From the NCBI GenBank assembly GCA_965230295.1, contig OZ246001.1, positions 992,001 through 1,056,000 on the forward strand: DNA of 64,000 nucleotides, written 5' to 3'. Each line of letters starts with the position of its first letter. Within the stretch, counting starts at the first letter, position 1. A model generated the notes under the pieces. The model made no database searches. It was not told the origin of the DNA and worked only from the letters and a program-made list of their open reading frames with translations. This DNA comes from Marinicella sp. (lineage in GTDB: Bacteria > Pseudomonadota > Gammaproteobacteria > Xanthomonadales > Marinicellaceae). Of the stretch, positions 1 through 64,000 are shown piece after piece. Position numbers and translations under genes: made by a program.

Positions 1-3000
1 TTCTCCGCTGACCGCCAGGCCAGTTGGGTCTGCTGCTGCCACATCGGAGCTCAACCTGAACCGTGCCATGGTTAACAAGGCTGCACCGCCTGGAGGTGCA
101 GGAAGTGTCAAGTTGACATCAGCTGCAGTGGTGCCATCTGGTACTGCCACTGTTCCACGTTCAGTGGCATTCTCAAACACCCCATCACCGTCGTAATCGA
201 TCCAACCGTATAAGGTGGCAGCACCACCAGATGTGTTGGTGACATTGACCGACAGAACCGGTGCTGAAGCCGCAAACTCAATCGCTGCTGCTATGGCATC
301 TTCATCATCCAGGTTGTTGTTGTCATCGCCATCGGCATCGACTGAAGGTAAGCCATCTGGATCGTTATCTGTCAAGGCACCCAGGCGCATGCCCGCCACC
401 CGAACATGGGCAGGACCATCGTCAGCACCACGGGTTTGGTAATCAACCAGCATGGTGTCCGTCACAATCTGTCCAAAGACCTCGTTTTCACCATCTACCA
501 AAGGTGCCGTGTCATCATCGCCATGGAAAGTCACCAATGTGTCACTGTTGGTGCTGTTGTAGGCAACGGCTGCAGTGAAAGCACCAAAGGTTGTCGCTCC
601 ATCAGGCCCAAAATTGGTTAAGCGCACTTCATCAGTATCAATCACGGTGCCCAGGTTATCGACCCGCCGCACCCAAATTTCATTTTCATTATCAACAACC
701 TCATCACCCTGGAACGCCACAATGTAATTGTTGGTCACCGGATTGAAGGCCACAGCTGAGTTGGTACCAATGAAACTGGTTGAACCGGCCAATCCCACAT
801 CACTGATCTGGAAATAGGCACCAGTAGGCAGCCCCGTACTGGCGGTTACCAATTGGCCAAAAACTTCATTCTCGCCATCACTGACCAAAGCATCATCACC
901 ATGGTAAGTAACGAGAAACTGGTTGTTTCCAGCGTTGTAAGCCAAGTCGGGGTTTGATGCCCTGGACAGGGTCGAACCAACACCTCCGAAAGTGGTTAAT
1001 CGGGTTTGGGTTGCACCGACTGCCCCGCCACCGCCATCGACCCTGCGGCCAAAGATTTCATTTTCGTTGTCAACGCTGCCGTTGGCATCATCATCTGCAT
1101 CCCACACCACCAAAAACTGATCGGTGGCACTGTTCCACTCCAGCTGGGGGTTATTGGCCCTGAAATTGATGCTGGAACCATTGGCACCACCCATCGCACT
1201 GATTTGCATGCGATTACCCAAGGCGCCAAAAGTGGCGGCATTGTATCGTTGGGCAAAAATTTCGTTTTCATTGTCCAAGAGACCATCATCCCCGGTATTC
1301 AGATCGCCGGCCCAAACCACCAAAAATTCATTGCTGGTGGCACTGTATGAAACCCCTGGATCAGCTGCTCGAGATCCTGTGTCACCATCAGAACCCATGG
1401 TGCTGACCCGCAGTTGTGAATCCAGTAAAGTCCCTGTGTTGGAGACAAAGCGGCCAAAAATCTCAAATTTATTGTCGATGGCTGCCACTTGATCACCTTG
1501 CCACACCACCAGATATTCATTGGTGACAGATGACCAAGCCACATCTGGGTTGAAGGCATCTCGATCGGTGTCAGCATCCATGATGGCAAATTGATTGCCG
1601 ATCAATTGTCGAGTATCGCCATCAATGCGTTGTCCCCAAATCTCAAATTCATTGTCATTCACATCATCGGCGACCCAAACAACCAAATACTCATCATCAG
1701 TGGCGTTATAGGCCACTCGGGAATTGTTAGCACTGCGAGCAGTGTCTCCATTGGTACCAGCAAAACTGATCCTGAAATCATCATCACCGTTTTCCAACAA
1801 CACTTCAACATCACCTGTACCTGTGGCGAAATCAGGCGCATCGCCATAATCTATTTGAATCAACTCATAAGCGCCAATATCAACCAGGGCTGAGCCATTG
1901 AGGTCACCATCAACCACACGGCTGAAGATGCCACCACGTTGATCGGTACTCAGACCACCGATTTGACCGGCATCACCGGCGTCGATGGCTGGACTGGTAT
2001 CGCTCAATGCATGGGTTGGTGTGGGTCCACGATTGTCAGTCAATCCGACCAAATCGGGATCAGACGAGACCGCAATGGTACCGGTAAAACCAGTTTGACT
2101 TTCAATCAAGTTCCCCACACCATTGGCTGTTGCGGTTCCACCTGAAATGGTATTAACCAACACATCATCACCACCGGTGGTGTTGGCCACTATGGTGTTG
2201 TTCAATACAGCCGTTGAATTACCACCATTACCTAAAATGTAGATGGCCCCATCTCCGCTGCCTGAGGTTGTGGTACTGCCTCCACCAGCCACTGCACTGT
2301 CTGTCACTGTCACATGACGCAAGTCTATTGATGCCGTGGTACCACCATTGTTCATGCTGAATATGGCTCCACCCAGGCCATCACCGCCGCCACCATCTGC
2401 CAGTGGACCACCTGGCTGACCGTAAGGGGTCAAACCACCACTGCTGCCACCGGTCGAAGTACTGCCTGAGATGGTTGAATTCCTTACATTTAAAGTTCCG
2501 CCATAGTTAAAAATGGCACCACCGAATGCCGCACCACCGCCGCCATCACCACTGGGTTGGAAAGAATTGCGGTTGGCGCGGCCGTTGGTACCAGATCCAC
2601 CGCCGAAACCACCTGATCCACCAACACCCACGATGCGGGTGTAATTGAAAGAAACCACGCTGCCGCCACCGCCGCCACCGCCGCCAAATCCGCCAGCGCC
2701 ACCATTACCACCGGTACATGTGCCTGAGCCACCACCGGTACACAAAGCACCGCCTCCGCCTCCAGCACCACCGAATAGGCCACCAGTTCCACCAGCAGCA
2801 CCACTTCCAGTTCCTGCACCCGATCGACCGCGACCACCGCCGCCACCGCCACCATCACCGCCTGCACCACCATTGACACCACCGCCATTGGGTCCACCAC
2901 CGGTTCCACCTGTGTTGTTTGAAGACTGGCCGCCCGCGCCACCTGCGCCGCCGCCACCAGAGCCACCATCACTGGCACTGCCGCCGTTACCGCCAGCACC

Positions 3001-3606
3001 ACCGGTTGCACTGTTGCCAAATAAGGTTACGCCTTCTAAGTCAACGGTACCTTGATTGAGGATACCACCTCCCATACCGGCACCACCGCCGGCACCAGCC
3101 GTGCGTGACCCTGAGCGACCGCCCACTGCAGAACCATTGCCCAAGGCCAAATTAGAAACGTTCAAAGTCGATCCTGGTTGCACATGGATCAGACGGAAAG
3201 CTGTGTTTGATGTTGCAGTCCGTTCTACTGTGACGCCATTGTCGCCAGATGGACCATTGATATCGATGCTGGTGTTGTTGCCTATGATGAAAGCCGTTGG
3301 TCCATATTCACCATTGTTTAACCCATCATTCACTTCCGAAAGTGTAATGGTCACATCACCATTGGCCACCAGAGCCGCAGCAAAGTTGATTGTATGACTA
3401 CCACCCAATGCAACCGATTCTTCGATGGCAGCCCGCAATGAAACACGGCCGGCTGCATCAGCTGCTGTGCCATCACCCGGGTTGGCGTCGACCGTATCCA
3501 GCACGGTATCTACATTAAAAGTTGCGGCTTGCGCACCGCCACCCATCAACCCAACCATCAATCCAACATACAGACGGTTTAAGGGTAAAGATTTTTTATT
3601 TGACAT
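1..3606 (-). CDS. Large secreted multidomain surface protein (CSLREA-like N-terminus, Gly-rich region, ~6 propeller-like repeats, GEVED domain); 3' end runs off the window
   Basis: Not in the ORF track because it is open at the left edge. ATG at 3606 gives MSNKKSLPLNRLYVGLMVGLMGGAQA-ATFNVDTVLD...RVSLRAAIEES. The same frame, spot-checked at several places, gives GAIFNYGGTLNVRNSTISG, repeats like VAWSSVTNEYLVVWQGD...FEIFG, and YGWIDYDGDGVFE...RFRLSSD...GLAVSGE at position 1 (GEVED motif cut by the edge). Confidence 0.85.
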   Translation of the reverse strand, partial: MSNKKSLPLNRLYVGLMVGLMGGGAQAATFNVDTVLDTVDANPGDGTAADAAGRVSLRAAIEESVALGGSHTINFAAALVANGDVTITLSEVNDGLNNGEYGPTAFIIGNNTSIDINGPSGDNGVTVERTATSNTAFRLIHVQPGSTLNVSNLALGNGSAVGGRSGSRTAGAGGGAGMGGGILNQGTVDLEGVTLFGNSATGGAGGNGGSASDGGSGGGGAGGAGGQSSNNTGGTGGGPNGGGVNGGAGGDGGGGGGGRGRSGAGTGSGAAGGTGGLFGGAGGGGGALCTGGGSGTCTGGNGGAGGFGGGGGGGGSVVSFNYTRIVGVGGSGGFGGGSGTNGRANRNSFQPSGDGGGGAAFGGAIFNYGGTLNVRNSTISGSTSTGGSSGGLTPYGQPGGPLADGGGGDGLGGAIFSMNNGGTTASIDLRHVTVTDSAVAGGGSTTTSGSGDGAIYILGNGGNSTAVLNNTIVANTTGGDDVLVNTISGGTATANGVGNLIESQTGFTGTIAVSSDPDLVGLTDNRGPTPTHALSDTSPAIDAGDAGQIGGLSTDQRGGIFSRVVDGDLNGSALVDIGAYELIQIDYGDAPDFATGTGDVEVLLENGDDDFRISFAGTNGDTARSANNSRVAYNATDDEYLVVWVADDVNDNEFEIWGQRIDGDTRQLIGNQFAIMDADTDRDAFNPDVAWSSVTNEYLVVWQGDQVAAIDNKFEIFGRFVSNTGTLLDSQLRVSTMGSDGDTGSRAADPGVSYSATSNEFLVVWAGDLNTGDDGLLDNENEIFAQRYNAATFGALGNRMQISAMGGANGSSINFRANNPQLEWNSATDQFLVVWDADDDANGSVDNENEIFGRRVDGGGGAVGATQTRLTTFGGVGSTLSRASNPDLAYNAGNNQFLVTYHGDDALVSDGENEVFGQLVTASTGLPTGAYFQISDVGLAGSTSFIGTNSAVAFNPVTNNYIVAFQGDEVVDNENEIWVRRVDNLGTVIDTDEVRLTNFGPDGATTFGAFTAAVAYNSTNSDTLVTFHGDDDTAPLVDGENEVFGQIVTDTMLVDYQTRGADDGPAHVRVAGMRLGALTDNDPDGLPSVDADGDDNNNLDDEDAIAAAIEFAASAPVLSVNVTNTSGGAATLYGWIDYDGDGVFENATERGTVAVPDGTTAADVNLTLPAPPGGAALLTMARFRLSSDVAAADPTGLAVSGE

Positions 3607-4020
3607 TTATGCCCCCTGACTATGATTGTAAAGTTAATGAATTATTCTAGCATAATAAATGATGACTTCATGACAGATTGATTCAACAAAATGATAAATT
3701 TATCTGGATTTTTGCGATATGCTCACAGAAAAGTTTTCTCGATCATTGACAGCTTTACAGACCCAACTTTCATAACACCACTTTCTACAATCACCCAAGC
3801 CCATGAACGGCTTGATTTGTTCTTATCAAATCTGATTCTTTTAAAATTTCTCATGTCATTTTAATGGTAAATAGAAACGTACATTTGGTCTGTGAAACCT
3901 GTTATGGTCACAATCGGTTTATCTTTGGTTTATTGATCACTTATGCCCCGACTGTGTTGATTAAGATCATGATCGATTCTTATTGAAGCCAAGAACTCAG
4001 GAAGTGTTTTTTATTGAAAA

Positions 4021-4494
4021 TCATAGCAGCTCTCTTTTGGCCACCAACACACCATCGGCATCGGCATAAACCCAATCACCTGGCTTGAACCACACTCCAC
4101 CAAAATGAACGGGAATGCCGACGGTGCCTTCACCGGTTTTGGCACTCTTCTTTGGAGACGTGCCCAGACAGCGAACCGCCACATCCATGGCATCCACTTC
4201 TTCGCAATCACGGATTGCACCGTTGATGATGATGCCGGCCCAATTATTGTCCATCAAAATGCCTGCAATGATGTCTCCCAAAATGGCCAAGCGCGTTGAA
4301 CCACCACCATCAACCACCAACACCCGACCTTCGCCTGGTTGGCTCAACTCGGCCTTCAACAGCACGTTGTCTTCAAAGGACTTGACCGTTTGAATTGGCC
4401 CAGAAAAGGATGTTCGTTGGCCAAATTTAATAAACGGCAGGTGACAAAATTCAACTTCATCATTGAAGTCATCAACCAGATCAGCAGTTTTCAT
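4021..4494 (-). CDS. rraA: Ribonuclease E activity regulator RraA / HMG aldolase family
   Basis: TADLVD, FEDNVL, GRVLVVDGGGS, GAIRD, PGDWVYADADG motifs. Confidence 0.92.
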   Translation of the reverse strand: MKTADLVDDFNDEVEFCHLPFIKFGQRTSFSGPIQTVKSFEDNVLLKAELSQPGEGRVLVVDGGGSTRLAILGDIIAGILMDNNWAGIIINGAIRDCEEVDAMDVAVRCLGTSPKKSAKTGEGTVGIPVHFGGVWFKPGDWVYADADGVLVAKRELL

Positions 4495-4650
4495 GTGGTC
4501 ATTTCTCCTCGTACTTTAGTCGTCTTCGATTTTGACAGGTTGTTTTGAGTCCATATTATCTGGTTTCAAATTTGACGCAAGTCGCTTTACTGGAATTTCT
4601 AGTACCTTAGAACAGGTAAGATCACCTTCCAACCACTTAACAAATCAATT

Positions 4651-5919
4651 TTATTCTGAACTTTTATCCTCATTACCAGTAATGATCCTGGCCCCACGTT
4701 TAAAGGAAAAATAATGCCAAGCCCAGTTCATCATCACACTCAGGCGGTTTTTGAAACCAATCAAAAAGAACACATGAGCCCCACCCCACAACAACCAGGC
4801 CATTAAACCACTCAGCTTTATAAAACCCAGATCAGCAACCGCTGCTTTGCGGCCAATGGTGGCCATGTTGCCGTAATTTTTGTACTTAAACGGTTTTGGC
4901 TTGGTTTTCTTGTCCAGTGTCTTTTTGATGACTTTACTCACGTACTTACCCATCTGTTTGGCTGCCGGCGCCACCCCTGGAACAGCTACCTCATTGGCGT
5001 CCAACACCTGTGCAGTGTCACCAATGACAAATACATTGGGGTGGTCCGTTAAACTCAAGTCTGGTTCAACCAACACCCTGCCTGCCCTGTCTGATTCAAC
5101 CCCCAACCATTGACTGGCAGCGGAAGCTTTTACACCAGCGGCCCAGATGATGTTATTGGCTGAAATCTCTGTATCAGCGGCTTTGACACCATGAACATCA
5201 CAGTCCGTTACCATAAAATTCAACCTGACCTCAACACCCAATTTTTGCAATTGTGACAATGCTTTTTCAGACAGCTTTGGGGGAAATGCTGCCAGTAGGC
5301 GATCACCTGCCTCCAGCAAAATAACCTGAGCCGTGCTGGGGTCAATGTGGCGAAAATCTTCTGTCAATGTCTTGTTGGCCAACTCTGCAATGGCACCTGC
5401 CATCTCAACCCCAGTAGGGCCTCCACCAATCACACAAAAAGTCATCAACCTTTTTCTTTCAATGGCATCCTGGCACAATTCTGCCTGCTCAAATGCCAGC
5501 AAGATTTTTTTCCTGATGGTGGTGGCATCATCTAAGTCCTTCAGCCCAGGTGCGTGAGTCTGCCAGTCATCATGGCCAAAATAAGAATGTCTGGCTCCAG
5601 TAGCCACAACCAGATAATCGAAAGGAATCTTCTTGGTTTTTGTTTGGACCACCTGTTGACTCAAATCCACAGCGGTGACCTTACCCATCAAAACCTGACA
5701 ATTCTTTTGTCGACTCAGCACCTGTCTGACAGGAACTGAGATGTCAGCAGGGGATAAACCTGCCGTAGCCACCTGGTAGAGTAAGGGTTGAAACAAATGG
5801 TAATTGTATTGATCAATGATGGTCACTTGCACATCCGCCTTTTTCAGCGCTTTGGCTGCATTTAAACCACCAAAGCCTGCACCGATGATCACCACTTGTC
5901 TCTTTTGGTTTGCGTTCAT
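4651..5919 (-). CDS. ndh: Type II NADH:quinone oxidoreductase (NDH-2)
   Basis: GAGFGG FAD motif, FQPLLYQVAT, GGGPTGVEMAG, APAAKQMG, MATIGRKAAV. Confidence 0.9.
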   Translation of the reverse strand: MNANQKRQVVIIGAGFGGLNAAKALKKADVQVTIIDQYNYHLFQPLLYQVATAGLSPADISVPVRQVLSRQKNCQVLMGKVTAVDLSQQVVQTKTKKIPFDYLVVATGARHSYFGHDDWQTHAPGLKDLDDATTIRKKILLAFEQAELCQDAIERKRLMTFCVIGGGPTGVEMAGAIAELANKTLTEDFRHIDPSTAQVILLEAGDRLLAAFPPKLSEKALSQLQKLGVEVRLNFMVTDCDVHGVKAADTEISANNIIWAAGVKASAASQWLGVESDRAGRVLVEPDLSLTDHPNVFVIGDTAQVLDANEVAVPGVAPAAKQMGKYVSKVIKKTLDKKTKPKPFKYKNYGNMATIGRKAAVADLGFIKLSGLMAWLLWGGAHVFFLIGFKNRLSVMMNWAWHYFSFKRGARIITGNEDKSSE

Positions 5920-6250
5920 GCTGTTTCCTAATGGTTAATAACGGGTGGCTGATTTGATTTAATCAGTGCCCGCATTGCATCAGATCGATAAAAAGCCGTG
6001 TCCTTTATTTTACCAGTTAATCGCAGTTCATACTCTATCTTCATGGCACTGGCCACATCATCAACCGCAACAGCAAGGCAAAAATACACCATTGAACCCG
6101 CCTACTAAAACTGCGACAGGGAGGAAATCGAAACCAGTTTGTTCACCGTACATGTAGCGGACCAATCAATGGAAATAAAGATGTGCGTTATTTTACCACT
6201 GCATGACGGCTGTATGTCACATGACTCTCGACACACTCGACCAGAATGTT

Positions 6251-7462
6251 TTAACTGTTGGAATTAAACACCCCTGCACTTTGTGGTCCGTTAAAGCCCG
6301 GGAATACTGTTGTTAAGTCAGTGGCAGACAATCGATTGATCAAAGCATCTGAAAGCACCGTGCGGTAATCGGTGGTGATCGCCAAATCTCCGTTGTACAA
6401 ATTCTGGTTCGCCAAGCCTGGCCAGTCAGTAATGACCTGCCCACCATTGACCCCACCACCCATGGCGAACATCACCGAGCCATGACCATGATCGGTTCCC
6501 AATGATGCATTCTCAGCCACGCGCCTGCCAAATTCAGTCATGGTGATTACGGTGACGCCAGCCATGTTGGCACCTAAATCTGTATAAAAAGCTGCCATGG
6601 TGTTGGCAAAATCATTCGACAGCGGCGTCAAAGCAGCTTCAAGCTGATCGTGGTGATCCCAGCCACCCACATCAACGCAGGCCACTTGTAAACCGATGCC
6701 TGATTTGATCAGTTGCGCGACTTGTTGCATGTCACTGCCAAATGGTGAAGGTGGGTATTCGGCACCGTTATCAACCGCAATTGAGCCCGGATCCGCAGCC
6801 TTCAACTCATCCACCGAAGCCAGGATGTTATTGGATGCGGTGTCAATGTCAGCCGATTGATTGAATAAGTCTGTGATGGCAGCTCGCAAAGGGTCCTCAT
6901 CAGCAGGGTGGGTGTTCAAGTTGTAGCCCTCAATGGAATTCATCCCAACCACAGGATAATCACCTTGCAGCGCCAGTTGCACCTGGCCGAAACCCACACC
7001 CTGAAAGGTGGATGCAGGGGCAGATAAAGTCGACAGGTATCGGTTCAACCACCCATCAGGTGTGGTGTTGACACCCGGCGTTCCAAACTCCATGAAATCC
7101 TGGGCTTCAAAATGCGAACGTGACGGGTCCGGTGACCCCACGGCATGAACGATGGCCAAGTCACCGGCATCATAAATGGGTTTTAATGATACCATGTTGG
7201 GATTCAGGCCAAAGAATCCATCCAAATTGATCGCACCACCTGATTGTCCTGGTTGCGCAATGGCTATGTTGGGCCGATTGACATAATAATTGGCATCACC
7301 ATAAGGCACCACCAAATTCAGTCCATCGGCCGCCCCTCTCTGGTAGACACAAACCAACACATCTTGAGCGGATGATTGTTGGTTTTGGCCGAACACCAAA
7401 CGGGGTGTAATCAAGGGCACTGCTGCCAGTCCGGAGGCTTTTAAAAATGTTCTTCTTTTCAT
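6251..7462 (-). CDS. DUF1501 family protein, Tat-exported
   Basis: MKRRTFLK Tat signal; RGAADGLN, SRSHFEAQ, GGWDHH, TEFGRR, GTDHGHG, DYRTV motifs. Confidence 0.9.
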   Translation of the reverse strand: MKRRTFLKASGLAAVPLITPRLVFGQNQQSSAQDVLVCVYQRGAADGLNLVVPYGDANYYVNRPNIAIAQPGQSGGAINLDGFFGLNPNMVSLKPIYDAGDLAIVHAVGSPDPSRSHFEAQDFMEFGTPGVNTTPDGWLNRYLSTLSAPASTFQGVGFGQVQLALQGDYPVVGMNSIEGYNLNTHPADEDPLRAAITDLFNQSADIDTASNNILASVDELKAADPGSIAVDNGAEYPPSPFGSDMQQVAQLIKSGIGLQVACVDVGGWDHHDQLEAALTPLSNDFANTMAAFYTDLGANMAGVTVITMTEFGRRVAENASLGTDHGHGSVMFAMGGGVNGGQVITDWPGLANQNLYNGDLAITTDYRTVLSDALINRLSATDLTTVFPGFNGPQSAGVFNSNS

Positions 7463-7475
7463 CACGTTCTCCTGA

Positions 7476-9059
7476 TCAGCGTTGTTGAAAATAGCGAGAT
7501 GCCAACAGCGCCGCTAACACCGCACGGGCACTGGCCAGAGCCTGATCCAAGGGCAAAGGCATGGTTACTGAGCCACCATTGGCTGCCAGGTTAATCAAAG
7601 CATCGCGGTCATTCTGGTTGATTCTAAAATGCAAGATTTGCTCTATCATGCGGTCAGTGATGGCAGCCGCTGTGCGCGCTGAGCCCAACATTTGCAGAAC
7701 CGGGATTTGTAAAAAATCGGCAGCCACCGGGCCATCGTAATTGGTGTTGTCATCGTCCACATTGCGTCCCAAACCTAAATCACCAAAGCCAATGGCAAAC
7801 CCCAAATTCCAACGATCTAACAAGGCATTGGTGTTCAGCCATGAACTGGCTTCATCGCTGTAACCGGTTGGCGCCGGATAGGCAAACGGCGTTTGACCCA
7901 GGTTACGAACCTGGCGATACAAGAACTCAAATGAGCGGTTGGTATTGACCGGCTGTAATGACCTGAACATGGAGAGCACATACTCAATGGGACGCTTGAA
8001 TTTTTGACCCGCAGCCTTGGCAAACTCTGCATGCTTGAACAGGGTTCTTAGGCACGCCTTGATGTCACCATCGGTGGTCACAAAGGTCGCTGCAACTGCA
8101 TCAATGGCCGCTTGCGGTGGCACATCGCTGATAAATCGTTTACACATTTTTTTGGCAATGAATGAAGCTGTGGCCGGATGGCTGGCCAACATGTCCAGCA
8201 CCGCTTCACCGTCTTCAATACCGCCTCCGGCCGGTATTGCTTGACCCAAAACGGTCTTACTGCCGGTGTCATGGTTCAGGGCAAAGAAATAAAACAGGTC
8301 TTCAGCTTGTTCAGTGATGGTCCAGCCAGTAAAACAGCGGGCCACTTCTTTAACGTCCTCTTCAGTGTAGCCACCATCAACGCCCAATGTATGAAGCTCC
8401 ATCAACTCTCGGGCATAATTTTCATTGGGTCCTTCAGCCGTGTTGGAAAATCCATCCAGATAAAACAACATCACAGGGCTTTTGGCATTGGCATGCAACA
8501 AGTCTCTGAATCGGCCCAAAGCATGAGGGCGAATGTTGTCTCGATCATCGATACCTTTCAACACCTGAATGGGGCCATCGAACAGATTCACATTAAAATG
8601 GTTGGTCCAGAACTCAACCATGGTTTCATACAGTTGTGTGGGGTTATAGGCAGCCCGAATTAAAGTCCCTGCGATGAGCTCGAAACCAGGATTGAATTCA
8701 TTGTCAGTCCGCGAACGCTCTATCACTTCTGCATATGACATTTGCAATGAAGGCAGCACCTGGTTCAACAATTGGTCTACTGCACTGGTGTCCATATCAT
8801 CCCAGGCCAACTGGTACTCAAGATAATCTTCCAACCCCATACCCTGAGCCAAAGCCAGTTCATTGGCTGAAAACCCATAACTGGTGCGATTCAAGAAATG
8901 GACCATTAAATCTGGCTGTTCTCCCAATTGCAAAGATTTGTGGTTGTCATTGGACATGGCAGGTAATTTGCCCATGCCGGTTTTGGCCAGCATGTGTGAA
9001 ATGTTTTTGATTTGTTGCTGCTGTGTCATTTTGGCTTGCATCATCGTTGCTTTTATCAT
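7476..9059 (-). CDS. DUF1800 family protein
   Basis: FWTNHF, NENYARELMELHTLG, YTEEDV, ARCFTGW, HPATA, KFKRP. Start at 9059 overlaps the upstream stop (ATGA). Confidence 0.9.
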   Translation of the reverse strand: MIKATMMQAKMTQQQQIKNISHMLAKTGMGKLPAMSNDNHKSLQLGEQPDLMVHFLNRTSYGFSANELALAQGMGLEDYLEYQLAWDDMDTSAVDQLLNQVLPSLQMSYAEVIERSRTDNEFNPGFELIAGTLIRAAYNPTQLYETMVEFWTNHFNVNLFDGPIQVLKGIDDRDNIRPHALGRFRDLLHANAKSPVMLFYLDGFSNTAEGPNENYARELMELHTLGVDGGYTEEDVKEVARCFTGWTITEQAEDLFYFFALNHDTGSKTVLGQAIPAGGGIEDGEAVLDMLASHPATASFIAKKMCKRFISDVPPQAAIDAVAATFVTTDGDIKACLRTLFKHAEFAKAAGQKFKRPIEYVLSMFRSLQPVNTNRSFEFLYRQVRNLGQTPFAYPAPTGYSDEASSWLNTNALLDRWNLGFAIGFGDLGLGRNVDDDNTNYDGPVAADFLQIPVLQMLGSARTAAAITDRMIEQILHFRINQNDRDALINLAANGGSVTMPLPLDQALASARAVLAALLASRYFQQR

Positions 9060-9766
9060 TGTGTGGCCTCCTGCTGACAAGGCTGTGCTAAGTACAAACG
9101 CTCAATTGGAACCGTTCCTGAATGCTTTTCTCCAGCCGCATTGAAATGAGCCGTGGCTTGATAACAGCTGTCAAATTCGATGGTTAACTCACCCCAGATG
9201 TGGCTGGTAATGGCCTGGGGGTCATTGAATTGACCGCCCATGGGTTCATTCACCACCAGTGTGGCTCGGTGACCTTCTGGTGAACCTGTAGCAATGAACC
9301 ACTGTTGAGCGTCGCCGGCTTTGTTATAAGTGAACCAATAGGCAATCAACAAATCATTGGCCGGTACATACTCAAACAAGAACCCTTGCCCGGGTGTGGT
9401 CGGGTTGTGATAGGTGGCATTGACCCGCTCATCTATGACAAAGTCATTGGCGGCAGATTGAACCACCAAGGCGCCTTGCATGTTGGGATCTGCTGAACTG
9501 CTGTAAAACACCTCACCACCAGTGCCAGTGACCACGGCAGTAAACTGGCTGTTGGGTGTCAAAACCGGTGAAGAAAACGCAATCGCTTGTTCATTCTCGA
9601 TGGCCACAATTTGATGTGTCCCCGCTGCCACCACCCATTGGATGCTGTCACCCGATTGTACTGACAGCACCTCCGGTGAAAAGCGATTGTCAAACACTGT
9701 AACTTGATGGGTCTCTGCCAACAAAGAACCGGTCATCATCAGTAAGATCAGGTGGTATTTTTTCAT
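9056..9766 (-). CDS. Secreted protein: degenerate cupredoxin-like domain plus ~130-aa GQG/WFTY domain
   Basis: Signal peptide; FSPEVLSVQSGDSIQW...GTHQI...MQGALVV cupredoxin fold lacking the Cys/His ligands; C-terminal YHNPTTPGQGF...YWFTY...WGELTIEFDSC. Confidence 0.75.
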   Translation of the reverse strand: MKKYHLILLMMTGSLLAETHQVTVFDNRFSPEVLSVQSGDSIQWVVAAGTHQIVAIENEQAIAFSSPVLTPNSQFTAVVTGTGGEVFYSSSADPNMQGALVVQSAANDFVIDERVNATYHNPTTPGQGFLFEYVPANDLLIAYWFTYNKAGDAQQWFIATGSPEGHRATLVVNEPMGGQFNDPQAITSHIWGELTIEFDSCYQATAHFNAAGEKHSGTVPIERLYLAQPCQQEATQ

Positions 9767-9768
9767 TG

Positions 9769-10200
9769 TCAGACCTCACTGCAGTTGATGGGGGCCGTGA
9801 TGCGACTCAAGGCAATCGTGGCAGACTGACCTCCGTTCTTATTGAAAGAAAACGAAGCAGACTGGCAGCTGGTGAATTCTATGCTGCCAGTCCCCCAAAT
9901 ATTGAGTTCTGGCAAAGGATCGTTGCTGTTGAGTTTTCCATTGGTTGACTCATAGATGGTGAGCTCAATCGGCTGGGCATCCAAATTCCCGTCAGCAGTT
10001 AACCACATTTGTTGACCACCGGCTTCCGCATAAGTAAACCAAGCAATAAAAATCTGGTTGTTTTCCGGGATGATGTGCAGTACCAGACCTTGTCCGGGGT
10101 TTTCCGGTTGGTGCCATGGCCCGTTCAGGCCTGTATGCAAATCAACGGCATGGGTTGAGGCTGTCAACAACACCATGGTCCACAACAAAATTATCTTCAT
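9769..10200 (-). CDS. Secreted stand-alone GQG/WFTY domain protein
   Basis: Signal peptide then GPWHQPENPGQG...AWFTY...WGTGSIEFTSC...SRIT...C; RBS ggag upstream. Confidence 0.8.
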   Translation of the reverse strand: MKIILLWTMVLLTASTHAVDLHTGLNGPWHQPENPGQGLVLHIIPENNQIFIAWFTYAEAGGQQMWLTADGNLDAQPIELTIYESTNGKLNSNDPLPELNIWGTGSIEFTSCQSASFSFNKNGGQSATIALSRITAPINCSEV

Positions 10201-10420
10201 ACATTTCTCCGATTGTTAGCCAACTGATTTCCGTTTGTTTGCCCACGTTTAAATGTTCCAACGCATCACCACTGTTACAGGTTGACAACAGCGGTATAAA
10301 AATGGTCAATCATTATGTATGAGCACAACTGGCCAGGTTTTGGATGCAAAGCATCAACAATCAATCATATTCTGCTTTTAGCACCGAACTTGCAAGCATT
10401 TCGATCTTTTTTCGTATAAA

Positions 10421-10570
10421 TGAATGTCCTTGGGACTTCATTCACTTTTGTTCCTACAAAAGTGAAAGCGGCCACGGTAGCCATGGCTTGATACCTCGGG
10501 CTTGCACTCTCTGACTCAGCGAGGCTTCGCCAACCGAGTGCGGCGATCGAGCTGATCATCAGCTCTCCTA
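10421..10570 (-). repeat. ~150-bp structured intergenic repeat, family B copy 1 (diverged)
   Basis: Reverse complement aligns with 40719-40869 and 44685-44835: AGCTG-hairpin ... TTCACTTTTG..ACAAAAGTGAA ... CCCAAGGACATTC. Confidence 0.8.
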
Positions 10571-10681
10571 GGATTGAATGACATTGTGTTTGGGTGTCCA
10601 TTTTCTCTGCAGATGGGCTGTATACAAAAATCTTCACAATCTTTATAATCTTAGATCCAGGCAAAAACAGGATGAACTACA

Positions 10682-11887
10682 TTGGAAGCACATGTCATTG
10701 AATGGTTGAACTTATCAGTGCGATGGATACACATCATCACCGGAATCGCTTGGATCGGTGCTTCTTTTTATTTTATCTTTTTAGAGAATAATTTAAACCG
10801 TACCGAGAATCTGCGTGAGGAGTTGGCCGGAAACTTATGGGCGGTTCATGGCGGTGGCTTTTACTATTTAGAAAAATACAAACATTCGCCACAAACCATT
10901 CCTGAAGATTTGCACTGGTTCAAATGGGAAGCTTACTTCACTTGGCTTTCTGGTATGGCCTTGTTGTTGATTGTGTATTATTACAACGCTCAGATTTACC
11001 TGTTGGATCCGGTGATTTCCGACCTCACCGCCTCACAAGCCATTGGTATCGGTTTGGGTACTTTGTTACTTGGCTGGATCATTTATGACCTGTTGTGCAA
11101 GTCACCCCTGATCAAACAACAACAATTATTTGCCTTGGTTGGCTTTGTCTTGTTGGTGTCACTGACTTACGGTTTGACTCAATTCCTCAGTGCCCGGGCA
11201 GCATACATTCATGTAGGAGCCATGTTAGGAACACTGATGGTGGCCAATGTGTTTTTCAACATCATCCCATCGCAAAAAGCCATGGTCAAGGCGGCCATCG
11301 ATGGTACGCAAGTTGATCCAGGCTTGGGCAAAAAGGCCCTACAACGTTCCATCCACAACAACTACATGACCTTGCCGGTGTTGTTCATCATGATCAGCCA
11401 CCACTTTCCCAGCACTTTCGGGCATTCACACAGTTGGTTGATTTTGGCCCTGTTGGTATTGGTTGGGATGTTGGTCAGGCATTGGTTTAATCTGAAAGGG
11501 AAAGGCCAAAAAAACCTGTGGTTATTGCCTATGGCTTTGATTTTGATGGCATTTTTGGTTTACTACACCAAACCAGCTGATGTGACACCAAACAAAGGCC
11601 AAACACAAGTTGGGCTCACCGACCAAGAAGCCATGACCATCATCAACATCCATTGTACCAATTGCCATGCCACTCAACCCAGCAGTGAACTGTTCGCCAC
11701 CCCACCCAAAAATCTGGTGCTTGAAACGATTGACCAAGTGTTGGCCAATGACTTGATGATCAAAGCCCAAGTCATCAACAGCAAAATCATGCCACTGGGT
11801 AATTTCACCCAAATGACCGATCAGGAACGGGCACAATTGGGCCACTGGCTGGCCAGCAAAGCAGCCGAAAAGATGGAACAGGACTGA
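10682..11887 (+). CDS. puuD: Urate hydroxylase PuuD (membrane cytochrome c urate oxidase)
   Basis: RWIHIITGIAWIGASFYF, LHWFKWEAY, HNNYMTLPVLF; C-terminal CTNCH heme motif; TTG start; purine-catabolism context. Confidence 0.92.
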   Translation: MEAHVIEWLNLSVRWIHIITGIAWIGASFYFIFLENNLNRTENLREELAGNLWAVHGGGFYYLEKYKHSPQTIPEDLHWFKWEAYFTWLSGMALLLIVYYYNAQIYLLDPVISDLTASQAIGIGLGTLLLGWIIYDLLCKSPLIKQQQLFALVGFVLLVSLTYGLTQFLSARAAYIHVGAMLGTLMVANVFFNIIPSQKAMVKAAIDGTQVDPGLGKKALQRSIHNNYMTLPVLFIMISHHFPSTFGHSHSWLILALLVLVGMLVRHWFNLKGKGQKNLWLLPMALILMAFLVYYTKPADVTPNKGQTQVGLTDQEAMTIINIHCTNCHATQPSSELFATPPKNLVLETIDQVLANDLMIKAQVINSKIMPLGNFTQMTDQERAQLGHWLASKAAEKMEQD

Positions 11888-11889
11888 TC

Positions 11890-12000
11890 ATGATTGCCAT
11901 ATCTTCGACACAAGTTTACCTGTCAGGTGAATTGATCTTTGACCATTCTGATGCCAAGCATTTCGAACATCAACAACCCAAGGGCATGACATTGTTATGA
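11890..12000 (+). pseudogene. Probable internally deleted allantoinase relic (36 codons)
   Basis: MIAISSTQVYLSGELIFDHSDAKHFEHQQPKGMTLL*, starting 2 nt after the puuD stop with its stop overlapping the alc start (ATGA). It resembles an amidohydrolase N-terminus joined to a ...GELIFD...PKG.LL C-terminus. Confidence 0.55.
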
Positions 12001-12977
12001 AAACATTCACTCACTTAATTGATCTGGCAGCTGCTCGTGTAGGCGGTTTGGTGCTGGATACCACTGATGATTTTTTTGCAGAGAAAGAAAATTTGATCAA
12101 ACCTGGTCGTGGCATCTTCATTGAAGATAAATACACCGACCATGGAAAATGGATGGACGGATGGGAAAGTCGGCGCAAACGAGAACCTGGCCATGATTGG
12201 TGTACATTAAAACTCGGCCTGCGGGGGGTCATTCATGGTGTCGATATAGACACCAATCACTTTTTAGGTAACCATCCACCGCATGCCTCTCTTGAGGCTG
12301 CCTGTGTGACAGGCTCTCCGAATGAAAAAGACTGGATTGAAATATTACCCAAGTCGCCGTTAGACCCTGGCTCCCAAAATTTATATGAAATTGCATCTGA
12401 GGCGGAATGGACCCACTTAAGATTACACATATACCCAGATGGCGGGGTAGCGCGCTTGAAAGTATATGGCGAGGTCAAACCCGATTGGTCGCAAGTGAGC
12501 ACCGATCAAATGATTGACTTGGTGGCTGTAGAAAATGGCGGTCGCGTGATCAGTTGCAATGACATGTTTTTCAGCTCCAAAGACAACCTCATCATGCCAG
12601 GTCGCGGCATCAATATGGGCGATGGCTGGGAGACCAAAAGGCGTCGAGGGCCAGGTCATGACTGGTCAATTTTAAAATTGGGTCATGCTGGTGTGGTTGA
12701 GATGATTGAAGTAGACACCCATCATTTTAAAGGCAACTACCCTGATCGTTGTTCAATTGAATCGATTTTTGCACCAACTGCTACAGACGAAGAATTGCAA
12801 CAATTGGACTGGCAGCCCTTGTTACCAGAAACTCAACTGTCAGCACACCAACAACATTATTTCGACCAGAACTTGGTTCACCACGACACAGTCACTCATC
12901 TTCGATTCAATATTTTTCCTGATGGTGGCATTTCCAGATTGCGCATCAATGGTCGCATCATAAAAAACCCTGTTTAA
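11997..12977 (+). CDS. alc: Allantoicase
   Basis: Two repeats with DGWESRRKR / DGWETKRRR, DTNHFLGN / DTHHFKGN, IYPDGGVARL / IFPDGGISRL. Confidence 0.95.
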   Translation: MKTFTHLIDLAAARVGGLVLDTTDDFFAEKENLIKPGRGIFIEDKYTDHGKWMDGWESRRKREPGHDWCTLKLGLRGVIHGVDIDTNHFLGNHPPHASLEAACVTGSPNEKDWIEILPKSPLDPGSQNLYEIASEAEWTHLRLHIYPDGGVARLKVYGEVKPDWSQVSTDQMIDLVAVENGGRVISCNDMFFSSKDNLIMPGRGINMGDGWETKRRRGPGHDWSILKLGHAGVVEMIEVDTHHFKGNYPDRCSIESIFAPTATDEELQQLDWQPLLPETQLSAHQQHYFDQNLVHHDTVTHLRFNIFPDGGISRLRINGRIIKNPV

Positions 12978-12990
12978 GCCAATACATAGC

Positions 12991-13497
12991 ATGACGTTAA
13001 CCGAACTGAACCAATTACCACAAGCTGAGTTGATCGAACATCTCAGCCATTGTTGTGGTGCCAGTCATTGGGTCCAGGCCATGGCTCATTTTCAGCCTTT
13101 TGCCAGCATTGATCTGCTACACGAAATCAGTGACACCATTTGGACTGAGTTGGATGAAGAGGACTACTTGGAAGCTTTCACCCATCATCCCATGATTGGT
13201 GATTTGGAGGCATTGAAAAAGAAATTTGCCGACACCGCACAATGGGCTGGTCAAGAACAAAGCGGCAGTAACAGCGCCAGTGAGTCAACACTGCAATCAT
13301 TACAACAAGCCAACCGGGATTACCTGAAAAAATTTGGTTTCATATTCATCGTCTGTGCCACTGGCAAAACCGCCGATCAAATGTTGACCTTGTTGCTGCA
13401 AAGACTGGATAATGATCATTCAACTGAATTATCAATAGCAGCTGAAGAACAAAATAAGATCACACATTTACGGTTAGAAAAATTATTGAACAGCTGA
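12991..13497 (+). CDS. uraD: OHCU decarboxylase
   Basis: EAFTHHPMIG, EQSG, YLKKFGFIFIVCATGK, EQNKITHLRL. Confidence 0.93.
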   Translation: MTLTELNQLPQAELIEHLSHCCGASHWVQAMAHFQPFASIDLLHEISDTIWTELDEEDYLEAFTHHPMIGDLEALKKKFADTAQWAGQEQSGSNSASESTLQSLQQANRDYLKKFGFIFIVCATGKTADQMLTLLLQRLDNDHSTELSIAAEEQNKITHLRLEKLLNS

Positions 13498-13550
13498 ACC
13501 CACTCAATAAGAAACGGTATAATTGATACTAAGAATCAAAGAGGATTGAT

Positions 13551-13889
13551 ATGAGCCCAATCACCACACATGTGTTGGACACGGCCTCCGGCCTACCCGC
13601 TGCAGGCATCGGAGTTAAACTGGAGCGGCTGTCGCCTGCCGGTCCACTTTTGGTGGCTGAAGGGACCACCGATGAAGATGGACGGATCATGGATTGGCCC
13701 TATGAACAATTCGATCAACACCTGCAAAATGGCGATTTTCAAATCACCTTTCAAGTGCATGAATACCACCAAGGAAATGGCTTTTTCCCACACATCACCA
13801 TTGCATTCCGGGTCACTGATTGCCAAGCACATTACCATGTACCCTTGTTGCTCAGTCCATTCAGTTATTCAACCTACCGAGGCAGCTAA
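13551..13889 (+). CDS. uraH: 5-hydroxyisourate hydrolase
   Basis: ITTHVLD, DGR, HYHVPLLLSPFSYSTYRGS C-terminus. Confidence 0.95.
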   Translation: MSPITTHVLDTASGLPAAGIGVKLERLSPAGPLLVAEGTTDEDGRIMDWPYEQFDQHLQNGDFQITFQVHEYHQGNGFFPHITIAFRVTDCQAHYHVPLLLSPFSYSTYRGS

Positions 13890-15205
13890 TGACCAGCAGT
13901 ATTGACCCCAATCAATTGGACCCCATTTTTGCCTCGTTGTCACAGGCCAACGAAAAATACCAGCAACATTTTCCAGGTGACCGTGAAGCTTTACAACCCA
14001 CCCACACTTTATATGGGGGCGCCCAACTTTACAAAGCAGGATCAACCCAAAAAATTGGCGAATTGGCGCTCAAATCATTTCAACAATATGCACCCAATTC
14101 GACGGTTTTTGCCCATGCTTTGCAACTGGGTGGAGACCAAGACCTGTGGCAGCAGATTCATCAACGGGTTATACAACGTTTACAAAAGTGTGCAGTGGAA
14201 GATTTCCGCATCGATTTTGAAGATGGTTATGGCAACCGACCCGATGACGAAGAAGATGCCACAGCTCGGTATGCCGCAGAACAACTGGCTTTGGCTTATC
14301 AACAAGGCATTGCCGCCCCTTTCATGGGTATCCGCATAAAACCTTTCAATGAAGAACTGAAGCACCGCAGCGCACGAACTTTGGACCTCTTCATCAGTAC
14401 TTTGGTTCGCGCTTTTGATGGTCAGGTTCCTGATGATTTTGTGGTCACTTTACCCAAAGTGCTGATCCCTGAACAAGTCACTGCTTTGGTTCAATTATTG
14501 GATCACATAGAAGCCAATCTGGGATTAGAAAACGGCACCATCCAGATTGAAATTATGGTGGAAAATACCCAGGCTTTGCTGTCAAAAGATGGCATGTGTC
14601 ACCTGCCCTTGATTTATCAGGCCACGGCAGGACGCTGTCGTGGCGCTCACTTTGGCACCTATGATTACACCGCCAGTTTTGACATCACTGCAGCCTTACA
14701 GACCATGGATCACCCCAGCTGCGATTTTGCCCTGCAAATGATGAAACTGGCCTTCGCCGGGACGGGTGTCTGGCTGTCGAATGGTGCCACCAGCATCATG
14801 CCCATAGGGGATGAAAAAACGGTACACGATGCCTGGAAGCTGAGCTTTGATCACATCACCCATTCGTTGGAAATGGGCTATTACCAGGGCTGGGATTTAC
14901 ACCCTGGGCAGATACCAATCCGCTATGCGGCCAATTATGCGTTTTTCTTATCCAGTTTGGAACAGGCATCGGTCAGGCTCAAAAATTTCATCGACAAAGC
15001 CGCTCAAGCCACATTGGTCGGCGATGTATTTGATGACGCAGCCACTGGTCAGGGTCTATTGAATTACTTTTTGCGGGCCTTGAATTGTGGCGCCATCACC
15101 GAGGACGAGATCGAAAAGACGGGTCTGACATTGGCAGAAGTGCGCAGCAAATCCTTTGTTAAAATTGTTAAAAAACGCACTGAACAAATGACCGATGATG
15201 GCTGA
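13889..15205 (+). CDS. HpcH/HpaI aldolase-citrate lyase superfamily protein (DUF6986-like)
   Basis: RIDFEDGYG, TLPKV, HFGTYDYTA, YYQGWDLHPGQ; start inferred at the TAATG overlap with uraH. Confidence 0.8.
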   Translation: MTSSIDPNQLDPIFASLSQANEKYQQHFPGDREALQPTHTLYGGAQLYKAGSTQKIGELALKSFQQYAPNSTVFAHALQLGGDQDLWQQIHQRVIQRLQKCAVEDFRIDFEDGYGNRPDDEEDATARYAAEQLALAYQQGIAAPFMGIRIKPFNEELKHRSARTLDLFISTLVRAFDGQVPDDFVVTLPKVLIPEQVTALVQLLDHIEANLGLENGTIQIEIMVENTQALLSKDGMCHLPLIYQATAGRCRGAHFGTYDYTASFDITAALQTMDHPSCDFALQMMKLAFAGTGVWLSNGATSIMPIGDEKTVHDAWKLSFDHITHSLEMGYYQGWDLHPGQIPIRYAANYAFFLSSLEQASVRLKNFIDKAAQATLVGDVFDDAATGQGLLNYFLRALNCGAITEDEIEKTGLTLAEVRSKSFVKIVKKRTEQMTDDG

Positions 15206-16691
15206 GCAAAGAGATTACATCCTGATATACCTCAATGGCCAACGCCGAGAATTGCGTGGGGCCCAAGTTTTCATGACCTTGTCCGATTATTTGCGCTACG
15301 AGCGACAACTGACCGGCACCAAAGTGGTCTGTGCTGAAGGTGATTGTGGGGCATGCAGTGTGATGGTCGGAGCCGTCAAACCCAATGCCCTGGAAGCGGA
15401 AGTGCAATATCAAGTCATCAACGCATGCATCCAGTTCATGCATGGTCTGGATTGTGCTCACATCATCACCATTGAGGGTTTACCTGCTGAACCCAATCAA
15501 TTACACCCCGTGCAAGCAGCGATGGTGGAGGCCCAAGCCACCCAATGTGGATTCTGTACGCCCGGATTTGTGATGGCTGCAGCCTGCATGTTGGAACAAG
15601 AAGGCACTGAGAACAACATCAACCCACAAAAGGCCAAAAATTACCTCACCGGAAACTTGTGTCGATGTACCGGTTACCTGTCAATCATCAACGCCATGAC
15701 CCACATCAATGCCACTGATGAGCCATCCATTAAACAAAGATATCATCTGCCAACTGTGCATGAAGATTTGTTGCAACATGGCGCAAAATCGGTGGTCATC
15801 AACCACGAGGGGCATTGTTTTATCAGCCCGGCCACAGCCAAGGAAGCGGCCAATGTGATGTCCACCAAAAACTGTCGTGTGTTTGCAGCGGCCACTGATT
15901 TGGGGGTTCAGCACAACAAAGGCCATTGGCAAACACAACGGGTGGTCAGTTTGAACTTGATTGGTGACCTGCATCAGATTCAACATCAGGCCGAATCAGT
16001 TTTGGTGGGTGCCAGGGTCAGTCTGGCAGCTTTGGAACAAGCACTGAAGTGCGACCAGCCAGAATGGGCTGATTTCATGCACATCTTTGCTTCACCACAA
16101 ATCAAAAACAACGCGACACTGGTGGGCAATGTTGCCAATGGTTCTCCCATCGGTGATAACTTACCGTTCTTGCTGGCACTTGATGCCAAGCTCATCATCC
16201 AAGGACCAAATCAGCAAAGATCACTCAACATCAATGACTTTTATACCGGCTACAAACAATTCAATTTGGCTGAAGGCGAGTTGATCACCCACATAGAGAT
16301 TCCACACAAACCCAAAGGCAGTGTATTGAAGCTGTATAAAGTATCACAACGCCGAGATTTAGACATCAGTTGTGTGTCATCTGCCATCATGCTGACCTTT
16401 GACCAACAAAAGGTTGTGCAACGGGCAGCCATTGCTTTGGGGGGGGTGGCCGCTACAGCACTCAGAATCAAAGCCATAGAACAACAGTTGATTGGGCACC
16501 ACCTTACAGAAATCACCGATACAGCTGCTTGCCAACAAGTGGCACAAAAATTGGCGGCAGCGATAAAGCCAATGTCAGATGTCCGCGGCAGTGATGTCTT
16601 CAGGAAGCAATTGGTGGCCAACCTGTACCGCAAATACATCGACGAACTGACGGCCAATGAAGTCGCAGTGGAAGCCAGCCATGTCATTTAA
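15195..16691 (+). CDS. xdhA: Xanthine dehydrogenase small subunit (2Fe-2S + FAD)
   Basis: GTKVVCAEGDCGAC, QCGFCTPGF, GNLCRCTGY, ANGSPIGD, YKVSQRRDLDIS. Confidence 0.93.
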   Translation: MMAEQRDYILIYLNGQRRELRGAQVFMTLSDYLRYERQLTGTKVVCAEGDCGACSVMVGAVKPNALEAEVQYQVINACIQFMHGLDCAHIITIEGLPAEPNQLHPVQAAMVEAQATQCGFCTPGFVMAAACMLEQEGTENNINPQKAKNYLTGNLCRCTGYLSIINAMTHINATDEPSIKQRYHLPTVHEDLLQHGAKSVVINHEGHCFISPATAKEAANVMSTKNCRVFAAATDLGVQHNKGHWQTQRVVSLNLIGDLHQIQHQAESVLVGARVSLAALEQALKCDQPEWADFMHIFASPQIKNNATLVGNVANGSPIGDNLPFLLALDAKLIIQGPNQQRSLNINDFYTGYKQFNLAEGELITHIEIPHKPKGSVLKLYKVSQRRDLDISCVSSAIMLTFDQQKVVQRAAIALGGVAATALRIKAIEQQLIGHHLTEITDTAACQQVAQKLAAAIKPMSDVRGSDVFRKQLVANLYRKYIDELTANEVAVEASHVI

Positions 16692-18999
16692 AGATTTGCC
16701 CCATGATTCTGCAACCAGTCATGTCACAGGCACATCTGAGTTCATTGACGATCGGCCAAAACATGCCGGTGAGTTAACGGTTGCCGTGGTGTATTCAGGT
16801 GTGGCGCATGGTGACATCAAGCGCATAGATACCTCTCAGGCTTTACAGATTGAAGGTGTTCATGGCATCTATTCATATCAAGATTTGGCCCACAACCGCT
16901 GGGGTTCAATCGTCCAGGACCAACCCTTGCTGGCAGAAAACAGTGTTCATTATGTGGGTGAGCCGATATTGGTTGTGGCTGCCGAAACGGCTACAGCAGC
17001 ACAAGCCGCGCAAGCAATCATTCAAATTGACATCGAAGCCAAAGATGCTGTTTTGGACATCCGTACAGCCCGTTCTGAGCGGCACTATATGGGTGAGGCT
17101 TATCAAATAAAAACCGGTGACCCCCGGACCGAGTTTACCCAAGCTGAACACCTGTTGACGGGTCAATTCAGTAACGGTGGGCAGGAACAATTTTATCTAG
17201 AATCCCAAGCAGCCATTGCTTATCCTGAGGAAAATGATTGCATTCATGTGCATGTCTCGGCACAACACCCCACAGAGGTACAGCATGTGGTGGCCAAAGC
17301 CCTGGACTTAAAGCACCACCAAGTGATCAGTACCGTTAAGCGCATGGGAGGCGGTTTTGGTGGTAAAGAATCGCAATCGGCACATTATGCCGCGTTGGCG
17401 GCTTTGGTGGCCCACAAAACCAAACGTCCGGCCCGATTGATACTGAGTAAAGATGATGACATGATCGCCACCGGCAAACGCCATCCGTTTTGCAACGATT
17501 ACCAAGTGGCCTTCGATGATGATGGCCGCATTCAGGCACTGAATGTGCACTTTTATGCCGATGGAGGCGCCTACATTGACCTGACCCCGGCGATCATCCA
17601 ACGCGCCATGTTTCATGTCGACAACGCCTACCTGATCCCGAATGCCAACATCAAAGGAACGATTTGTCGCACCCACACCCATCCGCACACTGCATTTCGT
17701 GGGTTTGGCGGCCCACAAGGTGCGGCTGTGATTGAACACATCATGGAAGAGATTGCTGCACATTTGAATATGGACTCATTGGATGTCAGACTGAACAATT
17801 GTTACCGTGGCAATGACAGTCAAACACCCTATGGTCAAACCGTTGACAACAACATGCTGCCAGAATTGTTTGCTCAATTGGAGCAATCTGCCAAGTACCG
17901 CCAGCGTCGGCAAGCCATCCAGACATTCAATCAACAATCCACTGGTTTGAAAAAAGGCTTGGCCCTGACTGCAGTTAAATTTGGCATCTCTTTCACCACC
18001 CGCTTTTTGAACCAAGGCAACGCCCTGGTCAATGTTCATGTCGATGGCACCGTTCAGGTATCAACCGGCGCCACCGAAATGGGCCAAGGGGTTAACAGTA
18101 AAATCCGTAAAATTGTCAGTGAAGCTTTGGGTGTCGATGAGGTGGATGTGCGGATGATGCCCACTTCCACAGAAAAAAACGCCAATACATCAGCCACAGC
18201 CGCTTCCAGTGGCAGCGACATCAACGGTGCAGCGGCTAACATCGCATGTCAAAAAATCACCGATCGCCTGGCCAACATCGCCATACAAATGTGGCAAGGC
18301 TTTGTTCCTGGTGATGCCGCTGAATTGACACTGCGTGATGACATCGACACCAAGGCCGTTAAATTCATGGCTGGTCAATTGATCAATACAGACAACCCAA
18401 GTCAAACATTTGAATTCAAAGACCTGGTCAAAACGGCTTACTTGAATCGCATCAGCCTCAGTGATTATGGTCACTACAGAACCCCTGAAATTTATTTTGA
18501 TAAAAAAACAGGCAAAGGCCGACCCTTCCTTTACTACACCAATGGCGTGGCCGCTTCGGAAGTCAGCATTGACTGCTACACCGGTGAAACCAAGATTCTG
18601 CGCACCGACATACTGATGGATTTGGGCCGTTTGATCAATGACGGCATCGACCATGGACAAACCGCCGGTGGATTTGTCCAGGGTGCCGGCTGGGTCACTG
18701 CCGAGAACCTGCATTACGATGAGCAAGGTAAGCTGTTGTCACACTCACCCACCACCTATAAAATCCCCAGCATTCACGACATGCCGCGCCTATTCAACAT
18801 TGATTTCATTGAAAACCACAGCAATGTGATGAACATTCGCGGCAGCAAAGCCGTGGGTGAACCTCCCTTGTTGTTGGGCCTGAGTGTTTGGTGCGCCATC
18901 AAAAATGCGTTGCGTGAAGCCGGTGTGACAGACACCGAATCATTGTCTATCCCAGCCACCAATGAAGTCATTTTATCAATGCTAAGCAATCCATCATGA
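16681..18999 (+). CDS. xdhB: Xanthine dehydrogenase molybdopterin-binding subunit
   Basis: RMGGGFGGKESQ, AFRGFGGPQG, EMGQG, SKAVGEPPL; start at MSFKDLPHDS. Confidence 0.95.
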   Translation: MSFKDLPHDSATSHVTGTSEFIDDRPKHAGELTVAVVYSGVAHGDIKRIDTSQALQIEGVHGIYSYQDLAHNRWGSIVQDQPLLAENSVHYVGEPILVVAAETATAAQAAQAIIQIDIEAKDAVLDIRTARSERHYMGEAYQIKTGDPRTEFTQAEHLLTGQFSNGGQEQFYLESQAAIAYPEENDCIHVHVSAQHPTEVQHVVAKALDLKHHQVISTVKRMGGGFGGKESQSAHYAALAALVAHKTKRPARLILSKDDDMIATGKRHPFCNDYQVAFDDDGRIQALNVHFYADGGAYIDLTPAIIQRAMFHVDNAYLIPNANIKGTICRTHTHPHTAFRGFGGPQGAAVIEHIMEEIAAHLNMDSLDVRLNNCYRGNDSQTPYGQTVDNNMLPELFAQLEQSAKYRQRRQAIQTFNQQSTGLKKGLALTAVKFGISFTTRFLNQGNALVNVHVDGTVQVSTGATEMGQGVNSKIRKIVSEALGVDEVDVRMMPTSTEKNANTSATAASSGSDINGAAANIACQKITDRLANIAIQMWQGFVPGDAAELTLRDDIDTKAVKFMAGQLINTDNPSQTFEFKDLVKTAYLNRISLSDYGHYRTPEIYFDKKTGKGRPFLYYTNGVAASEVSIDCYTGETKILRTDILMDLGRLINDGIDHGQTAGGFVQGAGWVTAENLHYDEQGKLLSHSPTTYKIPSIHDMPRLFNIDFIENHSNVMNIRGSKAVGEPPLLLGLSVWCAIKNALREAGVTDTESLSIPATNEVILSMLSNPS

Positions 19000-19784
19000 G
19001 TCGCCATTTGTTGCACCACCAAAGCATCCAGGATTTGATCCAGCAACACATCAATTTTGTTTCGGTGGTGATTGTCGACATGCAAGGCAGCGCACCACAG
19101 GAACCTGGAGCCAAGATGTTGGTCACAGCGAACTGTACCGACAGCCCACTAGAAGGCACCATTGGTGGTGGCAAACTCGAGTTGTTTGCCATTGAACAGG
19201 CCAAACAAATGCTGGCCCAAAGTGGCACGACCACCCAAACCATGACCCTCAATTTACAAACCGATGTGGGGATGACTTGTGGCGGTGTGGTGCAATTGTA
19301 TTTTGAAGCTTATCACCACGATCAGTGGCACATTGCTGTTTTTGGTGCCGGCCATGTGGCCCAGGCCTTGATCCCGCTGCTGCTCACTATAAGTTGTCGG
19401 GTGCATTGTTATGACGAGCGTAAACAATGGATGGATCAACTGCCCGACAGTCCCGCACTGCATAAGATCAATAGATCAGCCACTGCTGAAAACCTCAAAA
19501 ACCTGCCTCCAGATTGTTACTTTATTTCAGTCACCCAAGGCCATTGCGAAGATGCCAAAATCCTGGCCCAGTTACTACAAGATCGCAAGCCACCTTATGT
19601 CGGTGTGATTGGCAGTGACTCAAAAGCAGTGCTGCTGAAAAAACAACTCATACAAATGGGTGTCGACCCCAAATCAGCAGAAAGCATTCATTGTCCGATT
19701 GGCATGCCAATCGGAGATGACATTCCAGCTGAAATTGCCATCAGTATCGTGGCCCAGTTGTTGGCCGTCAGAGACCGTAAATAA
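18996..19784 (+). CDS. xdhC: Xanthine dehydrogenase accessory protein XdhC
   Basis: GSAPQEPGAKM, GTIGGGKLE, MTCGG, FGAGHVA, CPIG, PAEIAISIVAQL. Confidence 0.93.
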   Translation: MSRHLLHHQSIQDLIQQHINFVSVVIVDMQGSAPQEPGAKMLVTANCTDSPLEGTIGGGKLELFAIEQAKQMLAQSGTTTQTMTLNLQTDVGMTCGGVVQLYFEAYHHDQWHIAVFGAGHVAQALIPLLLTISCRVHCYDERKQWMDQLPDSPALHKINRSATAENLKNLPPDCYFISVTQGHCEDAKILAQLLQDRKPPYVGVIGSDSKAVLLKKQLIQMGVDPKSAESIHCPIGMPIGDDIPAEIAISIVAQLLAVRDRK

Positions 19785-21586
19785 TGAGTCAAGCATTTCG
19801 GATCGGGCTGACTTTCTTTGCCACCCATTGGATCTGGTTATTGCCGGCCATGGTGTTGGTTTTGGTCAGCCCCTGGAGCCTCACCAACTTCGACTCTACC
19901 CGCGATTTCATCATTGCACACCGCATCATCAATGATTCTGAGTTACCGTTATTGGGGCCTTTGCTGGCCTTCAGTTTTCACATCGGTCCGTGGTGGTATT
20001 ATGTGATGGCTTTGCCACTGCTGCTCACAGATTCCTGGTTGGGTATGGCGATACTGGTGGCGTTTTTGAACAGCCTCAAGTTTTTGTTGGCATTTAGAAT
20101 CGGCTGCCACATCAAAGACAAATTGTTGGGTCAATTGATGGTCATGGTTTTGCTGTTGGTTTCTTTAACCTATATGCAAACCGTAACTTTTACCCACACC
20201 AGTGTGGTTGAAACTTGCATGTTGTTGATGCTCTATGTGACGGTCAAAACGAAGTTACAATCCCTTGGGCATTGGTTGCTATTTGGCCTGTGTACTGGTT
20301 TGGCATTTCACAGTCACCCCACCGCAGTTTTGATCGGCTTTTTTGCCCTGTTTCCCTGGTTATCCAACACCAATAAAGTGATCAAAACACTGTCTTTCCT
20401 GACGGGTTTGGTGTTGATCGTTGTTCCCATGTTGTATCAGGAAATGACCACATCAAGTGATTTGAGCAGTGGTATGGGCAGTTATTTTGATCAACAATCT
20501 GGCGGTTTTAACCTCATGGATTTACCTGCCCTGTGGTATGGCCTCCTGTTCTCTGGCCCCATGGGTATACTGACCATCAACCTCCCCAAATACTGGGTTG
20601 TCATTGTGATCATCATTCAATTAATGATGCAGACAGCTGCGATCACCTTGCCTTGGTTGATTTGGCAAAGTGCCAATGATCAGATCAAACGCTGGTACTT
20701 ACACAGTTGGGCCTTTTTTATCTTGTCATCGATTGGCATTCTACTGATTCGAGAACGCACACCATGGTACATGACTTATGGTTTAAGCCTGTCGTTTGCT
20801 TTGGTGGTCGCTTTTGGCTTATATATGGTGTTGAGCCATTGGCAACGAGCGGGCATCAGTCGGTTGATTTTGTGCTGGGTATTGGCGGTGTTTATTGGCG
20901 TCAACGTCAGCTTACTGCCACCCTTATACAGGGGTGACATCAAGGTACCCTCCAACACCCTTTATGACTTAAAAACCAACAACCATGATTTGTCTGCCAA
21001 CAGTTTTGAGTTTCCTGCCTGGCTGGCCAATGATCACGGGGAACTGACTTGCGCCAAACAACCTGTGGCCATTCATGGCCCCTATGCGGCTTTGATCTAT
21101 ACCCACAGTGGCATAGAACATTTATCAGTATGTGGAACCGGCCTTCATTATGGCCCCAATCCAGATACCCAACACCTCATAGGCGTTCCCGCTTTTTTTA
21201 CCCCCTGGATCACCACCCCGCCTGTTGACCAAATTGGCGGCACTTATTTTTATCATCCTGTAGCCATCAGTGACCAACAAAGCAGTTGGCAAGAAAGCTA
21301 TGCACATGACTATGAAAAATCAGTTGCTCACGACGGCCAGTGGCAAGACCGTTTCATCCAAACCCAAATAACAGGTGGCCAACACCTGATTGTCACTCAG
21401 TTGTTGGGCTTCAAAATGCAGTTAAAAATTCAATCAGTTTCAGTCAATGGCCAAATCATAGAACCAGTTGATGTCAGTCTCTACAGTCATCTTTACCAAT
21501 GTAACCAATGCGACACTCAATCAACCCAATGGCAAGTCAAATACCAAACATCGGTTAAGGGCATGGTCAATGTGGTTAGTTTTTAA
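19784..21586 (+). CDS. Polytopic membrane protein, GT-C/ArnT-like glycosyltransferase, with a soluble C-terminal domain
   Basis: Many TM segments; DSTRD...PLLGP...HIGPWWYY loop; GLAFHSHP; TAATG-coupled to xdhC. Confidence 0.6.
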   Translation: MSQAFRIGLTFFATHWIWLLPAMVLVLVSPWSLTNFDSTRDFIIAHRIINDSELPLLGPLLAFSFHIGPWWYYVMALPLLLTDSWLGMAILVAFLNSLKFLLAFRIGCHIKDKLLGQLMVMVLLLVSLTYMQTVTFTHTSVVETCMLLMLYVTVKTKLQSLGHWLLFGLCTGLAFHSHPTAVLIGFFALFPWLSNTNKVIKTLSFLTGLVLIVVPMLYQEMTTSSDLSSGMGSYFDQQSGGFNLMDLPALWYGLLFSGPMGILTINLPKYWVVIVIIIQLMMQTAAITLPWLIWQSANDQIKRWYLHSWAFFILSSIGILLIRERTPWYMTYGLSLSFALVVAFGLYMVLSHWQRAGISRLILCWVLAVFIGVNVSLLPPLYRGDIKVPSNTLYDLKTNNHDLSANSFEFPAWLANDHGELTCAKQPVAIHGPYAALIYTHSGIEHLSVCGTGLHYGPNPDTQHLIGVPAFFTPWITTPPVDQIGGTYFYHPVAISDQQSSWQESYAHDYEKSVAHDGQWQDRFIQTQITGGQHLIVTQLLGFKMQLKIQSVSVNGQIIEPVDVSLYSHLYQCNQCDTQSTQWQVKYQTSVKGMVNVVSF

Positions 21587-21604
21587 CCCATACACAAGTA
21601 TCAA

Positions 21605-21875
21605 CTAGGGCCTGTTAGCACTATATGAATGACGGCTGTTATGACTGAAAACGTCACAATCAAGGCGCTAATCGCGTGATTTGGTATGCCAATTGAGTGA
21701 TGAGCAACGCAGGGTGTGGTGTTTTCAGCCTTAACCCATTGGGCTGGACCGTATTTTCCACCCACCGGCCTTACCCAATCGTTCATGTGGAATGACCACA
21801 TATCACGATGGATGGGGTTGTTGGCTGAAAAATACAGTTTCAGCAGTTGCCATTCATATATTGTTAACAGGCCCT
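21605..21875 (+). mobile_element. MITE family A copy 1 (~270 bp)
   Basis: Terminal inverted repeats CTAG-GGCCTGTTAGCACTA ... TTGTTAACAGGCC; near-identical to 47150-47422 and, in reverse, to 43806-44078. Confidence 0.85.
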
Positions 21876-21922
21876 TTATTCCAAAGGCATTTCTATTGCC
21901 GATATGACTGTGCTAAAATGCC

Positions 21923-22022
21923 GCGCATCCGAGGGGTGGCGTGCTTGATGCGCCTGAGATGTCAACGTTTCAATGACAAACCCTTTGAACCTGATCCGGT
22001 TAATACCGGCGTAGGAATGGGT
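21923..22022 (+). ncRNA. TPP riboswitch
   Basis: GGGGTG...CTGAGA...ACCCTTTGAACCTGATCCGGTTAATACCGGCGTAGGAA consensus, upstream of a TonB receptor/PnuC/kinase operon. Confidence 0.95.
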
Positions 22023-22081
22023 CAAACAATTCAACACGCCTGAACCGGGTCTCTGATTAAACATTTGATAAGAGATCCTTT

Positions 22082-24175
22082 ATGAACTTAAAAAACACCA
22101 CGACAGCCATTTTACTGTCATTGTCCATGACTTCCTGGGCACAGGACATCACCTCAGAAGACACCACCCAACTGGAAGACCTGACTGTCACCGCGGATTT
22201 GCGTGAAGACACTTCAGTTCGAGAAATCGCCACTTCTGTATCCGTACTGGATGAGGAAACCATCCAACAAGCAGGCACCCAACATTTTCAAGACGTGATG
22301 GGGCTGGTTCCCAATTTAAATTGGGCCGGATCCACCAGTCGACCACGGTATTTTCAAATCCGTGGTATCGGTGAGCGTTCTCAATACGAGGGCGCGCCTA
22401 ACCCATCGGTGGGTTTCATCATTGATGACATCGACTTCACCGGCATCGGAGGCGCAGCGACTCTGTTCGATCTGGCGCAAGTTGAGGTGCTGCGTGGCCC
22501 ACAAGGCACGCGATACGGTGCCAATGCACTGGCCGGTTTAATCTACGTGCGCAGTCAGGACCCCAGTTTCAACCCGGCTTATCAATTGGAAACCACTGTG
22601 GGTGATCATGGTACCTATGCGGCAGGTTTCAGCGCCACAGGTGCCGTTGGTGATTCAGAAAAAGCCGCTTACCGTTTTTCACTGCACCAATACAACAGCC
22701 ATGGTTTCAGACGCAATGACTTTTTCAACCGCAATGACACCGACCAATTGGATGAGTTGATGTGGCGCGGTAAGATCAATTTTGCTGCCACAGAAAGTTG
22801 GCAAACTGATTTCACTTTAATGGTGGTGGACATCAACAACGGTTTTGACAAATGGAACCCTGAAAACACCTTCACCACCCACTCAGATGACTTGGGTATC
22901 GATGACCAGAAATCGGTGGGATTCAGCTGGCGCAATACATTAACCGGTGCAGCTGGGTTTGATTTGATCAGCATCAGCAGTTACACTGACTCTGAGATCC
23001 AGTACTTTTTTGATGGTGATTGGGGCAATGATGTTTACTGGGGTGAGTTTGCTCCCTATGATTTCACTTCAAACAATGACCGAGAGCGGACCAATTTCAC
23101 CCAGGAGTTTCGCTTGGTTTCGAAACCTGGTGCAGAAATCTTTAATGGCTCAACCGCCTGGTTGGCCGGCATCTATTTCTCTCGTTTGTCAGAAGACAAC
23201 GTGATCGATGATTTTTTCAACGATGAGGTATTCCGAGATTTTGACAGTCAGTTTGATGCCGACACCCTGGCGGTGTTTGCGCAATTAGACACCCAACTGA
23301 CGCAACAAACCGTACTGACCACTGGCTTGCGGTTTGAAAACCGCAGTGCCGATTATCAAGACAATGGCGGGTTGGATCTATCACCTGATGATCACATGGT
23401 TGGCGGCCAGATCTCTATCAACCACAGTTTAAACGAGCAACAAAATATTTACGCCACCATTTCTCGCGGTTACAAAGCCGGTGGTTTCAACCTGAGCCCT
23501 TCGCTACCAGAAAATCGCCGTGCCTATGACCCTGAATACCTGGTCAATTTTGAGGTGGGTATGAAGGCTTTGCTGATGGATTATCGCTTGAGTTTGAATG
23601 TCAGTGCTTTTTATTCAGAAAGAAAAGACATGCAAGTCAGTACCTCAGTACAAGAAGATCCTACAGACCCGCTGACTTTTGTGTTTTTCACCGGCAACGC
23701 GGCTGAGGGCAAGAACCAAGGACTGGAAGCTGATTGGCAGTACCAAGTCAACCGCAATTGGGCATTCCATGGCTCGCTGGGGCTGTTGGATGCCGAGTTT
23801 TCAGATTACGTGACGGTGGATGATGATTTCACCGGGCGGGCCCAAGCCCATGCGCCTGATTACACTTTTAATTTGGGTTTGACCTATGCCGGTGACAGTG
23901 GCTGGTTTGCCCGTGCAGACTTCAATGGCTCAGACGGCTTTTACTTTTCCGACTCACATGACCAACAAGCCAACAGCCGTGAAATTCTCAATTTAAAAGT
24001 GGGATATCAGGCAGACACTTGGTCGGTTCATGCCTGGGGCCGCAATGTGCTGGATGAAACCTATGCGGTGCGTGGTTTCTTCTTTGGATTGGAGCCACCT
24101 GATTATGCTGATACACTGTACCAACACCTGGGTGACCCACAACATTTTGGGGTCACTGCCCGTTTTAACTTTTAG
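22082..24175 (+). CDS. TonB-dependent receptor, thiamine-regulated
   Basis: Signal peptide, LTVTA TonB box, IRGIG, VEVLRGPQGTRYG, terminal F (ARFNF); lies under the TPP riboswitch. Confidence 0.92.
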   Translation: MNLKNTTTAILLSLSMTSWAQDITSEDTTQLEDLTVTADLREDTSVREIATSVSVLDEETIQQAGTQHFQDVMGLVPNLNWAGSTSRPRYFQIRGIGERSQYEGAPNPSVGFIIDDIDFTGIGGAATLFDLAQVEVLRGPQGTRYGANALAGLIYVRSQDPSFNPAYQLETTVGDHGTYAAGFSATGAVGDSEKAAYRFSLHQYNSHGFRRNDFFNRNDTDQLDELMWRGKINFAATESWQTDFTLMVVDINNGFDKWNPENTFTTHSDDLGIDDQKSVGFSWRNTLTGAAGFDLISISSYTDSEIQYFFDGDWGNDVYWGEFAPYDFTSNNDRERTNFTQEFRLVSKPGAEIFNGSTAWLAGIYFSRLSEDNVIDDFFNDEVFRDFDSQFDADTLAVFAQLDTQLTQQTVLTTGLRFENRSADYQDNGGLDLSPDDHMVGGQISINHSLNEQQNIYATISRGYKAGGFNLSPSLPENRRAYDPEYLVNFEVGMKALLMDYRLSLNVSAFYSERKDMQVSTSVQEDPTDPLTFVFFTGNAAEGKNQGLEADWQYQVNRNWAFHGSLGLLDAEFSDYVTVDDDFTGRAQAHAPDYTFNLGLTYAGDSGWFARADFNGSDGFYFSDSHDQQANSREILNLKVGYQADTWSVHAWGRNVLDETYAVRGFFFGLEPPDYADTLYQHLGDPQHFGVTARFNF

Positions 24176-24184
24176 GAGTACAAC

Positions 24185-24439
24185 ATGCAGGTCTCTGTAG
24201 AAATATCATTGTATCCATTGGACAGTAATTACATACCACCCATTCAAGATTTTATTGATCGCCTCAACACGTACAGTGAACTGAAAGTGGTAGAAAACAC
24301 CATGAGCACTCAGGTCTATGGTGATTACTCGGAAGTCTTGGGCATCGTCAACAAAGAAATGCAACGCACCCATCGCGAAAACCCCAAAGCAGCTTTTGTG
24401 ATAAAAGTACTTAATGGGGACTTGTCACCAGATGTCTGA
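24185..24439 (+). CDS. Thiamine-binding protein (YkoF/DUF77-like)
   Basis: SVEISLYPL...YIPPIQDFI...MSTQVYG; operon context. Confidence 0.8.
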   Translation: MQVSVEISLYPLDSNYIPPIQDFIDRLNTYSELKVVENTMSTQVYGDYSEVLGIVNKEMQRTHRENPKAAFVIKVLNGDLSPDV

Positions 24440-25040
24440 CACCTGGCAACAAATCCTGACAGCCTGGCAGGCAACCTCTGATCTGGAAAAGGTCGCCGTG
24501 GTGTCTGCCATTTTGTATTTGGTGTTGGCCATCAAAGAAAATATTTGGTGCTGGTTGTTTGCTTTTATCAGCACCGCCATTTATATCTATCTGTTTCACA
24601 GTGTGTCATTGCTTTCAGAGTCCCTGTTGAATGTGTATTATTTGGTCATGGCGCTCTATGGTTGGTACCAATGGCGTCATGGTAACGGCAACCAAGAGCG
24701 ACAGATCGTCAGCTGGCCTTGGCGAAAACACCTGGTTGTGATTTTGTTGACTGCCTTGGCAGTGCCTTTGCTGGGTTACACCACCAGTCATTGGGGAGCG
24801 TCTATGCCCTATTTGGACGCCTTTACCACCTGCTACGCTGTATTGGCAACGGTGATGGTGGCACACAAGGTGCTGGAGAACTGGCATTATTGGCTGGTCA
24901 TCAACATCACATCCGTGTACATTTTTTACCAAAAAGAGTTGAGCATGACAGCTGCCCTGTTCGCTTTGTATGTTATCCTAACTGTTATTGGCTATTTTAA
25001 TTGGCAACGACATTATGCCCTCCAGCGATCATTGGCTTAA
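24432..25040 (+). CDS. pnuC: PnuC-family transporter, probably thiamine (PnuT)
   Basis: LAIKENIWCW, YGWYQW, PYLDAFTT, KVLENWHYW. Confidence 0.88.
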   Translation: MSDTWQQILTAWQATSDLEKVAVVSAILYLVLAIKENIWCWLFAFISTAIYIYLFHSVSLLSESLLNVYYLVMALYGWYQWRHGNGNQERQIVSWPWRKHLVVILLTALAVPLLGYTTSHWGASMPYLDAFTTCYAVLATVMVAHKVLENWHYWLVINITSVYIFYQKELSMTAALFALYVILTVIGYFNWQRHYALQRSLA

Positions 25041-25764
25041 TCGATTACAACACATTGCTGTTTTGCAACATGCAGGAATACGCGACTGGCAAGCCATCAA
25101 CTCTGGATCCAGCAACCACATATTCAAAGTCACCACCGATGCCGGGATTTGGCTGGTACGCATCAACCGAGCGGCACTGGGCATCGATCGTCAAGAAGAA
25201 CAGAAAATTCTGGAGCACATCGAGTCTTTGGGTATCGGGCCTAAAGTGATCGATAACAATCCACAAGAGGGCCACCTGATTACAGAATACATCGACCAGC
25301 CAGCCTGGACTGTGAAGGATTTCAAGGATCCAAAAAAACTCTCTGGATTAAAATGTCGTTTGGATCAATTTCATCAAATACCCTATCAGTACTTACCCAG
25401 TCGCTTGGACCACCGCCTCAAACTGTATTTAAAAACCATCAAAAAAATTCCGGTTAAAACGGCATTGGCACTGCTGGATACCATTGAAAAACTCGATTTT
25501 CAAGGGTTCTGGCAAGCCAACAACACCTTGTATCATTCTGATTTGAACCCCAGTAATTTACTTGGTCATAACCCCAATCCCATGATCATAGATTGGGAAT
25601 TCGCCGGCCAAGGCCACCCCATCCTCGATTGGTTGATTCTGGAACACGAAACCGGATTAGATTTATCCAATCATTACCCGGAACAAACCAATCCCATTTG
25701 GATCGAACCAGCACAACGCATGATCAACGCGATGATGAATCTTTGGCCGCATGAGAGCCCTTAA
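25015..25764 (+). CDS. Choline/aminoglycoside kinase-family phosphotransferase, probable thiamine kinase
   Basis: GSSNH, HSDLNPSNL, IIDWEFAG; last gene of the TPP operon. Confidence 0.8.
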   Translation: MPSSDHWLNRLQHIAVLQHAGIRDWQAINSGSSNHIFKVTTDAGIWLVRINRAALGIDRQEEQKILEHIESLGIGPKVIDNNPQEGHLITEYIDQPAWTVKDFKDPKKLSGLKCRLDQFHQIPYQYLPSRLDHRLKLYLKTIKKIPVKTALALLDTIEKLDFQGFWQANNTLYHSDLNPSNLLGHNPNPMIIDWEFAGQGHPILDWLILEHETGLDLSNHYPEQTNPIWIEPAQRMINAMMNLWPHESP

Positions 25765-25831
25765 GGCTTTTTTTCCGTCGTTGAATCAAGTAGAATACCC
25801 GCTCCTGAAGATTGATTCATTCAGTCGATGG

Positions 25832-25918
25832 GCCCAGGTGGTGAAATTGGTAGACACGCCAGCTTCAGGTGCTGGTGGGGGCAACCCCGTGGAGGTTCAA
25901 GTCCTCTCCTGGGCACCA
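25832..25918 (+). tRNA. tRNA-Leu (CAG)
   Basis: Acceptor stem GCCCAGG/CCTGGGC-A-CCA, anticodon arm CCAGC-TTCAGGT-GCTGG, long variable arm, GGTTCAAGTCC T arm. Confidence 0.97.
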
Positions 25919-26017
25919 TTTTAAGTATCAGTTCTTTTATGGCTGCAAAAACCGGCTATCAGTAGCTGCCCCCTCTACCAATAACCGGCTTTTATGGATG
26001 AAAGTTTAATTCCGGGG

Positions 26018-26224
26018 TCAGGCTTTTTTGCCTACCCGACGCAAGCGATTGATTTCCGCAACAATTAAGTTGATGTCGTCTTTGCGATTTTTCTGAAATG
26101 ACAATTTGACCATTTCCCTTTGTAATAATTTAATCCGTTCAGTCAGTTCGGTGTTGGGGTTTAGTTTGAGTTTCTTATCACGAATACTGGCTATGGTCTG
26201 CTTAGCAATGGAATGTTCTAACAT
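26018..26224 (-). CDS. Small basic helical hypothetical protein
   Basis: 68-aa ORF with a GAGG RBS, filling an otherwise empty gap. Confidence 0.55.
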   Translation of the reverse strand: MLEHSIAKQTIASIRDKKLKLNPNTELTERIKLLQREMVKLSFQKNRKDDINLIVAEINRLRRVGKKA

Positions 26225-26383
26225 GTTTTGGGTGCCTCATATCTATAATCAATAAGTCATCAGTGAACTCAATTTTCACTGCTTTATCGCACACAATAAA
26301 TACATATTATGACAATTATTTGAAGCAAACAAGCATTATTTATCAGGCTTGCCAAATCACGTCAAGTTTGCTAAATTTCTGTG

Positions 26384-27307
26384 ATGCAGCTAACATTTTT
26401 GACCAGTCTGACCTTGCTTTTTTTGTTGATATTTTGTCCTGAGACTTTGGCAAAAAAGTATTACAAACACGTTGATGAGAATGGCATCACCCATTATTCA
26501 GACCAACCACCGAAAGAGGACGTCGAGTATGAAAGCTGGCAAGTCAGGCCTGAGGACAGTGAGTATGAAGTCAAGGTCGTTAATCGCGGGACCAAAAAAG
26601 CACCTGTTTTTTATGCCATCAACCCTTATCATGGCCCGGTTGAAATCAGTATTGAGTTCCTCCAACAGAACAACGTGGTTGCCAAACCCAAGTGGCCTGC
26701 CACCTATGTGGTACCGGCCAACAGTGAAATGTATCTGAGCACCATAACACCAAAAAACAAATACATGTCCTGGTCTTTTCAATACAACGTGTCATCAACT
26801 TTAGGCGATCCCAATGCCTCCCACAACGACAGTCACGTGTATCGACTGCCATTTGATGCCAGCAAACAATTTTACATCAGCCAGGCTTTCAATGGAGAAT
26901 TTACCCACATAGGTGACCAGAATCAATATGCCATTGACATTGTGATGCCGGAAGGCAGCGATGTGCTGGCTGCCCGAGGTGGCGTGGTGATGGACATTGC
27001 CAATGATTTTTACGATGGTGGCGTCTCAGAGAACAACAAACAACGCGGCAACTACATCCGCATCCTGCATGATGATGGGTCTATGGCCATTTATGCCCAC
27101 TTGCAATTGGAATCGGTGGTGGTGGCGCCAGGACAAAGGGTAGAAACCCAACAAAAAATCGCCCTGTCTGGCAACACCGGTTTCACCAGTGGACCGCATT
27201 TGCATTTTGCCGTGCAGGTGAATAAAGGCTTGTTATTGAAGTCTGTACCATTCATCATGCAGCACAAGGGAGGCGAGATCAAACCACCTGAAGTGGGCCC
27301 AATTTGA
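26384..27307 (+). CDS. M23 family metallopeptidase with DUF4124-like N-terminus
   Basis: YKHVDENGITHYSDQPP; H-x6-AID, YAHL, SGNTGFTSGPHLHF. Confidence 0.88.
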   Translation: MQLTFLTSLTLLFLLIFCPETLAKKYYKHVDENGITHYSDQPPKEDVEYESWQVRPEDSEYEVKVVNRGTKKAPVFYAINPYHGPVEISIEFLQQNNVVAKPKWPATYVVPANSEMYLSTITPKNKYMSWSFQYNVSSTLGDPNASHNDSHVYRLPFDASKQFYISQAFNGEFTHIGDQNQYAIDIVMPEGSDVLAARGGVVMDIANDFYDGGVSENNKQRGNYIRILHDDGSMAIYAHLQLESVVVAPGQRVETQQKIALSGNTGFTSGPHLHFAVQVNKGLLLKSVPFIMQHKGGEIKPPEVGPI

Positions 27308-27361
27308 TCAACTGATCTCAATTAATGTTTGTAGAATGTACAATCTATTCTAATTGGTTTT

Positions 27362-27590
27362 CGTCATCCTGCGGCTTGACCGCAGGATTCAGGTATTTTG
27401 AACTTAAAGAAGTGAGACTCCTTCAACCACCGAAAAACAACTGCATGGATGTAGTAATCAAGTCACAACATGGCATCCTGTCATTCATTAGGTCAATTCT
27501 TGTTACGCACCCAACGCCGACTGAAGTCGGCGCTCCATAGGTTAGCCTGCGTTGTCAAAATCTTTCGGAGCACTGACTTCTGTCATCGTC
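27362..27590. repeat. REP-like palindrome cluster
   Basis: GTCATCCTGCGG-CTTGA-CCGCAGGAT hairpin, and CGCCGACTGAAGTCGGCG palindrome at 27515-27532 with a second copy at 32127-32143. Confidence 0.6.
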
Positions 27591-27621
27591 ATGACCCAAA
27601 TTGGATACAATGACTACGCGA

Positions 27622-30600
27622 TCAAAACCCGTCACGAAAGATCAGATCATTACCAACCTCACAAACCACCATGACATCGGTGATGTCTTGGTTGCTGATG
27701 GTGCCACTTTCATTGCTGACCACACAGGGTTGGATGGGGTTGTTCGGTTGATCCAATACGGTCACGTCATAATCATCACCAACAGCTACCGGAGAGGAAA
27801 ACACAAAAGCACCATTGTCCATGAGGTTCAAGTCATCACCAGCGTTGTTCTGTAAGGTGATTTCATTGCCAAACAGAAGTCCCGTTAACTGACCACCCAC
27901 CAGGTATTCGGTCTGAAATTCAAAAGGACCGATATCCACATCCATGCCCAGTTCACGAGTCATGCCAGCCAAGTCCAGAGGAATGCGTTCGGTCAAATCT
28001 GCATCACCATCGACATCAAAATCATCAGCAGGTAAATGATTAATATCGCCTGCATCGATCAAGGGCGAACCAAGCTGTAAGTTATAATCACCATTCATTT
28101 CATCACTGAACAGGGGATCAAATCCAGGATCTGAAGCATCCAATCCATTTTCAGCGGTCAGGTCCACACTTTTGATGAGGCTGTGACTGGTGGTCAACAC
28201 ATTCGCCGAGAATTCACTGGGCACAAAATTCACACCTCCATCATTGCTTATGAGGTTATCCCATAACAGGCTGTTTTGCATGTTAATATCTGTCGCAGCC
28301 ACACCGCCACCAGAAGATGAGGATGAGAAAGACAAAGCTGTATTGTTAACAACCGCACTGTTGATCAAATGAACAGATCCATTGTTGTTTCTCACACCAC
28401 CGCCTGATGCGCCGGATGATGAAAGTGAATCAGTAGCCGCTTGATTGGCATAAATCAAGCTATTGACCACATAGATCACGCCATCATTACTAAACAGCCC
28501 ACCTCCTTCTGCAATAAAGGATTCTGACCTGCTGCGGTTGTTATTAACTGTACTGTTAACCAAGGTGATGTCTCCGCTTGAAGTGACGATACCACCTCCG
28601 TTGGCGAAACTCGTTGACGCAAGGACTTCATTACCACTGAGTGTGGATTCAACCAAGGTGACGTTGCCGCTTACAGAATAAATACCACCCGATGCATTAC
28701 TTGACCCAAACACTGTGTTGTCAATGACTTGACTGTTGGCCACCATGATGTGCCCAGTTTGCGTATAGATCGCGCCACCAAATGCATCACCAGCATTGTT
28801 GGATGCGTTGTTGTCTCGTATGATCACCCGAAGCAGCCTTAAATCCCCAGTGGTCCGAATCCCGCCACCCTCACCATCTGAAAAATCGAAACCGTTTTGT
28901 AAAGTCAAACCTTCCAGATAAAGATTGTCCGCTGCATGTGTGGCGTTAATCACCCGTTGTCTGTTGGCCGTGATGCTCTCAAAAGCATCGATGATGGTGG
29001 GGTGGTTATCAATGTTTTGTGTGCCACCACCAGCTGGAAAACCGCCACGGATATTCAGTGGTTCATTAATCGTGATCTCATCGGTGATCATATAGCTGCC
29101 CTCTGCAACCAATATCGCACCATCAGACAAAGACACATCCACTGCGGGTTGGATGCTGTTAAAAGCATTGGGCCAATCGCAACCGGTTTGTGTGCCCGAT
29201 GCGGATAGATCCACATAAACAGTACTGTCAAATGGCGCTCCATTGCCCCATGACTTGGTTTCGGAGTCAGTGACGTCCACCTGCCATCCAAACAAAGTAT
29301 CGGTCTTGGTGATTTGGTAAGTATTGCCACAACGGTAGGTGTGGCTGGCATCGGGTCCAGCCAAAACCGTACCGTCACCCATGTCATATTCATGAGACTG
29401 GTCGATGGCATTTAAGAATGCCACCTGATTGTACATGCGGTCTGAAAGTATGGGACTGCTGTTGTTGGTCAAACTGACCATATGGCTGCCATCGTCCTGG
29501 GCTGGCGTCATGATGAAATCCGTGATCAAATCATAACTGACCAACGGCTCAAAGAGCGCATCCGCATCCAATGGCATACCACCAATGCTCACGTCAGAGC
29601 CGCGTAACCAGTTACCAGAAATATTGGCACCCGCCAGGAATTCGCCCCCGCCATCCGGCGGTATCGCCGTGTAATCATTGAGCACAAGACTCACATCGGT
29701 GGCACTGGGATTGACCACCACAATGACATAGGGCTGACTGACGGTGATCGAGGAGCTAAACACACCAGTCACTCGAATCTCATCCAACGTTCCACCACCC
29801 AAACCATGGGCCACGGACAGATTGGTTGTGGCCAATGGCGTGCCAGTAGGTAAAAATTCAGTATCCGCCAAATACAGTGACAGCTGCAAATTAACCGGTG
29901 GTCCTGCGGGTGCCGTTTTGAAGGCATAAAACTCCGCACCATACACTGTGATTGGTTGAGGCGCATTGAAGTACTGACTGATGGCTTCGGCCGAAGTGGC
30001 GTTGTTGATGATAAGGCTTTGCAAACCAGTGGCTTTGGCCAATGTATATTGCACCTGCTCGCATGTGCCTACCTGGGTGATGCTGACCGCATTACTGACA
30101 ACTGCACCCACACCACCATCCATGCCTGTAGTCCACAATGCGTCATTGATGATGCCGTGGTTGTTATTGGCTACATCAGTCAACACAGTCCCTGCCCCTT
30201 CATAAAAAGCATGGTAAGCCACCAAACCGGATTCTTGGCCCGTGAACAGATTGGCCTGGCCAGTACGCAACAAGTCATCCACTTCTGTTTGCGTGGATGG
30301 CGCTGTGTTCCAGATCCGCAGGGCCGCGATTTGGCCATCAAAAAATTCCGTGGCACCCGAATTTGACCCGATGTGGCCGTTGGAAGGGCTGGTTGCTGTT
30401 TGCATAGCACCATTGCTGGCTTTGTTGCCAAGTTCAACCCCATTGCGGTACAAACGCATGGCATTGGTTGGGTCATCAAACGTCGCCACGATGTGCACCC
30501 ATTGGCCATTGTAATCAGCGGCATTGATTGGCACATCCAGTTCCGTGTACCCGTCATCAGACGTTTCGATGCCAAAGGAGAGGATGGTGCCATTGTCTTG

Positions 30601-31659
30601 GAAGCCCAACAACATTCGATCAGAACCATTGTTTTCTTTGCGGAAAATCTCCTGAAAACCCACCGTGATGTCATCTGGCTGAATCCAGGCCTCGATGGTT
30701 AAACCATCAGAAAAATTAAAATCATTGCTGTGGGGAATCACCACATCATCATCCACCCCGTCAAAATCCAAAGCAAAACCGGGGTTGGCCGCGAATACAT
30801 GAAAATCCGCGGTTTCTCCGATCACACCGGTTTGAAACCCCAAGGCACTGCCCGTGCCGGTCACCGGACCGTCAACCACTGACAAATCGCCATCATTGCG
30901 TAGATAATAATCAAATCCCACCTCAGAACCCAGTAAGGCCAAGGCATTGTCTTGGGGGCAGGTGAGCGTGGCTTCACCCGTAAGTACCTGCATGGCAGGC
31001 ACCGGCACCGGAACCAACGGCTCAACTGAAATCTGTTGTGTGTTGGTCCCAGAACAACTTCCGTTACTTGTATCAAGCGTGACGGTATAATCTCCGGGGT
31101 CGGTGTATGTATGACTGGGGGATTGTGCGTTTGATGTGTTGCCATCTCCGAAGTCCCAGGACCATGCATTCATCAAAGGCATGGTGGTGTCTGTGAAATT
31201 CACCTGGGCACCCACAGCAACGGTAGTGGCCGAAACAGCAAAGTCCGTGTTGACCACGGTAACCGTTGTGTTCAATAGATCAATCAGATCATTGTCCCCT
31301 GGGACTTGTGGGTTGATTCTCACCACCACCGCATACGCCTGACCGAAATTTAAATTGGCAAGTTCAGAGAATGTATATGATTCTGTGTTGCCCGTGGTAT
31401 TCAGGGTGGTGGGGATAAAAACTTCTGGGAAGGAGAAATTTGCCCCACCATCGATTGAAAACTCCAAAGTGACTGGCAAGCCATTGAGATTGGTCACTCC
31501 GTTGTTAATCAGTTGAACAGTCACTGATTGTGGGCCAACATCGGACACACAACTGGCAGGGGCCAAAATTTGATTGATGTCGATGTCTTGTTGTGCACTG
31601 ACGATATCGGCAATCAAAACCATTGCCAACATCATGATGTTTTGTGTTATTTGTTTCAT
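27622..31659 (-). CDS. Large secreted protein: PKD, LamG/concanavalin-like, beta-helix/choice-of-anchor-Q-like and Ig-like domains, DLIFRDGF tail
   Basis: Start at MKQITQN (signal peptide); WSWDFGDG...PSHTY (PKD); ALDFDGVDD...WVHIVATF...LRIWN (LamG); LQLGSPLIDAG...VDIGPFE. Confidence 0.85.
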   Translation of the reverse strand: MKQITQNIMMLAMVLIADIVSAQQDIDINQILAPASCVSDVGPQSVTVQLINNGVTNLNGLPVTLEFSIDGGANFSFPEVFIPTTLNTTGNTESYTFSELANLNFGQAYAVVVRINPQVPGDNDLIDLLNTTVTVVNTDFAVSATTVAVGAQVNFTDTTMPLMNAWSWDFGDGNTSNAQSPSHTYTDPGDYTVTLDTSNGSCSGTNTQQISVEPLVPVPVPAMQVLTGEATLTCPQDNALALLGSEVGFDYYLRNDGDLSVVDGPVTGTGSALGFQTGVIGETADFHVFAANPGFALDFDGVDDDVVIPHSNDFNFSDGLTIEAWIQPDDITVGFQEIFRKENNGSDRMLLGFQDNGTILSFGIETSDDGYTELDVPINAADYNGQWVHIVATFDDPTNAMRLYRNGVELGNKASNGAMQTATSPSNGHIGSNSGATEFFDGQIAALRIWNTAPSTQTEVDDLLRTGQANLFTGQESGLVAYHAFYEGAGTVLTDVANNNHGIINDALWTTGMDGGVGAVVSNAVSITQVGTCEQVQYTLAKATGLQSLIINNATSAEAISQYFNAPQPITVYGAEFYAFKTAPAGPPVNLQLSLYLADTEFLPTGTPLATTNLSVAHGLGGGTLDEIRVTGVFSSSITVSQPYVIVVVNPSATDVSLVLNDYTAIPPDGGGEFLAGANISGNWLRGSDVSIGGMPLDADALFEPLVSYDLITDFIMTPAQDDGSHMVSLTNNSSPILSDRMYNQVAFLNAIDQSHEYDMGDGTVLAGPDASHTYRCGNTYQITKTDTLFGWQVDVTDSETKSWGNGAPFDSTVYVDLSASGTQTGCDWPNAFNSIQPAVDVSLSDGAILVAEGSYMITDEITINEPLNIRGGFPAGGGTQNIDNHPTIIDAFESITANRQRVINATHAADNLYLEGLTLQNGFDFSDGEGGGIRTTGDLRLLRVIIRDNNASNNAGDAFGGAIYTQTGHIMVANSQVIDNTVFGSSNASGGIYSVSGNVTLVESTLSGNEVLASTSFANGGGIVTSSGDITLVNSTVNNNRSRSESFIAEGGGLFSNDGVIYVVNSLIYANQAATDSLSSSGASGGGVRNNNGSVHLINSAVVNNTALSFSSSSSGGGVAATDINMQNSLLWDNLISNDGGVNFVPSEFSANVLTTSHSLIKSVDLTAENGLDASDPGFDPLFSDEMNGDYNLQLGSPLIDAGDINHLPADDFDVDGDADLTERIPLDLAGMTRELGMDVDIGPFEFQTEYLVGGQLTGLLFGNEITLQNNAGDDLNLMDNGAFVFSSPVAVGDDYDVTVLDQPNNPIQPCVVSNESGTISNQDITDVMVVCEVGNDLIFRDGF

Positions 31660-32154
31660 AAGTAAACCAGGATCACTCACATGGCTGCCACTCATTTCAC
31701 CTTCTCTTTGAAATGATGTGAGCGTTAATTGATCGACCTGTCTTGACTGCCTTCGATCGACACCAAATACCCCAATACCTTCCAGCATGACGTGATTTCT
31801 GCACAATCACAGGCATGGACCAAAGAACAATTCAAGACCACCCTCTCATATATTCTAAAACATGCACCCATCCCTTGCGACCATTAAATGGGTAATGTGC
31901 CGGTTGTTGGGGTGTTTTGATTGTTGGTATGGTTGCCATTGATTGAAATTCCCCAATTAGAGAAAATCTCATTCAGCGGCTGAATGTATAAAGCGTGCCG
32001 TAATGAGCCATCCAGTCCAAAGCCGGGGTGAGGGTGAGGATGATCATGGCTTGGGTCTCACAAGGACATTCCTTTAACAATTGATTTTAACATTTCATGG
32101 ATGGCTTAACTTAATAACTCACCCATCGCCGACTGAAGTCGACTTCCCATGGCA

Positions 32155-32619
32155 TCATGCCAAATCCCCAATCGGTAAATGCGAGGTGCGTTTCTTTTGT
32201 TGCATGGAGAAACTGGTGTTGATGGAGCGGATGGAAGGCAGCCGCAGGATTTTTTCATAGATCAGTTGGTTGTAATCATTCATGTCGCGAGCCACAATTT
32301 TTAACAAATAATCTGATTCACCGCTGGTGGCATGACATTCGAGAATTTCTGGCCATTGTTGAATGCCTTGATCAAATCGCTCGACAGTTTCCGGGTGGTG
32401 GTTATCCAAAGAAATTTGGGCAAAGGCGGTGATGTTCAATCCCAACATGTCCTGATCAACGATGGCGGTGTAGCCTTTAATCAAACCTTGCTTTTCTAAG
32501 GCGTCTACCCGCCGCCAACAAGGTGCTTGTGACAGCGACACTTGTTCAGCCAGATCTTTGTTGGTGATGCGGCCATCAAGTTGTAGGGCTTTTAAAATCT
32601 TTTTGTCATATGAATCCAT
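32155..32619 (-). CDS. Lrp/AsnC family transcriptional regulator
   Basis: MDSYDKKILKALQLDGRITNKDLAEQVSLSQAPCWRRV, ECHATSGESDYLLK; divergent from the 2-oxoacid dehydrogenase genes. Confidence 0.92.
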   Translation of the reverse strand: MDSYDKKILKALQLDGRITNKDLAEQVSLSQAPCWRRVDALEKQGLIKGYTAIVDQDMLGLNITAFAQISLDNHHPETVERFDQGIQQWPEILECHATSGESDYLLKIVARDMNDYNQLIYEKILRLPSIRSINTSFSMQQKKRTSHLPIGDLA

Positions 32620-32753
32620 GAACAACAATATAATTGCCTGATTTAATAATTTCAATATATTTAATTGCTTTGAATGGTTTTTTGCAGCAAATATCGAAAA
32701 CACATTTTAATCAAAATCAGAGATAATGTGCATCCCAAAATTCTGAGAGCCGC

Positions 32754-34865
32754 ATGCAGTTATTTAAAAACCAAGCAGAACATCCACAACAACCAGAGGC
32801 CGACAGCCCTTTTGATTGGCAAAAATTAGCCAAGGATTTATTGACTTCCAGAGCCCTGGATGACTTGGAAGAATTTGATTTGGTGAAGCAGAAAAAGGTG
32901 TTGTATCAATTCTCGGCACGCGGTCATGACATGGCACAAATCATGCTGGGCCAAATCATGAACCGCAAAAAAGATGCCGTTTCTGGTTATTACCGTTCCA
33001 GGCCATTGCTGCTGTCAATGGGCATCTCAGTGGAACAGTTCTTACAAGCGACCATGATGAAGCAAGGTGGATTTTCTAATGGACGTGACATCGGCGTGGT
33101 GTTCAACCAACCCAATGATGACGGCGCTTGCATACTGCCCATGTCAGGTGGCGTGGGTGCTCAATACACACCAGTGGCAGGCTGGGCGCAAGCCGTTGAA
33201 TACCACAGCGAAACTTTAAAGAATTCAGCATGGGATGATGCCATGGGCTTGGTACTGGGAGGTGATGGCTCGGTGGCAACCAACGGCTTTTGGTCGGCTT
33301 TAACCATGGCCACCACTTTGGAATTGCCGATGATGTTCTACATTGAAGACAATGGATATGGCATTTCTGTACCCTCCCATTTCCAAACACCTGGCGGCAA
33401 CATCGTTAAGAACCTGGCCTCATTCAAAGGCATCACCCTGCTCTCTGGTGACGGATCCAACCCTGAAGAAGCCGCTGAATTGATTGCTCAAGCCAACGAC
33501 ATCATCAGGACCGAACGCAAGCCTGTATTGCTCAGATTAACTGTCCCACGATTGAACGGCCATTCAGCTCAAGACACGCAAAGCTACAAAAGTGCCGATC
33601 GCATTGCTTTCGAGAAACAGCACGACCCCTTACCCAAACTCAAAAAATTCTTACTTACCAATGGACACATGGATGAAGCAGAATGGGATCAACTCGAACA
33701 TGAGGCCAAAGACCATGTCTATGCCGCCTACCAAAAAGTAGATCAGCAAGAACATGCCGATCCAGCGGGTATCGAATTACATGCTTTTGCCGAACAAGAT
33801 GAACAAGGCAACCCGATATTACAGGCACAAGGCGGGATCCATTTAGACAGCCCAATCTTTCCACCATCTTCCTCGGAAGTCATTGCCGAACCAGGCCGCA
33901 TCAACATGGTGACCGCCATTCGCAAAACCCTGGATTACGAGTTAACCCACAATGACAAAATGATGGTGTTTGGTGAGGATGTGGGTGCCAAAGGTGGGGT
34001 GCATGCCGTAACCCTGGGCCTGCAAGAAAAACACGGCGAAGCCAAAGTGTTTGACACCAGTTTATCTGAAGAAGGCATCATTGGTCGTTCAATTGGCTTG
34101 TCATTGGCAGGCTTGTTACCGGTACCAGAAATCCAATTCAGAAAGTACGCCGACCCCGCAGAAGAACAATTGAATGAAACCGGTTCCATGCGCTGGCGCA
34201 CCAACAACCGCTTTGCAGCACCGATGGTGGTCCGGATGGCGGGTGGTTACTTCGGTTGTGGTGACCCCTGGCACTCACAGTGTGCCGAAGTCAAATGGGT
34301 ACACGCCATCGGCTGGCAAGTGGCGATGCCTTCCAATGCAGAAGACGCGGTTGGCTTATTGCGTTATGCCTTGCGTAACAACAACCCCAGTATCTTTTTT
34401 GAGCACCGCAAGATGCTCGATCATATCTGGGCTCGCAGACCCTACCCTGGCGACCAATACATCATTCCATTTGGCCAGGGCAAAAAGTTATTCAGTGGTG
34501 ATCGTCTGACTGTGGTCAGCTGGGGTGGCATGGTGCACATGTGTCAAACAGCGATTGAAAAAACCGGTGTAGCCGCAGACTTGATTGACCTGAGAACCCT
34601 GCGACCCTGGGATAAGGACATGGTGCTTGAATCGGTAAAAAGAACCGGCCGCTGCTTGATTGTACATGAAGATAACCTGTCAGCCGGATTTGGTGCCGAG
34701 ATTGCTGCTGTGTTGGCCAAAGAAGCGTTCTTTTACTTGGATGCACCGATTGAAAGGTTGGCCACCGCTGATATTGGTAACCCGCACGATCCCAGATTGA
34801 TGGAACACGCTTTACCCAATCCGGACAGCATCGCCCAACGCATCATGGAGTTAGACCAAGCATGA
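32754..34865 (+). CDS. 2-oxoacid (probably branched-chain) dehydrogenase E1, fused alpha+beta
   Basis: GDGS...EDNGYGIS TPP motif; FGEDVG..GGV, FDTSLSE, EIQF, IDLRTL.PWD. Confidence 0.9.
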   Translation: MQLFKNQAEHPQQPEADSPFDWQKLAKDLLTSRALDDLEEFDLVKQKKVLYQFSARGHDMAQIMLGQIMNRKKDAVSGYYRSRPLLLSMGISVEQFLQATMMKQGGFSNGRDIGVVFNQPNDDGACILPMSGGVGAQYTPVAGWAQAVEYHSETLKNSAWDDAMGLVLGGDGSVATNGFWSALTMATTLELPMMFYIEDNGYGISVPSHFQTPGGNIVKNLASFKGITLLSGDGSNPEEAAELIAQANDIIRTERKPVLLRLTVPRLNGHSAQDTQSYKSADRIAFEKQHDPLPKLKKFLLTNGHMDEAEWDQLEHEAKDHVYAAYQKVDQQEHADPAGIELHAFAEQDEQGNPILQAQGGIHLDSPIFPPSSSEVIAEPGRINMVTAIRKTLDYELTHNDKMMVFGEDVGAKGGVHAVTLGLQEKHGEAKVFDTSLSEEGIIGRSIGLSLAGLLPVPEIQFRKYADPAEEQLNETGSMRWRTNNRFAAPMVVRMAGGYFGCGDPWHSQCAEVKWVHAIGWQVAMPSNAEDAVGLLRYALRNNNPSIFFEHRKMLDHIWARRPYPGDQYIIPFGQGKKLFSGDRLTVVSWGGMVHMCQTAIEKTGVAADLIDLRTLRPWDKDMVLESVKRTGRCLIVHEDNLSAGFGAEIAAVLAKEAFFYLDAPIERLATADIGNPHDPRLMEHALPNPDSIAQRIMELDQA

Positions 34866-36097
34866 GTGGACAAGAAAATACTTTGGTCGAAATCAAATTA
34901 ACCGCAGACCAAACCGAAGGCACCAAGGCCACCGTGGCCCAATGGCTGAAGCGCACCGGAGAAACCGTGGTCAAAGATGAGCCCATCATTGAGCTGGAAA
35001 CCGATAAAGTGATGATGGAAGTGATTGCACCGGCCTCAGGTGTGCTGCAAGAAAAAATGGTTTTAGAAGGCGAACCGGCAGAAGAAAATAAAATTTTGGG
35101 AACTATCTGTGAAACGACCGTGTCCAACCCCCCGAATGAACGAGAAAACAGGTCAGAAGAAACTCCAATAAATGGCACAGAAGTTTTACCTCAAGAAGAC
35201 CCGACTGCTGGGTTACCCGATCCTCCTTCTACCTTCATAAGCCCAGCAGTTCGGCGTTTACACCAACAACACCAGTTGGATCTAAGTCAAATCACCGGTA
35301 CCGGAAAAAACCAACGCATCACCTCCAGAGATGTGAAAGCCTATTTGGCCAAATCACCCACCACAGTACCGGCCATCAGTGACCCGGTGGTTCACACTTC
35401 TGCCGGCAGCGAGGTCATTCCGCACACCCAAATGCGCAGAATCATTGCTGAACACATGCAACACAGCGTGCAAACCGCACCGCATGTGACTTCTGTATTT
35501 GATTTGGACATGACCGCCATCATCAACCACCGCAAAGCACACAAGCAAACCTTTGCCAATCAAGGCGTGAAACTGACCTTCACAGCCTATTTTGTGGCGG
35601 CTGCAATACAAGCCATCAAACACCAACCCAAAGTCAACAGCCAATTCCATGAAGATGGTTTGGAAGTGTTTAAGCATGTCAATTTGGGCTTTGGGACCGC
35701 ATTGGGCGATGACGGCTTGATCGTACCGGTGATCCACCAATGCCAAAATCTGAATTTACAACAAATTGCCGAGCAACTGACCACCCTCACTGAAAAAGCC
35801 CGCAACAACCAACTCAGCCAAAAAGACGTTCAAGGTGGCACCTTCACCATCTCCAACCACGGTGTCTCAGGATCGCTGGTGGCCACGCCCATCATCATCA
35901 ACCAGCCACAATCGGCCATCTTGGGCTTGGGCAAAATGGAAAAACGGGTGGTGGTTGAAACCCACAATGGCCAAGACATGATGGTGATCAAACCCATGTG
36001 TTATGTCAGCCTGACCATTGACCACCGTGCTTTGGATGCCTACCAAACCAATGATTTTCTCAGTCATTTCAAAGATGTGATTGAGAACTGGCAATGA
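34862..36097 (+). CDS. 2-oxoacid dehydrogenase E2 (dihydrolipoamide acyltransferase)
   Basis: Lipoyl motif ETDKV, SPAVRRL...GTGKNQRIT, GGTFTISN, DHRALD. Confidence 0.93.
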   Translation: MSGQENTLVEIKLTADQTEGTKATVAQWLKRTGETVVKDEPIIELETDKVMMEVIAPASGVLQEKMVLEGEPAEENKILGTICETTVSNPPNERENRSEETPINGTEVLPQEDPTAGLPDPPSTFISPAVRRLHQQHQLDLSQITGTGKNQRITSRDVKAYLAKSPTTVPAISDPVVHTSAGSEVIPHTQMRRIIAEHMQHSVQTAPHVTSVFDLDMTAIINHRKAHKQTFANQGVKLTFTAYFVAAAIQAIKHQPKVNSQFHEDGLEVFKHVNLGFGTALGDDGLIVPVIHQCQNLNLQQIAEQLTTLTEKARNNQLSQKDVQGGTFTISNHGVSGSLVATPIIINQPQSAILGLGKMEKRVVVETHNGQDMMVIKPMCYVSLTIDHRALDAYQTNDFLSHFKDVIENWQ

Positions 36098-36117
36098 AAT
36101 CAACACAGCCAACCCAC

Positions 36118-36146
36118 AAAAAAACCCGCTTTGTAGCGGGTTTTTT
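36118..36146. terminator. Bidirectional intrinsic terminator
   Basis: AAAAAAACCCGCT-TTGT-AGCGGGTTTTTT between convergent genes. Confidence 0.85.
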
Positions 36147-36169
36147 TACTTTTTAGCTGCGTTATTTGA

Positions 36170-36601
36170 TCAGATGGTTTTACCTAAAAACACCAAAGCC
36201 AAAATCAATGCCACCAAACCCAAAGCTTCTCTTTTGGGCTCTAAAAAGGCCACCGCACTGTCGATCATGCCGGTGATTTTTTCGTTGGATTTGGTCCAAT
36301 CTTTGAGTTGTCCTTGCGCAAACAGGAGACCCAGACCCAACATCACCAATACACCCAGCACAGAGATGATCCAGCTGAGCAAGGCATGTTGTAGCATCAC
36401 TCCAATGTAGCGCAACACCACAAAAATCAACCAATAAAGTGCCAGGAAGATGGCCACCAGGCCAATCCAACCTTCAGTCTGCTTGAGTGCATCCGTCAGT
36501 CCTTTACTGGCCGGAATCAATTCGCCGACTTTTTGGGCAGCCGCAATCAAACCGAGAACAATGAGTGTAATAATAAAAATCCATGGCATTAATGAATTCA
36601 T
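36170..36601 (-). CDS. Hypothetical membrane protein (4 TM)
   Basis: 143-aa hydrophobic ORF with RBS gaagaggg. Confidence 0.75.
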   Translation of the reverse strand: MNSLMPWIFIITLIVLGLIAAAQKVGELIPASKGLTDALKQTEGWIGLVAIFLALYWLIFVVLRYIGVMLQHALLSWIISVLGVLVMLGLGLLFAQGQLKDWTKSNEKITGMIDSAVAFLEPKREALGLVALILALVFLGKTI

Positions 36602-36790
36602 GACAAACCCTCTTCTAATGATAAAACAATGATTTTAGCAAACCAGCCCAGGATTTGCACCGAACTACTCAGATTAAAATCCAATATCAGTAATGGTTCA
36701 CAAAAAACTCTGACCATCATTCAGCTTGGGTTCTATGAGTGAGCTGGCAAAAGAGACACTCAATAGTTCCAGCTTTTGATGGCAGAACTG

Positions 36791-36895
36791 TACTGAGCTG
36801 TTCACTTCGGCTACGCTCACTTCGACTCCGCTCAGTGAACGGCCTCTCGTTGGCTGAGTACTTCGACTGTGCTCAGCACAAGCGGAGTCGAAGCC
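36791..36895. repeat. Nested REP-like cluster (CTTCGACTCCGCTCAG type)
   Basis: Units CTTCGGCTACGCTCA, CTTCGACTCCGCTCAG, CTTCGACTGTGCTCAG and an inverted AGCGGAGTCGAAG. Confidence 0.75.
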
Positions 36896-36991
36896 TGTTT
36901 CAGAATGTTAAGTTAAATTATCTTCACCTTCTATTGAAGCCCCATGCACATTGCTTAGTGATAAAATAGCGTTTTTTAAATAAATCTACAC

Positions 36992-37708
36992 ATGAGACCA
37001 TCAAACAGAGCAAACAACGAACTCCGGGCTGTCACCATTCAACGCAACTACACCATGCACGCCGAAGGCTCAGTCCTGATCAGTTGCGGCAACACCCAAG
37101 TATTGTGTAACGCCAGTGTTGAAGATCGGGTACCCGGCTGGCTGCGTGGTAAGGGTCAGGGATGGGTGACTGCTGAATATGGCATGTTGCCCCGCTCCAC
37201 CAATTCACGCATGGGCCGTGAAGCATCACGTGGTAAACAAGGTGGCCGCACCTTAGAAATTCAACGCCTGATCGCTCGATCTCTGCGTGCTGTGGTTGAT
37301 TTGAAGGCTTTGGGTGAACGGGTCATCACCATCGATTGCGATGTCATCCAAGCCGATGGCGGCACCCGCACGGCGTCCATCACCGGCGCTTATGTGGCCT
37401 TGTGTGATGCTGTGGATACGCTGATGAAAGATGGCACGTTGAAAAAGAACCCCATCCACGGTGCTGTGGCAGCCGTCTCGGTTGGTATTTACAACAATGA
37501 GCCGGTGTTGGACCTGGACTACCCCGAAGATTCCAACGCTGAAACCGACATGAATGTGGTGATGAACGATGGTGGTCATTTCATTGAAGTTCAAGGCACG
37601 GCTGAAGGCCATGCCTTCAGGCGAGAGGAATTGAATCAATTGTTGGATTTGGCTGAACAAGGCATCCAGGAGTTGGTCGCAGCCCAACAGCAAGCCCTGG
37701 CTGAATAA
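36992..37708 (+). CDS. rph: Ribonuclease PH
   Basis: [48 protein letters not shown]. Confidence 0.97.
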
Positions 37709-37709
37709 C

Positions 37710-38312
37710 ATGACCCAAACAACACAAGTCATGTTGGCCAGTGGCAATGCTGGCAAATTAAGGGAGTTTGAGTCGGCGTTTGCTGACCTTAACATTGAAA
37801 TTCTACCCCAACCCAAGATCCCAGAATATGAGGTGGCTGAAACCGGTACCACATTTGTTGAAAATGCCATCATCAAGGCTCGGCATGCCAGTCAAATCAG
37901 CAACATGCCCGCCATTGCGGATGACTCAGGACTGATTGTGCCCGCACTGGCTGGCCAGCCAGGGGTTTACTCTGCGCGCTACGCCGGTGAAGGAGCCACT
38001 GACAAAGACAACCTGGAACTGTTGTTGAAAAACTTAAAGGGTATTGAACAACGAAGGGCTCACTTTTATTGTTGTTTGGTGATGATGCGACATCATTTGG
38101 ACCCTGATCCTTTGATAGCCAAAGGCTTGTGGCATGGTGAAATCAGCCTGGATGCTGCCGGACAAAATGGCTTTGGCTATGATCCTGTTTTTTATGTCTC
38201 TAGTCATCGCTGTACGTCTGCAGAATTGCCCAAGCCGGTCAAACAAAACATTTCTCACCGAGCACAAGCCATTGATGCACTCAAACCACAACTAAAAGCC
38301 ATGGGTTGGTAA
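37710..38312 (+). CDS. rdgB: dITP/XTP pyrophosphatase
   Basis: ASGNAGKLRE, ADDSGL, PGVYSARY, GFGYDP, ISHR. Confidence 0.96.
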   Translation: MTQTTQVMLASGNAGKLREFESAFADLNIEILPQPKIPEYEVAETGTTFVENAIIKARHASQISNMPAIADDSGLIVPALAGQPGVYSARYAGEGATDKDNLELLLKNLKGIEQRRAHFYCCLVMMRHHLDPDPLIAKGLWHGEISLDAAGQNGFGYDPVFYVSSHRCTSAELPKPVKQNISHRAQAIDALKPQLKAMGW

Positions 38313-38313
38313 C

Positions 38314-39462
38314 GTGTTGATTCCTCCCAAACTCAGTCTTTATATTCATTTTCCCTGGTGTGTGAAGAAATGCCCTTATTGTGACTTCAATTCGCATGCA
38401 TTGAAAAACACCTTGGATGAAGGTGCCTATGTGGCGGCTTTGCTCAAAGACTTGGAACAAGACCTGCCTGATGTTTGGGGACGCACCGTTAACACCGTGT
38501 TTATGGGTGGCGGCACCCCAAGCTTGTTTTCTGCTTCTGCCATGCAGCAGCTGATGCAACAAGTCAGGGCCTTGTTGCCTTTACGACCTGATGCTGAAAT
38601 CACCATGGAGGTCAACCCAGGCAGCCAGGAATTTGATCATTTCAATGGCTATCTGGATGCCGGGATTAACCGTTTGTCTTTTGGTATCCAATCATTGGAC
38701 AACCTACAATTAAAACGTTTGGGCCGCATCCATAACAGTGAACAAGCCCGCAATGCCGTCCAATTAGCCAAGCAATCGGGTTATGAAAACTTCAATCTGG
38801 ATATGATGTTCGGGTTACCACAACAGTCTTTAGCGGCAGCCAAAGATGACTTGATGAAGTTACTGGAACTGGAACCCACACATGTTTCCTACTACCAATT
38901 GACCATTGAACCCAACACCTTGTTTGCAGCCAAAACACCTGAACATTTGCCCGACCTGGAATTACAACACGACATGTTTCTTCAAGGCCAGGACATACTG
39001 TCCAGTCATGGTTTTGATCAATATGAGGTTTCAGCCTATGCCCAAGCCGGACACCAAAGCGAACACAACCTCAATTATTGGCAATTTGGTGATTACCTGG
39101 GCATCGGTGCTGGCGCCCACAGTAAAATCACTTTGGGCCACAGCGCTCAAATACGCCGCCAAATCAAACACAAACGCCCCGACACTTATTTGAACACGGC
39201 CGATACCAACAAACGCATCGTTGAAACACGCTGGCTGGATGAAACCACTTTACCTTTTGAATTCCTGCTCAATCAATTGCGCATCAAACAAGCCTTCAAC
39301 TGGGACAAATACACAGCTGTCACCGGTTTGTCAGCTGAAACCCTCAAAGCCACCTTCCAGCAACACATTCCGGATGAATGGTATGACATGAACGATGCAG
39401 GGATGAAATTGACTGAACAGGGTTTTTTGATGAGTGATGAAATTTTGCAAAATTTCCTGTGA
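38314..39462 (+). CDS. hemW: Radical SAM heme chaperone HemW
   Basis: YIHFPWCVKKCPYCDFNS, GGGTPS, HNLNYW, YLGIGAGAH; rph-rdgB-hemW synteny. Confidence 0.94.
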   Translation: MLIPPKLSLYIHFPWCVKKCPYCDFNSHALKNTLDEGAYVAALLKDLEQDLPDVWGRTVNTVFMGGGTPSLFSASAMQQLMQQVRALLPLRPDAEITMEVNPGSQEFDHFNGYLDAGINRLSFGIQSLDNLQLKRLGRIHNSEQARNAVQLAKQSGYENFNLDMMFGLPQQSLAAAKDDLMKLLELEPTHVSYYQLTIEPNTLFAAKTPEHLPDLELQHDMFLQGQDILSSHGFDQYEVSAYAQAGHQSEHNLNYWQFGDYLGIGAGAHSKITLGHSAQIRRQIKHKRPDTYLNTADTNKRIVETRWLDETTLPFEFLLNQLRIKQAFNWDKYTAVTGLSAETLKATFQQHIPDEWYDMNDAGMKLTEQGFLMSDEILQNFL

Positions 39463-39532
39463 AAATCATTTCATTGTCATGCACAAGCGCTAAAATAGCC
39501 TGCTGATTAATTAATTCACACACCCAAAATAC

Positions 39533-40726
39533 ATGCCAAACCGCAGAAAATTCATCAACAACATACTGAAAATATCAGCCTTAACCCTGACTTTCCCAAA
39601 ATTAGCCAGCGCTGCTGCTAAAAACCAGGACAACAGCATGTTGCATTTGTTGCCGGCTGACGACTTGGGCATCCGTTTACCCAAGGGATTCAAAGCCAGG
39701 GTGGTGGCTTCTGCGGGTGTTCCGGCAGTCAAAGGCGACAACTACTTGTGGCATGAAAAACCTGATGGTGGTGCAGTGTATGACGATTTCAGTCGTGAAA
39801 ATAAAAATGGTTGGATTTATGTTTCCAATGAGGAAAGCAAAACCGGTGGCGTGGGTGTTTTGAAATTCAATGCCCAAGGTGATGTGATCGACACCTATCG
39901 CATCTTGGACAACACCTTATACAACTGCGCCGGCGGCAAAACACCATGGAACACTTGGTTATCAGCCGAAGAAATTCCCTACGGACTGGTTTGGGAATGT
40001 GACCCCTATGGCAATCATCCAGCCAAGCCCATCCATTGTCTGGGTTCATTCGAACATGAAGCCTGTGCTGTCGACCCCATCGGGCGAGCGATTTATCTTA
40101 CTGAGGATGAAAAAAATGGGTGTTTTTATCGGACCGTTTTACCCAACTACCCAAGCTATGAGAAAGGTCAGCTGCAAGTGGCACAAATGACAGGTGACCC
40201 CATGACTGGTGAAGCCAAATTAATTTGGCATGATGTCCCCAATCCCAACCCCAAGAAACCAGAGCAAGAAACCCGTTATCAAATCAAACAAGCCACTGTA
40301 TTCAATGGCGGTGAAGGCATTTGGTACCACGCTGGTTATGTCTATTTTTCGACCAAAGGCGACAACCGCATTTGGTCCCTCAATTTAGATAATCAAAGCA
40401 TCAAAGTGATTTATGACTTCAAAACCACCGAATTCCCAGTATTGTCTGGCGTCGACAACGTCACTGTCGATAACAATGGCTACATCTATGTCTGCGAGGA
40501 TGGTGGCAACATGCAAATTATAGTACTGAGTGAATCAGGACAGGCCGTGCCGCTGCTGCACATTGAGAATCAAAATAAATCCGAGATCACTGGTGTCAGT
40601 TTCACTTCCGATGGCAAACGCATGTATTTCAGCTCCCAACGCGGCCCTTCATTTTGGGGCAAAAAGGGCATCACTTATGAGGTGACCGGTCCTTTTGAAC
40701 AAATCGGACAGTATTTCAAAGGATAG
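39533..40726 (+). CDS. PhoX/DUF839-family alkaline phosphatase, Tat-exported
   Basis: RRKF Tat signal; PDGGA, NCAGGKTPWNTWLSAEE, FEHEA, DNVTV, CEDG, SEITG. Confidence 0.85.
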   Translation: MPNRRKFINNILKISALTLTFPKLASAAAKNQDNSMLHLLPADDLGIRLPKGFKARVVASAGVPAVKGDNYLWHEKPDGGAVYDDFSRENKNGWIYVSNEESKTGGVGVLKFNAQGDVIDTYRILDNTLYNCAGGKTPWNTWLSAEEIPYGLVWECDPYGNHPAKPIHCLGSFEHEACAVDPIGRAIYLTEDEKNGCFYRTVLPNYPSYEKGQLQVAQMTGDPMTGEAKLIWHDVPNPNPKKPEQETRYQIKQATVFNGGEGIWYHAGYVYFSTKGDNRIWSLNLDNQSIKVIYDFKTTEFPVLSGVDNVTVDNNGYIYVCEDGGNMQIIVLSESGQAVPLLHIENQNKSEITGVSFTSDGKRMYFSSQRGPSFWGKKGITYEVTGPFEQIGQYFKG

Positions 40727-40869
40727 CTGCAGAGCAGCTTGACCCGCCGAGCCGGTTGGTGAGCACAGCGAATCAGAGGCGAAGAGCGCGAGGAATTAAG
40801 TCATGTTCGCAGTGGTCGCTTTCACTTTTGTTTTGAACAAAAGTGAAAGAAGCCCCAAGAATATTCCTT
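40719..40869 (+). repeat. ~150-bp structured repeat, family B copy 2
   Basis: Near-identical to 44685-44835; fills the gap between the convergent PhoX and carbonic anhydrase stops. Confidence 0.85.
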
Positions 40870-41447
40870 CATTCGTAAAATTCAACTTCACCAGATTTGA
40901 GGTCATAGCAAGCACCAACCACCTGTAAGTCACCAGTGGCCACTTTGTCTTCTACGATCTGAGAATCAGCCAATAACTGCGATACAGTCTGATGCACATT
41001 GGCGGTGACAGCATCTGATAAATTGGGTTCTGTCAAAGGCTCTATCGCTGGCGTTATCTGTTCAATGATGGCATCAACATGTGGCGAAACACTGGTTCCC
41101 GGGTTTTGTAAGGCGTCTAACGTGGCTGCAACCGCACCGCAATTGGAATGCCCCAACACCACCACCAACGGTGATCCGAGTACCGCCACTGCATATTCCA
41201 CACTGCCAATCTGGGTCGGCGTGGCCACATTGCCGGCCACCCTGATGATGAACAGGTCACCCAAGGATTGATCAAAGATCAGTTCTGTGGGCACCCGTGA
41301 ATCAGAACAGGCTAAGATGATGGCAAAAGGCTGTTGTCCTTCAGTAAGTACTTGACGTTTGGCTGCATTCGCCGAGGCATCAAGTGTTGTTTGACCTGCG
41401 ACAAATCGCGCATTACCGGCTTTGAGTTTTTCTATGGATTGATTCAT
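40869..41447 (-). CDS. Beta-class carbonic anhydrase
   Basis: ACSDSRV, RVAGN, GHSNCGA zinc ligands. Confidence 0.93.
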   Translation of the reverse strand: MNQSIEKLKAGNARFVAGQTTLDASANAAKRQVLTEGQQPFAIILACSDSRVPTELIFDQSLGDLFIIRVAGNVATPTQIGSVEYAVAVLGSPLVVVLGHSNCGAVAATLDALQNPGTSVSPHVDAIIEQITPAIEPLTEPNLSDAVTANVHQTVSQLLADSQIVEDKVATGDLQVVGACYDLKSGEVEFYE

Positions 41448-41893
41448 GTTTTTTGATTGGCTAAAAAGTAGTGGTAAGTGTCTTGTTGTTTTTCGTAACC
41501 CAATTGTTCATATAATTTTTGTGCCGCATGGTTATCCAAGTCTGTTTCCAACAACAAACCCTTGGATTCAGTCTGCTCTGCAAACTCTCTGGCTTGTTCC
41601 ATCAAACCTTTGGCCACACCCATTTTCCTGGCACCGGCAGCAACAAACAAATCATTCAAAACCCACAGCCTTTGCATGCTGACTGATGAAAAACTGGGGT
41701 AAAGCTGGGTAAAGCCCAACAACTGACCTTTGGCTTCTGCAACAAAAATCACAGAATCTTGGTTTTTCAAGCGACTGTCTATGAATTGTTTTGCAGCAGA
41801 TAAGTCTGCCTCTTGTTTATAAAACTGACGATACCCATCAAATAACTGGCTGAGTTGTTCCTGATCGGCGCTGTGGGCTTTTCTGATATTCAT
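41444..41893 (-). CDS. GNAT acetyltransferase
   Basis: GFTQLYPSFSS, LNDLFV...RKMGVA, AQKLYEQLG. Confidence 0.9.
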   Translation of the reverse strand: MNIRKAHSADQEQLSQLFDGYRQFYKQEADLSAAKQFIDSRLKNQDSVIFVAEAKGQLLGFTQLYPSFSSVSMQRLWVLNDLFVAAGARKMGVAKGLMEQAREFAEQTESKGLLLETDLDNHAAQKLYEQLGYEKQQDTYHYFLANQKT

Positions 41894-41961
41894 GATTGAA
41901 CTTCACTGTATTACGACATAAGATGATTATAGTGTTTATTCAAAACAAAGAGGATACATCA

Positions 41962-42885
41962 ATGAAAAAAAGATACATTTTATTGGCCACTTTGGTGACT
42001 GGTTTTGCCACGGCTAAAGATGAACCGAAAGTCAGCTTTGCCAGTACCGAAGTGGGCACAGGGATCTATATGTTGGCCGGTGAAGGTGGATTCACTGGCG
42101 GCAACCTGGGCCTGTTGATTGGTGATGATGGGGTGGTGTTGATTGATGACTCCATGCCACCATTTTTAGACATCATGAACCAAGCGATCAAGTCGCTGAC
42201 TGACAAGCCCATCAATTTCTTAATCAACACCCACGTTCATGGTGATCACATCGGCAACAATGCCGCCTTAGGCGAAGCAGGCACCCACATTGTGGCCCAT
42301 GAAAACCTCAGGAACCAGTTGATAACCAAAGGTATCCAGGGTCCTGAAGGCATGGTTGAAGCACCCAAAGCAGCGCTGCCTGTACTCACTTACTCCAAAC
42401 AAATGAGCTTTCATTTCAACGGCCTGGAAGCCAGAGCCATCCATGTACCCAAGGCACACACCGACGGTGATACATTGATACATTTCAAAGGTGCCAATGT
42501 CATCCATGCTGGCGACACATTTTTCAATGGTCTGTTCCCATATATTGATTTGGGCTCAGGTGGATCTGTTGATGGTTATATCCATGCGCAAATGACCATG
42601 ATCAGCATGTCTGATGATGACACCAAAATCATTCCGGGTCACGGCCCCTTATCCAATAAAAAAGAACTGCAAGCAGCCGTTGATATGTTGATCGATGCCA
42701 AAGCATTGATTGGCGAACAGATTAAGGCAGGTAAATCCTTGGAAGAAATTCTCAAAGCCAATCCTCTGGAAAAGTACCACGAAGATTGGAACTGGGGATT
42801 CATCACCACTGAAAGGATGACCACCCAGGTCTATAACGACTTATCAAAAGGCAATCATCATGGTGATCAAAACCACAGCCATTGA
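41962..42885 (+). CDS. Metallo-beta-lactamase-fold hydrolase (cyclase-like), secreted
   Basis: Signal peptide, THVHGDHIG, AHTDGD, HAGD, IPGHG. Confidence 0.88.
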   Translation: MKKRYILLATLVTGFATAKDEPKVSFASTEVGTGIYMLAGEGGFTGGNLGLLIGDDGVVLIDDSMPPFLDIMNQAIKSLTDKPINFLINTHVHGDHIGNNAALGEAGTHIVAHENLRNQLITKGIQGPEGMVEAPKAALPVLTYSKQMSFHFNGLEARAIHVPKAHTDGDTLIHFKGANVIHAGDTFFNGLFPYIDLGSGGSVDGYIHAQMTMISMSDDDTKIIPGHGPLSNKKELQAAVDMLIDAKALIGEQIKAGKSLEEILKANPLEKYHEDWNWGFITTERMTTQVYNDLSKGNHHGDQNHSH

Positions 42886-42902
42886 TAATCACAACAACCC
42901 TT

Positions 42903-42933
42903 AAAAGGCCAACCTTGGTGGTTGGCCTTTTTT
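42903..42933 (+). terminator. Intrinsic terminator
   Basis: AAAAGGCCAACC-TTGGT-GGTTGGCCTTTTTT after the MBL gene. Confidence 0.85.
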
Positions 42934-43010
42934 TATTCTCTAAAAAATCCGTTGACTATCAGCGTTTAACCCATATAAAGATCAGAGTTTTAATTTCCAT
43001 ATCAGACAGC

Positions 43011-43829
43011 ATGAAAAACACCCTTAAGAAGATTCACGAGAATAAAATTTTTGAATGGTCCGTAGTGACTGTCATCATCCTGTCTGCTTTGTTGATCGGC
43101 GCCAAGACCTATCACTTACCCAAACCCTTTGTCATATTTTTGACTTATGCTGATTTAGCAGTCACCATTTTTTTTCTGGTTGAAATCACCATCCGTTATA
43201 TCGCCAGTGATGATAAAAAGAATTTTTTCAAAAGTGGTTGGAATGTTTTCGACACCCTCATTGTGGTGGTCAGCCTGATTCCAATTGAAGACTCTGAAAT
43301 GGCCCTGGTAGGGCGGTTGGTGCGTGTCTTTAGGGTGCTGAGGATGATCTCGATTGTCCCGGAACTGCGAATATTGATCAATTCCCTGATCAAAGCCATG
43401 CCACAGTTATCCTATGTGATGTTGTTGCTGTTTATTATTTTCTACATCTATGGCGCTGTGGGCAGTTTCTTTTTCAACGAAATCAATCCCGTTCTGTGGG
43501 GTGACATAGCCACCAGTATGTTGACCTTATTCAGGGTCATGACTTTTGAAGATTGGACTGATGTGATGTATGAAACCATGGGCACATATCCGCTGAGTTG
43601 GTCATTTTATTTGTCATTCATATTCTTCACTGCATTTGCATTCCTCAATATGGTGATCGGCATTGTGGTGAATGTCTTAGAAAAAGAAAATGCGGCACAT
43701 GATCGACAAAAAATGTTAGACCAACAAGAAGAAGAAATGAGCCAATTGGATCAGATTCAACGCGAACTGGATGAAATAAAAGCTTTGTTAAAAAGTAAAA
43801 ACAACTTAGGGCCTGTTAACACTAAATAA
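43011..43829 (+). CDS. Bacterial voltage-gated cation channel (BacNav family)
   Basis: 6 TM; S4 RLVRVFRVLR; filter TFEDWTD; C-terminal coiled coil. Confidence 0.9.
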   Translation: MKNTLKKIHENKIFEWSVVTVIILSALLIGAKTYHLPKPFVIFLTYADLAVTIFFLVEITIRYIASDDKKNFFKSGWNVFDTLIVVVSLIPIEDSEMALVGRLVRVFRVLRMISIVPELRILINSLIKAMPQLSYVMLLLFIIFYIYGAVGSFFFNEINPVLWGDIATSMLTLFRVMTFEDWTDVMYETMGTYPLSWSFYLSFIFFTAFAFLNMVIGIVVNVLEKENAAHDRQKMLDQQEEEMSQLDQIQRELDEIKALLKSKNNLGPVNTK

Positions 43830-44078
43830 ATGGCCACTGCTGAAACCGTATTTTTCAGCCAACACCACCACCCATCGTGATATGTGGTCACTCCACATGA
43901 ACGATTGGCTAAGGCCGGTGGGTGGAAAATACGGTCCAGCCCTATGGGTTAAGGCTGAAAACACCACACCCTGCATTGCTCATCACTCAATTGGCATGCC
44001 AAATCACGCGATTCGCGCCTTGATAGTGATGTTTTCAGTCATAACAGTCGCCATTTATTTAGTGTTAACAGGCCCTAG
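43806..44078 (-). mobile_element. MITE family A copy 2 (inverted)
   Basis: TTAG-GGCCTGTTAACACTA ... TAGTGTTAACAGGCC-CTAG. Confidence 0.87.
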
Positions 44079-44608
44079 TTTGATCGTCTTCGCGTGGCCG
44101 TGTCGATGAATGAAACGGGCACCACACCCGTTTCAGGGTCGATGTCTCCAAAACGAATTTGCCATTTCCACTCGCTTTCTCCATCATAGGTAATTTCTGC
44201 TTCAGACAACTGCTTCAAACCGGTGTTGTTCCATTCATGGTTTTTCAAATTGATCACGTACCCGTCTTTGCTGACATCGAGGATGTATAGGTTTTTTCCT
44301 GAGTAATCATTGAATAAGGCGACCATTTCAAACCGTTCATTGCGTTTGTTGTAATTAATATAAAACAAATAGTTTCGTTCTTTGCCTGTGTGCGTCACAC
44401 CTTTGGATTCACACACGATGTATTGTTGCATTAAAGTATAGCGACACTCTCGTTGTCCGGTATCGGTGTAATCACTTTTAACAGCTTGGTCTGCATAGTC
44501 CCAACTGCCAATCAACCAATCCAAATCTTTGATTGATGGTTCTTGATCTGAGGCCAAGAGACAAATTGGCGCCTGCATAAGGATGATCAATATAAATAGT
44601 TTACCCAT
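44075..44608 (-). CDS. Secreted hypothetical beta-barrel protein (DUF1579-like)
   Basis: Signal peptide, LDWLIGSW; AGGAG RBS; TAG stop lies in the MITE end. Confidence 0.7.
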   Translation of the reverse strand: MGKLFILIILMQAPICLLASDQEPSIKDLDWLIGSWDYADQAVKSDYTDTGQRECRYTLMQQYIVCESKGVTHTGKERNYLFYINYNKRNERFEMVALFNDYSGKNLYILDVSKDGYVINLKNHEWNNTGLKQLSEAEITYDGESEWKWQIRFGDIDPETGVVPVSFIDTATRRRSN

Positions 44609-44684
44609 GTGTGTGCTCCTGTATTGACATTAAAACACTAAGATTTTCATTCCCAGACTTCTATAACACCTAACTCATTTTTCT

Positions 44685-44835
44685 TAGGAAAGCTGCTGAG
44701 CAGCTTGATCCGCCGAGCCGGTTGGTGAGCATAGCGAATCAGAGGCGAAGAGCGCGATGTAGAAAGTCATGTTCGCCGTGGTCGTTTTCACTTTTGTCTG
44801 GAACAAAAGTGAATGGAGCCCCAAGAACATTCCTT
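44685..44835 (+). repeat. ~150-bp structured repeat, family B copy 3
   Basis: AGCTGCTGAGCAGCT hairpin ... TTCACTTTTGTCTGGAACAAAAGTGAA ... CCCAAGAACATTCCTT. Confidence 0.85.
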
Positions 44836-45045
44836 TAATGTTTTCATATTGATTAAAATAAACCGGATCAAAAATAATGCCATGAGTTTGAGGTGAATCA
44901 CCTTTTTTATCAGCCAAGTTGAATCAGATTGTCCCACCATATCAAGATTTACCAGGGTAAGGCTTTAAAATAATTCGACCAGAGATTATGATTTGGGAAT
45001 ATTTAACGCATGAAGGTGGGGTAACGTTATATGTCAATCAATACA

Positions 45046-46221
45046 TCACTTGGCCAAGGCATCAATGGCATCCTGTAGACCATTCAAACTCAAAGGAAAC
45101 ATATTTTGGTTGACCATTTTTTGAATCATTTGGGTTGAATGGGTGTAGCCCCAATATTCTTCTGGCACTGGATTCAACCACACCAGTTTTTCCCACTGTT
45201 GTGTCAGTCTTTGCATCCAGACCACCGCCGATTCTTCATTCATGTGCTCCACACTGCCAAAAGGTTCGGTGATTTCATAAGGTGACATCGCAGCATCACC
45301 GACGACCATCACATGGTAATCATGAGCAAACGTATGCAACACATCCCAGGTACTGATGTTTTCTTGCCAGCGACGTGCATTGTCTTGCCATAATTTCTCA
45401 TAAATACAGTTATGGAAATAGAAATATTCCAAGTGCTTGAATTCAGCACGGACGGCAGAAAACAATTCTTCACAACGTTGCACGTGGTAATCCATTGAGC
45501 CACCCACATCAAAAAACACCAGCAGCTTCACCGCATTGTGGCGTTCAGGACGCATTTTCAAATCGAGCAAGCCCGCATTGTCTGCTGTCGATTTAATCGT
45601 ACTGGTTAAATCCAATTCATCCGCCGCACCCGTTCGGGCAAATTTACGCAATTTGCGCAAAGCCATCTTCATCGATCGGGTGTTCAACTCAGCACTGCCA
45701 TCCAAATTCTTGAACTGGCGCTTTTCCCACACTTTGGTGGCACGGTTGTGCTGACCTTCTCCACCAATCCTTACACCTTCCGGGTTATAGCCACCATGAC
45801 CAAAGGGTGATGTACCTCCTGTGCCAATCCACTTGTTACCACCCTGGTGCTTCTTTTGTTGTTCTTCCAAGCGTTTTTTCAGGGTTTCCATCAATTTTTC
45901 AAACCCTCCCAATGCTTCTATTTGGGCTTTTTCTTCATCACTTAATTGCTTGATCCAGTCAGGCTTTAACCAGTCATGTGGAATCAGGAATGACTCAAAA
46001 TCTTCAATCATTTCCAGATCATGAAAGTAATGACCAAATGCCAAATCAAAGCGATCAAAATATTTTTCATCCTTGATCATACATATTTTTGCCAACTGAT
46101 AGAAATCATCGATTGAGGCAAAGACCACCTGTTTTTCCAGCGCCTGTAATAACACCAGCAGCTCTTTTACAGTGACCGGTAATTGGGCCTTTTTTAAGGT
46201 ATAAAAAAAATCTATCAGCAT
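45046..46221 (-). CDS. VWA-domain (CoxE-like) partner of MoxR
   Basis: GGNKWIGTGGTSPFG, DVGGSM MIDAS, YFHNC, VGDAAMSPYE, WLNP. Confidence 0.88.
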   Translation of the reverse strand: MLIDFFYTLKKAQLPVTVKELLVLLQALEKQVVFASIDDFYQLAKICMIKDEKYFDRFDLAFGHYFHDLEMIEDFESFLIPHDWLKPDWIKQLSDEEKAQIEALGGFEKLMETLKKRLEEQQKKHQGGNKWIGTGGTSPFGHGGYNPEGVRIGGEGQHNRATKVWEKRQFKNLDGSAELNTRSMKMALRKLRKFARTGAADELDLTSTIKSTADNAGLLDLKMRPERHNAVKLLVFFDVGGSMDYHVQRCEELFSAVRAEFKHLEYFYFHNCIYEKLWQDNARRWQENISTWDVLHTFAHDYHVMVVGDAAMSPYEITEPFGSVEHMNEESAVVWMQRLTQQWEKLVWLNPVPEEYWGYTHSTQMIQKMVNQNMFPLSLNGLQDAIDALAK

Positions 46222-46227
46222 ACAGTA

Positions 46228-47073
46228 CTAACTTTGACGGCGCATCATGAAGGCCAGTTTCTGTAACATGTGAACATCCTGTTCATTCTTCAGCAAGGCA
46301 CCATACAAAGGTGGAATGGCTTCTTTGATGCTCTTGTTTTGCAAGGCTTCAATGGGGATGTCATCGGCCACCAACAGTTTGATCCAATCGATCAATTCAG
46401 AAGTTGAAGGCTTCTTTTTCAAACCAGGCACTTCTCGCACCTCAAAGAACACTTCCAAAGCCGCATTGAGCATGCCTTTTTTCAACTCTGGATGGTGCAC
46501 TTTGATGATGGCCTGCATGGTCTTTTTATCAGGGAAATTGATGTAGTGGAAAAAGCAGCGGCGCAAAAAAGCATCCGGTAGCTCTTTTTCATTGTTGCTG
46601 GTGATGATGATGATTGGTCGCTGTTTGGCCTGAATGGTTTCTCCGGTTTCATACACCGAAAACTCCATCTTATCCAGCTCCACCAACAAGTCATTGGGAA
46701 ACTCAATGTCGGCTTTGTCAATTTCATCAATCAATAACACCACCTGTTCATCTGCTGTGAAGGCTTCCCAAAGTTTACCCTGACGGATGTAGTTTTTGAT
46801 GTCGTGCACTTTGGCATCGCCCAACTGAGAATCCCGCAATCGGGATACGGCGTCATATTCATACAAACCTTGTTGGGCCTTGGTGGTTGATTTGATGTGC
46901 CAACTGATGAGTTTTTTACCCATGGTAGCCGCCACTTCCTCAGCTAACATGGTTTTTCCTGTGCCAGGTTCACCTTTGATCAACAAAGGTCTTTGCAAAG
47001 TCACTGCTGCGTTGACGGCCAATTGCAAGTCTGAGGTGGCTACATAAGTATCCGAACCAGTAAATTTAGTCAT
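46228..47073 (-). CDS. MoxR-family AAA+ ATPase
   Basis: GEPGTGKT, LLIDEIDKAD, ELPDAFLRRC; start at MTKFTG. Confidence 0.92.
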   Translation of the reverse strand: MTKFTGSDTYVATSDLQLAVNAAVTLQRPLLIKGEPGTGKTMLAEEVAATMGKKLISWHIKSTTKAQQGLYEYDAVSRLRDSQLGDAKVHDIKNYIRQGKLWEAFTADEQVVLLIDEIDKADIEFPNDLLVELDKMEFSVYETGETIQAKQRPIIIITSNNEKELPDAFLRRCFFHYINFPDKKTMQAIIKVHHPELKKGMLNAALEVFFEVREVPGLKKKPSTSELIDWIKLLVADDIPIEALQNKSIKEAIPPLYGALLKNEQDVHMLQKLAFMMRRQS

Positions 47074-47149
47074 AATTGTTCTGTTTGTGTTTATGACTAT
47101 TTTACTGTCAGTTGGATCCATTACTAGTTAATTTTATCCATCATATTGA

Positions 47150-47422
47150 CTAGGGCCTGTTAACACTATATGAATGACGACCGTTATGACTGAAAACATC
47201 ACAATCAAGGCGCTAATCGCGTGATTTGGTATGCCAATTGAGTGATGAGCAACGCAGGGTGTGGTGTTTTCAGCCTTAACCCATCGGGCTGGACCGTATT
47301 TTCCACCCATCGGCCTTAGCCAATCGTTCATGTGGAATGACCACATATCACGATGGGTGGCGTTGTTGGCTGAAAAATACGGTTTCAGCAGTTGCCATTC
47401 ATATAGTGTTAACAGGCCCTAG
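47150..47422 (+). mobile_element. MITE family A copy 3 (most intact)
   Basis: CTAG-GGCCTGTTAACACTATATGAATG ... CATTCATATAGTGTTAACAGGCC-CTAG: perfect long TIRs with flanking CTAG. Confidence 0.9.
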
Positions 47423-47425
47423 TTT

Positions 47426-49117
47426 TTACTTTGGAGCTGTTTGCTCATCAGCTTCTTGATGACCCACATATAATGTCTTCAATTTTTTAATGGTCTGACT
47501 GTTTTCCGTGCGGCCAATTTTCTTCATTGCGATACTCAGTCCATCCAGATAATAGTCTGGAATGATGGTGCCTGTTTGGTACATGTTTTTCAGTTTCAGA
47601 ATCAAGCCATCAACCTGATCTTTAGTGACTTGACCTGAGCCAATAAAGACATCTGTCTGTTTGAAAATCATCGTAAGGTGGTTTAGTATCTGATCCAGAT
47701 CACTCCGACTCAACAAGCGACCTCGTAATACAACCGTTTGGATGGTTCTGCTGTTACTGACATCAACCAATGGGTTGGCCGTCAGTAATAACAAGTCTGC
47801 CCTCGACCCTACTGATATTTGCCCCAGCTCATTTTCCCTTCGCATCGCCTCAGCACCGTTGATGGTGGCCGTTCGTAGTGTGTCAACATGAGACAAACCT
47901 GCCGCATTCAGGTAACCCAATTCATCGTGTAAAGCAAAACCTGGCACATTGAACATATAACCTCCACCGGTATCAGTTCCAGCCAGAAATTGGGCGTTTA
48001 TTGGGAGCAGCTTCCTGATGATCTCTTGTCGCAGCTGAAGTGAAGCCAACCTCAAGTCCAACAACTTATCTTGCTTCAAATTGACCCGTTTTAACCAGTT
48101 TTTTTTCTCTCTTGGTGACACATACTTCATTTCAGGGGCTTGTAACGCTTTCGATGCCTGCGGGCCATAAAGAGAATCCTTATAAGTGTACAAAGTCGGT
48201 GTGTTCCAAACATCTTGCCCTTGGGTTGCCGATACATAATCTTCTTCAGTCAATTGCAATGTGCTGTCCAACAGATAGCTCTTTAGGTGTTCTGTGGTTC
48301 GATACCCTAAAGTCATAGCCCTGGAAACGCTGGTGTTGTGTGGTATGTGCCCTACCACATCCAGGCTTTGGTTTTTCGCCTCTGAAAAAATTGCCGCCAG
48401 CATCCCATCCTCCATAAAGTTGTGTACTTTGATGAAGTCATACCCAAGTTTCGCTTGCTGCTTCACAGCATTACGCGCCTCTGCTTCACTGTTAACCACA
48501 TGGGCATACCAGCCAATAGGCTTTTGATTCAGAATGGTTCCTGATACATACATGGTTGGGGCCAACAATTGATCGTTGTTGATTTGGTCACGCATCGCCA
48601 ACATCCAGGGAAAACCATCCATATCTCTGACCGAAGTCACTCCATTGACCACATTCAACAATGCCACGCTGGCTGATGTCAGGTTGTGGACGTGCATGTC
48701 AACCAAACCTGGCACCAGATATAAATCGCTGGCATCGATAAGGCTGGTGTTTTTTGCATCAATTCGATTCAGTTCTTGGCCCATGGATTTGATCAAACCA
48801 TGTTCAATCAACAAATCCACACCGGTCTCGACCTGACCGGTGACAACATTCACCAAGTTGGCATCGACAATCAACATGGTTTGCGGTTTATGGACATCCA
48901 ACAAACTTGATTGATAAGCCAACAAATCAGCTTCCTCAAAGAAATAACTCCATTGGCTGATGTCTGCCCCCTGATACGCACCATCAACAGTTTCAGAACG
49001 CGCTGCAGGGGCCAGAAACAAGATGAAGACCATGATGACAAACCCAAAACGCAACAGCATTGGCAGATCCTGTCGCCATGCCAGTTTCAATTTTCCAGGT
49101 CCTTGGCTAAACATCAT
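47426..49117 (-). CDS. Amidohydrolase-family protein (start uncertain)
   Basis: PGLVDMHVH, GVTSVRD, DFIKVH, VGH, AGTD, ADLLLLTANPL. Confidence 0.85.
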   Translation of the reverse strand: MMFSQGPGKLKLAWRQDLPMLLRFGFVIMVFILFLAPAARSETVDGAYQGADISQWSYFFEEADLLAYQSSLLDVHKPQTMLIVDANLVNVVTGQVETGVDLLIEHGLIKSMGQELNRIDAKNTSLIDASDLYLVPGLVDMHVHNLTSASVALLNVVNGVTSVRDMDGFPWMLAMRDQINNDQLLAPTMYVSGTILNQKPIGWYAHVVNSEAEARNAVKQQAKLGYDFIKVHNFMEDGMLAAIFSEAKNQSLDVVGHIPHNTSVSRAMTLGYRTTEHLKSYLLDSTLQLTEEDYVSATQGQDVWNTPTLYTYKDSLYGPQASKALQAPEMKYVSPREKKNWLKRVNLKQDKLLDLRLASLQLRQEIIRKLLPINAQFLAGTDTGGGYMFNVPGFALHDELGYLNAAGLSHVDTLRTATINGAEAMRRENELGQISVGSRADLLLLTANPLVDVSNSRTIQTVVLRGRLLSRSDLDQILNHLTMIFKQTDVFIGSGQVTKDQVDGLILKLKNMYQTGTIIPDYYLDGLSIAMKKIGRTENSQTIKKLKTLYVGHQEADEQTAPK

Positions 49118-49766
49118 TTAGCTCCTTTTGAGCCAGCCATTCACTAACCACACCGATTCCCCATTGCCAGTGTTTTTCTGACAAGTCGGCAGCCTTGTCA
49201 TACTCTTTTTCAACCAACAACTGAACTATATCGCGATGATCTTGAACTGCCTGTCTGGGTTCTGCAACGCCACGTCCGCTAAAATCATCAAACTGCATGG
49301 CCCTGAGTCGAAGGTTTTTCGTCGTTTCAATTAAGACCTCATTGTCGCTGTTTTCAATCAAAACTTCGTGCCATTTTCGGTCGGCTTCACCTCTGACCTT
49401 GGGATCACTGTCAGTCATTGACTCAGTTAAGCTCGCCAAGGTTGCTAAAGTTTCATCACTGAAACCACGTGTTGTTCTGATAGACAGGGCTTCAAGCGCA
49501 CCTATCATAGGGTACAATTCACGTACTTTTTGGGCATTGACCACTGCAACATGACAACCTTTGTTCGGAACAAAGTCCACCAAGCCTTCACGCTCCAAAC
49601 CAAACAATGCCTCACGAATCGGTGTTCTGCTCACTCCCAGCAGAGCAGACAGCTTTTCCTCTTCAAGCTTTTCACCAGGCCTTAAACCACCTTGAGCTAT
49701 TTCATCCCGCAAAGCACTTCTGACGGCGCTGCGCATGGATTGATGTTTAATAATTGATTTTTGCAT
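49107..49766 (-). CDS. GntR/FCD family transcriptional regulator
   Basis: LRPGEKL.E..LS..LGVSRTPIREAL; FCD DRKWH, QDHRDIV. Confidence 0.9.
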   Translation of the reverse strand: MQKSIIKHQSMRSAVRSALRDEIAQGGLRPGEKLEEEKLSALLGVSRTPIREALFGLEREGLVDFVPNKGCHVAVVNAQKVRELYPMIGALEALSIRTTRGFSDETLATLASLTESMTDSDPKVRGEADRKWHEVLIENSDNEVLIETTKNLRLRAMQFDDFSGRGVAEPRQAVQDHRDIVQLLVEKEYDKAADLSEKHWQWGIGVVSEWLAQKELNDV

Positions 49767-49790
49767 ATTGTGTATTGTATACAATATGCA
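49762..49790. promoter_or_regulatory. Palindromic GntR-type operator overlapping the regulator start
   Basis: TATTGTATACAATA perfect palindrome inside TGCATATTGT-N9-ACAATATGCA. Confidence 0.65.
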
Positions 49791-49904
49791 AAAAATAGCA
49801 ACCACTTTTTACCTACAAACCCACTCCGTCGATGGTTTTAGCCAGGTATTTTCTCGTTTACTGTTTCTATTGAGGACTGGTTTCAGTGAAGTTTGTGTCC
49901 TGAT

Positions 49905-50612
49905 CTAAGGCGTTGATGTGTCAAAAGTTTCCGCAAATATGACATCTGTAAGGATCCTCAAAATTCCTGTTTGGCTGGTATGTGCAGGGTTGGCACAATG
50001 GTAAGGAACCTCACCTACCTCGTTGAATCGAACATAAAATTCCCAGGGAAAGCCGGTTGGATCGGTGTCTGTATTTTGCCCATCGCCTTCACAACCATCG
50101 GCACAAATCAAAGCGTCATCATCGGTGCGGAAATTGTGTTCACCTCCCTGATTATTGAAATAAACCACATCACCAGCTGTTATGGTCAAATCATCAGGAA
50201 CATAGGTGTTATCCACTTGTGCTGATATTTGATGGGTGGTCCCGGTACTGGGCGTTTGCACCACCACCGTTCCGACCATACCAAACTGAACATGTGGTTG
50301 GCATTCATAAGGAATGGTCTCAGGCACCCTGAATGTCACTTCAGCCACCCAAAGATCTGAAGATGGATTACCATTCCCACCATTAGCTTCACAGCCATTG
50401 GCACAACGAAACTTTCCCACTGCATAAACATTGTGGGCACCAGGTCCTTCATTCACCCATCGCACCGTATCGCCAGCCTCAATCACCACCGTTGCAGGAC
50501 TGAATGAGTTGTCTCTCACGGTGACGACATGGGTTCTGGCCATTGAAGTGCCAATCAGCAACAGCGTACTCAAAATGACCCAAATTAGACGATTGATGAT
50601 TACAGGTGACAT
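49905..50612 (-). CDS. Secreted double-cupredoxin protein with DVIFAETFD tail
   Basis: Domain 1 HNV...YECQPHVQFGM; domain 2 HNF...YHCANPAH; a C-x-x-G-C insertion in each domain. Confidence 0.85.
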   Translation of the reverse strand: MSPVIINRLIWVILSTLLLIGTSMARTHVVTVRDNSFSPATVVIEAGDTVRWVNEGPGAHNVYAVGKFRCANGCEANGGNGNPSSDLWVAEVTFRVPETIPYECQPHVQFGMVGTVVVQTPSTGTTHQISAQVDNTYVPDDLTITAGDVVYFNNQGGEHNFRTDDDALICADGCEGDGQNTDTDPTGFPWEFYVRFNEVGEVPYHCANPAHTSQTGILRILTDVIFAETFDTSTP

Positions 50613-50789
50613 GTTTGGTCAATACTCAATTTATCTGGCTTGATTCTAGTGGAAATTTAACAAATTAAGTTAAATTTACGCTAAGGATGCAAGATTGACC
50701 AGAGATTTAAACCTGTTGTGTGAACTGATTCTCACAATCTCATGTTCGTTGGTTCTAAATTTAATAACGTCTAAAAGCGTAGAAAAACC

Positions 50790-52586
50790 ATGAACATATT
50801 CGCCAAAAAGTATTACGATGCAAGCCAAATAAAAAAAGCGCCCAAATCATATTCACCGATCAAAACGGATCACAGTAGGCAAAAAACTGCAGCCAAGGGG
50901 TTGTCATTATCCACCCATCAACCACAACTCAAAGGCACTTTGCCAACACCCAACCTGACCCACCGAATCATGAGCAAGATGGCTTTCGGGCCCAGTGATG
51001 CTGACACCAATCACATCAATTCACTACCAGGTGCCACTGAAATGGATCGAGTCCTGGCCTATATTGATGAACAGCTGGATCCTGCCAGCATAGATGACAG
51101 CGCTGTCGACACGATGCTAACCCAAGGGTTTGCCACTTTGAACAAAACCCAACAACAGTTGTTCCAGGAACACAACCACCTCCCGGATGGAGGCGACATC
51201 CCGTGGGATATACACATCTTACCTGGCAGAGAAACCAGTTACGCTGCATTCATCAGGGGCATCAACAGCAAACGTCAGTTGTTTGAAATGATGGCTGATT
51301 TTTGGCACAACCATTTCAACGTATACCTGGATGGAGACAATGTTCAACCGATGTTCGTGCATTATGACCGTGACGTCATCAGGCCCAATGCCCTGGGTAA
51401 CTTCCGAGACATGCTGTATGAAGTCACCCGATCTAACTGCATGCTTTCTTACTTGGGTAACGGCGTCAATGAACAATCCGCACCGAATGAAAACTTCGCC
51501 AGGGAACTGCTTGAACTTCACACCATCAGCGCCAAAAATTATTATGGCCACATGCCATGGCAAGATGTGCCTACTGATGGCCAAGGCAGACGCGTCGGTT
51601 ATGTGGAAGCAGATGTGGTTGAATTGGCGCGGGCCTTGACTGGTTGGTCTTTTTTTGGTGCCAGTTGGGAAGATTACGATTACTTATATAACCCACCCGT
51701 CAATATCAGCCTGGCTCCTACCGGGCTGTTTTTATTCAGACCTGACTGGCATGACCAAGGAGTCAAGCGGGTGATGGGTACTGACTTTTTTTATGACTCC
51801 AACGACGAAGAAAAAGACCTCAATGACATTTTAGACATGTTGGCTGAGCACCCGGCCACCGCTGAATTTTTGGCCACCAAGTTATGCAAAAGATTCATTG
51901 CAGATGAACCGCCTGCAAACATCGTAACTCAGGTTGCAGATGCCTTACACCAAAACTGGCAAGCCAGTGATCAAATCAAACAGGCCATGGAGGTGTTACT
52001 GAAATCTACAGCGTTTTTAAACACCTGGGGCGAGAAAATCAAACGTCCTTTTGAACGCACCATTGCTGCCATGAGACAGATTGAGTATGGTTTCGATTTC
52101 AACCCCACCAATGAATACTCCAGCTGGCATCATTGGGGGTTTCAAGACTCTGGTCAGCCACCATTTGGCTGGACCTCTCCTGATGGTTATCCTGACTTCA
52201 AGTCTCATTGGTTGGGCGCATCCAGTAACATGTCGACCTGGAAATTCATTCAATGGATCAGCCAATTCAGAGATGGTAATAATAATGACGACCCTTTCAA
52301 CAACATCTTAAACATAACAGCCAGTGGCATTCCAAACGCCAATGACCGCACAGCCAATAACATCGTCAATTTTTGGTATGAGAAGGCTTTGGGTTTTCCA
52401 CCTGAAACAGTCGTCCAGGACAAGTTGGCTGAATTCATGTCATATGATGACAACACCAATCCTGTTGGTACCGATCGTGATACGCCAATAGATATCTATC
52501 AAAATAACTGGCCCGGGTATAACACCGAACGTTTGTTTGCCGTGGTATCAACCATCTTTCTGACAGCTGATTTCAGCTACCGATAA
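50790..52586 (+). CDS. DUF1800 family protein (second paralogue)
   Basis: FWHNHFNV, NENFARELLELHT, ARALTGW, HPATA, KIKRP, PDGYPD. Confidence 0.9.
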   Translation: MNIFAKKYYDASQIKKAPKSYSPIKTDHSRQKTAAKGLSLSTHQPQLKGTLPTPNLTHRIMSKMAFGPSDADTNHINSLPGATEMDRVLAYIDEQLDPASIDDSAVDTMLTQGFATLNKTQQQLFQEHNHLPDGGDIPWDIHILPGRETSYAAFIRGINSKRQLFEMMADFWHNHFNVYLDGDNVQPMFVHYDRDVIRPNALGNFRDMLYEVTRSNCMLSYLGNGVNEQSAPNENFARELLELHTISAKNYYGHMPWQDVPTDGQGRRVGYVEADVVELARALTGWSFFGASWEDYDYLYNPPVNISLAPTGLFLFRPDWHDQGVKRVMGTDFFYDSNDEEKDLNDILDMLAEHPATAEFLATKLCKRFIADEPPANIVTQVADALHQNWQASDQIKQAMEVLLKSTAFLNTWGEKIKRPFERTIAAMRQIEYGFDFNPTNEYSSWHHWGFQDSGQPPFGWTSPDGYPDFKSHWLGASSNMSTWKFIQWISQFRDGNNNDDPFNNILNITASGIPNANDRTANNIVNFWYEKALGFPPETVVQDKLAEFMSYDDNTNPVGTDRDTPIDIYQNNWPGYNTERLFAVVSTIFLTADFSYR

Positions 52587-52596
52587 GGAGACTAAC

Positions 52597-53925
52597 ATGA
52601 AAAAAATCAACAGAAGAAATTTCCTCAAAGGTACCGGATTGGTCAGTGTCGCAGGATTGGGAGGCCTACAACTTGGCTTCGCCAACACCCTGTTGAAAGG
52701 TGGTTCGGGTGGCTCTGGTCGCGACTTATTGGTCTACGTCTTCCTGAATGGCGGCATGGACGGATTGAATATGGTGCCACCACGCTCAGGCCCAGATTAC
52801 ACCCAATACCGGGACGTTTTACGACCAAATCTACACATACCCAATTCAATGTCGTTGCCACTGAATGGTCAAAACAGTTTTGGCATGCACCCATCCGCAA
52901 CCGGTCTGGCAAACCTGTTCAATGACGACAAAATGGCCATCATCCATGCCACAGGCTTGGTAGAAGCCAACCGGTCACATTTTGAGGCGACCCGATTTAT
53001 GGAATTGGGTTCACAAAGCAGTACATCGTTAGGCTCAGGTTGGTTAACCCGCTACTTTAACTCATCCCTTCATACACCTGATGATGCCGTGATGCCATCG
53101 ATAGTGCCCTCCTATAACAACACCGATGCCGTTCTGGGTGACCCCACAGCTTTGGTGATGGCCAACCCTCAGGAGTTCAGCTTATCCGATGGCCATTGGG
53201 CATGGGAAGACACCATGCAAGATATCCTGACTCAAGTCAGTAACAACCCAACCACTTTAGAACAATTGGTGGCGAATCAAACCTTGAACGCCTCAGCCAT
53301 CATCCAAGCGATCGATTGGGGCAATTACGTGCCGGGCAATAACGCAGTTTACCCTGAAAGCTTTTTCGGCGAACAGTTGAGGACGGTGGCCCAATTGTTC
53401 AAGAATGATGTTGATCTAGAAGTGGCCTATGTACCAACAGGTGGTTGGGACACGCACACCGGTCAAGGCACAGGCACCAGTGGTCAATTTGCTGACTTAG
53501 CCGGCAATTTATCCGATGGGCTTTATGCCTTGTATCAAGACCTGACTGCCTCACACAACGGCAGATTCACCATCGTTGTTCAGTCAGAGTTTGGTCGCAG
53601 GGCTTATGAGAACAGTGACATCAGTACCGACCATGGCTATGGCAACCCGATGTTTGTCATTGGTGACGATGTCAATGGCGGCTTTTACGGCAGCTTCCCC
53701 GGCTTATCGCCACAACAATTGTTTGAAGGTGACGATGTTGATGTGACCGTAGACTATCGTGATGTGGTCAGTGAAGTGTTGATCAAGCGCCAACAAAACA
53801 GGTTCTTGGGTTATATTTTCCCCAACTACAGTGATTACACGCCGTTAGGTGTGGTCAACGGCTTGGACCTACCACCGATTTATGATGTCAATTATGACCC
53901 CATATTTGCCAGTGGCCTTGACTGA
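52597..53925 (+). CDS. DUF1501 family protein, Tat-exported, with DPIFASGLD tail
   Basis: INRRNFLK; GGMDGLN, RSHFEA, GGWDTH, SEFGRR, TDHG, DYRDV. Confidence 0.9.
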   Translation: MKKINRRNFLKGTGLVSVAGLGGLQLGFANTLLKGGSGGSGRDLLVYVFLNGGMDGLNMVPPRSGPDYTQYRDVLRPNLHIPNSMSLPLNGQNSFGMHPSATGLANLFNDDKMAIIHATGLVEANRSHFEATRFMELGSQSSTSLGSGWLTRYFNSSLHTPDDAVMPSIVPSYNNTDAVLGDPTALVMANPQEFSLSDGHWAWEDTMQDILTQVSNNPTTLEQLVANQTLNASAIIQAIDWGNYVPGNNAVYPESFFGEQLRTVAQLFKNDVDLEVAYVPTGGWDTHTGQGTGTSGQFADLAGNLSDGLYALYQDLTASHNGRFTIVVQSEFGRRAYENSDISTDHGYGNPMFVIGDDVNGGFYGSFPGLSPQQLFEGDDVDVTVDYRDVVSEVLIKRQQNRFLGYIFPNYSDYTPLGVVNGLDLPPIYDVNYDPIFASGLD

Positions 53926-53927
53926 CT

Positions 53928-54800
53928 TCACTTGATCTTCCAGGCATCAACCCAACGGGTTGAAACGGGCACCATGTCAAAGTCATTGATCAGACGTTGG
54001 TGAAAATCTGCCAAGTGGGCAGCCCCATAAAAAATGGCGAAAGATTGTGCGTCTTTCGCCATTTCTTTCCTCAAAACGTACAATGCCTTTTTATTTCTTT
54101 CAGCCACCAAGGTAGATCCTTCTGGCCCTTCAAGGGCTTTCATCACACCATCTGAGTTGGCCAATTCTTTGGCCATCAAGTCTTTCAGTGCATTCTGGCG
54201 GTCTGAGGACATCAAAGCCATGATCAAATCAAAATCGCTTGCGGTGGATTGGCCACTGAGTTGTTGTGACAAACTGGCACGCCACAAATTAAATGCCATA
54301 CTGAACAGTGATTCGCCTTTGTCTTCCATACTTTGCTTGAATTCTTCAGGAGTGAAATCGGCATGTACAAAATGTTTGGCCGTATAATCAACTTCCTCCA
54401 TTTGGTAAGACAAACCCAAAACATCTTTCAACCCGGTCTGAATACTGGATAACATGTTTTTACTTTCCACCCCACCTTTGGGAATGTAAGTACCTTCAGG
54501 GGCCACCAACTCATACAACACCTTGTCGTAAGTTTTGAACAAGGCATTCAAGTCTTGGTAATACTGCTTATCACCCACATGAACTGCACCCACCAAATCA
54601 ACGGTTTGTGGACCACCCGCCCTTGGCTTGTATCGCACCACTGACACCTGTAAAGCTTTGTTGCCAGGCTCGTTCACATATTTAATGAATTCAGGTGTTT
54701 CTGCACTGACCTCATCCAACTGATAAGCCAATGCATGGTTTACCAACACAAGAGTCGTTGCCAGAAAGGCGATTTGACAATAAGATTTAAATGTCGTCAT
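53928..54800 (-). CDS. Secreted hypothetical protein, TraB/GumN-like
   Basis: Signal peptide; LVGAVHVG, VLYELV, ERN, IFYGAAHL. Confidence 0.65.
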   Translation of the reverse strand: MTTFKSYCQIAFLATTLVLVNHALAYQLDEVSAETPEFIKYVNEPGNKALQVSVVRYKPRAGGPQTVDLVGAVHVGDKQYYQDLNALFKTYDKVLYELVAPEGTYIPKGGVESKNMLSSIQTGLKDVLGLSYQMEEVDYTAKHFVHADFTPEEFKQSMEDKGESLFSMAFNLWRASLSQQLSGQSTASDFDLIMALMSSDRQNALKDLMAKELANSDGVMKALEGPEGSTLVAERNKKALYVLRKEMAKDAQSFAIFYGAAHLADFHQRLINDFDMVPVSTRWVDAWKIK

Positions 54801-54847
54801 ATAGGCTGAAATTACGGTTAACTGATATCAGATGTAAGGGCAAAAGC

Positions 54848-55051
54848 TCAAGCATCAATATCTGGGATCAACATATTTTCATAACAAATCAACATGTCTT
54901 TGATCAATAACTTGCGTTTTTTCAGGCGTTTAATTTTCAACTCATCCACCTCACCTGAATTGATCAACACCCCAATGATCTCATCGAGCTCCCGGTGCTC
55001 GTTTTCTAGTTCTGTCATGCGATGAACAATTTCACTTTGACTTAATGTCAT
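54848..55051 (-). CDS. DUF465/YdcH family small coiled-coil protein
   Basis: EHRELDE.I...RLKKRKLLIKD...IPDIDA. Confidence 0.85.
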   Translation of the reverse strand: MTLSQSEIVHRMTELENEHRELDEIIGVLINSGEVDELKIKRLKKRKLLIKDMLICYENMLIPDIDA

Positions 55052-55154
55052 GTAATTTCTGAAATAATGATTGATTGTTAGAAAATTTTACCCTATCGCT
55101 CACCACATTTCTCGGTAAATCATCAATATGCTTAAAGACAACAAAAAAATCTAA
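55050..55154 (+). repeat. Duplicate of the ttcA upstream region and first 8 codons (MLKDNKKI*)
   Basis: Direct repeat of 57433-57533 with scattered mismatches. Confidence 0.88.
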
Positions 55155-55226
55155 AACTTGACCACAAACTCAGACACAGAATGGCCGCAACATGAAAGGC
55201 ACTGCTTAATGGCTCATCTAACAATC

Positions 55227-56918
55227 TCATAATGCTTCAATATAATCAAAAAAGGGGTCAACACCATTCATGAAATCATTGTATGTTGGGGCAGTTAAAA
55301 CAACATCAGGCACTAAGTGGTCAGGATCCCCACTGACTGTCTCAAACCTTCGCGTCGAATATTGCACCATTGTCGTTGAATTGTTTAATCTGAAATTCCT
55401 GACTTCTCCAAAATGATTCGGTTTGCCCCCAGTAGGCAGACCAACCAACTGAGCTTGGGTTGTTTGGTCAAACTGTATGGCATTCAACAAGCCCGATGAA
55501 AAAGTTCCTTGGCTAATAATGACAAACAACCGGTTTGGATCATTAAAAGGAGAATTGGATGCCGCAAAAGTAGAAATCCAATTGCTTAACAGAGCCGAGT
55601 TGCCTCCTGTATTACTGCGCAAGTCGACTACAATTTTATTGGGTTGCAGATTGAAAGCTGTGTTTGATAACCGATTCAGAAAATCATTAAAGGGGTCATT
55701 TGATGATTCTACAGCTTGGTTATAGGCAAAATAGAGAATGTCAGAATTTTGAAGGTATGTAAACCAGTAGTTTGCTTCATTTTGTAAATACAGAGGTACA
55801 GGGATATTCAATTCAGAATACACTGAAAACAATTCAGTCATTTGACCAGAGTCCACCGATTTAACCACATGATCAGTTGCAACTCCAAACCGATCGATAA
55901 CTTCGAAACTCGCTTCAGTGGAATCACTTATGACATTCAAATATTCAAGGACTTTGGGGATGAGCATGTAACTCATTGAACGGTACTGCAACCAGGCTGA
56001 ATTTTCATGTGAAATAACCCGCCCCAATTGCTGTTCTATAACTTCAAGATCAACCCCGTTAATGGATTGAATCCTGCTGCCTAAAAGCGACCGGTATTCT
56101 CCTGTCGACTGACTGACAATCAATCCTGTATCAATGCGACTGAGCACCAAGGGAAAACGTTTGCTGTCATCAATCAATACATTGGTATGAGAATCTCCAA
56201 TTAAGGCCACAAGCTCCGAGAAGGCCACATCAATCAATTCGTCAGGCAAAGCATTCAGCTGATTGGCAAGCATGAAAGTTCTGGACTCAAACTCATCTTG
56301 CTGAATCTGATTGAATGGCTCTGGGTGTAAATCAATCAGTTCTGAAGTCATCTGGTTCAGGTCTTCGCTGTTCTTGAGCAATTCTTGAGTACAATTTAAT
56401 GTAGCAATTGAAGTCAATCGAGTAATCGGGTGTGAGCCGGCATCAAACCCTTCTATTTCCGGGAACCAACTTAATGTTCCATCATTACAATCTTCAAACG
56501 TCAATGTGACCCGGCCCCATTCCTGAATGACTACCGACTGTGGCGGCGGCATACTTGGGAAAAAGCCTCCTTCTGTTAAGTATGCTGTTAATTCAATGGT
56601 GTTTTGCTGAACACCACCCAGCCCTGTTAGCCAATATTGTTTCCCTTCATTGTCATATAAAAACCAGGCTGCAAGTATCCTGTTATCATCTAAAAATTCA
56701 ATAAAAATTCCTTGGCCTGAATTATCTGGATCGAAATAAGCACCACTCCAGGTCTGATTCAATAACGGGACTGGATCAGTTTTGATCATGGTGTCAGCAC
56801 GACAATCCAACTCTGAACCAATACAAGGATCACTGGTTAAGTTTGATAGTGCAGGTAAAGCCCAGATAAGCAAGGCCAGACCCCATTTAATGTTTGTGAT
56901 TTTATACATAATCATCAC
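55227..56918 (-). CDS. S41-family peptidase-like protein with N-terminal GQG/WF.Y domain
   Basis: WSGAYFDPDNSGQG...AWFLY; GDSHT, VVDLRSNTGG, TFSSG, GLPTGG. Confidence 0.75.
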   Translation of the reverse strand: MMIMYKITNIKWGLALLIWALPALSNLTSDPCIGSELDCRADTMIKTDPVPLLNQTWSGAYFDPDNSGQGIFIEFLDDNRILAAWFLYDNEGKQYWLTGLGGVQQNTIELTAYLTEGGFFPSMPPPQSVVIQEWGRVTLTFEDCNDGTLSWFPEIEGFDAGSHPITRLTSIATLNCTQELLKNSEDLNQMTSELIDLHPEPFNQIQQDEFESRTFMLANQLNALPDELIDVAFSELVALIGDSHTNVLIDDSKRFPLVLSRIDTGLIVSQSTGEYRSLLGSRIQSINGVDLEVIEQQLGRVISHENSAWLQYRSMSYMLIPKVLEYLNVISDSTEASFEVIDRFGVATDHVVKSVDSGQMTELFSVYSELNIPVPLYLQNEANYWFTYLQNSDILYFAYNQAVESSNDPFNDFLNRLSNTAFNLQPNKIVVDLRSNTGGNSALLSNWISTFAASNSPFNDPNRLFVIISQGTFSSGLLNAIQFDQTTQAQLVGLPTGGKPNHFGEVRNFRLNNSTTMVQYSTRRFETVSGDPDHLVPDVVLTAPTYNDFMNGVDPFFDYIEAL

Positions 56919-57432
56919 CTCTCAAAAAAGCCAACACTAACCAAGACGAATATTCAAAAGTGTCTAAAACCGCATGAGGTTTTCCGTCAAGACCCAAGCA
57001 ATCATTGTAAAAAATGTACCCATTAATCTTGAATATTTTGCTCTGTTTTTTTCATTCTTCTTGCGACACTTTCGGCCCATATCTCGTCTTATTTAGTATG
57101 AATCGTACCATTTGTATCTAATAATCATGACCAAAACAATGAATAATTTCAATACAATTATTTAAATACTCACCATTCACTGGTAATTATTTCATGCCAA
57201 AGTGGATTACAAAGTCAATCAGGATTAAGACACATGACTCCAGATTTATGGATGGAAGACACCAAACACCACACTCAGACATGAAACACGAACTTGAGGT
57301 CAAATAAGAGTTAGAGGATGCTGGTTTTTTTGTGCAACAAAAAAGAAGGCATTTCTGACCACTCTCCAGAATGGAGCCCCAAGAACATTCCTTCAGTTGA
57401 GATGAAGTCACTCCAATCATGATACTTTTGTG

Positions 57433-57533
57433 ATGTATTTTTGAAATAATGATTGATTGTTAGAAAACTTTACCCTATCGTTCACCACATTCCTCGGTAA
57501 ATCGTTAATATGCTTAAAGACAACAGCAAAATC
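57433..57533 (+). repeat. ttcA upstream region and 5' end (second copy of the direct repeat)
   Basis: GAAATAATGATTGATTGTTAGAAAA...TATGCTTAAAGACAAA/CAG shared with 55050-55151. Confidence 0.88.
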
Positions 57534-58319
57534 AACCAACTTGAGCATAAGCTCAGGCGTCAAATGGCCAAAGCCTCTGGTGATTTTGGCTTGTTGGAAG
57601 CCGGTGATCGCATCATGGTTTGTTTGTCTGGTGGCAAAGATTCCTACGCGATGTTATCGCTGTTGCAATTGATTCAGAAAAAAGCCCCTTTTAAGTTTGA
57701 TTTGCTGGCAGTTAACTTGGACCAGAAACAACCTGGGTTTCCTGAACATGTTCTGCCTGACTACCTGGCAACCCAAAACATCGAACATAAAATCATTGAA
57801 GAAGACACCTATTCGATCGTCAAAGAAATCATTCCTGAAGGCAAAACCACCTGTGGATTGTGTTCCAGATTGCGGCGCGGCATCCTATATCGTGTGGCCG
57901 ATGAACTGAACTGCAACAAGATCGCTTTGGGCCACCACCAGGATGACATGGTCGAAACCTTGTTTTTGAACATGTTTTTCGGTGCCAAGATGAAAACCAT
58001 GCCACCCAAGCTGCTCAGTGATGACGGCCAACATGTGGTCATCAGGCCCATGGCCTACATCAGGGAAAAAGACCTCATCAGCTATGCCGAGTACAAAGCC
58101 TACCCGATCATCCCTTGTAACCTGTGTGGTTCCCAAGAAAACCTGCAACGTCAGGCCATCAAGCACATGTTACAGCAATGGGACCAGATCAACCCCGGGC
58201 GGGTAGACAACATTGCCAAAGCGATGTGTCACATCACCCCTTCTCATATGTGTGATCCAGAGCTGTTTGATTTTAAAGGTTTGTCACAAGAACATTTCTT
58301 AAAACTGATTAAAAACTAA
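57510..58319 (+). CDS. ttcA: tRNA 2-thiocytidine(32) synthetase TtcA
   Basis: [30 protein letters not shown]. Confidence 0.96.
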
Positions 58320-59021
58320 ATGAGAACAAAACCAATTAATTCATATCTTACTGGTCTATTAGCTATTCTATTGACTTCCGTTTCTGCAAACGCCCAGGAA
58401 GACACGGGTATCAATGAAGCACGCCACGATTCTTTTTGGCACGGGTTCAATGAAGGGTGTATTGGCAGGGATATTTATTGGGACGTGTTTTATTTTGACT
58501 ACGACACAAATTTATCGTACAGAAGTTTTACGGTTGGCATGAAACCCGATTCAAACAACGGTCCTTCATTCATTGCCAGACTAGATACTGGGCTTTCAGG
58601 ACAAACATTCGGTGAAACTAAGAACAATCCTGAGACTTTATTTCTGGCTTGGTCGTTGCCATATGCCACTTGCATTGTAAAAACAAACTTCCAGGCTTGT
58701 CCTCAAGCAAAACTGGCATACAACAAATTACAAAACACAAAATTGTCACTGAATGAAGATTTTGACAAAAGACCTGGTATGTTTGTCTTGCATTACACCA
58801 CTTTTAACATGCAGCAAAGAGATGGTTCAGGTCAATTCAATGACTGGGAAGTCACCTCTGGCGATACTGATTTGGAAGCTGCTATTTATGCGGTCGCAAA
58901 AGACACTCTTCAGTGCAGTCAAAAGGCTGTTGATGATTTATTCAAAAGATTAAAGATTGATGCGAATCATGGCAACTACAAAGCGCACAACAAACGGTTT
59001 CATATAAAACCACCCAACTGA
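58320..59021 (+). CDS. Secreted hypothetical protein
   Basis: Signal peptide (…SANA), 233 aa, directly after ttcA. Confidence 0.7.
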   Translation: MRTKPINSYLTGLLAILLTSVSANAQEDTGINEARHDSFWHGFNEGCIGRDIYWDVFYFDYDTNLSYRSFTVGMKPDSNNGPSFIARLDTGLSGQTFGETKNNPETLFLAWSLPYATCIVKTNFQACPQAKLAYNKLQNTKLSLNEDFDKRPGMFVLHYTTFNMQQRDGSGQFNDWEVTSGDTDLEAAIYAVAKDTLQCSQKAVDDLFKRLKIDANHGNYKAHNKRFHIKPPN

Positions 59022-59066
59022 ATCAGTCACTAAACGAAAGCCTCAAGACAATCATTGCTTAGAAGG

Positions 59067-62000
59067 TCATTGCGGTTCAAATCTGTCGACAAAAATCCCT
59101 TCGACAAAGGGGTAATAAATGCCCATCGTATCTAAATTGCGAGTGCCAATCCAACCACCCCAGACAATCATTTCAGACCCCGTCCATGTGGCTGAATGAA
59201 AGGTCCTGGCTTGGGGCACCCATTCAAGGTCAGTGGGCAGCCAGCGATCTGTACTCGGGTTGTAACTGCCACCGGTGTCGGAATTGCCATTGGTTAAACC
59301 ACCCCAAATGACCATTTCTTTCCCGGTCCAAATATTGGAATTGTAGTTTCTTGCTGTTGGCGCATTTGCCGTTGTCATGGTTGTCCATTCGTCAGTCATT
59401 GTGTTGTACTTGGCTCCTGTGTTTAATGAATCCTGATTGAGCCCTCCCCAAACCATCACTTCACCGTCAAACCAAATTAATTGGTGATGCCTTCTCGCTT
59501 CTGGCGCTCCTGCTGTGTTCATGCTGCGCCAACTGTCTGTGGTCGGGTCATAACGACCGCCCTCGTTGCTTATGACACCCGATAAGCTGCCACCCCAGAC
59601 CACCATTTCATTGTCGGTCCAGACGGCACCGTGATAAAACCTCCCGGCCGGTGCATCCAGGCTGTTGATGGCTTGCCATTGATCCAAAGTTGGGTCATAG
59701 GAACTGCCGGTGTTGAGTGCACCTTGCGCTGAAGAGCCGCCCCAGACAAGCATGTGTTCGCCGTTCCAAACAGCGGTGTGAAACCTTCTGGCAGTGGGAA
59801 CATTGTTTAATGACGTGGGTAACCAAATGTTGTTTAGTGGGTCATAACGCCCCCCTGTGTCTTCATAAGTATTCCATTGCGATCCGCCCCACACGATCAT
59901 TTCAGACCCGGTCCATATGGTGGTGTGCTCATACCTACCTGATGGTGCTTGATTGTTGGTTATTGAAACCCAGCGATCTGTTGCCAGTGAGTAAAGCCCA
60001 CCCGTATCCAGGTAAGAAGTGCCTTTACCACGACCACCCCAAACCAACAGATCATTACCCGTCCATACGGCTGAATGACTGCTTCTTGCTTCTATCGCAG
60101 TTACTGTGTTCGCGGTGATAGGTGTCCAACTGTCTTCTGATGGGTTGTATCGACCACCATCGTCATGGTGTAGCGGAAATGTATCAACTTGACCACCCCA
60201 AACAACCATTTCTACACCAGTCCACACCGCCGTATGATCCTCACGTCTGCCCGGTGCCTGGACAGTAGAAATTCCATTCCAATCATCTGAAACTGGGTTA
60301 TACCTTAAGCCCGAATTCAATATGGTGTAGTTACAGCCTGGGTTATTGGGGATATCAAAACATATGGCACCACCCCACAGAATCAGTTCTTCACCGGTCC
60401 AAATCATCGAATAATTTTTTCTGGAATACGGTTCATTGATTTCCTCACTTATTTGCCAGGTGTCATCCAAAGGATCATAGATGTGTAACCGTGTGTCGAA
60501 TCCAGGACCTCCCCCGCCATAAACCATCATAACATCATCTGCCCATATGGCACCATGGTTATTTCTGGAGGTGATCGGGTTGTTGGCAATTTCAACCCAG
60601 GAATCTGTGCTGGGGTTGTAACGAGCGCCTGAATCAAGGTAACTGGTGACCACCCCATTAACCCGACTCATGCCACCCCACACAATCATGTCTTCTCCCG
60701 TCCACACTGCGGTGTGGAAATGTCTGGGAAGAGGACTGTAGCTTAGCGATGTTGTCTTCCATGTGTCACTCACAGGATCATAAATTCCACCCGTGTTGGC
60801 GGACTCAGACCCGTTTTCAGGAAGTCGCCCTCCCCAGACGATCATTTCATTTCCAGTCCAAACGGTGGTGTGTTGGTTACGTACTTCAGGCGCATTGACT
60901 GCTGACATTTCGCGCCATGTCTTGTGCAAAGGGTTATAACGTTTTCCTGTGTTGTTGACTTGATTACTGATTCCTCCCCATATCAACATTTCAGTGCCTG
61001 TCCACACAGCACTGTGTAAAAACCGTCCCGTTGGCGCATTCTCCATGGTGATCATTTCCCAAGAGTCGCTGGCTGGGCTGTATATACCGCCGGTATTGTT
61101 CAGCTCGTAATCAAAACCACCCCAAATGATCATTTCAGAGCCCGTCCATAGGGCTGAGTGCGCATACCTAGCAGTGGGTTGTTTGGGTGGTTCCCAACGG
61201 TTGCTGATCGATGAATAGTCGGCTTTTTTTGTGGCTTTGCTGTCAATTGCAGTCAATACCAAACTTGACTTAAAACTGGGTAAGGCAATGGGAAAATCTT
61301 GCAGGTTTAACCGTGCCATCCAACTTTCCAGGGATTGCTTTGGCCAAATTAACGATTGGCTGTGAATGGCCTTATCAGTCTTTTGGGTTAACTTTGTGTA
61401 GCTGAATCCTGACTGACTTTCTTCCAACAATGGCCGCTCATTCAGCTTCTCAAACATTCGCTTGAAGTCTGCAGGGCCCAGCTCAATTGTTGCGCCAAGG
61501 TCATATTTACTTTTGTGTTTTGCTTGATCACTGCTTAACAAATAGGTAACTTCACGGGTAACCACATCAGCAGATAATCCCATTGATGTGTCTAAATATT
61601 CATACAACTCATCGGTGGCTCTGTTTTTTAAATCATGATGTATCTCTTCATTGCTGTAATAGCTTTCATTAAGTAGCGAGCTCACCAAATAAGGCCTCGA
61701 CAAACACAAAGCAACTGTCTCAGGGTGATTATCAAGCGTTTGGTAGATTTGCTTCAAAGCATCGGCATCTTTGGTGTTGCGAGACATCCGGTCAATATCA
61801 GCTTGCATCAAGACTGAATTGATTTCAATGCCGAAAACATCAGCCAGAACATGTTGTTTCTTTAAACTCAATAGGGTTTGATGGTGCAGTTCCTGCTCAT
61901 CAAAAACTTCATCAAAGTGTGGTTTTTTTCCATTTTGTTTAGGCCACATTGTGTTTTGCCATTGCAACTTTTTAAGTTGAGTTTGACAATCAACCAAACT

Positions 62001-62114
62001 GTCCACATAGCTGGTTTCGTTTAGCTGATTCCAGTGAGTGGTGGCTTGGGTTGTGGCAGCTAAAAAAGTGTTTATTACAATCCAAATGACATTTGATCGA
62101 CTTGAGTTAAGCAT
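59067..62114 (-). CDS. Secreted Kelch-repeat protein with GIFVDRFE tail
   Basis: About 14 repeats of R..HTAVWTG.EMIVWGG...GG.Y.P..D.W after a helical N-terminal region. Confidence 0.88.
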   Translation of the reverse strand: MLNSSRSNVIWIVINTFLAATTQATTHWNQLNETSYVDSLVDCQTQLKKLQWQNTMWPKQNGKKPHFDEVFDEQELHHQTLLSLKKQHVLADVFGIEINSVLMQADIDRMSRNTKDADALKQIYQTLDNHPETVALCLSRPYLVSSLLNESYYSNEEIHHDLKNRATDELYEYLDTSMGLSADVVTREVTYLLSSDQAKHKSKYDLGATIELGPADFKRMFEKLNERPLLEESQSGFSYTKLTQKTDKAIHSQSLIWPKQSLESWMARLNLQDFPIALPSFKSSLVLTAIDSKATKKADYSSISNRWEPPKQPTARYAHSALWTGSEMIIWGGFDYELNNTGGIYSPASDSWEMITMENAPTGRFLHSAVWTGTEMLIWGGISNQVNNTGKRYNPLHKTWREMSAVNAPEVRNQHTTVWTGNEMIVWGGRLPENGSESANTGGIYDPVSDTWKTTSLSYSPLPRHFHTAVWTGEDMIVWGGMSRVNGVVTSYLDSGARYNPSTDSWVEIANNPITSRNNHGAIWADDVMMVYGGGGPGFDTRLHIYDPLDDTWQISEEINEPYSRKNYSMIWTGEELILWGGAICFDIPNNPGCNYTILNSGLRYNPVSDDWNGISTVQAPGRREDHTAVWTGVEMVVWGGQVDTFPLHHDDGGRYNPSEDSWTPITANTVTAIEARSSHSAVWTGNDLLVWGGRGKGTSYLDTGGLYSLATDRWVSITNNQAPSGRYEHTTIWTGSEMIVWGGSQWNTYEDTGGRYDPLNNIWLPTSLNNVPTARRFHTAVWNGEHMLVWGGSSAQGALNTGSSYDPTLDQWQAINSLDAPAGRFYHGAVWTDNEMVVWGGSLSGVISNEGGRYDPTTDSWRSMNTAGAPEARRHHQLIWFDGEVMVWGGLNQDSLNTGAKYNTMTDEWTTMTTANAPTARNYNSNIWTGKEMVIWGGLTNGNSDTGGSYNPSTDRWLPTDLEWVPQARTFHSATWTGSEMIVWGGWIGTRNLDTMGIYYPFVEGIFVDRFEPQ

Positions 62115-62289
62115 ATTAATCCTTTAATTCTGTTGAATAAGACAAGTTATTAATGGGTATATTACATGAATGGATGTTCAACTTTAGTTAAGTGGTGAAA
62201 TTCTCACTCCATTTAACTGCAAGAAAGTTGAATTTAACTGCAGTGGTTTTGCATATATACCCGCAATTGGGTATTTTGTCATCAATACA

Positions 62290-63963
62290 ATGACTCCACA
62301 CAACATGAGAATTTTATTTATTTGCAGCATGATGCTGGCCTTAAAATGTCAGGCATCCATCCCTATCAATCCCGGATTAGCTGGTATTTGGCACAACAAC
62401 GACACCCCTGGCCAAGGGGTGTTTATTGATGTGGTACCAACCAACAACACCCTTTTTGCCGGCTGGTTTACTTACATACCTGACAACACAGAACCAGCAA
62501 ACTCATATTGGCTGACCTTACTAGGTCCCTACAGCGGCTCTTTGGCTGAACTGACGATTTTTAGAACCACCAACGGCCAATTCAATACCACCACTGCTGT
62601 ACAGAACATACCTGTAGGCATTGCCAGCTTGTTATTTAACAGCTGTACATCTGCACTGTTTGAATACCAGTTGGATGAGTTCAATCTCAGTGGATCCATC
62701 GAATTGTCTCGCGTCACACCTGATGTGAATTGCTCTGATCTTATTGACTTCACGCCGCCACAACAAGCCACTTTCAATTACCCTCCTCAGGTTTCTCAAG
62801 TTGAGGCGATTGGTCATGACGAATACGTTGAGATCAGTTTTGACTTGATCGACTCAGAAAATGATTTGTTGGAACTGACATTCTTTGCTGTTGGCAGTGA
62901 GGGTCAATTGTATGAAATCCCTCAAGCTTATTTAACTGGCCATGTGGGTTATCCAGTACTTGGCGGGATGAATAAAACCGTGAAATGGAATTACACCGAT
63001 GACACCGCCTTTCAAGCACTCAACCTGGGCTCAGTAAAAATCAAAGTGGTGGCTGATGACCGCCAATACGCCACTTTACAAGAAATCATAGACGCTGTGA
63101 GTGAGGAACGTCTGATTGCTGACATCCAAGCCATAGAAGGCATTCGTCACCATCAATTTGGTCCTGCCGGCCTGACTGTAACCAGAAACCACATCAGGAC
63201 AGAAATGGCTGCACAACCCATAACCGTTGAAGAACAAACATTTACCTATTTGGGTTCACAAGGCATCAACCTCATTGGCACCTTAGCAGCTCAAGAAAGT
63301 ACTGAAGATGTCTACATCATTGACGGGCATTATGACACGGTTGGCGGCACTCCAGGCGCTGATGACAATGCCACGGGAACAGCAGGCATGTTAGAAGCCA
63401 TGCGTGTTTTGTCACAATTCAACAGCCAAAAGAACATCAAATTCATCGGCTTTGACAAAGAAGAGTTGGGTTTACGGGGCAGTCGCCACTATGCCGCCAA
63501 CATCGATGCGAATGAAAACATCAAAGGCTTGATTAATTTTGAAATGATTGGCTACACCTGTTCAGGAGAGCCAGAATGCGTCAACTTCCCCAATGCCGAC
63601 ACCTCCATCTATAACATCAAAAGCAACTTTGCTGACTTGATGAGTGACACTTTCAACCTCATCGGTGCAACCCATGTACCCGGGTTAAAAATCACTCCTG
63701 TCACTGACGATGGAGACCGTAATTTCAGGCGCAGTGACCATGCCCCATTTTGGGATTTGGGTGTTGATGCTTTGTTCCTGACTGATGGCGCTAATTTTCG
63801 CACCCCGCATTACCACCAAGCATCAGACCGTTTATCGACATTGGACACCGAGTTCATGACCCAAATTGTCAAAACAGCGGTTGGGACTTTGGCCACCCTG
63901 GCAGAAATCAGTCACACCTCTTATGGTTTCAGTGCTACAGTTGAATTGTTCAACCAACGCTGA
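62290..63963 (+). CDS. M28 family metallopeptidase with N-terminal GQG/WFTY domain
   Basis: GIWHNNDTPGQG...GWFTY; GHYDT, GADDNATG, EELGLRGS, EMIG, RSDHAPFW, YH. Confidence 0.88.
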   Translation: MTPHNMRILFICSMMLALKCQASIPINPGLAGIWHNNDTPGQGVFIDVVPTNNTLFAGWFTYIPDNTEPANSYWLTLLGPYSGSLAELTIFRTTNGQFNTTTAVQNIPVGIASLLFNSCTSALFEYQLDEFNLSGSIELSRVTPDVNCSDLIDFTPPQQATFNYPPQVSQVEAIGHDEYVEISFDLIDSENDLLELTFFAVGSEGQLYEIPQAYLTGHVGYPVLGGMNKTVKWNYTDDTAFQALNLGSVKIKVVADDRQYATLQEIIDAVSEERLIADIQAIEGIRHHQFGPAGLTVTRNHIRTEMAAQPITVEEQTFTYLGSQGINLIGTLAAQESTEDVYIIDGHYDTVGGTPGADDNATGTAGMLEAMRVLSQFNSQKNIKFIGFDKEELGLRGSRHYAANIDANENIKGLINFEMIGYTCSGEPECVNFPNADTSIYNIKSNFADLMSDTFNLIGATHVPGLKITPVTDDGDRNFRRSDHAPFWDLGVDALFLTDGANFRTPHYHQASDRLSTLDTEFMTQIVKTAVGTLATLAEISHTSYGFSATVELFNQR

Positions 63964-64000
63964 TTCACAACAATTGCTATGACCCAAGTAAAATGATGCA

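Follow-up and report, generated by a model that had tools for sequence, protein, structure and literature searches.

A nine-residue C-terminal tail on Sec- and Tat-exported proteins of Marinicellaceae, probably an undescribed address label

Tagged genes in the 64-kb window

Within the window (the whole 64-kb stretch of DNA that was analysed), four genes encode proteins with a common short C-terminal motif. All four translations (P0001-P0004) ended as the first-pass annotation had stated, and part of a fifth tagged gene also lies in the window. The relevant features are:

1..3606, minus strand: N-terminal part of the fifth tagged protein (1612 aa, GEVED domain)
6251..7465, minus strand: DUF1501 paralogue without tail, ending in GVFNSNS and a stop; internal control
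27622..31806, minus strand: cargo gene P0001, listed open reading frame (ORF) of 1394 aa, PKD/LamG/beta-helix protein
27622-27648, minus strand: tail DLIFRDGF and stop at the C-terminus of P0001 (translation), lacking the usual final E/D
49905..50612, minus strand: cargo gene P0002, double cupredoxin of 235 aa with a Sec signal
49905-49946, minus strand: tail DVIFAETFDTSTP and stop at the C-terminus of P0002, a degenerate copy with a 5-residue extension
50790..52586, plus strand: 598-aa gene adjoining P0003, without tail, ending in TADFSYR (ORF list)
52597..53925, plus strand: cargo gene P0003, DUF1501 protein with a Tat signal
53896-53925, plus strand: tail DPIFASGLD and stop at the C-terminus of the Tat-exported P0003, an F-to-L variant
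59067..62114, minus strand: cargo gene P0004, Kelch beta-propellers, 1015 aa
59067-59102, minus strand: tail EGIFVDRFEPQ and stop at the C-terminus of P0004

The tail of the fifth protein (DVIFANGFE and stop) falls outside the window, 1.2 kb to its left (genome position 990768). The four carriers proved unrelated, as had been claimed, with Pfam recovering PKD and Laminin_G_3 domains in P0001, a double cupredoxin in P0002, DUF1501 in P0003 and Kelch in P0004. P0001 also showed a weak match to the choice-of-anchor Q model at residues 1240-1298 (NF041518, 22.2 bits against a cut-off of 25), and its true start is likely M50 at window position 31659 (MKQITQNIMMLAMVLIADIVSAQQ, a Sec-type signal). 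Export signals, proposed for all four proteins, were likewise recovered: P0003 matched the Tat model TIGR01409 (18.7 bits against a cut-off of 16.7), and Sec-type N-termini were visible in the other three. The absence of the tail from the DUF1501 paralogue at 6251 was also confirmed. The 598-aa ORF next to P0003, which would be the usual DUF1800 partner, clustered with two further ORFs, one of them adjoining a third DUF1501 gene. Orthologues of P0002 and P0003 end in IFxNGFE and DPIFASGF[DE], respectively, which shows the tails of these two window proteins to be degenerate versions of the family consensus.

Distribution of the tail in the genome, the family and a second phylum

At the genome level, the motif was searched in a crude set of 3239 non-overlapping ORFs covering the whole 4.0 Mb Marinicella-like genome. 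The tail consensus was D-[LVI]-I-F-x-[DNS]-[GD]-F-[ED]-stop, about nine residues long. The core motif IF.[DNSTGEH][GDSNTR]F was present in the last 17 residues of 106 ORFs, compared to 0-2 in each of ten equal-sized internal windows and 0 in reversed tails, a C-terminal enrichment of about 100-fold. The simpler pattern IF...F ended at most 10 residues from the stop in 113 ORFs, against about 4 expected from composition, while its 125 occurrences elsewhere in proteins were at background level (about 152 expected in total). Overall, some 106-135 ORFs of the crude set (about 3-4%) had the tag; the four carriers first noticed stood, but their extent had been underestimated, with more than 100 in this genome and a longer homologous form in another phylum. 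Among the 113 tails, 65 stopped directly after the [ED] position and 48 had 1-10 further residues beyond it; the residue after the last F was E or D in 93.

The C-terminal position was confirmed for most copies but was not strict. In this genome, 91 of 102 motif copies had at most 10 residues behind them, and the non-C-terminal ones included six at internal domain boundaries and one after a lipoprotein signal. Among 30 copies inspected in sister families, three came right after a signal peptide and five between domains. Internal copies at domain boundaries were followed by Pro-rich linkers (GFE-APVV, GFE-PAPD, GFD-PSAP).

The 122 tagged proteins formed 75 BLAST sequence clusters. The enrichment in exported proteins anticipated by the first-pass annotation was found: a crude signal-peptide rule was passed by 95 of the 113 carriers and by 1045 of the 3126 other ORFs (Fisher p = 1.5e-27), and most of the 18 carriers that it missed had a Sec or Tat signal visible by eye. 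Pfam analysis of 65 of the 122 carriers returned soluble-domain families, including FG-GAP, DUF285, CotH+LTD, GDSL lipase, GEVED, LamG and others, as well as M14, M28, M36, S8 and M12B peptidases, a repertoire that in our understanding resembles typical T9SS or PEP-CTERM cargo. DUF1501 proteins and cupredoxins are usually regarded as periplasmic, and the tail may therefore have a role inside the periplasm.

The tail was kept in orthologues across Marinicellaceae, and a search of 400 other genomes of the class did not turn it up. A strict DNA pattern including the stop gave 27 matches in this genome and 5-48 in each of 24 other genomes of the family, with 0 for the reversed-pattern controls. 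All 68 cupredoxin orthologues of P0002 (P0126-P0193) ended in the tail (the regular expression flagged 58 of the 77 matches listed, and about 10 FF/TF variants were read by eye), as did 31 of the 32 Marinicellaceae orthologues of P0003 inspected, in the form D[P..][IL][FY]xxxF[DE] and stop. This retention in both families indicates that the tail is under selection.

The Marinicella tail may be a shorter version of a tail of 18 residues, F-x-D-G-F-E-[ST]-G-x4-W-x4-P-stop, which three Acidobacteriota genomes (including a MAG recorded as Thermoanaerobaculales) have on orthologous cargo. In one Acidobacteriota MAG, F.D[GD]FE[ST]G occurred at 85 sites (control 0), and 29 of the 34 inspected were C-terminal. 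Fifteen long-tail ORFs had a match in the Marinicella-like genome, and the best match was a short-tail protein in 11 and a protein with a motif variant in 3, against a background of 122 tagged ORFs in 3239. Cargo of the long-tail genome also matched models of myxosortase-dependent and rhombosortase-dependent M36 peptidases. A LamG-like domain of about 200 aa (L087) starts with IFADGFETGDTSAWTT and ends with FYLDDFES, and the long form resembles the first beta-hairpin of this domain.

Possible roles of the tail and the search for its reader

In homologues of tagged proteins, the position of the tail was occupied by known sorting signals. Among the 119 homologues listed for the CotH+LTD protein, 21 ended in the tail (about 571-615 aa, plus one fragment of 448 aa), and at least 77 had a T9SS C-terminal domain (CTD; PF18962) directly behind the conserved VTFNAEN. 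These CTD-bearing orthologues, 55-63% identical, belonged to Bacteroidota; the CTD made up their extra 75-80 residues or so, in the exact slot of the tail. In the choice-of-anchor-Q family, the tail ended 43 of 43 close homologues, 40 of which had a GA[FY]E motif 2-12 residues upstream, and distant homologues had PEP-CTERM-like or LPXTG-like anchors, other domains or a stop in that slot. In AlphaFold2 models, residues 561-573 of the CotH protein (mean pLDDT 83) fell below 50, and the last 10 residues of a cupredoxin orthologue (mean pLDDT 90.9) averaged 68 compared to 95-98 in the core, both without secondary structure. The tail was thus modelled in the two proteins as a free, flexible, unstructured peptide that is not packed on the body.

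The nine-residue tail probably serves as a previously undescribed address label that sends proteins to the cell surface or beyond it. On balance, it is likely to be a portable short linear sorting tag on Sec- or Tat-exported proteins, with neither a membrane helix nor a folded domain, and as judged from sequence comparison it would direct localisation. The cargo would first cross the inner membrane by Sec or Tat, with the tail hanging off its last domain as a flexible peptide. A putative periplasmic or outer-membrane receptor would then read the tail and either pass the folded cargo over the outer membrane or keep it on the cell surface. One of the two type II secretion systems (T2SS), perhaps via the PDZ domain of GspC, would be the likeliest route. 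It is conceivable, if rather doubtful, that the tail is the first portable linear signal to move folded periplasmic proteins across a proteobacterial outer membrane, read by the T2SS (GspC PDZ) or by an unrecognised sorting machine common to Marinicellaceae and an Acidobacteriota lineage. Such a machine may have been exchanged between the two lineages together with its cargo.

The T2SS as the reader of the tail is a guess. Two T2SS gene sets were present in the genome. Complex prediction for the GspC PDZ domain and cupredoxin domain 2 with its tail scored 0.44 (best of 3 controls, 0.00; runs sharing at least 66% of contacts, partner pLDDT at least 83), rated 'weak support' with no interface reported; among 80 solved complexes 58 attain this mark, and among 110 mismatched pairs 2 do, and scores up to 0.60 hold only 7 of the 80 solved complexes and both passing mismatches, a band more often wrong than right. 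A PDZ ligand would offer a free hydrophobic C-terminus to the groove; most tails end in E or D, and the 48 extended ones continue past that position. To our knowledge, no conserved linear T2SS substrate signal is known in any organism, and neither a describing paper nor a Pfam or NCBIfam model was found for the tail.

Six machine candidates failed or did not discriminate tail-positive from tail-negative genomes. GspC, GspD-like secretins, the 'PYYT' family and the DUF1302/DUF1329/MMPL cluster were rejected as machines tracking the tail, being present in tail-negative genomes as well. The phylogenetic profile suggested by the first-pass annotation thus yielded no machinery that follows the tail; its idea of a modular sorting or anchoring tag, distinct from membrane anchors and T9SS domains, was the one that the comparative evidence favoured most. 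The tail-positive groups inside the order may form one clade, in which case a phylogenetic profile there has little power. SprA (TIGR04189) and PorV (NF033710) had no match in the genome, with the SprA control silent in 14 of 14 control genomes and the PorV control giving sub-cut-off matches only.

A less probable alternative is that the tail is a surface-retention or docking peptide that, after general export, attaches without a covalent bond to LPS, a scaffold or an outer-membrane protein, for instance by adding a strand or hairpin to an acceptor domain, and so keeps enzymes and adhesins on the cell. That the motif can stand at the N-terminal or the C-terminal end, or separate two domains, in sister families fits a binding motif and not a classical terminal signal, and both the likeness of the long form to the LamG-like hairpin and the flexibility of the modelled tails are consistent with docking. 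However, no acceptor protein was found, and pure retention leaves unexplained why the tail sits exactly in the secretion-competent T9SS-domain slot of a gene shared with Flavobacteriia, although that domain has an anchoring function as well.

It is improbable that the motif marks a site of processing or maturation, or a linker, where a protease would cut at or after GFE, with the genes that end there encoding the pre-cut form. The Pro-rich linkers behind internal copies agree with this, and the 1-10 extra residues of the 48 longer tails could be trimmed, but most copies, stopping right at [ED], offer nothing to remove, and strong conservation at all nine positions is hard to explain where the terminus leaves nothing to cut. 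The [DN]-G-F core would suit a legumain-type (C13) enzyme, but a search of two Marinicellaceae genomes yielded none.

There is little chance that the tail is a structural remnant, either an edge beta-strand (first or last) left over from a LamG-like domain that was lost, or a strand capping the preceding domain: it is similar to both edge strands of the LamG-like domain L087, but it stands behind 75 unrelated clusters, is kept in nearly all orthologues of the two families followed and is left unpacked in both models. Scarcely credible is a post-translational modification target (Asp/Asn hydroxylation or glycosylation) of DUF4915/TIGR03032 proteins, here fused to an Asp/Asn hydroxylase-like domain or to TPR and a family 9 glycosyltransferase. 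All three DUF4915 paralogues of the genome are encoded no more than three genes away from a tagged gene. However, four tail-positive genomes with a completeness of 98-100% (G015, G023, G026, G037) gave no DUF4915 match, the tail-negative families f4, f7 and f9 do have DUF4915, and the printed N-termini of these proteins show no signal peptide.

LPXTG, PEP-CTERM, GlyGly-CTERM and the T9SS domain are C-terminal sorting signals that each led to a dedicated machine. The architecture of the tail differs from all of these and its longer form occurs in another phylum; therefore, the reader of the proposed sorting tag is probably either a machine yet to be recognised or an established system put to a use not seen so far. 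How the T2SS picks the proteins that it exports is a long-standing open question, which would become directly testable with a nine-residue peptide if the T2SS reads the tag. If the tail is a portable signal, nine residues would be enough to export any Sec or Tat passenger. The tag would offer a genome-readable list of the likely exoproteome in Marinicellaceae and their relatives, and a very small candidate export tag for biotechnology.

Comparison with known systems

Several systems were rejected as an identity for the tail. The type I secretion signal is also C-terminal and without a membrane helix, and it is uncleaved and often acidic and hydrophobic at the extreme end, but T1SS substrates lack an N-terminal signal peptide, whereas the carriers have Sec or Tat signals (most by rule or by eye; Tat in P0003). 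An outer-membrane beta-signal (BAM), which calls for an aromatic last residue on a beta-barrel protein, was dismissed in view of the acidic residue after the last F in 93 of 113 tails and the soluble domains of the carriers. The tail as the first strand of a full LamG/ConA-like domain holds true in L087, but 91 of 102 copies have too little behind them (at most 10 residues).

PEP-CTERM/exosortase (including IPTL-CTERM/exosortase H), GlyGly-CTERM/rhombosortase and MYXO-CTERM are likewise lineage-restricted, high-copy C-terminal tags on 'choice-of-anchor' cargo. In PEP-CTERM-type signals, the motif leads into a transmembrane helix and then a basic cluster; the tail has neither of these two, ending 0-10 residues past the motif in an acidic terminus, and was not assigned to the PEP-CTERM, IPTL-CTERM or GlyGly-CTERM types. 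Separately, a scan for a C-terminal helix with a basic end picked out about six IPTL-like (PVPV-type) proteins as a class of their own, and an XrtH-associated protein is present in the genome.

The T9SS CTD (PF18962, or type A CTD) is, like the tail, modular and marks many Sec-exported enzymes and adhesins of diverse kinds, and the T9SS domain serves anchoring too. It is, however, a folded domain, whereas the tail has nine residues, is unstructured in models and also occurs internally or after a signal peptide. PF18962 and TIGR04183 were unmatched on the four window proteins, on the 65 carriers and, at E ≤ 10, on C-terminal 100-aa pieces, and the tail was not taken as a T9SS domain. Chaperone-usher donor strands, dockerin-cohesin pairs and SpyTag-like tags resemble the tail by analogy only, in that such short terminal peptides could fill in or bind an acceptor domain. 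The T2SS recognises its substrates through the PDZ/HR domains of GspC and the N-domains of GspD. Like T2SS substrates, the tagged cargo is exported to the periplasm by Sec or Tat in a genome that has a T2SS, is presumably folded and comprises enzyme types that we take to be classical T2SS substrates, although T2SS genes are also present in relatives without the tail.

A C-terminal tail on exported proteins of the Marinicella genome

Rechecked translations and coordinates showed that the four window proteins described in the first-pass annotation as sharing a C-terminal motif do end as claimed: the PKD/LamG protein (P0001) in DLIFRDGF, the double cupredoxin (P0002) in DVIFAETFDTSTP, the DUF1501 protein (P0003) in DPIFASGLD and the Kelch protein (P0004) in EGIFVDRFEPQ, each followed by the stop. 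They are indeed non-homologous (PKD and Laminin_G_3, two cupredoxins, DUF1501 and Kelch propellers, respectively), and all four carry export signals, with a Tat signal on P0003 and Sec-type N-termini visible on P0001 (likely start at M50 of the listed ORF), P0002 and P0004. The window's second DUF1501 gene (6251-7465) lacks the tail, also as described. Judging from their orthologues, which retain the full tail, the P0002 and P0003 tails are degenerate versions.

The window (G000:C1:992001-1056000) belongs to a single-contig genome of 4,008,074 bp and 44% G+C, for which a crude gene set was built from ORFs of at least 100 aa, with overlaps resolved greedily by length (3239 ORFs covering 90% of the genome). 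Among these, 113 ORFs had an IF...F ending at most 10 residues before the stop, against about 4 expected from composition, and exactly one residue followed the last F in 62 of the 113. Elsewhere in proteins the IF...F occurred 125 times, at background (about 152 expected in all). In the 113 tails, D preceded the I by two places in 89, and L, V or I preceded it directly in 75; after IF-x came D, N or S in 103, G or D next in 85 and, behind the F, E or D in 93, with the stop immediately after the consensus in 65. The C-terminal enrichment anticipated in the first-pass annotation was clear, as the strict, core and relaxed motifs were found in the last 17 residues of 60, 106 and 135 ORFs, compared with 0-1, 0-2 and 1-5 in ten equal-sized internal windows and 0, 0 and 3 in reversed tails. 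Stop codons behind the tails showed ordinary usage.

The suggested enrichment in signal-peptide proteins was likewise found: a rough rule that over-calls gave a signal peptide to 95 of the 113 carriers and to 1045 of the 3126 remaining ORFs (odds ratio 10.5; Fisher p = 1.5e-27). Of the 18 carriers without such a call, most have a Sec or Tat signal visible by eye, and 3-4 look like chance matches in membrane proteins. Under a slightly wider definition, 122 carriers formed 75 clusters by single-linkage BLAST with the tail masked, the biggest having 14, 8 and 7 members. Pfam families were assigned for 65 of the 122, namely those within the 20 most tail-rich 20-kb stretches, a sample that favours clustered paralogues because of how it was drawn; FG-GAP was found in 13 and DUF285 in 7, and 18 had no family. 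The others included CotH+LTD, peptidases M14, M28, M36, S8 and M12B, GDSL lipase, arylsulfotransferase, GSDH, LamG, GEVED, Calx-beta, DUF11, LRR, Kelch, cupredoxin, DUF1501 and further ones.

Two arrays of FG-GAP/DUF285 paralogues, nearly all tagged, lie at 3803983-3839387 and 3016023-3061952 of the genome, and one FG-GAP group bears a C-[INM] extension on the tail (GFECI, GFDCN, GFGCM). Gene pairs of an ECF sigma factor and a Ser/Thr kinase-TPR protein recur, for example at 1157202-1160583, 2290581-2293972, 2520369-2523807 and 3244198-3247427. Ten Ser/Thr kinase paralogues are among the neighbours of tagged genes, and they may reflect dedicated regulation of the tagged exoproteins.

The position of the motif is not strictly terminal. 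With a stricter pattern, 91 of 102 matches in the genome were C-terminal and three lay 11-21 residues from the end; the rest were at internal domain boundaries (6), after a lipoprotein signal (1) or apparently due to chance (1). Three of the six boundary motifs are followed by a common domain of about 88 aa. The three large proteins carrying it are encoded at 1421560-1424421, 1502239-1506363 and 3172793-3178705, and a DxDGDGxxN stretch of thrombospondin-type-3-like appearance closes the domain. The lipoprotein (2340 aa, 1551084-1558106), with DLIFATGFE directly behind its signal peptide, is the sole such case in this genome and resembles, by eye, an SpvB/RHS-type toxin-complex protein. In five other genomes of the order, 21 of 30 inspected copies were C-terminal (at most 5 residues behind), three came directly after the signal peptide, five lay between domains and one was unplaced.

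Short and long tails across genomes

At the DNA level, the strict pattern D-x-I-F-x-[DN]-[GDE]-F-[DE]-stop had 27 matches in the Marinicella genome and none in the reversed control. Among 40 relatives, in which reversed controls were all 0, it was found in 24 of 24 genomes of the same family (5-48 matches each) and in five from three other families within the order (1-6 matches), and in none of eleven genomes of eight further families. No match was found in 400 other genomes sampled evenly across the class. The tail-positive families within the order may form one clade.

According to record titles, the closest P0003 orthologues belong to Marinicella species and to Marinicellaceae or Lysobacterales MAGs. 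Of 79 loci, 48 were inspected: the tail ended 31 of 32 Marinicellaceae-type orthologues, and 14 of 16 distant ones with Lysobacteraceae-type titles had a basic-rich extension in its place. The P0002 orthologues (P0126-P0193) ended in the tail in 68 of 68 cases, a count in which a regular expression caught 58 of 77 listed matches and about 10 FF/TF variants were recognised by eye.

One distant P0003 orthologue (44% identity), from a MAG titled Thermoanaerobaculales (G439, Acidobacteriota), ends in LFADDFESGDTGNWSAATP. In this MAG, 85 sites encode F-x-D-[GD]-F-E-[ST]-G (control 0), and 29 of 34 distinct sites inspected were C-terminal, most with exactly ten residues past the G and ending in W-x4-P-stop. 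The strict pattern for this 18-residue tail was found in 3 of 121 genomes in a sample of that phylum (47, 31 and 10 matches), in one copy each in 7 of 41 genomes near Marinicella, all Marinicellaceae (3860455-3860511 in G000), and in 0 of 250 other genomes of Marinicella's own phylum. The single Marinicellaceae long-form tail has a Cys ahead of the final Pro.

Sequence comparison indicates that short and long tails mark the same kinds of protein. For 15 long-tail ORFs of the MAG with a BLAST match in the Marinicella genome, the best match was a short-tail protein in 11 (up to 52% identity over 473 residues), a motif-bearing variant in three and an untagged protein in one, against a background of 122 carriers in 3239 ORFs. 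The long-tail cargo also matched models named for M36 peptidases that depend on myxosortase or rhombosortase, and models for choice-of-anchor J and Q. Neither tail is covered by an NCBIfam or Pfam model, and the literature search found no publication on the motif, nor anything relevant on Marinicella C-terminal signals or secretion or on IPTL-CTERM. The supplements of PMC7691419 may contain proteome tables relevant to localisation.

Reading of the tail and candidate machinery

The tail is probably a portable sorting tag that has no membrane helix and is recognised once Sec or Tat has exported the protein, and this probability is shared about evenly between a route linked to the type II secretion system (T2SS) and a reader of another kind. 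The Marinicella genome has three secretins (PilQ, that of an Xps-type T2SS and that of a second T2SS).

Candidate and other loci in the Marinicella genome
857-868 kb: Xps-type T2SS cluster, xpsE to xpsD
654-660 kb, 2608-2611 kb and 2630-2632 kb: second T2SS in three loci (gspCDEF, gspG-K and gspLMN)
570623-572896, 988615-990657 (just left of the window) and 3021874-3022914: DUF4915/TIGR03032 paralogues, each adjoining tagged genes
233751-235193, 494636-496048, 855496-856917 and 2432853-2436953: examples of the PYYT family
2621196-2632512: Lipase_bact_N lipoprotein, DUF1302, DUF1329, BNR propeller and MMPL transporter, directly upstream of gspL, gspM and gspN (28-bp gap)
3056-3868, 820214-821107, 982792-983415, 2285626-2286402, 2778439-2783760, 3946541-3948502 and 868007-868615: PVPV-type proteins and exosortase H-associated protein, all outside the window

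In line with the phylogenetic profiling proposed in the first-pass annotation, the distribution of the tail was compared with DUF4915, PYYT, GspC, the C13 peptidase, DUF1302/DUF1329/MMPL and GspD-like secretins; each either failed the comparison or was non-discriminating. DUF4915/TIGR03032, of which one paralogue has an Asp/Asn hydroxylase-like domain fused to it and another has TPR repeats and a piece of family 9 glycosyltransferase, was rejected, being present in tail-negative families (f4, f7, f9) and not found in tail-positive genomes G015, G023, G026 and G037. PYYT, an exported family of about 475 aa with a signal peptide, the N-terminus GEVLxYPYYTVNN and no Pfam or NCBIfam match, has 11 paralogues by BLAST or 12 matches by genome search, one immediately following the secretin XpsD with its small lipoprotein, and four next to tagged genes; its presence in 39 of the order's 41 genomes compared, tail-negative ones included, led to its rejection. 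A protein-atlas search with one paralogue returned unnamed clusters only.

The DUF1302/DUF1329/BNR/MMPL cluster also occurs in the Acidobacteriota MAG (G439:C19:5089-12432), where it borders on three long-tail genes in tandem; the MMPL proteins of the two phyla share 54% identity. The cluster was rejected, since most tail-negative families have it, as does tail-negative G440, and since it was not found in G444, which has the tail. GspD-like secretins were non-discriminating (in 5 of 5 Acidobacteriota genomes tested, of which three carry the tail and two lack it), as was GspC with its PDZ domain (36 of 41 genomes, tail-negative families included). Co-folding of this domain with cupredoxin domain 2 and its tail scored 0.44 (best of 3 controls 0.00; verdict 'weak support'; no interface reported), with contact agreement between runs of at least 66% and partner pLDDT of at least 83. 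Of solved complexes, 58 of 80 pass the mark, as do 2 of 110 mismatched pairs. Passing scores of at most 0.60 come from only 7 of the 80 and from both passing mismatches, and a pass in this range is, on the tool's own account, wrong more often than right unless the pairing was likely beforehand.

The resemblance of the [DN]-G-F core to sites recognised by plant Asx ligases had suggested a legumain-type C13 peptidase; this was rejected, with none found in the Marinicellaceae genomes G000 and G024. About six Marinicella proteins bear a PVPV-type end, a hydrophobic helix and a basic cluster resembling IPTL-CTERM, and an exosortase H-associated membrane protein (NF041730, E = 4e-48) adjoins the Xps T2SS cluster.

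The main rival, that the tail serves in surface retention and has no part in translocation, is considerably less likely than the sorting tag. A DNA-level cause, such as a repeat or recombination site, is unlikely, because codons vary among copies and go to GC-rich synonyms in high-GC relatives.

A slot shared with known sorting signals

AlphaFold2 models from family alignments for a CotH+LTD carrier (573 aa) and a cupredoxin orthologue had well-modelled bodies and an unstructured tail. Mean pLDDT was 83 for the CotH protein, with residues 561-573 below 50, and 90.9 for the cupredoxin orthologue, in which the last ten residues averaged 68 and no secondary structure was found beyond strand 215-221.

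Among 119 listed homologues of the CotH+LTD carrier, the tail ends 21 (59-79% identical; about 571-615 aa, plus one 448-aa fragment), and at least 77 have a type IX secretion (T9SS) C-terminal domain right behind the same conserved VTFNAEN, as counted by a YPNP regular expression with one miscall corrected and with PF18962 present in the precomputed Pfam column. Many of the latter are about 650 aa long, 55-63% identical and titled Flavobacteriaceae or Saprospiraceae; the remaining homologues are truncated or had a T9SS domain missed by the expression. The carrier's gene (P0006, 3828579-3830300) is 55-63% identical to Flavobacteriaceae genes, which suggests a transfer between phyla with a swap of the sorting signal. 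The T9SS itself was rejected as the machine, as its parts SprA and PorV were not found in the Marinicella genome.

In the choice-of-anchor-Q beta-helix family, the tail ends 43 of 43 close homologues, beginning 2-12 residues past the closing GA[FY]E where this was found (40 of 43). Two metagenome proteins of this comparison end in DGFETGDISGWSSAVP and DRIFADGFDSAAR. In 76 more distant matches, the same place is taken by a PEP-CTERM-like or LPXTG-like anchor, by another domain or by the stop.
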